Assembly: GCA_964016885.1 (NCBI GenBank)
Contig: OZ024743.1
Location: 332,754,001 to 332,818,000 of the forward strand
Direction of reading: 5' to 3'
DNA from: Eledone cirrhosa
Taxonomy: Eukaryota
Length of the DNA stretch: 64,000 nucleotides
In this document: piece by piece, positions 1 to 64,000 of the stretch
Numbering within the stretch: the stretch's first letter is position 1
How the letters are laid out: each line of letters opens with the position of its first letter
Program-made: the position numbers and the translations under genes
Notes under the pieces: generated by a model
Database searches by the model: none
Seen by the model: the letters and a program-made list of their open reading frames with translations, nothing else
Told to the model about the DNA's origin: nothing

Positions 1-460
1 GCAATTATTAGGTCCTGGGTTCAATCCCACAATGTAGCATCATGGCAAGTGTCATTTACCATAGCCTCCCATCAAGCCATGCCTTGTGACTGAGATTGGG
101 TGGACAAACTATTTGGAAGCCTGTCAGAATGACTGTACTTGTAATTCATGGGACCACTTTTGTCACACTGTATCAAGCTGAATCTCCCTCAGAATTACAC
201 TGAGTTCATGTATCTGTGGAATGCTCAGTATCTAAAGTCTATCTCAAGCCAGGAGGCTTGTGGTTATCCCAGTTTCATGGCATGGAGCTACTGAGAGTAC
301 ATGACTCCCCACTGGACAGGATGCCAGTCCATTGCAGCTATTGCTGGTACTTATTTTCAGCTGAATGCTCAGCCATTTACATGTTAATTATGAGTAGACT
401 ATACCATTGATTGAACAACTGGAACCAACAGAAGACCATTGATGATTGATGGAACACAGA
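1..460 (+). mobile_element. tRNA-derived SINE with nested insertion
   Basis: B-box gggttcaatccc, ggcaagtgtc core and ctgaatctccctcagaattacac body. Interrupted at 229-362. Confidence 0.7.
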
Positions 461-869
461 TAGAACCAACAGAGCTCCATTCTGTTGATGATTGAAATCA
501 TTTCATCTATTCTATGGTCTTGTTTATATATTTGAAATGAAAAAATGAAATTTACTGTTCACACCTATGAAGGTAGAGCTGACCTCCTACAAGATGACAG
601 TAGAGGAAGTTTCTTGGCTGTTTCATTGATTGGGGCTACAGTCCAATCATCAAAAGTAACATGAAATGAAGAGTCTTACTCAAGAACACAAGTCACGCAG
701 TCCAGGAATTGAACCCACAAATTTATGATTGTGTTTTCAACTCCCTAACTACTTGGTCACATGCTTTCATTTCATAACTACATTTACACAATGTTTTTCA
801 AACCTAAATGAGATATATGTTTAACTTCAACATTTTTAGTATATTACATTACATGATGTGGTTGGATAA

Positions 870-1640
870 CAAGTAGACTAACAGGAAGGGAGAGCTTTGC
901 ATGTAGAAGATGCACAGGAGTAATTGAGAGGAAGAGTTCCAATGATATAAACCTTTTCTAGTCACAGAAAGGATTCATAGATGTGGTTGATAGCCTCTGC
1001 TATCTAGGTGACTTCATTAGCAGTGGAGGAGCATGTGCTGACAGTATAATAGCTAGAATAAGGATAAGATGGAAGAAGTTTAGATAACCACTCCTGAGAG
1101 AAACTAGGCATAAGAGGAATCAGATGTTGTGTGCAAGGGAGATTACATTGGTATGGGCATATGATGTGTATGAAGGATGACAGCTGTCTAAAAAGGTGCA
1201 GAGCTCAACGTCAATGGAAGCTTTGGAGTGGGAAGACCCAGGAAAACTTGGGATGAGGTGATAAAAACAGACCTTACTCAATTGCACCTCTCAAAGGCGA
1301 TGACACAGGAACAAATCTCTGGAGTTATGCAGTAATACAGGCCGAAGCTGAAGCATACATACAGTATGCCCTGTCCCACTGTATAGGGGTCGTGTAAGTA
1401 TGATGACAAAAAGCACCCAGCCCACACTGTAAAGTGATCATGTAGGTGTGTCACGACAAAAAGCACCCAGTCCACATTGTAAAGTTGTGTAGGTTTCACG
1501 GCAAAAAGCACCCAGTACTCATTGTAAATGAGGTTAGGGTTAGGGAGATGAAGGGATGCAACTAGTGGAGAGGTGCCGTGCTGAGAACAAGCCGTCTAAC
1601 CCACGCAAAAATGGATGTAAAAACGACGATGACAATGAGG
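870..1640 (+). mobile_element. Decayed RTE-clade LINE 3' fragment
   Basis: Reads ...VVDSLCYLGDFISSGG.C..SIIARIRIRWKKFR..., LHWYGHMM and GRPRKTWDEVIKTDL with stops and shifts. Ends gccgtctaacccacgc...atggatgtaaaaacgacgatga. Confidence 0.8.
1400..1535 (+). repeat. Three tandem units of the same motif inside the RTE fragment
   Basis: gacaaaaagcacccag(c/t)ccacactgtaaagt x3. Confidence 0.85.
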
Positions 1641-1694
1641 ACCACAATACATGTTGGAATTTTTCCAGAAATCTTTGGCGAATTCATACCTTAA

Positions 1695-1882
1695 CCCTTT
1701 AGCATTTATACTGGTCAGAATTCTCTCACCTCTTTCTGTTCAAACCGGCCACTCATACTGATGTTAACGTATTGTTCTCAAAACAAATATCATCAAAATC
1801 TCATAGATTTAATATTATGTGAGATAAAGCCTTTACTATGAAAATGTAATAGTATATATAGAGTAATGTAAATGCTAAAGGG
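1695..1882. mobile_element. piggyBac-derived MITE (188 bp)
   Basis: TTAA at 1691-1694 and 1883-1886. TIRs CCCTTTAGCATTTA / TAAATGCTAAAGGG, nearly identical to those of the 10500-13015 element. Confidence 0.92.
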
Positions 1883-2490
1883 TTAACATCAGCTGCTATA
1901 ACCAACTGATTTAAAGTTCTAAATTAATAACCATTATTTAACATCCGTTTTCCTTGCTAACAAGGGTTGGCTGGGTTATCACAGATCAACTGAGTACTCA
2001 AACAGAGCCACTGACCTCTGAGATGAGCTGGGGAACTTAAGTGCATGATATTGCGACATCAGAGTCCTCCCGACCCTTTGTTTAGCATGTTTTCTATGAT
2101 TGGATTTTCTTCCTTTCACCAATACACTTTGAAAGTGCAAATAACTCTGATCAATAGTCTGTAATAGTGAAGTTACATTGGGCTTTTCCTCAACTACTGT
2201 CAATTTCCACTCACAATGCATTGCAGTAAATACTTGGGTGTTTTGCTCTTCATGGTTTTCTTGATTGCTGGGGAGCAGAGGCTCTAATCATTTTACAGTT
2301 TACGCTGACACCCAGTTTAACCCTACTTTGTCACAAACATCTGAACCAAGTCTCCAATCTAGGCATAACTTTCTCCTTTTCTCCACCTGTCTTGGAGCAG
2401 GTCTCTGGTCTGGAGACAGCTTTCTCTTTTCCTCTTCTCACTAAACAATAACCAATAACCATAAGACATCCTACACAAACAACTCAACAT

Positions 2491-2670
2491 ATGGTAGTGC
2501 TGGTGCCATGATAAAATACACCCAGTATGCTCTGCAAAATGGTAGTGCAAGTGCCACGATAAAATACACAGTACACCCTGTAAATTGGTAGCGCTAGTGT
2601 CATGATAAAACATCCAATACACTCTCGAGTGGTTGGTGATAGAAAAGGGTATCTAACCATAGAAATCATG
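2491..2670 (+). repeat. Three tandem ~48-bp units followed by the remainder of the parent element
   Basis: atggtagtgctggtgccatgataaaatacacccagtatgctctgcaaa x3 (diverged), then gtggttggtgatagaaaagggtatctaaccatagaaatc. Confidence 0.85.
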
Positions 2671-2769
2671 ACGATGTGGGGAAATAATAATGATGACGAT
2701 GATTATCTCAACTACGAGTGGATGAATTTGATCAAAGTTTATCTCTTCACTTATGATACTAATCACTCA

Positions 2770-2990
2770 CTTAGTAGCTTATCGTGAGGTTGGGAGTTTG
2801 ATTCCCAGACTTGGCGATGCATTATATCATTGAGCAAGACACTATTTCATAGTTACGTCCCTTTACGATCTGAGTTCAAATCCCGCCGAGGTTAACTTTA
2901 TTTTATCAACCCCGTAAGGATGAAAGGCAAAGTACCAGTAATGTACTGGGTAATTGCTGGCCTTGTGCCTAAAATAGAAACAACTATTTC
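2770..2990 (+). mobile_element. Two juxtaposed SINE fragments
   Basis: gggagtttgattccc...ttgagcaagacact, followed by ctgagttcaaatcccgccgagg...aagtaccag...ggccttgtgcc. Confidence 0.65.
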
Positions 2991-3459
2991 ACATTGCTCT
3001 TTCTGTTAGGAGTTGTGACAGTATCAGCAATAGAAAGACTACTGGAAGCATTGTTTCCTTGGTCTAATTTGACAAGTTCCACCTCACTTGGTAAGCAAAT
3101 GAGGTCTGGGATCTTGTCAATCAATTCAATTGACATATGGATAAAACAAAGTCATTTGAAGGTCATTTCCCTTGCTAAAGCAGGGGTTATCCCCCCACCC
3201 ACAGACACAAAACAAGCTTCATTTTTAACTCTGTCTTTTCAAGCCAGGTTTTCCCATTCCTCTACAATTATTTCCATCACTCTTCTCATTCAGATACCTC
3301 CCTCCCATTCATCCATCAGACTAGTCACATTTACATTCTTTCCAGCCATCTTCATCATCCATGTCTTGTTCCCATCATGGCACCTCTCACCCATGAAGCA
3401 ATACACCACCTTCTTCCCCTCCAGTGGCACTCCCCACCTCCACACTTTCCAGCAATAGA

Positions 3460-4292
3460 AACAATAAATAATTTCATTTTAATCTTTTATTCAATTATTT
3501 ATATTATATTTTCTGTGTTTTTTTTTTTTGATTTATTTGTTTTCCAAAAACAATTTTAAATGTACGAAGTGGCAGGTGATGGATTTTTGGAGGGGAAAAA
3601 ATAATGGATTAGCAATAAACCAACCAAGATGTTTTTGGAAATATTTTTAATTTTTCATTTTTTTTTCATTCATTTTTTAAAATATTTTATTTTAAATTTA
3701 ATAAATGTTTCTACTAAAAAGTTTTTCAGGATATTTTCTGTCGTTCTTTCATTTTTTTTTATTTAAACAAAACCCCTTTCACCTGACCCACAATACAGAA
3801 TTTATTTTCCACTCATACCTTAAAAAAAAATATAAGAAAAAAATTTCTATAAATTTAATTTCTTACTCTGTATCTTTGCTTCAGTCAATTCCCCCATACC
3901 CTCCCCCGTACCAAATTTTCAAAGCACTAACGTAAGCTCCGAACAGGAATTTCAGTTTTTAAATTATTTTATTTTTTTATTTTTCATGTTTTTAATGTTT
4001 ATTTTTTTCATTGAGGGGCAAAAAAAAAAAAAAAAAAAAAAAAGATTTATTTAGGTGGTGAAGAAAAAAAAAAACTTGCCCCTTGTCTGCTGAATATATA
4101 TATATATGTGTATGTATGTACGCACATGTATGTATATATATATATATAAATATATATGTATGTGTATTATATATATATATATATGTACACACACATATAC
4201 ATACACTCACACACACATGTATTACATAATCTTTTTTTTTTAAATCTCAACAAGGAAATGTTTGTCTCCCTTTATCTCCCATATCCAATGTT
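3460..4292 (-). other. Probable AT-rich 3' UTR of the GANAB-like gene, with (TA)n/(CA)n microsatellite (4094-4218) and A-run (4020-4043)
   Basis: Directly follows the stop codon. Several AATAAA on the minus strand (tttatt on plus, e.g. ~4046). The true transcript end is not determinable. Confidence 0.5.
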
Positions 4293-4402
4293 TTACTCCA
4301 GAGTTATTGTCCAATCATCCATTATATTCACTGCAGGCTTTCGTATTACTAATACTTTGGTTTCTGTGTAATATTTCGAATCCAGAATTTTGGCTGCTGA
4401 CC
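4293..4402 (-). CDS. GANAB: GANAB-like terminal coding exon
   Basis: (G)SAAKILDSKYYTETKVLVIRKPAVNIMDDWTITLE* (TAA 4295-4293), matching the L.IRKP..N...DW.I.L C-terminus typical of glucosidase II alpha. ttttag acceptor. Confidence 0.92.
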
Positions 4403-4809
4403 CTAAAAGGATAAAAATAATATATATAAATATATATACACACACAAATGAATTTATATCGATATAGAAAATATCGACTCGCTATACTCCCCCCACCTCA
4501 AGTTCACACTTTAAAGTGTCGGTGTTGGGAAGGGCATCCAGCCTTATGAACCAAACCAAAATCAGTTCTATCACAACAAGACAGCTTCTCTAACCCATGC
4601 TAATGTGGAAAATGGACATTATGGATGATATACCATAACCCCTCAATGTAAATTTGGTGTGAAAATATAAAAAAACAGAGGGCACTCATACAGATAATGT
4701 TATGGATACAACAAATTTAATATATAGCATAAAAAACATAGAATCAAAGCAGTATATTTTAAATATAAGACGCTCACTCTCATATTTACACACAAACCTC
4801 ACACAGTTT

Positions 4810-5142
4810 TGGATCTCTGTTGGTTCCGACAATGAGTATTCCTGTTTGATCAAGAGATCGGCCTGATCATGAAACTAAAGTTTAACTGGTTGAGCATTCC
4901 ATAGACATGTGAACTCTTAACGTAGTTCTCAGGGAGATTCAGTATGACAGTGTGTATGAAAGCTGGTTCTTTGAATTACAGGTAGAGTCCATCCAAAAGG
5001 TTTCTAAACAGTCCCTGTCTACCCAATTTCACTCACAAGACACGGGTCAAACCAAAGCCATGGTAAATGACACTTGCCCAAGATGCCATGCAGTGTTGAT
5101 TGAATCTGGGACCTAATGACTGCAAAGTGAATTCCTTAATCA
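4810..5142 (-). mobile_element. tRNA-derived SINE, same family as 1-460
   Basis: gagcattccatagacatg...gtagttctcagggagattcag...gacacttgcccaag...gattgaatctgggacc is the reverse complement of the 1-460/17407 family. Confidence 0.75.
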
Positions 5143-5367
5143 TTCTCGTCTTATAGTAAACAGTAGTTCATGTGGTGACCATTAGTTTAATTAAATGACT
5201 TTGGCTTCGTGAACACCAGTGGCTTGGCAATGATCAACTTAATTTTCAACAATTGGTTTGCACATTTGCTCCAGTTAGCAGAGAAATCTATGAATATGCA
5301 AGTGTAGCGAGCTGCTTATATTCTAGCCATTAGAAAAAGCAAAATGAATGCTTCACCTTCAATGGAG

Positions 5368-5577
5368 AGAGAAAGCTGTCACTAGACCAGAGACCTTCTC
5401 CAAGACTATTGGAAGAAAGCTGTCCCTAGACTAGAGACCTCCAAAACAATTGGAAGCTGTCCCTAGACTTGAGACCTCCAAAACTATTGAAAGAAAGTTG
5501 TTCCTAGACCAAAGACCTTCTCTAAAACTATTGGAAGAAAGCTGTCCTTAGACCAGAGACCTTCTCCAAAACTATTT
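5368..5577. repeat. ~44-bp minisatellite (~5 copies)
   Basis: Unit gaaagctgtccctagaccagagaccttctccaaaactattggaa. Confidence 0.92.
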
Positions 5578-5666
5578 CATGTTTCTCTTATGTACTTTCT
5601 GCTATTTTAATCCATCTGCAGAGGGGAAAAAGTACTGCCCTTCCACATTGAACAACAGAAACTTAC

Positions 5667-5770
5667 CTTTAACTTTTATTGTTGTTTTCATGGGATGTTT
5701 CTCCAAACCTGCAATTATTACTCTTTCTATCCACTCTTTAGTTTTATATGTTGTTTGTGGGTTCAACAGT
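5667..5770 (-). CDS. GANAB: GANAB-like exon
   Basis: (K)LLNPQTTYKTKEWIERVIIAGLEKHPMKTTIKVK, with the WIERV.I.G motif. tttcag/gtaagt boundaries, phases 2 to 1. Confidence 0.92.
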
Positions 5771-6060
5771 CTGAAAGAGAAAAACATGTCAAGCATTCAA
5801 TAGGTGATAGGAAAAATAGATTTCTTATAACACAGACATCAGCTGCCGGTCATTGCACAACAAAAATACAAATTTGACAATTTTACTCTATTTTCTCACT
5901 CTTATTTGACTATAATTCTAATGTAATACACCCTATTTCAATTACTTGACCCTTACTTCACTATATTTCTAATGAAACACATGAATGGAGATCTTTTATA
6001 CTTAATCAACCATAGCTAGCTACATTTATAGATTGTGTGAAAGAAAAAAAATATACTTAC

Positions 6061-6170
6061 TTGGTAGACAATGTATTTTTTTCAAATAAAAATTCTCGAT
6101 GTGCAGACGCTCCCTTTTTATAGTTTGTGGAATGGTAATCATCAATATAAAGGTCACCTTTTGCAACATC
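6061..6170 (-). CDS. GANAB: GANAB-like exon
   Basis: Hand translation DVAKGDLYIDDYHSTNYKKGASAHREFLFEKNTLST, with the A.G.LY.DD motif. tttcag/gtaagt boundaries, phases 0 to 2. Confidence 0.92.
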
Positions 6171-6237
6171 CTGAAATAGAGAAAAAGAATTAGAGACAAG
6201 GTAGAAATAAACATAATTACCTTGTCTAACTCTTAAC

Positions 6238-6700
6238 CTGTTGACTGCCGCGTATATTTTACACAGCTACAACTGCTGTGTTGATTGCCACGTATATTTT
6301 ACACAGCTACAGCTGCTGCGTATATTTTACACAGTTCCAGCTGCTGTGTTGACTGCCGCATATATTTTACACAGCTACAGTTGCTGTGTTGATTGCCGCG
6401 TATATTTTACACAGCTACAGCTGCTGTGTTGATTGCCGCGTATATTTTACACAGCTACAGCTGCTGTGTTGACTGCCAAGTATATTTTACACAGCTACAA
6501 CTGTTGTGTTGACTGCCGCGAATATTTTACACAGCTTCAGCTGCTGTGTTGACTGCCGCGTATATTTTACACAGCTACAGCTGCTGTGTTGACTGCCGCG
6601 TATATTTTACACAGCTACAGCTGCTGTGTTGAGTGCCAACTATATTTTACACAGCTACAGCTGCTGTGTTGACTGCCGCGTATATTTTACACAGCTTCAG
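6238..6700. repeat. 40-bp minisatellite (~11-12 copies)
   Basis: Unit ctgctgtgttgactgccgcgtatattttacacagctacag. Confidence 0.97.
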
Positions 6701-6891
6701 GATGATAAGAATTAATGTAGTTTAATGTGGTACAGGATAAGAGTTAATGCATTCAAGTGAAAAATACAAAGTTGAAGCAGCTCAACATAAGATAGAACTA
6801 GTGAATTGTTGTCAGTGTGTGAGCTTTAACATCATACTTTCATTTTAAAAGAAACACTAAGGTAGAACTAATGTATGCACACATACGCACA

Positions 6892-7043
6892 CCTTTAGCA
6901 TTTACATAATATTGAATCTATGAGATTTTGATATTTATTTTGAGAACAATACCTTATCAGTACAAGTGGCCAGTTATGTCTGGTTTGAACAAAAAGAGGT
7001 GAGAGAATTCTGGTTGGATACAGCCTGTTTAAATGTTAAAGGG
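6892..7043. mobile_element. Second copy of the same MITE in inverted orientation, left end eroded
   Basis: cctttagcatttac ... aaatgttaaagggTTAA. Internal sequence (aatctatgagattttgat...tttgagaacaatac...aaagaggtgagagaattct) is the reverse complement of the 1695-1882 copy. Confidence 0.88.
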
Positions 7044-7088
7044 TTAAAGAAATAGTTTATCGAGAAACTTTCAGATGGGAATACTTAC

Positions 7089-7202
7089 ATTTCTGTTAAG
7101 ACATACAATCAGAGAGAATGGATCGTGCCTCATCAAAATAGATGAGCGCCTCATACGATATTTCCTTGGAATAATGAAGCCACCACGTACATATACAGGA
7201 AT
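7089..7202 (-). CDS. GANAB: GANAB-like exon
   Basis: Hand translation IPVYVRGGFIIPRKYRMRRSSILMRHDPFSLIVCLNRN, matching the GANAB-type IPVFQRGG..RRSS..DP motif. ttctag/gtaagt boundaries, 114 nt. Confidence 0.93.
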
Positions 7203-7509
7203 CTAGAAAATTTAGAAAATAAATATTAATCAAATGGTAATAAATAAAAAATAAATAAATAAAATAAAAAAATTTAGAATCCAAGGAAGTCAAGAAAATT
7301 TGTATATTAACTCTTAACATCCAGTAATAATTTAGAAATAGATATCTAAAAACATCAGTTCATTAAAATGTTTTAGTATTTTTATCAGCAGACAGATTGT
7401 CGTGAAAATTTTCCCCAGCATGACCTGAGCCTATTGGCTGGTGCATGTAATAGAGTAATATAAGATGAATGACTAATTTTTACTGGGATTCATGTACTGG
7501 GAGCTTTTT

Positions 7510-8035
7510 TGTGGCCCCACCACTACCACTTTACAGGATAGACCAGGTGCTTTTCATCATGTCACCAATACAACCCACCTAACAGGGTGGAATGGGCTCT
7601 TTTCCTCATGTCACCAATACAACCACCTAACAGGATGGACTGGGTTATTTTTATCATGTCACCAATACAACCACCTAACAGGATGGACTGGGTTATTTTT
7701 ATCATGTCACCAATACAACCACCTAACAGGATGGACTGGGTTATTTTTATCATGTCACCAATACAACCACCTAACAGGATGGACTGGGTTATTTTTATCA
7801 TGTCACCAATACAACCACCTAACAGGATGGGCTGGGTTATTTTTATCATGTCACCAATACAACCACCTAACAGGATGGACTGGGTTATTTTTATCATGTC
7901 ACCAATACAACCACCTAACAGGATGGACTGGGTTATTTTTGTCATGTCACCAATACAACGACCTAACACAGAATGGACTGGGTTATTTTTGTTGTAGCAC
8001 CAGTACTATCACTACAGTATGGACTAGGTGCTTTA
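7510..8035. repeat. 48-bp minisatellite (~9 near-perfect copies plus degenerate ends)
   Basis: Unit catgtcaccaatacaaccacctaacaggatggactgggttatttttat. Confidence 0.97.
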
Positions 8036-8266
8036 TGAAAAAAAGAAGAATGAAATGCAATTCATAGCTCACACCTATGTAGATTTATGTGGCCTCATAC
8101 AAGGTTTTTTGGGTGTTTAATAAATAGAGACCCCAGCCTGATAATGAAAAGCATAATGAAATGAAGGTCTACCTGGGCAAGGAATTGCTCATGAGAGCAA
8201 CACCTTAACCACTAGGCCACACATATATATATAGCATATTGAAGAAACAAAAAAACAACAAAACAG

Positions 8267-8290
8267 CCCCCCCCCCCCCCCCCCCCCCCC
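8267..8290. repeat. Poly-C run (about 24 nt; poly-G on the gene's sense strand)
   Basis: Seen directly, ~60 nt into the intron after the 8354 donor. Confidence 0.9.
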
Positions 8291-8353
8291 ACATACACAC
8301 ACTAAATCTATGAGAAACAGTTAAAATTATAAGGTTTTGTTAAAGGTTTTTAC

Positions 8354-8428
8354 CTTATCTAAAGGAGCATCTACTTTGACACTCTGACCACCAGCAAAAC
8401 TCTTGAAGTCCATAATGTCATACCATAT
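8354..8428 (-). CDS. GANAB: GANAB-like exon
   Basis: Hand translation IWYDIMDFKSFAGGQSVKVDAPLDK. ccag acceptor, gtaaaa donor, 75 nt, phase 0. Confidence 0.9.
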
Positions 8429-8484
8429 CTGGCAAAGATAAAAATTACAGGAGCATTTATTTATTAAGTAACATAGATGGCACA

Positions 8485-8900
8485 ATCATCATCACCACCA
8501 CCACCATTTATATGTCCAGTTTATAATGCTTGCCTTGGTTAGACAAGTCCTCCCCTCCAATAAAGTATCTCTCCATTTGTCATCTTTCAGAGGCATACTT
8601 TCTTGAGGACAGCTTTCATCACTGCTATTACGTCTTTCTTGGGTCTTCCTCTTCCTTGACTCCCTTCCACTGGCAACTCCTGGCCATTCTTCACCCAACA
8701 ATAACCATCCAAACCCATACCAATGTAACCTCTCCTATACACATCATTTTATTCCTTTGATCCTTATCTTCCTTCCGCTGGCAACACCTGGTACTTATTC
8801 ACTTAACAATGATCATCCATATACATGACATGTCTATACCAGAGCAATCTTCTCTCCTATGCATAACATTTGATTTCTCTGATGCACAGAGGTTTCTATC
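8485..8900 (-). mobile_element. Decayed RTE-clade LINE 3' fragment
   Basis: Minus strand reads LWYRHVMYMDD and GRPKK, and ends tctaaccaaggcaagc...ctggacatataaatggtggtggtgatgatga. Confidence 0.65.
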
Positions 8901-9292
8901 AGCTCAGCAATTTCTAGTCGATACATAATGTTATACATCCAGCAAAGAGTGTTTTATTTGTTTCTCTTCAACACTGATTGCAACTTTCTTTTAGAATGAG
9001 ATTATTGATTGAATTATACCAGTATATTACTGGTACTTATTTTAATCAAACTCAAAGGGATGAATGGAAAATCCACCATTATCATTATTCTTGTTTTTAT
9101 ATCCACTTTTGCATACTTGCATGAGTTGGAACAGTTTTTCTACAGTTGGGTGCCTTTCTTCAGGAAGAGTATTCAGCCATGGAAAAATTGCCTCAAAAAG
9201 TCCCATCCAACCCATGCCAACATAATTTATTGGGGAAGTAGTGTAAAAACTGGAATGGTAATGATGAAATTAATAAATAAACAACCACCAAC

Positions 9293-9369
9293 CTCTCCTT
9301 TACCAGGAAAGTAAACATCAGTTGATGTTACACCAGGGTCAGATACAGGTTTAACCAGTAAAGCAGGAC
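9293..9369 (-). CDS. GANAB: GANAB-like exon
   Basis: Hand translation GPALLVKPVSDPGVTSTDVYFPGKGE. ttgtag acceptor, gttggt donor, phases 1 to 0. Confidence 0.9.
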
Positions 9370-9569
9370 CTACAATGAGAATTAGAATAAGATTAAAATA
9401 ATAGAACCTGAAATAAGAAAGCAGTTTTGGAGGAGATTTACCTAGTGCAGAGTGGGATAGAAAATGGACAGAATGGGCAATGTAGAATCAGCAAAGTTAG
9501 TAGAGATTTGTCTGGCAAGTGTTCACATGTATTGACTGCAGTTAGGGAGGTATTGATCACATGTATTGA

Positions 9570-9890
9570 CTGCAGCCATTCTAGGGCCCTCTTTCAACAG
9601 TTTTAGTCAATCATATCAACCCCAGAAATCATTTAACCTGGAACTTATTTTATCAATCTTTATGGGACATTAAAGAAATGCAACACAAACAAGAGCAACC
9701 TAAAAATCAATACAGATAGCTACACACACATGCATTCAAGGGCTTCCATTTGTATCTGTCTGCCAAATTTCTATCTCAAGCGTTTGAGTGGAAGCTATAC
9801 TAGCAGATACATGCCCAAGATACCATGAGTGGGACTGAATCCAGAACCACATAGTTGCAAAGCAAACTCCTTAACCACACAGCCATACCT
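9570..9890 (-). mobile_element. tRNA-derived SINE
   Basis: Minus strand begins caggtatggctgtgtggttaaggagtttgc...ggttctggattcagtcccact...cttgggcatgt (A box, B box, core). Confidence 0.75.
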
Positions 9891-10030
9891 GTCACCTGTA
9901 AACTCCTTAACGACACAGCCTTACCTGTCACTTATAAACTCCTTAACGACACAGCCACACCTGTAAACTCCTTAACGACACAGCCATATCTGTCACCTGT
10001 AAACAGCTTAACGACATTGTCACACCTGTA
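9862..10030. repeat. ~36-bp tandem repeat of the SINE 5' head (~5 copies)
   Basis: Unit aaactccttaacgacacagccatacctgtcacctgt. Confidence 0.9.
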
Positions 10031-10064
10031 CTTATGTCTCCAAAAAAGAAATAACTTTACATAC

Positions 10065-10314
10065 CAAGTAAATGTTCATCATCTGTTTTGAAAATGGAAG
10101 ATTCCTCAGGAAATTCAACCCAGAGTGGCAACATAACTGGCATTCCGGACTTTTCACTGTTGCTGAATAAGGTGTACCAATAGGGCAGGAAGGTGTAACG
10201 TGTGTGAATAGCATTGCGGATTATGTTTTTATTCATGTCAGGCAGTAACCAAGGTTCTCTACGTTTTGTGTCCATATGAGCGTGAGCTCGGAAAAATGGT
10301 TGAAAGGCAGCAGC
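10065..10314 (-). CDS. GANAB: GANAB-like exon
   Basis: AAAFQPFFRAHAHMDTKRREPWLLP...RYTFLPYWYTLF...GMPVMLPLWVEFPEE...DDEHLL. tag acceptor, gtatgt donor. Confidence 0.95.
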
Positions 10315-10499
10315 CTACAAAAGAGAAAAATCAGTGAGATACTCTCAGGTTCCAAATAAGGGAGAGAGGGCGGGGGGGTTTGGACATTTTCTTAAATTCT
10401 TATAAGTGTGTGTGTAGGGCTCAGTAATTGTATAGTGTACATTCGTAAATATGGGATTTCTTGTAATGTTTTTTTTTGTCAGATATAATGTTTCTTTAA

Positions 10500-13015
10500 C
10501 CCTTTAGCATTCACATTGAATTGTCAAATGTCATGTTCATCTATTCGCATTATTTTCACTTAATTATACTCAAGAGGGTTATCAATTTTATTTGTTTGTA
10601 ATTACTTTAATTTTCTATGTGCAGACTTGAAATTTTGTCAGTAGATGTTTAAATAACTATAATTTACAATTATATATTTTTACCTGATTTTTTTGTTAAA
10701 TTTGACTTTTATGGGCAGGTGAAATTAATTAACAGGTGTAAAAGTAATAACTTTATGGATAAACACAAAAAATTAAACTTTATCTGCCTTATCTGTTAGA
10801 TTTGTTGCAAAAAAATCCAATAATGATCTAGATGCTGATTTCCATCAATTCTAGCAGTTTTCCGAACAGGTGAATTAATAAAAAAAATGCAGGTGTAATC
10901 AGTACAAGGTTTTAGTCTTTCTCTATATTCCAGGCAAATATTTTCATTGAAAAAAATGTATAAAACCTTTTCACCAGTCAAAATAATATTGGCAATGTAC
11001 TCTTACACAATGTACGGTGTAAAATTACGTAACAGAATGTTCCCAATATATAAGTTCATTAACAGGTGTGATGCAGGTGTGTCACAGGTGAATGCAGGTG
11101 TTTTTGTATATGTGTGCTAATATATTTTTAAAATATTGTTTTCAATATTTCTATTGTGATACTGCCCAAAACACCCTTTACATAATGGCACTTTGCAAAA
11201 GGAACACATAAATAGGGTTTGGATTGCGTAACCTTTAACAGTTTTTCTCTTTTGCAAAGAGCACAATCGGCAAACCTTCCTCCTACCATCAATTCTCTCC
11301 ACTTTGTGAAAAATCAATATTTTCTTTGTGGACCACTGCTAATTTTGATTTTTTCCCAGCTTTGTGTTTGCGAGATATATCCTCCACGTAGCTGGGATGC
11401 AATGTCCACACGAAACTTCATATGACAGTAGTCCTTTGGTGGTGGCGGATCCTTGTGGCTTTTAGTAAATACAATAAAAGAATTCACAATGGTTAAATTC
11501 ACTAAAAACCACAAGATGTATCTCTACCATTTCTTTCCAGGGCGTCCAACTGGGTAATATGCACAATACTGGTCAGATTTGTCAACCCCACCCATATATT
11601 TATTGTAGGAGAGGTTAACTAAAGGTCTACCCTCAGCCCCAACACCTGGTTGTTGGTTAGAACTCAGGAACAAAATTTGCCGTTTGTCTTTGAACACTGT
11701 GGCTAACATGTTCTCTTTTTGCATTTGGAGAATGTCCCCTCTGTTTTTCAGTTTCGCCACTTTTATTTCTTGGGGTAGCCCTTTCCGATTGCTCATTATT
11801 GTGCCGCAGGTGTATGTATTTACAAGGGCAAGATCCTCTGCTAAAAGCACCGAAGAAAAAAAACGGTCAAAATAAATATGTCTGTGTTGAAAGTGGAAGG
11901 GTTGAGTCAGCGACCACACAACATCGTAACCCAACCCGTGTTTTCTCTCTCCGTTAAGTTTTTTTCCTGTGTAAACATCAAAGTTTACACAGTATCCTGT
12001 GTCCGATTCACACAGTTCCCACACTTTGATGCTCCATTTGGTGGGTTTAGCTGGCATATACTGTCTGAAATGAACCCTACCCTTATACCCAATCATAGCT
12101 TCATCAACACTAAGATATTTTTCTGACAACATTTCAATTAATGGTCGTACTTTGTACAGTGGGTCGTAATTTGATTCATTTCTACCAGGGGCATTTGAAG
12201 TATCAACCAGATGCAAATACTGGTTTAATTTTATGAATCTCGTTTTTGCCATAATACTAGATATATAAGGGTCACCAAACCTTATATCAGTACTCCAATA
12301 ATTCCACAGTCGTGGAAATTGTTTAATACCAAACATAATGTTTATAGTAAAAAATGCTTTCATTTCGGCAGAATCTGTCGGACGCCATAACAGATCAGGT
12401 TTTCCTCGGTTAGAAATTTGTTGTTGTGCATAGCGATTTGTCTCTTCAGCCACAACTTCGAAGAAAGTTTGTGGTAAAAATAAAAAAAAATAATCCAGTG
12501 CTTTAGCATCGGGTGGTAATGTGTGTTGTGGTCCAGTATTTTCAGTAAAATCCGAAACATGTATCGGTGTTGTTTCTTTCAACCACGTTGGTGTTTTTTC
12601 AATGGTGTCAGTTATATCTTCGCTTTCACTTTCAAAGTGACTATCATCATCATCAGATATATCAGAAATAAATATATCTGATTCGTTTGAAGATAAATCA
12701 CTGATATTATCTTCTGTTTCTTTTTTATCTTGAATGTCGTAGGATGTAAAACCTTCAAATTCGTTGTCGCTACTTTCGGAAGCCATGTTACACTTTCAAC
12801 GTTAAAAACATGTGTTATCGCAAGTTCTTTAACTATACTAAGAGTTAATTTTCGCGGGTAAGGGCTTTATCTCGCAGTAATCTCGAATTGACGAGATTTT
12901 GATGATGTCAATGTTTATTTTTAGAAGGAGATCTCCGTGTAGTATTAAATGTCGGTTTTTGTCGGTTTGAATAAATGAAAGGGGACATAATCTTGTCGGT
13001 TTGAATGCTAAAGGG
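10500..13015 (-). mobile_element. Full-length piggyBac DNA transposon (~2.5 kb) in a GANAB intron
   Basis: TTAA at 10496-10499 and 13016-13019. Perfect 14-bp TIRs CCCTTTAGCATTCA / TGAATGCTAAAGGG. Subterminal GTCGGTTT repeats at ~12951, 12961 and 12995. Internal transposase ORF. Confidence 0.96.
11117..12786 (-). pseudogene. piggyBac transposase (PGBD4-like DDD), disrupted
   Basis: Acidic N-terminus, LSVDEAMI, FRQYMPAKPTKW, IYFDRFF and YNKYMGGVDKSDQ. A premature TAG at 11526-11524 (KKW*RYILWFLVNL.IVNSFI continues in frame) and at least one frameshift near 11310-11380 precede the Cys-rich tail (CRLC...CSFCKVPLC..CF..YH). Confidence 0.92.
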
Positions 13016-13490
13016 TTAATGTAAAATAAAATTATAATTAGATTCTCCAGCTGCTGTACCAATATGAATCACAATAAATTTTGCCTGAGATAGGTTAGCT
13101 CTTCCATCATACCCTCACACCATTACCCACTTATCCTGGTCCTTCTGTTACTGTTCTGTTTTCTCTTATATCCACCCTCAAGGTCATGTCGCCTTCATGG
13201 AACTTAAGGTAGTGATTACTGTATAGTCTTACAAAGCCTAAGATAAACTCAGTAGTGTTGGTGTCATGATAAAATACAGCCAGTACACTCAGTAAAGTTG
13301 TAGTGCTGGTGTCATCATACCAAACCCACCTGAAACCTCCCCTGGTTCAGTGATAAAACTGTCCATTTTAAACTGTTCATATCTAAATTAAAACATTCCA
13401 TCAAAATTTTATGAAAGAATTTTTTTTAAGTTCTAAATAAGTTAATAAAAAAGTTATTTTACTACAGAAAACCTCAAAATTATTGATTGT

Positions 13491-13520
13491 TTAACCCTTT
13501 AGCATTTAAACTGGCTACTC
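13491..13520. mobile_element. Solo piggyBac/MITE terminus
   Basis: TTAA CCCTTTAGCATTTA at 13491-13508. No partner TIR recognised. Confidence 0.7.
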
Positions 13521-13626
13521 TATATTGTCTTAGTTATTCTGAAGAGGCTAAAGAGACATTTCCTTTCATCACATTCACTTTTTAGTGTTGTATTGAGTTT
13601 AACATTGTTCAGTGATTTGTACTTAC

Positions 13627-13787
13627 TTGATACCAGCGTGTTAGTAATTCTGGATCGGGGTTCCTAAAGAAACCTCCAACATCAGCCCCAGAGAATGGTA
13701 TTCCAGCAACATTCAAAGACAACATCATGGGAATTGTCATTTTCAAGTGACCCCATTCACCTGTATTATCACCTGTCCAAACAGCAG
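13627..13787 (-). CDS. GANAB: GANAB-like exon (acid/base catalytic motif)
   Basis: [54 protein letters not shown], with WTGDN and GADVGGF motifs. cag/gtaagt boundaries, phases 1 to 0. Confidence 0.95.
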
Positions 13788-14159
13788 CTGAAAAGAAGAG
13801 AAATGTTAAATAATTAAACAAAATGTTTGACTTAGGAAACATATGTGAAATGTGAACGTCCCAACACAAATGACCATAATAATAGTAGATCACTATACAT
13901 AATAGGTGAAGTATCTCTGAAGATGGAAAAAAGTAGACAGATGAGGTTGGCTTCCTCAAGAAATCAGTTTGAAAATAGTGAAGAATTTAGAAGGATTTAG
14001 CCGTCTAATCCATGTTAGCGTGGAAGAACGGACGTAAAACGGTGATGATGATGATGATGATTAGTCATAAAACTTTTATTATCAACCTGGTGTTTGGAGC
14101 ATAACTTGAAATTGTGATGGAAGCTTTTAGATAAATATATTTTAAAAGACGACAGCCTC

Positions 14160-15000
14160 CCTATTGTTTGGTGGTCTACACGATAAACACATCCAGTACA
14201 GACTGTAAAGTGATTAACGAAAGGAAGGGCATCCAGCCATAGAAATCTTGTTCAACAAAAGGGCCGGGAGAACCCTCAGTTGTGTGAAGACATAACCTCT
14301 TTTGTACTCTCGGAGAATTGATTGTACATAAAGCAAGGAGCAGATCCCTGGCCAACCTGGGAGATCAGTGGCTTCACTTCAGTACTAACTTGGTCTACGT
14401 AGAGCTGTCCCACCCTTGCTAGTCTTGTTTACAGTTTGGTTTGAAAAGGATCAATCAAGTTGAAAATAATTAACAAAATTATTCAAATGTGTACGTTGTC
14501 AATTATATTTTTTTAAATGAACTAAATAAAAATAATTCTTACCATATCTTTGAGAACCAGCAAAAACTGACCGTGTAAGAACAAATGAACGTTCTTGAAA
14601 GTTTGACCTTGCTAGAATGCCCTCCATCGTTGCACGATGCTAAAAAGGAAACAGGATTGTTGTTTCTTTTTAATGAATGGATGTTATTCAATACAAAAAG
14701 GTATTTTAATAGTCATTTATGGTGCCACAATAAAATGTACTCAGTACACTCTGCAAAGTGGCTGGTGTTAGGAATGGCATTCTGTTATAGAAGCCATGCC
14801 AAAAATTAGGGTTGAGAGAACTCTTCAGTTGCATCAGGGGCACGACAACCTCCCTGGTGCTGGTGTCATGATAAACACACCTTGTACACTCTGTAAAGTG
14901 GCTAGCGTTAAGAATGGTGTCCAGTTGTAGAAACCATGCCAAATCATGCCAGTATGGAAAGTTGACATAAAATGTTGAAAACAATGATTATGATGACGAT
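14160..15000 (+). mobile_element. Three copies (14160-14260, 14715-14805, 14855-15000) of an interspersed SINE/RTE-tail-like segment flanking a GANAB exon
   Basis: Each has gtg.cayrataaa..ac.cagtacactctgtaaagtg...taggaagggcatccagc.rtagaaacc. The last ends in a (GAT)-rich tail. Confidence 0.7.
14543..14639 (-). CDS. GANAB: GANAB-like exon
   Basis: Hand translation HRATMEGILARSNFQERSFVLTRSVFAGSQRY, matching the GH31 RPFVLTRS.FAGSQRY region. tttttag acceptor, gtaag donor, phases 0 to 1. Confidence 0.93.
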
Positions 15001-15173
15001 ATCAATTAGAACATTTATTTGCGATATATTCTCTATCTAACATTGACAAAGTTAATTAAAAAATTAACACATCATCAACAATTTTAAATTCTTTTCCCTC
15101 TGCTTGTAAACAAAAGAAGATTTCCTTTTAGAAAACAATCAGCATTCCAGAATATTATGTGGAACTTCTCAAA

Positions 15174-15311
15174 TTAAGCCATATTACTAATAAAAGACAC
15201 TGTCTATGATATTGAAAATAATCAAGAATTTGGAGGAATTTAATAATATAATTAACTTTCTCATTGTTAAACTGGTGTTTCAACGAAACTTAAAAGGTTC
15301 TTATATAAAAT

Positions 15312-15346
<35 letters not shown>

Positions 15347-16501
15347 AATTATTGTGTACAGTGCTCAGGTGCACTACAACTCATCAAAGGTGCATGTATA
15401 GTCATCATCATCATCATCATCAACGTTTAACGTCCGTGTTCCACGCTTGCATGGGTTTGGACGGGGGTAGTCCCACTTGAGGCAAGAGTGATTGTCTTGC
15501 TCGCATAGGACTGTCTGGCAGGTTTTCTACAGTTGGATGCCCTTCCTAACACCAACCACATTTACAGTGTGGGTCCATAGAATAATGTACAAATGTCAGG
15601 AAAATGAACAGTGCACGAGTCATGATACAATAACAATAATGAAATATTGTGTACAGTGCCCAGGTGCACCACAACTCATCAAAAAAGTGCATGTACAGTA
15701 CATAGGGCAATGCACAAACATCAGTAAAATGAACAGTGCACGAGTCATGATACACACATGTGTGCATGTGAATGGAAGGGGTACATCAGGTGTAGTTTTG
15801 GCGTATTTCGGGAAGCATGAGTGTCTTAAAGGATGCAGTGTCTCGGCAGCTAACAATTGACGCAAGCAGTTTGTTCCATGCTTCAGCAACTCTGAGCGTG
15901 AAAAGATGTCTACGAAAGTCATGGGAGCTGTGCTGTTTTCTGATCTTGTAGACATGTCCACGTGTGTTAGACACATGGAGATCAAAGAGGCGCTCAGGGT
16001 TGCAATTTGTGAGATGGTTAAAAAGTTTGTGGGTATTCACCAAGTCCATTGCCAGACGTCGGAGCTTCAATGAATCCATGCCCAGGGAAGCAAGGCGTTC
16101 AGAGTATGGTAGGTGTCTGATGGAGGGTATGCGCTTGGTTGCACGTCTCTGAACAGTTTCCAGGAGGTCAATGTTCTGAGCAAGATAGGGGTTCCAGACT
16201 GATGATGCGAATTCCAAGTGTGGTTGTACCATAGCTGTATACAGTTTTAAATAGATGGCTGGAGAGCGGCTAACAAAGGTCTTGCTGAGTGATGCCAAGA
16301 CACCCTCGGCCTTCTTGACAATCTTAGAGACATGCTTTGTCCAACGCAAATCGTTGCTGACAGTAATGCCCAGGTCACGTTCACAAGAGGACTTTTTGAT
16401 ATGATGGAAGGTGTTTAGATAAATATAATTATTTTAAAATAAGTAGCTTAATATCGAAGAACCAGGGATGGTTTCAAGTAGTTTGATATTAAAAGGGTTA
16501 A
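15174..16501. mobile_element. Second TTAA-ended MITE family copy, split by the CR1 insertion (arms ~15174-15312 and 16401-16501)
   Basis: Right end ...gaaccagggatggtttcaagtagtttgatattaaaagggTTAA. The joined arms (ctggtgttt...aaatt|atgatggaag..tttagataaatat) match related copies at ~13965-14150 and, inverted, ~13320-13480. Confidence 0.6.
15313..16400 (-). mobile_element. 5'-truncated CR1-type LINE (RT C-terminus, 3' UTR, (ATT)n tail)
   Basis: ERDLGITVSNDLRWTKHV..IVKKA...LYTAMVQPHLEFASSVWNPY....IDLLETVQRRATK....LPYSERL..L...SL..RR...DL...TRGH..K...RRHLFTLRV...WNKL is the typical CR1-clade C-terminal region. Microsatellite tail at 15313-15343. Confidence 0.9.
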
Positions 16502-16527
16502 ATAGAAAAATAGGAATCTATACTTAC

Positions 16528-16751
16528 CACATACATTCCATATACATTATGGATATCCCGGTGTTCCCATCCATTTACATGAACTAAATCTTTTGGCATT
16601 GTAATCTCTGGTCCATTGAATACAGATGGCTCATTCATATCATTCCATATAAATACATCTTGTGTAGTTCCTTTGTACTCTTTCAAATCAAATTTACTGG
16701 CCCACCATTCACGTACAGTGGGATTCACAAAATCAGGCCAGCTGGACGAAC
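16528..16751 (-). CDS. GANAB: Glucosidase II alpha subunit (GH31), first coding exon visible in window (internal exon with catalytic nucleophile motif)
   Basis: Translates (G)[20 protein letters not shown]...[21 protein letters not shown]...[19 protein letters not shown] is the GH31 nucleophile motif. Acceptor ttttcag at 16754-16752, donor gtaagt at 16527. Confidence 0.95.
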
Positions 16752-16924
16752 CTGAAAAATCAATAAGATTCAATAGATTTCAATATGATTTCAATATGAA
16801 ATAAATGTTTCTTTTCTAAAAGTATGTTAGCTTATTATATGCTGTTACAACATGGGTTTCATTATAAATTAATTTGACTATAAATAAATCGGGAATAGAA
16901 ATGTCTGTGGGAATTTGAATTCAC

Positions 16925-17220
16925 ATCATCTACTTTTTCTTTGCCCGCTTATTATATTCCTGGGAGGGTTGTGGGGGCAGAATCCTCAAATACTCTTTCC
17001 AACAGGTCCTGTCAGAAGCAACAGTCTCCAATTGATCCAGCTGGATCACAAGCGAGACCAGCTGAGCTCATGGTTGTTATCTATCTTGCTCAGGGTCTAC
17101 CCCTGGCTATTCTGCTGGTTGGTTTTGCCCGTAAAATCTGTCCAGCGATTCTTCCCTGAGACAGTCTAACCACATGTCCATAGAATTAGAACTGGGATCT
17201 CTCAATTTGGAGAAATTGTA
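16925..17220 (-). mobile_element. Decayed RTE-clade LINE 3' fragment (different family)
   Basis: Minus strand reads LQIERSQF*FYGHVVRLSQGRIAGQILRAKPTSRIARGRP*AR*, the RTE C-terminal signature with stops. Confidence 0.7.
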
Positions 17221-17406
17221 TTTTTTTTTATGGTTTAGCTAAGAGGAAATGGCAGTTTCCATGGCCTTCCTAAGTCTTCTGAGACTTGCAACATTGTTAC
17301 AGTTAATGTTTAGAATGAATCTCAGTAAGTTGCCATCTGCAGGAAAATTGTGGGTGAGAAGAGGGTTAAACTATGTCAAAGTTACACAACTGTCGATATA
17401 TGTGAA

Positions 17407-17690
17407 GGAGTGAGTGCGGCTTAGTGGTTAAGGTGTTGGGCTCACAATTGTAAAGTTGTGAGTTCAATTTCCAGACCGGTGGCATGTTGTATCCTTGAAC
17501 ATGACCCTATATTTCAGATTACTCAAGTTCAGCTGGAAAAAAATGAGTTGTATCTATAATTCAAAGAGCCTGCCTTGTCACACTGAATCTCCCTGAGAAT
17601 CATGTTAAGTGCACATATTACTGGGGAATTCTCAGCTATTTACTTAATCTCCTGAGCAGGCTGTTCCATTGATCATTCATAACCAATGGA
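17407..17690 (+). mobile_element. tRNA-derived SINE
   Basis: A-box gcggcttagtgg (17416-17427), B-box gagttcaatttc (~17460), CORE-like tccttgaacatgac, and body ctgaatctccctgagaat...gttaag shared with copies at 1-460 and 4810-5140. Confidence 0.8.
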
Positions 17691-18030
17691 GGTCTAACAC
17701 AACACACAACATGTATAAGATCTATATAAATATCTTATTTAATTGTTTAGTGAGAGAGGTGGGTGCCACAAGCCACCAGGCCAGCTCTGATCTAAGGCAT
17801 TCCAACAGTGATCATTCCATCTTTTTCCCAAACATGATATCTACATCATTCAAAATACAACATCAACAACTTCCCTACTTAGTAGGGACCTATGCCAGGC
17901 TTCATACTTACCATGGTAATACTTTAGGGCTGGATGGCTTTTCTGAAACCAACCCTTTTAGTCAATACAACATGCAGCTTGTATTAGGAGCATCTTATTG
18001 TGAAACCAGCACTACTACCTTTCAGGATGA

Positions 18031-21000
18031 ACTGGGTATTTTATTGAGCTATCAACACAACCCCTTTACAAAGTAGACTGGGAGTGTTTTATTGAGCTAT
18101 AAACACAACCACTTTACAAAGTAGACTGGGAGTGTTTTATTGAGCTATCAACACAACTTTACAAAGTAGACTGGGAGTGTTTTATTGAGTTATCAACACA
18201 ACTTTACAAAGTAGACTGGGAGAGTTTTATTGAGTTATCAACACAACCACTATACAAAGTAAACTGGGAGTGTTTTATTGAGCTATCAACACAAGCACTT
18301 TACAAAGTAGACTGGGAGTGTTTTATTGAGCTATCAACACAACTTTACAAGGTAGACTAGGAATGTTTTATTGAGGTTTCAACACAACTTTACAAAGTAG
18401 ACTGGGAGCGTTTTATTGAGCTATCGATACAACCACTTTACAAAGTAGACTGGAAGTGTTTTATTGAGCTATCGATACAACCACTTTACAAAGTAGACTG
18501 GGAGTGTTTTATTGAGCTATCAACACAACCACTTTACAAAGTAGACTGGGAGTGTTTTATTGAACTATTAACACAACCACTTTACAAAGTAGACTGGGAG
18601 TGTTTTATTGAGCTATCAACACAACTTTACAAAGTGGGATGGGAATGTTTTATTGAGCTATCAACACAACTTTACAAAGTAGACTGGAAGTGTTTTAATG
18701 AGCTATCAACACAACTTTACAAAGTAGACTGGAAGTGTTTTAATGAGCTATCAACACAACTTTACAAAGTAGACTGAGTGTTTTATTGAGCTATCAACAC
18801 AACTTTACAAAGTAGACTGGAAGTGTTTTATTGAGCTATCAACACAAGCACTTTACAAAGTAGACTGGGAGTGTTTTATTGAGCTATCAACACAACTTTA
18901 CAAGGTAGACTAGGAATGTTTTATTGAGGTTTCAACACAACTTTACAAAGTAGACTGGGAGCGTTTTATTGAGCTATCGATACAACCACTTTACAAAGTA
19001 GACTGGAAGTGTTTTATTGAGCTATCGATACAACCACTTTACAAAGTAGACTGGGAGTGTTTTATTGAGCTATTAACACAACCACTTTACAAAGTAGACT
19101 GGGACTGTTTTATTGAGCTATCAACACAACTTTACAAAGTGGGCTGGGAGTGTTTTATTGAGCTATCAACACAACAACTTTACAAAGTAAACTGGGAGTG
19201 TTTTATTGAGCTTATCAACACAACAACTTTACAAAGTAGACTGGGAGTGTTTTATTGAGCTATCAACACAACCACTTTACAAAGTAGACTGGGAGTGTTT
19301 TATTGAGCTATCAACACAACTTTATAAAGTAGACTGGGAGTGTTTTATTGAGCTATTAACACAACCACTTTACAAAGTAGACTGGGAATGTTTTATTGAG
19401 CTATCAACACAACAACTTTACAAAGTATACTGGGAGTGTTTTATTGAGCTATCAACACAACCACTTTACAAAGTAGATTGGGAGTGTTTTATTGAGCTAT
19501 CAACACAACTTTATAAAGTAGACTGGGAGTGTTTTATTGTGCTATCGAAACAATCACTTTACAAAGTAGACTGGGAGTGTTTTATTGAACTATTAACACA
19601 ACCACTTTACAAAGTAGACTAAGAGTGTTTTATTGAGCTATCAACACAACTTTACAAATTAGACTTGGAGTGTTTATTTAAGCTATCAACACAACTTTAC
19701 AAAGTGGGCTGGGAGTGTGTTATTGAGCTATCAACACAACTTTACAAAGTAGACTGGGAATGTTTTATTGAGCTATGAACATAACCACTTTACAAAGTAG
19801 ACTGGGACTGTTTTATTGAGCTATCAACACAACTTTACAAAGTGGGCTGGGAGTGTTTTATTGAGCTATCAACACAACTCTTCAAAGTGGGCTGGGAGTG
19901 TTTTATTGAGCTATCAACACAACCACTTTACAAAGTAGACTGGGAGTGTTTTATTGAGCTATCAACACAACTCTTCAAAGTGGGCTGGGAGTGTTTTATT
20001 GAGCTATCAACACAAATTTACAAAGTAGACTGGGAGTGTTTTATTGAGCTATTAAGACAACCACTTTACAAAGTAGACTGGAAGTGTTTTATTGAACTAT
20101 CAACACAACCACGTTACAAAGTAGACTGGGAGTGTTTTATTGAGCTATCAACACAACTTTACAAATTAGACTTGGAGTGTTTTATTAAGCTATCAACACA
20201 ACTTTACAAAGTGGGCTGGGAGTGTTTTATTGAGCTATCAACACAACTTTACAAAGTAGACTGGGAATGTTTTATTGAGCTATCAACACAACAACTTTGC
20301 AAAGTAGACTGGGAGTGTTTTATTGAGCTATTAACACAACCACTTTACAAAGTAGACTGGGAGTGTTTTATTGAGCTATCAACACAACCACTTTACAAAG
20401 TAGACTGGCAGTGTTTTATTGAGCTATCAACACAACCACTTTACAAAGTAGACTGGGACTGTTTTATTGAGCTATCAACACAACTTTACAAAGTGGGCTG
20501 GGAGTGTTTTATTGAGCTATCAACACAACTTTACAAAGTAAACTGGGAGTGTTTTATTGAGCTATCAACACAACAACTTTACAAAGTAGACTGGGAGTGT
20601 TTTATTGAGCTATCAACACAACCACTTTACAAAGTAGACTGGGAGTGTTTTATTGAGCTATCAACACAACTTTATAAAGTAGACTGGGAGTGTTTTATTG
20701 AGCTATTAACACAACCACTTTACAAAGTAGACTGGGAATGTTTTATTGAGCTACCAACACAACAACTTTACAAAGTATACTGGGAGTGTTTTATTGAGCT
20801 ATCAACACAACCACTTTACAAAGTAGATTGGGAGTGTTTTATTGAGCTATCAACACAACTTTATAAAGTAGACTGGGAGTGTTTTATTGTGCTATCGAAA
20901 CAATCACTTTACAAAGTAGACTGGGAGTGTTTTATTGAACTATTAACACAACCACTTTACAAAGTAGACTAAGAGTGTTTTATTGAGCTATCAACACAAC

Positions 21001-24000
21001 CACGTTACAAAGTAGACTGGGAGTGTTTTATTGAGCTATCAACACAACTTTACAAATTAGACTTGGAGTGTTTTATTAAGCTATCAACACAACTTTACAA
21101 AGTGGGCTGGGAGTGTTTTATTGAGCTATCAACACAACTTTACAAAGTAGACTGGGAATGTTTTATTGAGCTATCAACACAACAACTTTACAAAGTAGAC
21201 TGGGAGTGTTTTATTGAGCTATTAACACAACCACTTTACAAAGTAGACTGGGAGTGTTTTCTTGAGCTATCAACACAACAACTTTACAAAGTAAACTGGG
21301 AGTGTTTTATTGAGCTATCAACACAACCACTTTACAAAGTAGACTGGGAGTGTTTTATTGAGCTATCAACACAACTTTACAAAGTAGACTGGGAGTGTTT
21401 TATTGAGCTATTAACACAACCACTTTACAAAGTAGACTGGGACTGTTTTATTGAGCTATCAACACAACTTTACAAAGTGGGCTGGGAGTGTTTTATTGAG
21501 CTATCAACACAACAACTTTTCAAAGTAAACTGGGAGTGTTTTATTGAGCTATCAACACAACAACTTTACAAAGTAGACTGGGAGTGTTTTATTGAGCTAT
21601 CAACACAACCACTTTACAAAGTAGACTGGGAGTGTTTTATTGAGCTATCAACACAACTTTATAAAGTAGACTGGGAGTGTTTTATTGTGCTATCGAAACA
21701 ATCACTTTACAAAGTAGACTGGGAGTGTTTTATTGAACTATTAACACAACCACTTTACAAAGTAGACTGGGAGTGTTTTATTGAGCTATGAACATAACCA
21801 CTTTACAAAGTAGACTGGGAGTGTTTTATTGAGCTATCAACACAACTCTTCAAAGTGGGCTGGGAGTGTTTTATTGAGCTATCAACACAACCACTTTACA
21901 AAGTAGACTGGGACTGTTTTATTGAGCTATCAACACAACTCTTCAAAGTGGGCTGGGAGTGTTTTATTGAACTATCAACACAACCACGTTACAAAGTAGA
22001 CTGGGAGTGTTTTATTGAGCTATCAACACAACTTTACAAAGTAGACTGGGAATGTTTTATTGAGCTATCAACACAACAACTTTGCAAAGTAGACTGGGAG
22101 TGTTTTATTCAGCTATCAACACAACCACTTTACAAAGTAGACTGGGAGGGTTTTATTGAGCTATCAACACAACCACTTTACAAAGTAGACTGGGAGTGTT
22201 TTATTGAGTTATCAACACAACTTTACAAAGTAGACTGGGAGTGTTTTATTGAGCTATCAACACCACTTTACAAAAATAGACTGGGAGTGTTTTATTGAGC
22301 TATCAACACAACTTTACAAAAATAGACTGGGAGTGTTTTATTGAGCTATCAACACAACTTTACAAAGTAGACTGGGAGTGTTTTATTGAGCTATTAATAC
22401 AACCACTTTACAAAGTAGACTGGGAGTGTTTTATTGAGCTATCAACACAACCACTTTACAAAGTAGACTGGGAGTGTTTTATTGAGCTATCAACACAACT
22501 TTACAAAGTAGACTGGGAGTGTTTTGTTGAGCTATCAACACAACAACTTTACAAAGTAAACTGGGAGTGTTTTATTGAGCTATCAACACAACCACTTTAC
22601 AAAGTAGACTGGGAGTGTTTTATTGAGCTATCAACACAACTTTATAAAGTAGACTGGGAGTGTTTTATTGAGCTATTAACACAACCACTTTACAAAGTAG
22701 ACTGGGAATGTTTTATTGAGCTATCAACACAACAACTTTACAAAGTAGACTGGGAGTGTTTTATTGAGCTATCAACACAACCACTTCACAAAGTAGACTG
22801 GGAGTGTTTTATTGAGCTATTAACACAACCACTTTACAAAGTAGACTGGGAATGTTTTATTGAGCTATCAACACAACAACTTTACAAAGTAGACTGGGAG
22901 TGTTTTATTGAGCTATTAACACAACCACTTTACAAAGTAGACTGGGAATGTTTTATTGAGCTATCAACACAACAACTTTACAAAGTATACTGGGAGTGTT
23001 TTATTGAGCTATCAACACAACTCTTCAAAGTGGGCTGGGAGTGTTTTATTGAGCTATCAACACAACTTTATAAAGTAGACTGGGAGTGTTTTATTGTGCT
23101 ATCGAAACAATCACTTTACAAAGTAGACTGGGAGTGTTTTATTGAACTATTAACACAACCACTTTACAAAGTAGATTGGGAGTGTTTTATTGAGCTATGA
23201 ACATAACCACTTTACAAAGTAGACTGGGAGTGTTTTATTGAGCTATCAACACAACTCTTCAAAGTGGGCTGGGAGTGTTTTATTGAGCTATCAACACAAC
23301 CACTTTACAAAGTAGACTGGGAGTGTTTTATTGAGCTATCAACACAACTCTTCAAAGTGGGCTGGGAGTGTTTTATTGAGCTATCAACACAAATTTACAA
23401 AGTAGACTGGGAGTGTTTTATTGAGCTATTAAGACAACCACTTTACAAAGTAGACTGGAAGTGTTTTATTGAACTATCAACACAACCACGTTACAAAGTA
23501 GACTGGGAGTGTTTTATTGAGCTATCAACACAACTCTACAAATTAGACTTGGAGTGTTTTATTAAGCTATCAACACAACTTTACAAAGTGGGCTGGGAGT
23601 GTTTTATTGAGCTATCAACACAACTTTACAAAGTAGACTGGGAATGTTTTATTGAGCTATCAACACAACAACTTTGCAAAGTAGACTGGGAGTGTTTTAT
23701 TCAGCTATCAACACAACCACTTTACAAAGTAGACTGGGAGGGTTTTATTGAGCTATCAACACAACCACTTTACAAAGTAGACTGGGAGTGTTTTATTGAG
23801 TTATCAACACAACTTTACAAAGTAGACTGGGAGTGTTTTATTGAGCTATCAACACCACTTTACAAAAATAGACTGGGAGTGTTTTATTGAGCTATCAACA
23901 CAACTTTACAAAGTAGACTGGGAGTGTTTTATTGAGCTATTAACACAACCACTTTACAAAGTAGACTAGGAGTGTTTTATTGAGCTATCAACACAACCAC

Positions 24001-27000
24001 TTTACAAAGTAGACTGGGAGTGTTTTATTGAGCTATCAACACAAATTTACAAAGTAGACTGGGAGTGTTTTATTGAGCTATTAAGACAACCACTTTACAA
24101 AGTAGACTGGAAGTGTTTTATTGAACTATCAACACAACCACTTTACAAAGTAGACTGGGAGTGTTTTATTGAGCTATCAACACAACTTTACAAATTAGAC
24201 TTGGAGTGTTTTATTAAGCTATCAACACAACTTTACAAAGTGGGCTGGGAGTGTTTTATTGAGCTATCAACACAACTTTACAAAGTAGACTGGGAATGTT
24301 TTATTGAGCTATCAACACAACCACTTCACAAAGTAGACTGGGAGTGTTTTATTGAGCTATCAACACAACTTTATAAAGTAGACTGGGAGTGTTTTATTGT
24401 GCTATCGAAACAATCACTTTACAAAGTAGACTGGGAGTGTTTTATTGAGCTATTAACACAACCACTTTACAAAGTAGATTGGGAGTGTTTTATTGAGCTA
24501 TGAACATAACCACTTTACAAAGTAGACTGGGAGTGTTTTATTGAGCTATCAACACAACCACTTTACAAAGTAGACTGGGAGTGTTTTATTGAGCTATCAA
24601 CACAAATTTACAAAGTAGACTGGGAGTGTTTTATTGAGCTATTAAGACAACCACTTTACAAAGTAGACTGGAAGTGTTTTATTGAACTATCAACACAACC
24701 ACTTTACAAAGTAGACTGGGAGTGTTTTATTGAGCTATCAACACAACTTTACAAATTAGACTTGGAGTGTTTTATTAAGCTATCAACACAACTTTACAAA
24801 GTGGGCTGGGAGTGTTTTATTGAGCTATCAACACAACTTTACAAAGTAGACTGGGAATGTTTTATTGAGCTATCAACACAACAACTTTGCAAAGTAGACT
24901 GGGAGTGTTTTATTGAGCTATCAACACAACTTTACAAAGTAAACTGGCAGTGTTTTATTGAGCTATCGACAGAATCACTTTACAAAGTAGACTGGGAGTG
25001 TTTTCTTGAGCTATCAACACAACCACTTTACAAAGTAGACTGGGAGTGTTTTATTGAGCTATCAACACAACTCTTCAAAGTGGGCTGGGGGTATTTTATT
25101 GAGCTATCAACACAAATTTACAAAGTAGACTGGGAGTGTTTTATTGAGCTATCAACAGAACTTTACAAATTAGATTGGGAGTGTTTTATTGAGCTATCAA
25201 CAGAAACTTACAAAGTAGACTGGGAGTGTTTTATTGAGCTATCAACAGAACTTTACAAAGTAGACAGGGACTGTTTTATTGATCTATCGACACAATCACT
25301 TTATAAAGTAGACTGGGAGTGTTTTATTGAGCTATCAACATCACTTTACAAGGTAGACTGTGAGTGTTTTATTGAGCTAACAACACAACTTTACAAAGTA
25401 GACTGGGAGTGTTTTATTGAGCTATTAACACAACCACTTTACAAAGTAGACTGGGAGTGTTTTACTGAGCTATCAACACAACTTTACAAAGTAGAATGGG
25501 AGTGTTTTATTGAGCTATCGACACAATCACTTTACAAAGTAGTCTCTCAGTATTTTATTGAGCTATTAACACAACCACTTTACAAAGTAGACTGCGAGTG
25601 TTTTATTGAGCTATCAACACAACCACTTTACAAAGTAGACTGGGAGTGTTTTATTGAGCTATCAACACAACCACTTTACAAAGTAGACTGGTAGTGTTTT
25701 ATTGAGCTATCAACACAACTTTACAAAGTAGACTGGGAGTGTTTTATTGAACTATCAACACAACCACTTTACAAAGTAGACTGGCAGTGTTTTATTGAAC
25801 TATCAACACAACCACTTTACAAAGTAGACTGGGAGTGTTTTATTGAGCTATCAACACAACTTTACAAAGTGGGCTGGGAGTGTTTTATTGAGCTATCAAC
25901 ACAACCACTTTACAAAGTAGACTGGGAGTGTTTTATTGAGCTATCAACACAACAACTTTACAAAGTAGACTGGGAGTGTTTTATTGAGTTATCAACACAA
26001 CCACTTTACAAAGTAGACTGGGAGTGTTTTATTGAGCTATCAACACAACCACTTTACAAAGTAGACTGGGAGTGTTTTATTGAGCTATCAACACAACTCT
26101 TCAAAGTGGGCTGGGGGTATTTTAATGAGCTATCAACACAAATTTACAAGGTAGACTGGGAGTGTTTTATTGAGCTATCAACACAACCACTTTACAAAGT
26201 AGACTGGGAGTGTTTTATTGAGCTATCAACACAACTTTACAAAGTAGACTGGGAGTGTTTTATTGAGCTATCGACACAATCACTTTACAAAGTAGACTGG
26301 GAGTGTTTTATTGAGCTATTAACACAACCACTTTACAAAGTAGACTGGGAGTGTTTTATTGAGCTATCAACACCACTTTACAAAGTGGGATGGGAATGTT
26401 TTATTGAGCCATCAACACAACTTTACAAAGTAGACTGGGAGTGTTTTCTTGAGCTATCAACACAACCACTTTAGAAAGTAGACTGGGAGTGTTTTATTGA
26501 GCTATCAACACAACCACTTTACAAAGTAGACTAGGAGTGTTTTATTGAGCTATCAACACAACTCTTCAAAGTGGGCTGGGAGTATTTTATTGAGCTATCA
26601 ACACAAATTTACAAAGTAGACTGGGAGTGTTTTATTGAGCTATCAACAGAACTTTACAAAGTAGACTGGGAGTGTTTTATTGAGCTATCAACAGAACTTT
26701 ACAAAGTAGACGGGGACTGTTTTATTGAGCTATCGACACAATCACTTTACAAAGTAGACTGGGAGTGTTTTATTGAGTTATCAACACAACTTTACAAAGT
26801 AGACTGGGAGTGTTTTATTGAGCTATCAACACCACTTTACAAAGTAGACTGTGAGTGTTTTATTGAGCTAACAACACAACTTTACAAAGTAGACTGGGAG
26901 TGTTTTATTGAGCTATCAACACAACCACTTTACAAAGTAGACTGGGACTGTTTTATTGAGCTATCAACACAACTTTACAAAGTAGACTGGGAGTGTTTTA

Positions 27001-30000
27001 TTGAGCTATCAACACAAGCACTTTACAAAGTAGACTGGGAGTGTTTTATTGAGCTATCAACACAACTTTACAAAGTAGACTGGGAGTGTTTTATTGAGCT
27101 ATCAACACAACCACTTTACAAAGGAGACTGGGAGTGTTTTATTGAGCTATCAACACAACCACTTTACAAAGTAGACTGGGAGTGTTTTATTGAGCTATCA
27201 ACACAACTTTACAAAGTAGACTGGGAGTGTTTTATTGAACTATCAACACAACCACTTTACAAAGTAGACTGGAAGTGTTTTATTGAACTATGAACACAAC
27301 CACTTTACAAAGTAGACTGGGAGTGTTTTATTGAGCTATCAACACAACTTTACAAAGTGGGCTGGGAGTGTTTTATTGAGCTATCAACACAACTTTACAA
27401 AGTAGACTGGGAGTGTTTTATTGAGCTATCAACACAACAACTTTACAAAGTAGACTGGGAGTGTTTTATTGAGCTATCAACACAACCACTTTACAAAGTA
27501 GACTGGCAGTCTCTAATTGAGCTATCAACACAACTTTATAAAGTAGACTGGGAGTGTTTTATTGAGCTATCGACACAATCACGTTACAAAGTAGACTGGG
27601 AGTGTTTTATTGAGCTATTAACACAACCACTTTACAAAGTAGACTGGGAGTGTTTTATTGAGCTATGAACACAACCAATTTACAAAGTAGACTGGGAGTG
27701 TTTTATTGAGTTATCAACACAACCACTTTACAAATTAGACTGGGAGTGTTTTACTGAGCTATCAACACAACTTTACAAAGTAGCATGGGAGTGTTTTATT
27801 GAGCTATCGACACAATCACTTTACAAAGTAGTCTCTGAGTATTTTATTGAACTATTAACACAACCACTTTACAAAGTAGACTGGGAGTGTTTTATTGAGC
27901 TATCAACACAACTTTACAAAGTGGGATGGGAATGTTTTATTGAGCTATCAACACAACTTTACAAAGTAGACTGGGAGTGTTTTATTGAACTATCAACACA
28001 ACCACTTTACAAAGTAGACTGGAAATGTTGTATTGAACTATCAACACAACCACTTTACAAAGTAGACTGGGAGTGTTTTATTGAGCTATCAACACAACTT
28101 TACAAAGTAGACTGGGAGTGTTTTATTGAGCTATCAACACAACAACTTTACAAAGTAGACTGGGAATGTTTTATTGAGCTATCAACACAACAACTTTACA
28201 AAGTAGACTGGGAGTGTTTTATTGAGCTATCAACACAACTTTATAAAGTAGACTGGGAGTGTTTTATTGAGCTATCGAGACAATCACTTTACAAAGTAGA
28301 CTGGGAGTGTTTTATTGAGCTATTAACACAACCACTTTACAAAGTAGACTGGGAGTGTTTTATTGAGCTATGAACACAACCGATTTACAAAGTAGACTGG
28401 GAGTGTTTTATTGAGCTATCAACACAACTCTACAAAGTAGACTGGCAGTGTTTTATTGAGCTATCAACACAACTCTTCAAAGTGGGCTGGGAGTATTTTA
28501 TTGAGCTATCAACAGAACTTTACAAAGTAGACTGGCAGTGTTTTATTGAGCTATCAACATAACTTTACAAAGTAGACGGGGACTGTTTTATTGAGCTATC
28601 GACACAATCACTTTACAAAGTAGAATGGGAGTGTTTTATTGAGCTATCAACACAACTTTACAAAGTAGACTGGGAGTGTTTTATTGAACTATCAACTCAA
28701 CCACTTTACAAAGTAGACTGGGAGCGTTTTATTGAGCTATCAACACAACTTTACAAAGTAGACTGGGAGTGTTTTATTGAGCTATCAACACAACTTTACA
28801 AAGTAGACTGGGAGTGTTTTATTGAGCTATCAACACAACCACTTTACAAAGTAGACTGGGAGTCTCTAATTGAGCTATCAACACAACTTTATGAAGTAGA
28901 CTGGGAGTGTTTTATTTAGCTATCGACACAATCACTTTACAAAGTAGACTGGGAGTGTTTTATTGAGCTATGAACACAACCAATTTACAAAGTAGACTAG
29001 GAGTGTTTTATTGAGCTATCAACACAACTTTACAAAGTAAACTGGCAGTGTTTTATTGAGCTATCGACACAATCACTTTACAAAGTAGACTCCGAGTGTT
29101 TTATTGAGCTATTAACACAACCACTTTACAAAGTAGACTGGGAGTGTTTTATTGAGCTATGAACACACCCAATTTACAAAGTAGACTGGGAGTGTTTTAT
29201 TGAGGTATCAACACAACTTTAGAAAGTAGAGTGGGAGTGTTCTATTGAGCTATCAACACAACTTTACAAAGTAGACTGGGACTGTTTTATTGAGCTATCG
29301 ACACAATCACTTTACAAAGTAGACTGGGAGTGTTTTATTGAGCTATTAACACAACCACTTTACAAAGTAGACTGGGAGTGTTTTATTGAGCTATCAACAC
29401 AACTTTACAAAGTGGGCTGGGAGTGTTTTATTGAACTATCAACACAACCACTTTACAAAGTAGACTGGCAGTGTTTTATTGAACTATCAACACAACCACT
29501 TTACAAAGTAGACTGGGAGTGTTTTATTGAGCTATCAACACAACTTTACAAAGTGGGCTGGGAGTGTTTTATTGAGCTATCAACACAACCACTTTACAAA
29601 GTAGACTGGGAGTGTTTTATTGAGCTATCAACACAACAACTTTACAAAGTAGACTGGGAGTGTTTTATTGAGTTATCAACACAACCACTTTACAAAGTAG
29701 ACTGGGAGTGTTTTATTGAGCTATCAACACAACCACTTTACAAAGTAGACTGGGAGTGTTTTATTGAGCTATCAACACAACTCTTCAAAGTGGGCTGGGG
29801 GTATTTTAATGAGCTATCAACACAAATTTACAAGGTAGACTGGGAGTGTTTTATTGAGCTATCAACACAACCACTTTACAAAGTAGACTGGGAGTGTTTT
29901 ATTGAGCTATCAACACAACTTTACAAAGTAGACTGGGAGTGTTTTATTGAGCTATCGACACAATCACTTTACAAAGTAGACTGGGAGTGTTTTATTGAGC

Positions 30001-33000
30001 TATTAACACAACCACTTTACAAAGTAGACTGGGAGTGTTTTATTGAGCTATCAACACCACTTTACAAAGTGGGATGGGAATGTTTTATTGAGCCATCAAC
30101 ACAACTTTACAAAGTAGACTGGGAGTGTTTTCTTGAGCTATCAACACAACCACTTTAGAAAGTAGACTGGGAGTGTTTTATTGAGCTATCAACACAACCA
30201 CTTTACAAAGTAGACTAGGAGTGTTTTATTGAGCTATCAACACAACTCTTCAAAGTGGGCTGGGAGTATTTTATTGAGCTATCAACACAAATTTACAAAG
30301 TAGACTGGGAGTGTTTTATTGAGCTATCAACAGAACTTTACAAAGTAGACTGGGAGTGTTTTATTTAGCTATCAACAGAACTTTACAAAGTAGACGGGGA
30401 CTGTTTTATTGAGCTATCGACACAATCACTTTACAAAGTAGACTGGGAGTGTTTTATTGAGTTATCAACACAACTTTACAAAGTAGACTGGGAGTGTTTT
30501 ATTGAGCTATCAACACCACTTTACAAAGTAGACTGTGAGTGTTTTATTGAGCTAACAACACAACTTTACAAAGTAGACTGGGAGTGTTTTATTGAGCTAT
30601 CAACACAACCACTTTACAAAGTAGACTGGGACTGTTTTATTGAGCTATCAACACAACTTTACAAAGTAGACTGGGAGTGTTTTATTGAGCTATCAACACA
30701 AGCACTTTACAAAGTAGACTGGGAGTGTTTTATTGAGCTATCAACACAACTTTACAAAGTAGACTGGGAGTGTTTTATTGAGCTATCAACACAACCACTT
30801 TACAAAGGAGACTGGGAGTGTTTTATTGAGCTATCAACACAACCACTTTACAAAGTAGACTGGGAGTGTTTTATTGAGCTATCAACACAACTTTACAAAG
30901 TAGACTGGGAGTGTTTTATTGAACTATCAACACAACCACTTTACAAAGTAGACTGGAAGTGTTTTATTGAACTATCAACACAACCACTTTACAAAGTAGA
31001 CTGGGAGTGTTTTATTGAGCTATCAACACAACTTTACAAAGTGGGCTGGGAGTGTTTTATTGAGCTATCAACACAACTTTACAAAGTAGACTGGGAGTGT
31101 TTTATTGAGCTATCAACACAACAACTTTACAAAGTAGACTGGGAGTGTTTTATTGAGCTATCAACACAACCACTTTACAAAGTAGACTGGCAGTCTCTAA
31201 TTGAGCTATCAACACAACTTTATAAAGTAGACTGGGAGTGTTTTATTGAGCTATCGACACAATCACGTTACAAAGTAGACTGGGAGTGTTTTATTGAGCT
31301 ATTAACACAACCACTTTACAAAGTAGACTGGGAGTGTTTTATTGAGCTATGAACACAACCAATTTACAAAGTAGACTGGGAGTGTTTTATTGAGTTATCA
31401 ACACAACCACTTTACAAATTAGACTGGGAGTGTTTTACTGAGCTATCAACACAACTTTACAAAGTAGCATGGGAGTGTTTTATTGAGCTATCGACACAAT
31501 CACTTTACAAAGTAGTCTCTGAGTATTTTATTGAACTATTAACACAACCACTTTACAAAGTAGACTGGGAGTGTTTTATTGAGCTATCAACACAACTTTA
31601 CAAAGTGGGATGGGAATGTTTTATTGAGCTATCAACACAACTTTACAAAGTAGACTGGGAGTGTTTTATTGAACTATCAACACAACCACTTTACAAAGTA
31701 GACTGGAAATGTTGTATTGAACTATCAACACAACCACTTTACAAAGTAGACTGGGAGTGTTTTATTGAGCTATCAACACAACTTTACAAAGTAGACTGGG
31801 AGTGTTTTATTGAGCTATCAACACAACAACTTTACAAAGTAGACTGGGAATGTTTTATTGAGCTATCAACACAACAACTTTACAAAGTAGACTGGGAGTG
31901 TTTTATTGAGCTATCAACACAACTTTATAAAGTAGACTGGGAGTGTTTTATTGAGCTATCGACACAATCACTTTACAAAGTAGACTGGGAGTGTTTTATT
32001 GAGCTATTAACACAACCACTTTACAAAGTAGACTGGGAGTGTTTTATTGAGCTATGAACACAACCGATTTACAAAGTAGACTGGGAGTGTTTTATTGAGC
32101 TATCAACACAACTCTACAAAGTAGACTGGCAGTGTTTTATTGAGCTATCAACACAACTCTTCAAAGTGGGCTGGGAGTATTTTATTGAGCTATCAACAGA
32201 ACTTTACAAAGTAGACTGGCAGTGTTTTATTGAGCTATCAACATAACTTTACAAAGTAGACGGGGACTGTTTTATTGAGCTATCGACACAATCACTTTAC
32301 AAAGTAGAATGGGAGTGTTTTATTGAGCTATCAACACAACTTTACAAAGTAGACTGGGAGTGTTTTATTGAACTATCAACTCAACCACTTTACAAAGTAG
32401 ACTGGGAGCGTTTTATTGAGCTATCAACACAACTTTACAAAGTAGACTGGGAGTGTTTTATTGAGCTATCAACACAACTTTACAAAGTAGACTGGGAGTG
32501 TTTTATTGAGCTATCAACACAACCACTTTACAAAGTAGACTGGGAGTCTCTAATTGAGCTATCAACACAACTTTATGAAGTAGACTGGGAGTGTTTTATT
32601 TAGCTATCGACACAATCACTTTACAAAGTAGACTGGGAGTGTTTTATTGAGCTATGAACACAACCAATTTACAAAGTAGACTAGGAGTGTTTTATTGAGC
32701 TATCAACACAACTTTACAAAGTAAACTGGCAGTGTTTTATTGAGCTATCGACACAATCACTTTACAAAGTAGACTCCGAGTGTTTTATTGAGCTATTAAC
32801 ACAACCACTTTACAAAGTAGACTGGGAGTGTTTTATTGAGCTATGAACACACCCAATTTACAAAGTAGACTGGGAGTGTTTTATTGAGGTATCAACACAA
32901 CTTTAGAAAGTAGAGTGGGAGTGTTCTATTGAGCTATCAACACAACTTTACAAAGTAGACTGGGACTGTTTTATTGAGCTATCGACACAATCACTTTACA

Positions 33001-36000
33001 AAGTAGACTGGGAGTGTTTTATTGAGCTATTAACACAACCACTTTACAAAGTAGACTGGGAGTGTTTTATTGAGCTATCAACACAACTTTACAAAGTGGG
33101 ATGGGAATGTTTTATTGAGCCATCAACACAACTTTACAAAGTAGACTGGGAGTGTTTTCTTGAGCTATCAACACAACCACTTTAGAAAGTAGACTGGGAG
33201 TGTTTTATTGAGCTATCAACACAACCACTTTACAAAGTAGACTGGGAGTGTTTTTTTGAGCTATCAACACAACTCTTCAAAGTGGGCTGGGAGTATTTTA
33301 TTGAGCTATCAACACAAATTTACAAAGTAGACTGGGAGTGTTTTATTGAGCTATCAACAGAACTTTACAAAGTAGACTGGGAGTGTTTTATTGAGCTATC
33401 AACAGAACTTTACAAAGTAGACGAGGACTATTTTATTGAGCTATCGACACAATCACTTTACAAAGTAGACTGGGAGTGTTTTATTGAGTTATCAACACAA
33501 CGTTACAAAGTAGACTGGGAGTGTTTTATTGAGCTATCAACACCACTTTACAAAGTAGACTGTGAGTGTTTTATTGAGCTAACAACATAACTTTAAAAAG
33601 TAGACTGGGAGTGTTTTATTGAGCTATTAACACAACCACTTTACAAAGTAGACTGGGAGTGTTTTATTGAGCTATCAACACAACCACTTTACAAAGTCGA
33701 CTGGGACTGTTTTATTGAGCTATCAACACAACTTTACAAAGTAGACTGGGAGTGTTTTATTGAGCTATCAACACAACCACTTTACAAAGTAGACTGGGAG
33801 TCTCTAATTGAGCTATCAACACAACTTTATAAAGTAGACTGGGAGTGTTTTATTGAGCTATCGACACAATCACGTTACAAAGTAGACTGGGAGTGTTTTA
33901 CTGAGCTATCAACACAACCACTTTACAAAGTAGACTGGGAGTGTTTTATTGAGCTATCAACACAACTTTACAAAGTAGAATGGGAGTGTTTTATTGAGCT
34001 ATCGACACAATCACTTTACAAAGTAGTCTCTGAGTATTTTATTGAGCTATTAACACAACCACTTTACAAAGTAGACTGGGAGTGTTTTATTGAGCTATCA
34101 ACACAACCACTTTACAAAGTAGACTGGGAGTGTTTTATTGAGCTATCAACACAACCACTTTACAAAGTAGACTGGGAGTGTTTTATTGAGCTATCAACAC
34201 AACTTTACAAAGTAGACTGGGAGTGTTTTATTGAACTATCAACACAACCGCTTTACAAAGTAGACTGGAAGTGTTTTATTGAGCTATCAACACAACTTTA
34301 CAAAGTGGGCTGGGAGAGTTTTATTGAGCTATCAACACAACTTTACAAAGTGGACTGGGAGTGTTTTATTAAGCTATCAACACAACTTTACAAAGTAGAC
34401 TGGGAATGTTTTATTGAGCTATCAACACAACAACTTTGCAAAGTAGACTGGGAGTGTTTTATTGAGCTATCAACACAATCACTTTACAAAGTAGACTGGG
34501 AGTGTTTTCTTGAGCTATCAACACAACCACTTTAGAAAGTAGACTGGGAGTGTTTTATTGAGCTATCAACACAACTCTTCAAAGTAGGCTGGGGGTATTT
34601 TATTGAGCTATCAACACAAATTTACAAAGTAGACTGGGAGTGTTTTATTGAGCTATCAACAGAACTTTACAAATTAGATTGGGAGTGTTTTATTGAGCTA
34701 TCAACACAACCACTTTACAAAGTAGACTGGGAGTGTTTTATTGAGCTATCAACAGAACTTTACAAAGTAGACGGGGACTGTTTTATTGATCTATCGACAC
34801 AATCACTTTACAAAGTAGACTGGGAGTGTTTTATTGAGCTATCAACATCACTTTACAAGGTAGACTGTGAGTGTTTTATTGAGCTAACAACACAACTTTA
34901 CAAAGTAGACTGGGAGTGTTTTATTGAGCTATTAACACAACCACTTTACAAAGTAGACTGGGAGTGTTTTATTGAGCTATCAACACAACCACTTTACAAA
35001 GTAGACTGGGACTGTTTTATTGAGCTATCAACACAACTTTACAAAGTAGACTGGGAGTGTTTTATTGAGCTATAAAAACAAGCACTTTACAAAGTAGACT
35101 GGGAGTGTTTTATTGAGCTATCAACACAACTTTACAAAGTAGACTGGGAGTGTTTTATTGAGCTATCAACACAACCACTTTATAAATTAGACTGGGAGTG
35201 TTTTATTGAACTATCAACACAACCACTTTACAAAGTAGACTGGGAGTGTTTTATTGAGCTATCAACACAACCACTTTACAAAGTAGACTGGGAGTGTTTT
35301 ATTGAGCTATCAACACAACTTTATAAAGTAGACTGGGAGTGTTTTATTGTGCTATCGAAACAATCACTTTACAAAGTAGACTGGGAGTGTTTTATTGAAC
35401 TATTAACACAACCACTTTACAAAGTAGATTGGGAGTGTTTTATTGAGCTATGAACATAACCACTTTACAAAGTAGACTGGGAGTGTTTTATTGAGCTATC
35501 AACACAACTCTTCAAAGTGGGCTGGGAGTGTTTTATTGAGCTATCAACACAACCACTTTACAAAGTAGACTGGGAGTGTTTTATTGAGCTATCAACACAA
35601 CTCTTCAAAGTGGGCTGGGAGTGTTTTATTGAGCTATCAACACAAATTTACAAAGTAGACTGGGAGTGTTTTATTGAGCTATTAAGACAACCACTTTACA
35701 AAGTAGACTGGAAGTGTTTTATTGAACTATCAACACAACCACGTTACAAAGTAGACTGGGAGTGTTTTATTGAGCTATCAACACAACTCTACAAATTAGA
35801 CTTGGAGTGTTTTATTAAGCTATCAACACAACTTTACAAAGTGGGCTGGGAGTGTTTTATTGAGCTATCAACACAACTTTACAAAGTAGACTGGGAATGT
35901 TTTATTGAGCTATCAACACAACAACTTTGCAAAGTAGACTGGGAGTGTTTTATTCAGCTATCAACACAACCACTTTACAAAGTAGACTGGGAGGGTTTTA

Positions 36001-39000
36001 TTGAGCTATCAACACAACCACTTTACAAAGTAGACTGGGAGTGTTTTATTGAGCTATCAACACAACAACTTTACAAAGTAGACTGGGAGTGTTTTATTGA
36101 GTTATCAACACAACCACTTTACAAAGTAGACTGGGAGTGTTTTATTGAGCTATCAACACAACCACTTTACAAAGTAGACTGGGAGTGTTTTATTGAGCTA
36201 TCAACACAACTCTTCAAAGTGGGCTGGGGGTATTTTAATGAGCTATCAACACAAATTTACAAGGTAGACTGGGAGTGTTTTATTGAGCTATCAACACAAC
36301 CACTTTACAAAGTAGACTGGGAGTGTTTTATTGAGCTATCAACACAACTTTACAAAGTAGACTGGGAGTGTTTTATTGAGCTATCGACACAATCACTTTA
36401 CAAAGTAGACTGGGAGTGTTTTATTGAGCTATTAACACAACCACTTTACAAAGTAGACTGGGAGTGTTTTATTGAGCTATCAACACCACTTTACAAAGTG
36501 GGATGGGAATGTTTTATTGAGCCATCAACACAACTTTACAAAGTAGACTGGGAGTGTTTTCTTGAGCTATCAACACAACCACTTTAGAAAGTAGACTGGG
36601 AGTGTTTTATTGAGCTATCAACACAACCACTTTACAAAGTAGACTAGGAGTGTTTTATTGAGCTATCAACACAACTCTTCAAAGTGGGCTGGGAGTATTT
36701 TATTGAGCTATCAACACAAATTTACAAAGTAGACTGGGAGTGTTTTATTGAGCTATCAACAGAACTTTACAAAGTAGACTGGGAGTGTTTTATTGAGCTA
36801 TCAACAGAACTTTACAAAGTAGACGGGGACTGTTTTATTGAGCTATCGACACAATCACTTTACAAAGTAGACTGGGAGTGTTTTATTGAGTTATCAACAC
36901 AACTTTACAAAGTAGACTGGGAGTGTTTTATTGAGCTATCAACACCACTTTACAAAGTAGACTGTGAGTGTTTTATTGAGCTAACAACACAACTTTACAA
37001 AGTAGACTGGGAGTGTTTTATTGAGCTATCAACACAACCACTTTACAAAGTAGACTGGGACTGTTTTATTGAGCTATCAACACAACTTTACAAAGTAGAC
37101 TGGGAGTGTTTTATTGAGCTATCAACACAAGCACTTTACAAAGTAGACTGGGAGTGTTTTATTGAGCTATCAACACAACTTTACAAAGTAGACTGGGAGT
37201 GTTTTATTGAGCTATCAACACAACCACTTTACAAAGGAGACTGGGAGTGTTTTATTGAGCTATCAACACAACCACTTTACAAAGTAGACTGGGAGTGTTT
37301 TATTGAGCTATCAACACAACTTTACAAAGTAGACTGGGAGTGTTTTATTGAACTATCAACACAACCACTTTACAAAGTAGACTGGAAGTGTTTTATTGAA
37401 CTATCAACACAACCACTTTACAAAGTAGACTGGGAGTGTTTTATTGAGCTATCAACACAACTTTACAAAGTGGGCTGGGAGTGTTTTATTGAGCTATCAA
37501 CACAACTTTACAAAGTAGACTGGGAGTGTTTTATTGAGCTATCAACACAACAACTTTACAAAGTAGACTGGGAGTGTTTTATTGAGCTATCAACACAACC
37601 ACTTTACAAAGTAGACTGGCAGTCTCTAATTGAGCTATCAACACAACTTTATAAAGTAGACTGGGAGTGTTTTATTGAGCTATCGACACAATCACGTTAC
37701 AAAGTAGACTGGGAGTGTTTTATTGAGCTATTAACACAACCACTTTACAAAGTAGACTGGGAGTGTTTTATTGAGCTATGAACACAACCAATTTACAAAG
37801 TAGACTGGGAGTGTTTTATTGAGTTATCAACACAACCACTTTACAAATTAGACTGGGAGTGTTTTACTGAGCTATCAACACAACTTTACAAAGTAGCATG
37901 GGAGTGTTTTATTGAGCTATCGACACAATCACTTTACAAAGTAGTCTCTGAGTATTTTATTGAACTATTAACACAACCACTTTACAAAGTAGACTGGGAG
38001 TGTTTTATTGAGCTATCAACACAACTTTACAAAGTGGGATGGGAATGTTTTATTGAGCTATCAACACAACTTTACAAAGTAGACTGGGAGTGTTTTATTG
38101 AACTATCAACACAACCACTTTACAAAGTAGACTGGAAATGTTGTATTGAACTATCAACACAACCACTTTACAAAGTAGACTGGGAGTGTTTTATTGAGCT
38201 ATCAACACAACTTTACAAAGTAGACTGGGAGTGTTTTATTGAGCTATCAACACAACAACTTTACAAAGTAGACTGGGAATGTTTTATTGAGCTATCAACA
38301 CAACAACTTTACAAAGTAGACTGGGAGTGTTTTATTGAGCTATCAACACAACTTTATAAAGTAGACTGGGAGTGTTTTATTGAGCTATCGACACAATCAC
38401 TTTACAAAGTAGACTGGGAGTGTTTTATTGAGCTATTAACACAACCACTTTACAAAGTAGACTGGGAGTGTTTTATTGAGCTATGAACACAACCGATTTA
38501 CAAAGTAGACTGGGAGTGTTTTATTGAGCTATCAACACAACTCTACAAAGTAGACTGGCAGTGTTTTATTGAGCTATCAACACAACTCTTCAAAGTGGGC
38601 TGGGAGTATTTTATTGAGCTATCAACAGAACTTTACAAAGTAGACTGGCAGTGTTTTATTGAGCTATCAACATAACTTTACAAAGTAGACGGGGACTGTT
38701 TTATTGAGCTATCGACACAATCACTTTACAAAGTAGAATGGGAGTGTTTTATTGAGCTATCAACACAACTTTACAAAGTAGACTGGGAGTGTTTTATTGA
38801 ACTATCAACTCAACCACTTTACAAAGTAGACTGGGAGCGTTTTATTGAGCTATCAACACAACTTTACAAAGTAGACTGGGAGTGTTTTATTGAGCTATCA
38901 ACACAACTTTACAAAGTAGACTGGGAGTGTTTTATTGAGCTATCAACACAACCACTTTACAAAGTAGACTGGGAGTCTCTAATTGAGCTATCAACACAAC

Positions 39001-42000
39001 TTTATGAAGTAGACTGGGAGTGTTTTATTTAGCTATCGACACAATCACTTTACAAAGTAGACTGGGAGTGTTTTATTGAGCTATGAACACAACCAATTTA
39101 CAAAGTAGACTAGGAGTGTTTTATTGAGCTATCAACACAACTTTACAAAGTAAACTGGCAGTGTTTTATTGAGCTATCGACACAATCACTTTACAAAGTA
39201 GACTCCGAGTGTTTTATTGAGCTATTAACACAACCACTTTACAAAGTAGACTGGGAGTGTTTTATTGAGCTATGAACACACCCAATTTACAAAGTAGACT
39301 GGGAGTGTTTTATTGAGGTATCAACACAACTTTAGAAAGTAGAGTGGGAGTGTTCTATTGAGCTATCAACACAACTTTACAAAGTAGACTGGGACTGTTT
39401 TATTGAGCTATCGACACAATCACTTTACAAAGTAGACTGGGAGTGTTTTATTGAGCTATTAACACAACCACTTTACAAAGTAGACTGGGAGTGTTTTATT
39501 GAGCTATCAACACAACTTTACAAAGTGGGATGGGAATGTTTTATTGAGCCATCAACACAACTTTACAAAGTAGACTGGGAGTGTTTTCTTGAGCTATCAA
39601 CACAACCACTTTAGAAAGTAGACTGGGAGTGTTTTATTGAGCTATCAACACAACCACTTTACAAAGTAGACTGGGAGTGTTTTTTTGAGCTATCAACACA
39701 ACTCTTCAAAGTGGGCTGGGAGTATTTTATTGAGCTATCAACACAAATTTACAAAGTAGACTGGGAGTGTTTTATTGAGCTATCAACAGAACTTTACAAA
39801 GTAGACTGGGAGTGTTTTATTGAGCTATCAACAGAACTTTACAAAGTAGACGAGGACTATTTTATTGAGCTATCGACACAATCACTTTACAAAGTAGACT
39901 GGGAGTGTTTTATTGAGTTATCAACACAACGTTACAAAGTAGACTGGGAGTGTTTTATTGAGCTATCAACACCACTTTACAAAGTAGACTGTGAGTGTTT
40001 TATTGAGCTAACAACATAACTTTAAAAAGTAGACTGGGAGTGTTTTATTGAGCTATTAACACAACCACTTTACAAAGTAGACTGGGAGTGTTTTATTGAG
40101 CTATCAACACAACCACTTTACAAAGTCGACTGGGACTGTTTTATTGAGCTATCAACACAACTTTACAAAGTAGACTGGGAGTGTTTTATTGAGCTATCAA
40201 CACAACCACTTTACAAAGTAGACTGGGAGTCTCTAATTGAGCTATCAACACAACTTTATAAAGTAGACTGGGAGTGTTTTATTGAGCTATCGACACAATC
40301 ACGTTACAAAGTAGACTGGGAGTGTTTTACTGAGCTATCAACACAACCACTTTACAAAGTAGACTGGGAGTGTTTTATTGAGCTATCAACACAACTTTAC
40401 AAAGTAGAATGGGAGTGTTTTATTGAGCTATCGACACAATCACTTTACAAAGTAGTCTCTGAGTATTTTATTGAGCTATTAACACAACCACTTTACAAAG
40501 TAGACTGGGAGTGTTTTATTGAGCTATCAACACAACCACTTTACAAAGTAGACTGGGAGTGTTTTATTGAGCTATCAACACAACCACTTTACAAAGTAGA
40601 CTGGGAGTGTTTTATTGAGCTATCAACACAACTTTACAAAGTAGACTGGGAGTGTTTTATTGAACTATCAACACAACCGCTTTACAAAGTAGACTGGAAG
40701 TGTTTTATTGAGCTATCAACACAACTTTACAAAGTGGGCTGGGAGAGTTTTATTGAGCTATCAACACAACTTTACAAAGTGGACTGGGAGTGTTTTATTA
40801 AGCTATCAACACAACTTTACAAAGTAGACTGGGAATGTTTTATTGAGCTATCAACACAACAACTTTGCAAAGTAGACTGGGAGTGTTTTATTGAGCTATC
40901 AACACAATCACTTTACAAAGTAGACTGGGAGTGTTTTCTTGAGCTATCAACACAACCACTTTAGAAAGTAGACTGGGAGTGTTTTATTGAGCTATCAACA
41001 CAACTCTTCAAAGTAGGCTGGGGGTATTTTATTGAGCTATCAACACAAATTTACAAAGTAGACTGGGAGTGTTTTATTGAGCTATCAACAGAACTTTACA
41101 AATTAGATTGGGAGTGTTTTATTGAGCTATCAACACAACCACTTTACAAAGTAGACTGGGAGTGTTTTATTGAGCTATCAACAGAACTTTACAAAGTAGA
41201 CGGGGACTGTTTTATTGATCTATCGACACAATCACTTTACAAAGTAGACTGGGAGTGTTTTATTGAGCTATCAACATCACTTTACAAGGTAGACTGTGAG
41301 TGTTTTATTGAGCTAACAACACAACTTTACAAAGTAGACTGGGAGTGTTTTATTGAGCTATTAACACAACCACTTTACAAAGTAGACTGGGAGTGTTTTA
41401 TTGAGCTATCAACACAACCACTTTACAAAGTAGACTGGGACTGTTTTATTGAGCTATCAACACAACTTTACAAAGTAGACTGGGAGTGTTTTATTGAGCT
41501 ATAAAAACAAGCACTTTACAAAGTAGACTGGGAGTGTTTTATTGAGCTATCAACACAACTTTACAAAGTAGACTGGGAGTGTTTTATTGAGCTATCAACA
41601 CAACCACTTTATAAATTAGACTGGGAGTGTTTTATTGAACTATCAACACAACCACTTTACAAAGTAGACTGGGAGTGTTTTATTGAGCTATCAACACAAC
41701 CACTTTACAAAGTAGACTGGGAGTGTTTTATTGAGCTATCAACACAACTTTATAAAGTAGACTGGGAGTGTTTTATTGTGCTATCGAAACAATCACTTTA
41801 CAAAGTAGACTGGGAGTGTTTTATTGAACTATTAACACAACCACTTTACAAAGTAGATTGGGAGTGTTTTATTGAGCTATGAACATAACCACTTTACAAA
41901 GTAGACTGGGAGTGTTTTATTGAGCTATCAACACAACTCTTCAAAGTGGGCTGGGAGTGTTTTATTGAGCTATCAACACAACCACTTTACAAAGTAGACT

Positions 42001-45000
42001 GGGAGTGTTTTATTGAGCTATCAACACAACTCTTCAAAGTGGGCTGGGAGTGTTTTATTGAGCTATCAACACAAATTTACAAAGTAGACTGGGAGTGTTT
42101 TATTGAGCTATTAAGACAACCACTTTACAAAGTAGACTGGAAGTGTTTTATTGAACTATCAACACAACCACGTTACAAAGTAGACTGGGAGTGTTTTATT
42201 GAGCTATCAACACAACTCTACAAATTAGACTTGGAGTGTTTTATTAAGCTATCAACACAACTTTACAAAGTGGGCTGGGAGTGTTTTATTGAGCTATCAA
42301 CACAACTTTACAAAGTAGACTGGGAATGTTTTATTGAGCTATCAACACAACAACTTTGCAAAGTAGACTGGGAGTGTTTTATTCAGCTATCAACACAACC
42401 ACTTTACAAAGTAGACTGGGAGGGTTTTATTGAGCTATCAACACAACCACTTTACAAAGTAGACTGGGAGTGTTTTATTGAGCTATCAACACAACCACTT
42501 TACAAAGTAGACTGGGAGTGTTTTATTGAGCTATCAACACAACTTTATAAAGTAGACTGGGAGTGTTTTATTGAGCTATTAACACAACCACTTTACAAAG
42601 GAGACTGGGAATGTTTTATTGAGCTATCAACACAACAACTTTACAAAGTAGACTGGGAGTGTTTTATTGAGTTATCAACACAACTTTACAAAGTAGACTG
42701 GGAGTGTTTTATTGAGCTATCAACACCACTTTACAAAAATAGACTGGGAGTGTTTTATTGAGCTATCAACACAACTTTACAAAGTAGACTGGGAGTGTTT
42801 TATTGAGCTATTAACACAACCACTTTACAAAGTAGACTAGGAGTGTTTTATTGAGCTATCAACACAACCACTTTACAAAGTAGACTGGGACTGTTTTATT
42901 GAGCTATCAACACAACTTTACAAAGTAGACTGGGAGTGTTTTGTTGAGCTATCAACACAACAACTTTACAAAGTAAACTGGGAGTGTTTTATTGAGCTAT
43001 CAACACAACCACTTTACAAAGTAGACTGGGAGTGTTTTATTGAGCTATCAACACAACTTTATAAAGTAGACTGGGAGTGTTTTATTGAGCTATTAACACA
43101 ACCACTTTACAAAGGAGACTGGGAATGTTTTATTGAGCTATCAACACAACAACTTTACAAAGTAGACTGGGAGTGTTTTATTGAGCTATCAACACAACCA
43201 CTTCACAAAGTAGACTGGGAGTGTTTTATTGAGCTATCAACACAACTTTATAAAGTAGACTGGGAGTGTTTTATTGTGCTATCGAAACAATCACTTTACA
43301 AAGTAGACTGGGAGTGTTTTATTGAGCTATTAACACAACCACTTTACAAAGTAGACTGGGAGTGTTTTATTGAGCTATGAACATAACCACTTTACAAAGT
43401 AGACTGGGAGTGTTTTATTGAGCTATCAACACAACCACTTTACAAAGTAGACTGGGAGTGTTTTATTGAGCTATCAACAGAACTTTACAAATTAGATTGG
43501 GAGTGTTTTATTGAGCTATCAACACAACCACTTTACAAAGTAGACTGGGAGTGTTTTATTGAGCTATCAACAGAACTTTACAAAGTAGACGGGGACTGTT
43601 ATATTGATCTATCGACACAATCACTTTACAAAGTAGACTGGGAGTGTTTTATTGAGCTATCAACATCACTTTACAAGGTAGACTGTGAGTGTTTTATTGA
43701 GCTAACAACACAACTTTACAAAGTAGACTGGGAGTGTTTTATTGAGCTATTAACACAACCACTTTACAAAGTAGACTGGGAGTGTTTTATTGAGCTATCA
43801 ACACAACCACTTTACAAAGTAGACTGGGACTGTTTTATTGAGCTATCAACACAACTTTACAAAGTAGACTGGGAGTGTTTTATTGAGCTATAAAAACAAG
43901 CACTTTACAAAGTAGACTGGGAGTGTTTTATTGAGCTATCAACACAACTTTACAAAGTAGACTGGGAGTGTTTTATTGAGCTATCAACACAACCACTTTA
44001 TAAATTAGACTGGGAGTGTTTTATTGAACTATCAACACAACCACTTTACAAAGTAGACTGGGAGTGTTTTATTGAGCTATCAACACAACCACTTTACAAA
44101 GTAGACTGGGAGTGTTTTATTGAGCTATCAACACAACTTTATAAAGTAGACTGGGAGTGTTTTATTGTGCTATCGAAACAATCACTTTACAAAGTAGACT
44201 GGGAGTGTTTTATTGAACTATTAACACAACCACTTTACAAAGTAGATTGGGAGTGTTTTATTGAGCTATGAACATAACCACTTTACAAAGTAGACTGGGA
44301 GTGTTTTATTGAGCTATCAACACAACTCTTCAAAGTGGGCTGGGAGTGTTTTATTGAGCTATCAACACAACCACTTTACAAAGTAGACTGGGAGTGTTTT
44401 ATTGAGCTATCAACACAACTCTTCAAAGTGGGCTGGGAGTGTTTTATTGAGCTATCAACACAAATTTACAAAGTAGACTGGGAGTGTTTTATTGAGCTAT
44501 TAAGACAACCACTTTACAAAGTAGACTGGAAGTGTTTTATTGAACTATCAACACAACCACGTTACAAAGTAGACTGGGAGTGTTTTATTGAGCTATCAAC
44601 ACAACTCTACAAATTAGACTTGGAGTGTTTTATTAAGCTATCAACACAACTTTACAAAGTGGGCTGGGAGTGTTTTATTGAGCTATCAACACAACTTTAC
44701 AAAGTAGACTGGGAATGTTTTATTGAGCTATCAACACAACAACTTTGCAAAGTAGACTGGGAGTGTTTTATTCAGCTATCAACACAACCACTTTACAAAG
44801 TAGACTGGGAGGGTTTTATTGAGCTATCAACACAACCACTTTACAAAGTAGACTGGGAGTGTTTTATTGAGTTATCAACACAACTTTACAAAGTAGACTG
44901 GGAGTGTTTTATTGAGCTATCAACACCACTTTACAAAAATAGACTGGGAGTGTTTTATTGAGCTATCAACACAACTTTACAAAGTAGACTGGGAGTGTTT

Positions 45001-48000
45001 TATTGAGCTATTAACACAACCACTTTACAAAGTAGACTAGGAGTGTTTTATTGAGCTATCAACACAACCACTTTACAAAGTAGACTGGGACTGTTTTATT
45101 GAGCTATCAACACAACTTTACAAAGTAGACTGGGAGTGTTTTGTTGAGCTATCAACACAACAACTTTACAAAGTAAACTGGGAGTGTTTTATTGAGCTAT
45201 CAACACAACCACTTTACAAAGTAGACTGGGAGTGTTTTATTGAGCTATCAACACAACTCTTCAAAGTGGGCTGGGAGTGTTTTATTGAGCTATCAACACA
45301 AATTTACAAAGTAGACTGGGAGTGTTTTATTGAGCTATTAAGACAACCACTTTACAAAGTAGATTGGAAGTGTTTTATTGAACTATCAACACAACCACGT
45401 TACAAAGTAGACTGGGAGTGTTTTATTGAGCTATCAACACAACTCTACAAATTAGACTTGGAGTGTTTTATTAAGCTATCAACACAACTTTACAAAGTGG
45501 GCTGGGAGTGTTTTATTGAGCTATCAACACAACTTTACAAAGTAGACTGGGAATGTTTTATTGAGCTATCAACACAACAACTTTGCAAAGTAGACTGGGA
45601 GTGTTTTATTCAGCTATCAACACAACCACTTTACAAAGTAGACTGGGAGGGTTTTATTGAGCTATCAACACAACCACTTTACAAAGTAGACTGGGAGTGT
45701 TTTATTGAGTTATCAACACAACTTTACAAAGTAGACTGGGAGTGTTTTATTGAGCTATCAACACCACTTTACAAAAATAGACTGGGAGTGTTTTATTGAG
45801 CTATCAACACAACTTTACAAAGTAGACTGGGAGTGTTTTATTGAGCTATTAACACAACCACTTTACAAAGTAGACTAGGAGTGTTTTATTGAGCTATCAA
45901 CACAACCACTTTACAAAGTAGACTGGGACTGTTTTATTGAGCTATCAACACAACTTTACAAAGTAGACTGGGAGTGTTTTGTTGAGCTATCAACACAACA
46001 ACTTTACAAAGTAAACTGGGAGTGTTTTATTGAGCTATCAACACAACCACTTTACAAAGTAGACTGGGAGTGTTTTATTGAGCTATCAACACAACTTTAT
46101 AAAGTAGACTGGGAGTGTTTTATTGAGCTATTAACACAACCACTTTACAAAGGAGACTGGGAATGTTTTATTGAGCTATCAACACAACAACTTTACAAAG
46201 TAGACTGGGAGTGTTTTATTGAGCTATCAACACAACCACTTCACAAAGTAGACTGGGAGTGTTTTATTGAGCTATCAACACAACTTTATAAAGTAGACTG
46301 GGAGTGTTTTATTGTGCTATCGAAACAATCACTTTACAAAGTAGACTGGGAGTGTTTTATTGAGCTATTAACACAACCACTTTACAAAGTAGACTGGGAG
46401 TGTTTTATTGAGCTATGAACATAACCACTTTACAAAGTAGACTGGGAGTGTTTTATTGAGCTATCAACACAACCACTTTACAAAGTAGACTGGGAGTGTT
46501 TTATTGAGCTATCAACACAAATTTACAAAGTAGACTGGGAGTGTTTTATTGAGCTATTAAGACAACCACTTTACAAAGTAGACTGGAAGTGTTTTATTGA
46601 ATTATCAACACAACCACTTTACAAAGTAGACTGGGAGTGTTTTATTGAGCTATCAACACAACTTTACAAATTAGACTTGGAGTGTTTTATTAAGCTATCA
46701 ACACAACTTTACAAAGTGGGCTGGGAGTGTTTTATTGAGCTATCAACACAACTTTACAAAGTAGACTGGGAATGTTTTATTGAGCTATCAACACAACAAC
46801 TTTGCAAAGTAGACTGGGAGTGTTTTATTGAGCTATCAACACAACTTTACAAAGTAAACTGGCAGTGTTTTATTGAGCTATCGACAGAATCACTTTACAA
46901 AGTAGACTGGGAGTGTTTTCTTGAGCTATCAACACAACCACTTTACAAAGTAGACTGGGAGTGTTTTATTGAGCTATCAACACAACTCTTCAAAGTGGGC
47001 TGGGGGTATTTTATTGAGCTATCAACACAAATTTACAAAGTAGACTGGGAGTGTTTTATTGAGCTATCAACAGAAACTTACAAAGTAGACTGGGAGTGTT
47101 TTATTGAGCTATCAACAGAACTTTACAAAGTAGACAGGGACTGTTTTATTGATCTATCGACACAATCACTTTATAAAGTAGACTGGGAGTGTTTTATTGA
47201 GCTATCAACATCACTTTACAAGGTAGACTGTGAGTGTTTTATTGAGCTAACAACACAACTTTACAAAGTAGACTGGGAGTGTTTTATTGAGCTATTAACA
47301 CAACCACTTTACAAAGTAGACTGGGAGTGTTTTACTGAGCTATCAACACAACTTTACAAAGTAGAATGGGAGTGTTTTATTGAGCTATCGACACAATCAC
47401 TTTACAAAGTAGTCTCTCAGTATTTTATTGAGCTATTAACACAACCACTTTACAAAGTAGACTGGGAGTGTTTTATTGAGCTATCAACACAACCACTTTA
47501 CAAAGTAGACTGGTAGTGTTTTATTGAGCTATCAACACAACTTTACAAAGTAGACTGGGAGTGTTTTATTGAACTATCAACACAACCACTTTACAAAGTA
47601 GACTGGCAGTGTTTTATTGAACTATCAACACAACCACTTTACAAAGTAGACTGGGAGTGTTTTATTGAGCTATCAACACAACTTTACAAAGTGGGCTGGG
47701 AGTGTTTTATTGAGCTATCAACACAACTTTACAAAGTAGACTGGGAGTGTTTTATTGAGCTATCAACACAACAACTTTACAAAGTAGACTGGGAGTGTTT
47801 TGTTGAGCTATCAACACAACAACTTTACAAAGTAAACTGGGAGTGTTTTATTGAGCTATCAACACAACCACTTTACAAAGTAGACTGGGAGTGTTTTATT
47901 GAGCTATCAACACAACTCTTCAAAGTGGGCTGGGAGTGTTTTATTGAGCTATCAACACAAATTTACAAAGTAGACTGGGAGTGTTTTATTGAGCTATTAA

Positions 48001-51000
48001 GACAACCACTTTACAAAGTAGACTGGAAGTGTTTTATTGAACTATCAACACAACCACGTTACAAAGTAGACTGGGAGTGTTTTATTGAGCTATCAACACA
48101 ACTCTACAAATTAGACTTGGAGTGTTTTATTAAGCTATCAACACAACTTTACAAAGTGGGCTGGGAGTGTTTTATTGAGCTATCAACACAACTTTACAAA
48201 GTAGACTGGGAATGTTTTATTGAGCTATCAACACAACAACTTTGCAAAGTAGACTGGGAGTGTTTTATTCAGCTATCAACACAACCACTTTACAAAGTAG
48301 ACTGGGAGGGTTTTATTGAGCTATCAACACAACTTTACAAAGTAGACTGGGAGTGTTTTATTGAGCTATTAACACAACCACTTTACAAAGTAGACTAGGA
48401 GTGTTTTATTGAGCTATCAACACAACCACTTTACAAAGTAGACTGGGACTGTTTTATTGAGCTATCAACACAACTTTACAAAGTAGACTGGGAGTGTTTT
48501 GTTGAGCTATCAACACAACAACTTTACAAAGTAAACTGGGAGTGTTTTATTGAGCTATCAACACAACCACTTTACAAAGTAGACTGGGAGTGTTTTATTG
48601 AGCTATCAACACAACTTTATAAAGTAGACTGGGAGTGTTTTATTGAGCTATTAACACAACCACTTTACAAAGGAGACTGGGAATGTTTTATTGAGCTATC
48701 AACACAACAACTTTACAAAGTAGACTGGGAGTGTTTTATTGAGCTATCAACACAACCACTTCACAAAGTAGACTGGGAGTGTTTTATTGAGCTATCAACA
48801 CAACTTTATAAAGTAGACTGGGAGTGTTTTATTGTGCTATCGAAACAATCACTTTACAAAGTAGACTGGGAGTGTTTTATTGAGCTATTAACACAACCAC
48901 TTTACAAAGTAGACTGGGAGTGTTTTATTGAGCTATGAACATAACCACTTTACAAAGTAGACTGGGAGTGTTTTATTGAGCTATCAACACAACCACTTTA
49001 CAAAGTAGACTGGGAGTGTTTTATTGAGCTATCAACACAAATTTACAAAGTAGACTGGGAGTGTTTTATTGAGCTATTAAGACAACCACTTTACAAAGTA
49101 GACTGGAAGTGTTTTATTGAATTATCAACACAACCACTTTACAAAGTAGACTGGGAGTGTTTTATTGAGCTATCAACACAACTTTACAAAGTGGGCTGGG
49201 AGTGTTTTATTGAGCTATCAACACAACTTTACAAAGTAGACTGGGAATGTTTTATTGAGCTATCAACACAACAACTTTGCAAAGTAGACTGGGAGTGTTT
49301 TATTGAGCTATCAACACAACTTTACAAAGTAAACTGGCAGTGTTTTATTGAGCTATCGACAGAATCACTTTACAAAGTAGACTGGGAGTGTTTTCTTGAG
49401 CTATCAACACAACCACTTTACAAAGTAGACTGGGAGTGTTTTATTGAGCTATCAACACAACTCTTCAAAGTGGGCTGGGGGTATTTTATTGAGCTATCAA
49501 CACAAATTTACAAAGTAGACTGGGAGTGTTTTATTGAGCTATCAACAGAACTTTACAAATTAGATTGGGAGTGTTTTATTGAGCTATCAACAGAAACTTA
49601 CAAAGTAGACTGGGAGTGTTTTATTGAGCTATCAACAGAACTTTACAAAGTAGACAGGGACTGTTTTATTGATCTATCGACACAATCACTTTATAAAGTA
49701 GACTGGGAGTGTTTTATTGAGCTATCAACATCACTTTACAAGGTAGACTGTGAGTGTTTTATTGAGCTAACAACACAACTTTACAAAGTAGACTGGGAGT
49801 GTTTTATTGAGCTATTAACACAACCACTTTACAAAGTAGACTGGGAGTGTTTTACTGAGCTATCAACACAACTTTACAAAGTAGAATGGGAGTGTTTTAT
49901 TGAGCTATCGACACAATCACTTTACAAAGTAGTCTCTCAGTATTTTATTGAGCTATTAACACAACCACTTTACAAAGTAGACTGGGAGTGTTTTATTGAG
50001 CTATCAACACAACCACTTTACAAAGTAGACTGGTAGTGTTTTATTGAGCTATCAACACAACTTTACAAAGTAGACTGGGAGTGTTTTATTGAACTATCAA
50101 CACAACCACTTTACAAAGTAGACTGGCAGTGTTTTATTGAACTATCAACACAACCACTTTACAAAGTAGACTGGGAGTGTTTTATTGAGCTATCAACACA
50201 ACTTTACAAAGTGGGCTGGGAGTGTTTTATTGAGCTATCAACACAACAACTTTACAAAGTAGACTGGGAGTGTTTTATTGAGTTATCAACACAACCACTT
50301 TACAAAGTAGACTGGGAGTGTTTTATTGAGCTATCAACACAACCACTTTACAAAGTAGACTGGGAGTGTTTTATTGAGCTATCAACACAACTCTTCAAAG
50401 TGGGCTGGGGGTATTTTATTGAGCTATCAACACAAATTTACAAGGTAGACTGGGAGTGTTTTATTGAGCTATCAACACAACCACTTTACAAAGTAGACTG
50501 GGAGTGTTTTATTGAGCTATCAACACAACTTTACAAAGTAGACTGGGAGTGTTTTATTGAGCTATCGACACAATCACTTTACAAAGTAGACTGGGAGTGT
50601 TTTATTGAGCTATTAAAACAACCACTTTACAAAGTAGACTGGGAGTGTTTTATTGAGCTATCAACTCAACTTTACAAAGTGGGATGGGAATGTTTTATTG
50701 AGCCATCAACACAACTTTACAAAGTAGACTGGGAGTGTTTTCTTGAGCTATCAACACAACTCTTCAAAGTGGGCTGGGGGTATTTTATTGAGCTATCAAC
50801 ACAAATTTACAAGGTAGACTGGGAGTGTTTTATTGAGCTATCAACACAACCACTTTACAAAGTAGACTGGGAGTGTTTTATTGAGCTATCAACACAACTT
50901 TACAAAGTAGACTGGGAGTGTTTTATTGAGCTATCGACACAATCACTTTACAAAGTAGACTGGGAGTGTTTTATTGAGCTATTAACACAACCACTTTACA

Positions 51001-54000
51001 AAGTAGACTGGGAGTGTTTTATTGAGCTATCAACTCAACTTTACAAAGTGGGATGGGAATGTTTTATTGAGCCATCAACACAACTTTACAAAGTAGACTG
51101 GGAGTGTTTTCTTGAGCTATCAACACAACCACTTTAGAAAGTAGACTGGGAGTGTTTTATTGAGCTATCAACACAACCACTTTACAAAGTAGACTAGGAG
51201 TGTTTTATTGAGCTATCAACACAACTCTTCAAAGTGGGCTGGGAGTATTTTATTGAGCTATCAACACAAATTTACAAAGTAGACTGGGAGTGTTTTATTG
51301 AGCTATCAACAGAACTTTACAAAGTAGACTGGGAGTGTTTTATTGAGCTATCAACAGAACTTTACAAAGTAGACGGGGACTGTTTTATTGAGCTATCGAC
51401 ACAATCACTTTACAAAGTAGACTGGGAGTGTTTTATTGAGTTATCAACACAACTTTAGAAAGTAGACTGGGAGTGTTTTATTGAGCTATCAACACAACTT
51501 TACAAAGTAGACTGGGAGTGTTTTATTGAACTATCAACACAACCACTTTACAAAGTAGACTGGAAGTGTTTTATTGAACTATCAACACAACCACTTTACA
51601 AAGTAGACTGGGAGTGTTTTATTGAGCTATCAACACAACTTTACAAAGTGGGCTGGGAGTGTTTTATTGAGCTATCAACACAACTTTACAAAGTAGACTG
51701 GGAGTGTTTTATTGAGCTATCAACACAACAACTTTACAAAGTAGACTGGGAGTGCTTTATTGAGCTATCAACACAACCACTTTACAAAGTAGACTGGCAG
51801 TCTCTAATTGAGCTATCAACACAACTTTATAAAGTAGACTGGGAGTGTTTTATTGAGCTATCGACACAATCACGTTACAAAGTAGACTGGGAGTGTTTTA
51901 TTGAGCTATTAACACAACCACTTTACAAAGTAGACTGGGAGTGTTTTATTGAGCTATGAACACAACCAATTTACAAAGTAGACTGGGAGTGTTTTATTGA
52001 GTTATCAACACAACCACTTTACAAATTAGACTGGGAGTGTTTTACTGAGCTATCAACACAACTTTACAAAGTAGAATGGGAGTGTTTTATTGAGCTATCG
52101 ACACAATCACTTTACAAAGTAGTCTCTGAGTATTTTATTGAACTATTAACACAACCACTTTACAAAGTAGACTGGGAGTGTTTTATTGAGCTATCAACAC
52201 AACTTTACAAAGTGGGATGGGAATGTTTTATTGAGCTATCAACACAACTTTACAAAGTAGACTGGGAGTGTTTTATTGAACTATCAACACAACCACTTTA
52301 CAAAGTAGACTGGAAATGTTGTATTGAACTATCAACACAACCACTTTACAAAGTAGACTGGGAGTGTTTTATTGAGCTATCAACACAACTTTACAAAGTA
52401 GACTGGGAGTGTTTTATTGAGCTATCAACACAACAACTTTACAAAGTAGACTGGGAATGTTTTATTGAGCTATCAACACAACAACTTTACAAAGTAGACT
52501 GGGAGTGTTTTATTGAGCTATCAACACAACTTTATAAAGTAGACTGGGAGTGTTTTATTGAGCTATCGACACAATCACTTTACAAAGTAGACTGGGAGTG
52601 TTTTATTGAGCTATTAACACAACCACTTTACAAAGTAGACTGGGAGTGTTTTATTGAGCTATGAACACAACCGATTTACAAAGTAGACTGGGAGTGTTTT
52701 ATTGAGCTATCAACACAACTCTACAAAGTAGACTGGCAGTGTTTTATTGAGCTATCAACACAACTCTTCAAAGTGGGCTGGGAGTATTTTATTGAGCTAT
52801 CAACAGAACTTTACAAAGTAGACTGGCAGTGTTTTATTGAGCTATCAACATAACTTTACAAAGTAGACGGGGACTGTTTTATTGAGCTATCGACACAATC
52901 ACTTTACAAAGTAGAATGGGAGTGTTTTATTGAGCTATCAACACAACTTTACAAAGTAGACTGGGAGTGTTTTATTGAACTATCAACTCAACCACTTTAC
53001 AAAGTAGACTGGGAGCGTTTTATTGAGCTATCAACACAACTTTACAAAGTAGACTGGGAGTGTTTTATTGAGCTATCAACACAACTTTACAAAGTAGACT
53101 GGGAGTGTTTTATTGAGCTATCAACACAACCACTTTACAAAGTAGACTGGGAGTCTCTAATTGAGCTATCAACACAACTTTATGAAGTAGACTGGGAGTG
53201 TTTTATTTAGCTATCGACACAATCACTTTACAAAGTAGACTGGGAGTGTTTTATTGAGCTATGAACACAACCAATTTACAAAGTAGACTAGGAGTGTTTT
53301 ATTGAGCTATCAACACAACTTTACAAAGTAAACTGGCAGTGTTTTATTGAGCTATCGACACAATCACTTTACAAAGTAGACTCCGAGTGTTTTATTGAGC
53401 TATTAACACAACCACTTTACAAAGTAGACTGGGAGTGTTTTATTGAGCTATGAACACACCCAATTTACAAAGTAGACTGGGAGTGTTTTATTGAGGTATC
53501 AACACAACTTTAGAAAGTAGAGTGGGAGTGTTCTATTGAGCTATCAACACAACTTTACAAAGTAGACTGGGACTGTTTTATTGAGCTATCGACACAATCA
53601 CTTTACAAAGTAGACTGGGAGTGTTTTATTGAGCTATTAACACAACCACTTTACAAAGTAGACTGGGAGTGTTTTATTGAGCTATCAACACAACTTTACA
53701 AAGTGGGATGGGAATGTTTTATTGAGCCATCAACACAACTTTACAAAGTAGACTGGGAGTGTTTTCTTGAGCTATCAACACAACCACTTTAGAAAGTAGA
53801 CTGGGAGTGTTTTATTGAGCTATCAACACAACCACTTTACAAAGTAGACTGGGAGTGTTTTTTTGAGCTATCAACACAACTCTTCAAAGTGGGCTGGGAG
53901 TATTTTATTGAGCTATCAACACAAATTTACAAAGTAGACTGGGAGTGTTTTATTGAGCTATCAACAGAACTTTACAAAGTAGACTGGGAGTGTTTTATTG

Positions 54001-57000
54001 AGCTATCAACAGAACTTTACAAAGTAGACGAGGACTATTTTATTGAGCTATCGACACAATCACTTTACAAAGTAGACTGGGAGTGTTTTATTGAGTTATC
54101 AACACAACGTTACAAAGTAGACTGGGAGTGTTTTATTGAGCTATCAACACCACTTTACAAAGTAGACTGTGAGTGTTTTATTGAGCTAACAACATAACTT
54201 TAAAAAGTAGACTGGGAGTGTTTTATTGAGCTATTAACACAACCACTTTACAAAGTAGACTGGGAGTGTTTTATTGAGCTATCAACACAACCACTTTACA
54301 AAGTCGACTGGGACTGTTTTATTGAGCTATCAACACAACTTTACAAAGTAGACTGGGAGTGTTTTATTGAGCTATCAACACAACCACTTTACAAAGTAGA
54401 CTGGGAGTCTCTAATTGAGCTATCAACACAACTTTATAAAGTAGACTGGGAGTGTTTTATTGAGCTATCGACACAATCACGTTACAAAGTAGACTGGGAG
54501 TGTTTTACTGAGCTATCAACACAACCACTTTACAAAGTAGACTGGGAGTGTTTTATTGAGCTATCAACACAACTTTACAAAGTAGAATGGGAGTGTTTTA
54601 TTGAGCTATCGACACAATCACTTTACAAAGTAGTCTCTGAGTATTTTATTGAGCTATTAACACAACCACTTTACAAAGTAGACTGGGAGTGTTTTATTGA
54701 GCTATCAACACAACCACTTTACAAAGTAGACTGGGAGTGTTTTATTGAGCTATCAACACAACCACTTTACAAAGTAGACTGGGAGTGTTTTATTGAGCTA
54801 TCAACACAACTTTACAAAGTAGACTGGGAGTGTTTTATTGAACTATCAACACAACCGCTTTACAAAGTAGACTGGAAGTGTTTTATTGAGCTATCAACAC
54901 AACCACTTTACAAAGTAGACTGGGAGTGTTTTATTGAGCTATCAACACAACTTTACAAAGTAGAATGGGAGTGTTTTATTGAGCTATCGACACAATCACT
55001 TTACAAAGTAGTCTCTGAGTATTTTATTGAGCTATTAACACAACCACTTTACAAAGTAGACTGGGAGTGTTTTATTGTGCTATCGAAACAATCACTTTAC
55101 AAAGTAGACTGGGAGTGTTTTATTGAACTATTAACACAACCACTTTACAAAGTAGATTGGGAGTGTTTTATTGAGCTATGAACATAACCACTTTACAAAG
55201 TAGACTGGGAGTGTTTTATTGAGCTATCAACACAACTCTTCAAAGTGGGCTGGGAGTGTTTTATTGAGCTATCAACACAACCACTTTACAAAGTAGACTG
55301 GGAGTGTTTTATTGAGCTATCAACACAACTCTTCAAAGTGGGCTGGGAGTGTTTTATTGAGCTATCAACACAAATTTACAAAGTAGACTGGGAGTGTTTT
55401 ATTGAGCTATTAAGACAACCACTTTACAAAGTAGACTGGAAGTGTTTTATTGAACTATCAACACAACCACGTTACAAAGTAGACTGGGAGTGTTTTATTG
55501 AGCTATCAACACAACTCTACAAATTAGACTTGGAGTGTTTTATTAAGCTATCAACACAACTTTACAAAGTAGACTGGGAATGTTTTATTGAGCTATCAAC
55601 ACAACAACTTTGCAAAGTAGACTGGGAGTGTTTTATTCAGCTATCAACACAACCACTTTACAAAGTAGACTGGGAGTGTTTTATTCAGCTATCAACACAA
55701 CCACTTTACAAAGTAGACTGGGAGGGTTTTATTGAGCTATCAACACAACCACTTTACAAAGTAGACTGGGAGTGTTTTATTGAGTTATCAACACAACTTT
55801 ACAAAGTAGACTGGGAGTGTTTTATTGAGCTATCAACACCACTTTTCAAAAATAGACTGGGAGTGTTTTATTGAGCTATCAACACAACTTTACAAAGTAG
55901 ACTGGGAGTGTTTTATTGAGCTATTAACACAACCACTTTACAAAGTAGACTAGGAGTGTTTTATTGAGCTATCAACACAACCACTTTACAAAGTAGACTG
56001 GGACTGTTTTATTGAGCTATCAACACAACTTTACAAAGTAGACTGGGAGTGTTTTGTTGAGCTATCAACACAACAACTTTACAAAGTAAACTGGGAGTGT
56101 TTTATTGAGCTATCAACACAACCACTTTACAAAGTAGACTGGGAGTGTTTTATTGAGCTATCAACACAACTCTTCAAAGTGGGCTGGGAGTGTTTTATTG
56201 AGCTATCAACACAAATTTACAAAGTAGACTGGGAGTGTTTTATTGAGCTATTAAGACAACCACTTTACAAAGTAGACTGGAAGTGTTTTATTGAACTATC
56301 AACACAACCACGTTACAAAGTAGACTGGGAGTGTTTTATTGAGCTATCAACACAACTCTACAAATTAGACTTGGAGTGTTTTATTAAGCTATCAACACAA
56401 CTTTACAAAGTGGGCTGGGAGTGTTTTATTGAGCTATCAACACAACTTTACAAAGTAGACTGGGAATGTTTTATTGAGCTATCAACACAACAACTTTGCA
56501 AAGTAGACTGGGAGTGTTTTATTCAGCTATCAACACAACCACTTTACAAAGTAGACTGGGAGGGTTTTATTGAGCTATCAACACAACCACTTTACAAAGT
56601 AGACTGGGAGTGTTTTATTGAGTTATCAACACAACTTTACAAAGTAGACTGGGAGTGTTTTATTGAGCTATCAACACCACTTTACAAAAATAGACTGGGA
56701 GTGTTTTATTGAGCTATCAACACAACTTTACAAAGTAGACTGGGAGTGTTTTATTGAGCTATTAACACAACCACTTTACAAAGTAGACTAGGAGTGTTTT
56801 ATTGAGCTATCAACACAACCACTTTACAAAGTAGACTGGGACTGTTTTATTGAGCTATCAACACAACTTTACAAAGTAGACTGGGAGTGTTTTGTTGAGC
56901 TATCAACACAACAACTTTACAAAGTAAACTGGGAGTGTTTTATTGAGCTATCAACACAACCACTTTACAAAGTAGACTGGGAGTGTTTTATTGAGCTATC

Positions 57001-60000
57001 AACACAACTTTATAAAGTAGACTGGGAGTGTTTTATTGAGCTATTAACACAACCACTTTACAAAGGAGACTGGGAATGTTTTATTGAGCTATCAACACAA
57101 CAACTTTACAAAGTAGACTGGGAGTGTTTTATTGAGCTATCAACACAACCACTTCACAAAGTAGACTGGGAGTGTTTTATTGAGCTATCAACACAACTTT
57201 ATAAAGTAGACTGGGAGTGTTTTATTGTGCTATCGAAACAATCACTTTACAAAGTAGACTGGGAGTGTTTTATTGAGCTATTAACACAACCACTTTACAA
57301 AGTAGACTGGGAGTGTTTTATTGAGCTATGAACATAACCACTTTACAAAGTAGACTGGGAGTGTTTTATTGAGCTATCAACACAACCACTTTACAAAGTA
57401 GACTGGGAGTGTTTTATTGAGCTATCAACACAAATTTACAAAGTAGACTGGGAGTGTTTTATTGAGCTATTAAGACAACCACTTTACAAAGTAGACTGGA
57501 AGTGTTTTATTGAATTATCAACACAACCACTTTACAAAGTAGACTGGGAGTGTTTTATTGAGCTATCAACACAACTTTACAAGGTGGGCTGGGAGTGTTT
57601 TATTGAGCTATCAACACAACTTTACAAAGTAGACTGGGAATGTTTTATTGAGCTATCAACACAACAACTTTGCAAAGTAGACTGGGAGTGTTTTATTGAG
57701 CTATCAACACAACTTTACAAAGTAAACTGGCAGTGTTTTATTGAGCTATCGACAGAATCACTTTACAAAGTAGACTGGGAGTGTTTTCTTGAGCTATCAA
57801 CACAACCACTTTACAAAGTAGACTGGGAGTGTTTTATTGAGCTATCAACACAACTCTTCAAAGTGGGCTGGGGGTATTTTATTGAGCTATCAACACAAAT
57901 TTACAAAGTAGACTGGGAGTGTTTTATTGAGCTATCAACAGAACTTTACAAATTAGATTGGGAGTGTTTTATTGAGCTATCAACAGAAACTTACAAAGTA
58001 GACTGGGAGTGTTTTATTGAGCTATCAACAGAACTTTACAAAGTAGACAGGGACTGTTTTATTGATCTATCGACACAATCACTTTATAAAGTAGACTGGG
58101 AGTGTTTTATTGAGCTATCAACATCACTTTACAAGGTAGACTGTGAGTGTTTTATTGAGCTAACAACACAACTTTACAAAGTAGACTGGGAGTGTTTTAT
58201 TGAGCTATTAACACAACCACTTTACAAAGTAGACTGGGAGTGTTTTACTGAGCTATCAACACAACTTTACAAAGTAGAATGGGAGTGTTTTATTGAGCTA
58301 TCGACACAATCACTTTACAAAGTAGTCTCTCAGTATTTTATTGAGCTATTAACACAACCACTTTACAAAGTAGACTGGGAGTGTTTTATTGAGCTATCAA
58401 CACAACCACTTTACAAAGTAGACTGGTAGTGTTTTATTGAGCTATCAACACAACTTTACAAAGTAGACTGGGAGTGTTTTATTGAACTATCAACACAACC
58501 ACTTTACAAAGTAGACTGGCAGTGTTTTATTGAACTATCAACACAACCACTTTACAAAGTAGACTGGGAGTGTTTTATTGAGCTATCAACACAACTTTAC
58601 AAAGTGGGCTGGGAGTGTTTTATTGAGCTATCAACACAACTTTACAAAGTAGACTGGGAGTGTTTTATTGAGCTATCAACACAACAACTTTACAAAGTAG
58701 ACTGGGAGTGTTTTATTGAGTTATCAACACAACCACTTTACAAAGTAGACTGGGAGTGTTTTATTGAGCTATCAACACAACCACTTTACAAAGTAGACTG
58801 GGAGTGTTTTATTGAGCTATCAACACAACTCTTCAAAGTGGGCTGGGGGTATTTTATTGAGCTATCAACACAAATTTACAAGGTAGACTGGGAGTGTTTT
58901 ATTGAGCTATCAACACAACCACTTTACAAAGTAGACTGGGAGTGTTTTATTGAGCTATCAACACAACTTTACAAAGTAGACTGGGAGTGTTTTATTGAGC
59001 TATCGACACAATCACTTTACAAAGTAGACTGGGAGTGTTTTATTGAGCTATTAAAACAACCACTTTACAAAGTAGACTGGGAGTGTTTTATTGAGCTATC
59101 AACTCAACTTTACAAAGTGGGATGGGAATGTTTTATTGAGCCATCAACACAACTTTACAAAGTAGACTGGGAGTGTTTTCTTGAGCTATCAACACAACTC
59201 TTCAAAGTGGGCTGGGGGTATTTTATTGAGCTATCAACACAAATTTACAAGGTAGACTGGGAGTGTTTTATTGAGCTATCAACACAACCACTTTACAAAG
59301 TAGACTGGGAGTGTTTTATTGAGCTATCAACACAACTTTACAAAGTAGACTGGGAGTGTTTTATTGAGCTATCGACACAATCACTTTACAAAGTAGACTG
59401 GGAGTGTTTTATTGAGCTATTAACACAACCACTTTACAAAGTAGACTGGGAGTGTTTTATTGAGCTATCAACTCAACTTTACAAAGTGGGATGGGAATGT
59501 TTTATTGAGCCATCAACACAACTTTACAAAGTAGACTGGGAGTGTTTTCTTGAGCTATCAACACAACCACTTTAGAAAGTAGACTGGGAGTGTTTTATTG
59601 AGCTATCAACACAACCACTTTACAAAGTAGACTAGGAGTGTTTTATTGAGCTATCAACACAACTCTTCAAAGTGGGCTGGGAGTATTTTATTGAGCTATC
59701 AACACAAATTTACAAAGTAGACTGGGAGTGTTTTATTGAGCTATCAACAGAACTTTACAAAGTAGACTGGGAGTGTTTTATTGAGCTATCAACAGAACTT
59801 TACAAAGTAGACGGGGACTGTTTTATTGAGCTATCGACACAATCACTTTACAAAGTAGACTGGGAGTGTTTTATTGAGTTATCAACACAACTTTAGAAAG
59901 TAGACTGGGAGTGTTTTATTGAGCTATCAACACAACTTTACAAAGTAGACTGGGAGTGTTTTATTGAACTATCAACACAACCACTTTACAAAGTAGACTG

Positions 60001-63000
60001 GAAGTGTTTTATTGAACTATCAACACAACCACTTTACAAAGTAGACTGGGAGTGTTTTATTGAGCTATCAACACAACTTTACAAAGTGGGCTGGGAGTGT
60101 TTTATTGAGCTATCAACACAACTTTACAAAGTAGACTGGGAGTGTTTTATTGAGCTATCAACACAACAACTTTACAAAGTAGACTGGGAGTGCTTTATTG
60201 AGCTATCAACACAACCACTTTACAAAGTAGACTGGCAGTCTCTAATTGAGCTATCAACACAACTTTATAAAGTAGACTGGGAGTGTTTTATTGAGCTATC
60301 GACACAATCACGTTACAAAGTAGACTGGGAGTGTTTTATTGAGCTATTAACACAACCACTTTACAAAGTAGACTGGGAGTGTTTTATTGAGCTATGAACA
60401 CAACCAATTTACAAAGTAGACTGGGAGTGTTTTATTGAGTTATCAACACAACCACTTTACAAATTAGACTGGTAGTGTTTTACTGAGCTATCAACACAAC
60501 TTTACAAAGTAGAATAGGAGTGTTTTATTGAGCTATCGACACAATCACTTTACAAAGTAGTCTCTGAGTATTTTATTGAACTATTAACACAACCACTTTA
60601 CAAAGTAGACTGGGAGTGTTTTATTGAGCTATCAACACAACTTTACAAAGTGGGATGGGAATGTTTTATTGAGCTATCAACACAACTTTACAAAGTAGAC
60701 TGGGAGTGTTTTATTGAACTATCAACACAACCACTTTACAAAGTAGACTGGAAATGTTGTATTGAACTATCAACACAACCACTTTACAAAGTAGACTGGG
60801 AGTGTTTTATTGAGCTATCAACACAACTTTACAAAGTAGACTGGGAGTGTTTTATTGAGCTATCAACACAACAACTTTACAAAGTAGACTGGGAATGTTT
60901 TATTGAGCTATCAACACAACAACTTTACAAAGTAGACTGGGAGTGTTTTATTGAGCTATCAACACAACTTTATAAAGTAGACTGGGAGTGTTTTATTGAG
61001 CTATCGACACAATCACTTTACAAAGTAGACTGGGAGTGTTTTATTGAGCTATTAACACAACCACTTTACAAAGTAGACTGGGAGTGTTTTATTGAGCTAT
61101 GAACACAACCGATTTACAAAGTAGACTGGGAGTGTTTTATTGAGCTATCAACACAACTCTACAAAGTAGACTGGCAGTGTTTTATTGAGCTATCAACACA
61201 ACTCTTCAAAGTGGGCTGGGAGTATTTTATTGAGCTATCAACAGAACTTTACAAAGTAGACTGGCAGTGTTTTATTGAGCTATCAACATAACTTTACAAA
61301 GTAGACGGGGACTGTTTTATTGAGCTATCGACACAATCACTTTACAAAGTAGAATGGGAGTGTTTTATTGAGCTATCAACACAACTTTACAAAGTAGACT
61401 GGGAGTGTTTTATTGAACTATCAACTCAACCACTTTACAAAGTAGACTGGGAGCGTTTTATTGAGCTATCAACACAACTTTACAAAGTAGACTGGGAGTG
61501 TTTTATTGAGCTATCAACACAACTTTACAAAGTAGACTGGGAGTGTTTTATTGAGCTATCAACACAACCACTTTACAAAGTAGACTGGGAGTCTCTAATT
61601 GAGCTATCAACACAACTTTATGAAGTAGACTGGGAGTGTTTTATTTAGCTATCGACACAATCACTTTACAAAGTAGACTGGGAGTGTTTTATTGAGCTAT
61701 GAACACAACCAATTTACAAAGTAGACTAGGAGTGTTTTATTGAGCTATCAACACAACTTTACAAAGTAAACTGGCAGTGTTTTATTGAGCTATCGACACA
61801 ATCACTTTACAAAGTAGACTCCGAGTGTTTTATTGAGCTATTAACACAACCACTTTACAAAGTAGACTGGGAGTGTTTTATTGAGCTATGAACACACCCA
61901 ATTTACAAAGTAGACTGGGAGTGTTTTATTGAGGTATCAACACAACTTTAGAAAGTAGAGTGGGAGTGTTCTATTGAGCTATCAACACAACTTTACAAAG
62001 TAGACTGGGACTGTTTTATTGAGCTATCGACACAATCACTTTACAAAGTAGACTGGGAGTGTTTTATTGAGCTATTAACACAACCACTTTACAAAGTAGA
62101 CTGGGAGTGTTTTATTGAGCTATCAACACAACTTTACAAAGTGGGATGGGAATGTTTTATTGAGCCATCAACACAACTTTACAAAGTAGACTGGGAGTGT
62201 TTTCTTGAGCTATCAACACAACCACTTTAGAAAGTAGACTGGGAGTGTTTTATTGAGCTATCAACACAACCACTTTACAAAGTAGACTGTGAGTGTTTTA
62301 TTGAGCTAACAACATAACTTTAAAAAGTAGACTGGGAGTGTTTTATTGAGCTATTAACACAACCACTTTACAAAGTAGACTGGGAGTGTTTTATTGAGCT
62401 ATCAACACAACCACTTTACAAAGTCGACTGGGACTGTTTTATTGAGCTATCAACACAACTTTACAAAGTAGACTGGGAGTGTTTTATTGAGCTATCAACA
62501 CAACCACTTTACAAAGTAGACTGGGAGTCTCTAATTGAGCTATCAACACAACTTTATAAAGTAGACTGGGAGTGTTTTATTGAGCTATCGACACAATCAC
62601 GTTACAAAGTAGACTGGGAGTGTTTTACTGAGCTATCAACACAACCACTTTACAAAGTAGACTGGGAGTGTTTTATTGAGCTATCAACACAACTTTACAA
62701 AGTAGAATGGGAGTGTTTTATTGAGCTATCGACACAATCACTTTACAAAGTAGTCTCTGAGTATTTTATTGAGCTATTAACACAACCACTTTACAAAGTA
62801 GACTGGGAGTGTTTTATTGAGCTATCAACACAACCACTTTACAAAGTAGACTGGGAGTGTTTTATTGAGCTATCAACACAACTTTACAAAGTGGGCTGGG
62901 AGTGTTTTATTGAGCTATCAACACAACTTTACAAAGTAGACTGGGAGTGTTTTATTGAACTATCAACACAACCACTTTACAAAGTAGACTGGCAGTGTTT

Positions 63001-64000
63001 TATTGAACTATCAACACAACCACTTTACAAAGTAGACTGGGAGTGTTTTATTGAGCTATCAACACAACTTTACAAAGTGGGCTGGGAGTGTTTTATTGAG
63101 CTATCAACACAACTTTACAAAGTAGACTGGGAGTGTTTTATTGAGCTATCAACACAACAACTTTACAAAGTAGACTGGGAGTGTTTTATTGAGTTATCAA
63201 CACAACCACTTTACAAAGTAGACTGGGAGTGTTTTATTGAGCTATCAACACAACCACTTTACAAAGTAGACTGGGAGTGTTTTATTGAGCTATCAACACA
63301 ACTCTTCAAAGTGGGCTGGGGGTATTTTATTGAGCTATCAACACAAATTTACAAGGTAGACTGGGAGTGTTTTATTGAGCTATCAACACAACCACTTTAC
63401 AAAGTAGACTGGGAGTGTTTTATTGAGCTATCAACACAACTTTACAAAGTAGACTGGGAGTGTTTTATTGAGCTATCGACACAATCACTTTACAAAGTAG
63501 ACTGGGAGTGTTTTATTGAGCTATTAAAACAACCACTTTACAAAGTAGACTGGGAGTGTTTTATTGAGCTATCAACTCAACTTTACAAAGTGGGATGGGA
63601 ATGTTTTATTGAGCCATCAACACAACTTTACAAAGTAGACTGGGAGTGTTTTCTTGAGCTATCAACACAACTCTTCAAAGTGGGCTGGGGGTATTTTATT
63701 GAGCTATCAACACAAATTTACAAGGTAGACTGGGAGTGTTTTATTGAGCTATCAACACAACCACTTTACAAAGTAGACTGGGAGTGTTTTATTGAGCTAT
63801 CAACACAACTTTACAAAGTAGACTGGGAGTGTTTTATTGAGCTATCGACACAATCACTTTACAAAGTAGACTGGGAGTGTTTTATTGAGCTATTAACACA
63901 ACCACTTTACAAAGTAGACTGGGAGTGTTTTATTGAGCTATCAACTCAACTTTACAAAGTGGGATGGGAATGTTTTATTGAGCCATCAACACAAATTTAC
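18031..64000. repeat. Giant tandem satellite with 45/48-bp monomers, roughly 1000 copies by length, running off the window end
   Basis: Consensus caa(cca)ctttacaaagtagactgggagtgttttattgagctatcaaca repeated head-to-tail. The main length variant is a 3-bp indel. Confidence 0.99.

What the first reader, a model, noticed from the sequence alone, without database searches (positions are those of the whole stretch)
17925..64000. One 48-bp segment of an interspersed SINE-like element repeatedly seeds tandem arrays, from 1 to ~1000 copies in this window
Seen: the satellite monomer (caaccactttacaaagtagactgggagtgttttattgagctatcaaca) aligns without gaps to the 7.5-8.0 kb minisatellite unit (31/48 identical by hand count, both 48 bp). 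Its reverse complement also resembles the motif gtgctggtgccatgataaaatacacccagtacactctgtaaagtgg. That motif occurs as 1 copy (14160, 14715, 14855), ~1.4 copies (13251-13316), 3 copies (1400-1535, 2491-2630) and ~9-11 copies (7510-8035). At the left edge of the giant array the parent element's flank is still attached: ggctggatggcttttctgaaaccaaccc at 17928-17955 (cf. 15530-15560), then a transitional unit accagcactactacctttcaggatgaactgggtattttattgagc at 18005-18050. Inference: this segment is an amplification-prone 'satellite seed' spread by a retroelement, with each locus fixing its own variant independently. TE-derived satellites are known in general; whether this family is described I cannot tell.
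Basis: partly seen in the sequence, partly recalled or inferred. Interest (0 to 1): 0.75.

Follow-up and report, generated by a model that had tools for sequence, protein, structure and literature searches.

The report
Intronic satellite grown from retrotransposon tail
A 56-kb block of about 1,200 short repeats fills one intron of a glycosidase gene, and it likely grew in place from a small repeat that jumping genes carry in their tails, a known route to satellite DNA seen here in a probably octopus genome that makes such blocks from many sequences.

Summary
The array has ~1,200 units of 48/45 bp, spans 56.3 kb, ends 10.3 kb past the window, and fills 98% of one intron of a GH31 gene; one contig joins the two flanking exons. 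Its monomer is homologous to a dispersed unit (~75 loci/Mb). The parent is not just a SINE: the unit lies in the 3' UTR of single-ORF, RTE-like LINEs, already as an inherited dimer (27 of 31 ORF-linked loci), and singly in a SINE sharing that tail. So 1-2-copy loci are mostly inherited structure, not local amplification. Local expansion is real too: other arrays of 18 kb and ~57 kb and many of 1-9 kb exist, most with their own variant; this array's 20-mer occurs only here (584 of 584). Half (14 of 27) keep the parent's 3' flank. 'Amplification-prone' is only modestly supported: 2 of 47 randomly sampled arrays, 0 of 12 large ones; the genome is array-rich overall. Closest known: Ogre 3'-UTR satellites, squamate SINE-derived satellites. 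The scan noted what looks like the same process on other DNA of this genome. New member of a known kind.

The parts
18016..64000 (-). Giant tandem array, 48/45-bp units, continuing to window-equivalent position 74332 (G000:C4:332,828,332); element sense is the minus strand
17968..18014 (-). Terminal (3'-most) unit, parent-like, 57% identical to the modal monomer; the next unit (18016-18060) is transitional, 77%
17922..17956 (-). Parent element's 3' flank (segment that follows the last unit in LINE and SINE copies); no tail recognised beyond it
   Evidence: 27.1 bits vs control max 15.1; junction bridged by a single-copy contig with 0 differences, 17582-18093
16525..16751 (-). Exon of a GH31 glycosidase (likely glucosidase II alpha, name recalled); the intron holding the array ends at 16752 (AG)
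   Evidence: Pfam PF01055 positions 120-193, E 4.7e-17; upstream exon L012:371-568 gives positions 54-119; intron 57,618 bp, GT..AG
900..1389 (+). Decayed 3' end of the LINE ORF directly upstream of a 3-unit locus
   Evidence: tblastn E 3.6e-25 to the family's C-terminal peptide
1390..1531 (+). Three units in the LINE 3' UTR
   Evidence: 57-60 bits each
2495..2632 (+). Three units followed by the 3' flank
   Evidence: flank 33.2 bits
7477..8008 (-). 11-unit minisatellite with its own internal variant and parent-like end units; no 3' flank
13253..13316 (+). One unit plus the start of a second; no 3' flank
14167..14250 (+). Single unit plus 3' flank
   Evidence: 29 and 34 bits
14713..14990 (+). 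Two unit-plus-flank blocks 140 bp apart, ending in a tail with GAT repeats
15410..15572 (-). Short 5'-truncated copy: end of a unit, 3' flank, tail
   Evidence: flank 57.0 bits; sequence

Best explanation
The array is about 1,200 tandem copies of a 48-bp unit that also sits in the 3' UTR of single-ORF LINEs and their partner SINE, and it likely arose when a 5'-truncated copy carrying two or more units landed in this intron and then expanded in place by DNA-level unequal exchange or slippage. Shown: homology, parent flank, inherited dimers in young LINE copies, locus-specific monomer, parent-like end units, growth in multi-kilobase blocks, intron position. Inferred: that ready-made dimers at roughly 10^5 loci skip the slow first duplication and so make this unit a frequent seed; that a mutated unit swept this array locally; that the array has no function and is tolerated because splicing removes it.
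For: Parent: ORF ends 43-143 nt before the first unit in intact-looking copies; the ORF has RVT_1 and PHD and relatives of ~1,050 aa with endonuclease plus RT. Random sample of 134 x 10 kb: 100 loci, copy numbers 1:51, 2:42, 3:4, 4:1, 12:1, 15:1; 27 of 31 ORF-linked loci are dimers, 18 of 20 SINE-head loci single; 38 of 40 dimers inherited (0.71 within vs 0.92 same-position). Locus specificity: 584 genome-wide matches of a 20-mer, all 584 in this array; 194 of 248 units from 31 array pieces are closer to their own array, 0.91 vs 0.78; this array 0.94 within, 0.72 to the nearest other. Other large arrays: C1:57.678-57.696 Mb (~403 units of 44/47 bp), C7:41.63-41.688 Mb (ends and parts seen); both keep the 3' flank (24.4, 37.0 bits). 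14 of 27 arrays of 10+ units and 10 of 18 of 4-9 units keep the flank in the same orientation. Block growth: 92% of the array lies in repeated exact 200-mers, longest exact repeat 5,700 bp, 6,429-bp tandem duplication at 99.85%. End units are 57-77% like the modal monomer, inner end units 96-100%.
Against: 13 of 27 long arrays lack the 3' flank and only 1 of 27 has a weak LINE-ORF match upstream (E 6e-4), so their parent is inferred from the unit alone. Enrichment is weak: 2 of 47 random arrays (p=0.03), 0 of 12 arrays of 2 kb or more. 54 of 248 units do not cluster by locus, mostly short heterogeneous arrays. That arrays come from dimer-bearing rather than single copies rests on a terminal-unit signature chosen by eye (10 of 14 terminal vs 4 of 42 internal units, in a subset of 14 arrays). 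No orthologous pre-expansion allele was seen.
Confidence: 0.82

Rival explanations
1. The unit is not special: this genome expands any short tandem sequence, and the unit shows up only because it is abundant.
For: 47 arrays of period 20+ and 4+ copies cover 121 kb of 1.34 Mb; 45 are unrelated to the unit, most unique to their locus, and all 12 of 2 kb or more are unrelated. The 264 kb around the window hold other arrays of 5-31 kb with 20-, 21-, 28-, 36- and 41-bp units.
Against: 2 of 47 vs 0.6% expected share (p=0.03); SINE head (7.3 kb in the sample) and LINE C-terminal coding DNA (21.9 kb) gave 0 of 47 each. Compatible with the best explanation; it only removes the 'special seed' part.
Confidence: 0.35
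2. Variable copy number is made during retrotransposition: an old master with many units, cut at varying 5' points or extended by reverse-transcriptase slippage, supplies the 4-15-unit loci, and only the largest arrays grew afterwards.
For: Some 10-15-unit loci are heterogeneous (73-77% within) and do not cluster by locus; long arrays start inside a unit with no upstream parent.
Against: No position-specific likeness among internal units across 14 loci (0.70-0.72 for all pairs); ORF-linked copies have 2 units in 27 of 31 cases and at most 4; cannot explain near-identical multi-kb blocks.
Confidence: 0.15
3. The satellite came first and LINE masters captured its unit.
For: Raised as an alternative for Ogre repeats in PMC7004042 (passages read).
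Against: This monomer is private to one locus, very young in structure, and its ends are more parent-like than its middle.
Confidence: 0.03
4. The array length is an assembly artefact.
For: A 5.7-kb exact repeat could be a false duplication; no read spanning the array was seen.
Against: Both junctions are bridged by single-copy contigs with 0 differences; summed contig depth on the units is several hundred times the single-copy depth (2,000-8,000 vs 11 in X1; the tool warns this is not a copy number, and X1/X2 may be the assembled sample); 153 distinct monomers in the window.
Confidence: 0.04

Closest known systems
Satellites from tandem repeats in the 3' UTR of Ogre LTR retrotransposons, Lathyrus sativus (PMC7004042; 12 passages read)
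   Same: [quoted passage not shown]
   Different: Here a non-LTR element and its SINE in an animal; one unit gives many locus-private variants; this array is intronic, 46 Mb from the scaffold end, whereas Ogre-derived long arrays lie in primary constrictions.
SINE-derived satellites (sSat) of squamates (PMC10702118; parts 1, 3, 4 of 5 read)
   Same: A retroelement segment in tandem, a few to ~1,000 units, parent sequence kept at one end, terminal units unlike middle ones, longer arrays more uniform.
   Different: sSat units are 70-290 nt, homogenised between loci and subtelomeric, and no dimeric masters were found; here 44-51 bp, distinct per locus, and masters already carry the dimer.
Octopus RTE LINEs (RTE-2_OV, PMC9115989, section 6 and passages read) and the octopus CORE-SINE OR2 (named in PMC4758252, passages)
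   Same: Single ~1,100-aa ORF with endonuclease, RT and a zinc finger; a repetitive 3' UTR; SINE with a tRNA-like head.
   Different: No sequence comparison was possible; RTE-2_OV's 3' UTR is described as a microsatellite, not a 48-bp unit.

Membership tests
Retrotransposon-derived satellite (Ogre 3'-UTR type) | Monomer homologous to a tandem repeat in the element's 3' UTR at a fixed place and orientation relative to the ORF | tested here: met
Retrotransposon-derived satellite (Ogre 3'-UTR type) | Continuum from short in-element arrays to long expanded arrays | tested here: met
   1-15 units in the random sample; 10 to ~1,200 in searched loci
Retrotransposon-derived satellite (Ogre 3'-UTR type) | Element with short repeats predates the satellite (related species) | tested here: inconclusive
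   Run X5 (another organism) has contigs on the unit region at 85% likeness and none at 95%, but does not cover the orthologous exon
SINE-derived satellite (sSat) | Parent sequence retained at one end; distinct terminal monomers | tested here: met
   this array and 14 of 27 long arrays
SINE-derived satellite (sSat) | Long arrays homogeneous between loci | tested here: not met
   0.91 within vs 0.78 between; 584 of 584 private
SINE-derived satellite (sSat) | Origin from a SINE specifically | tested here: not met
   0 of 27 long arrays has the SINE head upstream; SINE copies are mostly single-unit; the tail is shared, so the source cannot be called a SINE
RTE-clade LINE (parent) | Single ORF with APE endonuclease and RT, short-repeat tail | tested here: met
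   (endonuclease seen in relatives, not in the 732-aa piece); GAT tails
RTE-clade LINE (parent) | Placement in the RTE clade in an RT tree with reference elements | not testable with these tools
   no named references; the RTE label is inferred and recalled
tRNA/CORE-SINE (OR2-like) | tRNA-derived head and CORE domain | tested here: inconclusive
   ARAGORN found 0 genes in 3 loci bearing the SINE; resemblance is recalled; no Dfam/RepBase here
Classical centromeric/heterochromatic satellite family | One homogenised sequence at many chromosomal sites | tested here: not met

The most novel reading that the evidence does not exclude
LINE masters that carry a ready-made dimer act as a genome-wide satellite library: some 10^5 pre-duplicated seeds, of which a few percent expand and each fixes a private variant with no homogenisation between loci. 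This would be a natural experiment for whether the first duplication limits satellite birth, with single-unit SINE copies as the built-in control.
Probability: 0.45. Interest if true: 0.55.

Novelty: new member of a known kind. Interest (0 to 1): 0.35.

Why it matters
It gives all stages of satellite birth from one seed in one genome (1, 2, 10, 400, 1,200 units) with an internal control, and shows a gene whose exons are joined across an intron that is 98% young satellite. The process is known from plants and reptiles; 8 literature searches listed no paper describing this family in cephalopods, but most subscription papers and the repeat libraries were out of reach.

Tried and rejected
Hairpin-driven instability: DNA folding z-scores of modal dimers from 30 arrays lay between -2.0 and +1.4, this array -0.5; rejected. 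Conserved RNA structure or ribozyme in the unit: mean z -0.11 for 116 units, consensus fold of 3 pairs; Rfam on 1-19500 gave nothing at a gathering score, mostly miRNA hits on an AT microsatellite; rejected. Ordered multi-unit master: no position signal. At a 14-bit cut-off several single hits fell inside the RT coding region, so counts were redone at 20 bits (112 loci became 100); the dimer test (40 loci) used the 14-bit set. In one search, 9 locus ids were dropped as duplicates or lacking the 3' end, and 4 more rows for short flanks. A genome-wide count of 4-unit runs could not be run, so the number of giant arrays is unknown; the C7 array interior was seen only in part. No RNA holder is on record; X4 is taken as RNA only because its contig joins exons. 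RAD-seq run X6 did not cover the exon. The look-up of earlier findings by sequence returned nothing. The O. bimaculoides genome paper was not held.

Full report
The array. TRF finds one array from 18039 to the window's end, period 48, 985.5 copies. Neighbouring stretches show it ends at G000:C4:332,828,319, 56.3 kb in all, with 1,208 profile hits on the minus strand. Units are 48 bp (639) or 45 bp (543) of 1,200 spacings; 48-mers average 96% identity to the commonest. 92% of the array lies in exact 200-mers that recur; the longest exact repeat is 5,700 bp, and duplicated blocks offset by 3.7 to 20.6 kb are 99.6-99.9% identical. Recent growth was therefore by large blocks (inferred: unequal exchange). 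Single-copy contigs of run X1 bridge both junctions with no differences, and depth on the units is several hundred times single-copy depth (not a copy number, and possibly the assembled sample).

Where it sits. Two minus-strand exons match consecutive parts of Pfam GH31 (54-119 and 120-193). The intron between them is 57,618 bp, GT..AG, and 97.8% array; the array starts about 37 nt after the donor site. One contig of run X4 (3,588 bp, depth 70.9) covers the first exon at record positions 1939-2145 and the second at 2141-2367, so the exons are joined; X4 is not on record as RNA, so 'spliced transcript' is inferred. The place is 46 Mb from the end of a 379-Mb scaffold. That the animal is an octopus is inferred from recall and from earlier scan notes; I did not test it.

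Homology. A profile seeded from seven dispersed window units and rebuilt from 148 hits in a random sample scores the modal monomer 32.7 bits, with 0 control hits at 16 bits or more. The 3'-most unit (17968-18014) and the flank beyond it (27.1 bits, control max 15.1) are parent-like, as is the 5'-most unit; identity to the modal monomer falls to 57-77% at the ends.

The parent. In 134 evenly spaced 10-kb stretches of contigs C1-C15 there are 100 loci at 20 bits or more (about 75 per Mb; extrapolated 2x10^5 per genome); a 23-mer of the flank has 75,134 exact matches. 31 loci follow the C-terminus of a LINE ORF, 27 of them with two units; 20 follow a SINE-like head, 18 with one unit; 49 have neither. 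The ORF has RT and PHD domains and resembles ~1,050-aa endonuclease-RT proteins, an RTE-like build. In 38 of 40 dimers both units are closer to the same-position unit elsewhere than to each other: the duplication is inherited from master elements. Longer periods of about 89 and 130-140 bp also occur, so masters duplicated this part of the UTR more than once. The window's 1390-1531 locus directly follows an ORF end.

Other arrays. Searches found an 18.3-kb array on C1 (44/47-bp units), one on C7 whose ends are ~57 kb apart (seen in part), and about twenty more of roughly 1-9 kb. These were found by similarity, not at random. 14 of 27 with 10+ units and the 3' end in view keep the flank in the element's orientation; 13 do not. 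Upstream, 1 of 27 has a weak ORF match and none the SINE head, as expected for 5'-truncated inserts or decayed ends. 194 of 248 sampled units are nearer their own array, and this array's 20-mer occurs 584 times in the assembly, all here.

How special is the seed? In the random sample, 47 arrays (period 20+, 4+ copies, not microsatellite-like) cover 9% of the DNA. Two come from this unit, against a 0.6% share (binomial p=0.03); none of the 12 arrays of 2 kb or more does. Two of 100 loci have 10+ units (95% interval 0.2-7%). So the unit is a recurrent seed in a genome that builds private arrays from many sequences. Hairpins and RNA structure do not explain it. The likeliest advantage is abundance plus a ready-made dimer; the terminal unit of long arrays often carries its own signature (10 of 14 vs 4 of 42; motif picked by eye), which fits but does not prove descent from multi-unit masters.

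Known relatives. Ogre 3'-UTR repeats gave most satellites of Lathyrus sativus (PMC7004042, passages); squamate sSats show SINE segments in tandem up to ~1,000 units with parent ends (PMC10702118, parts 1, 3, 4 of 5). This case works like the first and fails the sSat features of SINE origin and between-locus homogeneity. The O. vulgaris repeat paper (PMC13282606, parts 1-2 of 3) does not mention such arrays in the parts read; its library was not seen. Earlier scan notes report 30- and 37-kb arrays from an RTE/SINE tail in this genome; I did not check that they use this unit.

Verdict: real, retrotransposon-derived, locally expanded satellite; new member of a known kind; interest 0.35.

Noticed in passing
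134 random 10-kb stretches (L067-L200) and C4:332.65-332.92 Mb: The genome is very rich in large tandem arrays with unrelated 20-60-bp monomers: 8 of 134 stretches are filled almost end to end, by 7 different monomers, and such arrays cover 9% of the sample.
   Followed up: partly
window:6239-6700 and L193:1920-2800: The same 40-bp monomer (85% alike) forms arrays of 12 and 22 copies on two contigs with unlike flanks; it scores below threshold against the 48-bp unit, so it is a second seed of unknown parent.
   Followed up: partly
window:10497-13018, minus strand: DNA transposon with a long transposase-like frame (about 11300-12790, one stop seen; piggyBac-like by recall) between inverted ends.
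   Followed up: no
window:15780-16420, minus strand: 3' end of a different LINE (CR1/L2-like by recall) with an open frame of about 210 codons.
   Followed up: no
L067:6347-6612, L074:6769-6905, L079:7548-7813: A subfamily in which the same unit is repeated with an 89-bp period.
   Followed up: partly
L013 (window-equivalent 84220-86158): A 67-bp x 29 array whose monomer resembles the SINE's tRNA-like head by eye.
   Followed up: no
G000:C1:430.318-430.327 Mb (L215): An array of the 48-bp unit of at least 9 kb that abuts, at its 3' end, repeats containing telomere-like hexamers.
   Followed up: no
L116/L142 and L160/L170: 467-bp and 310-bp units in 98-99% identical tandems at more than one locus, perhaps internal repeats of young elements.
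   Followed up: no
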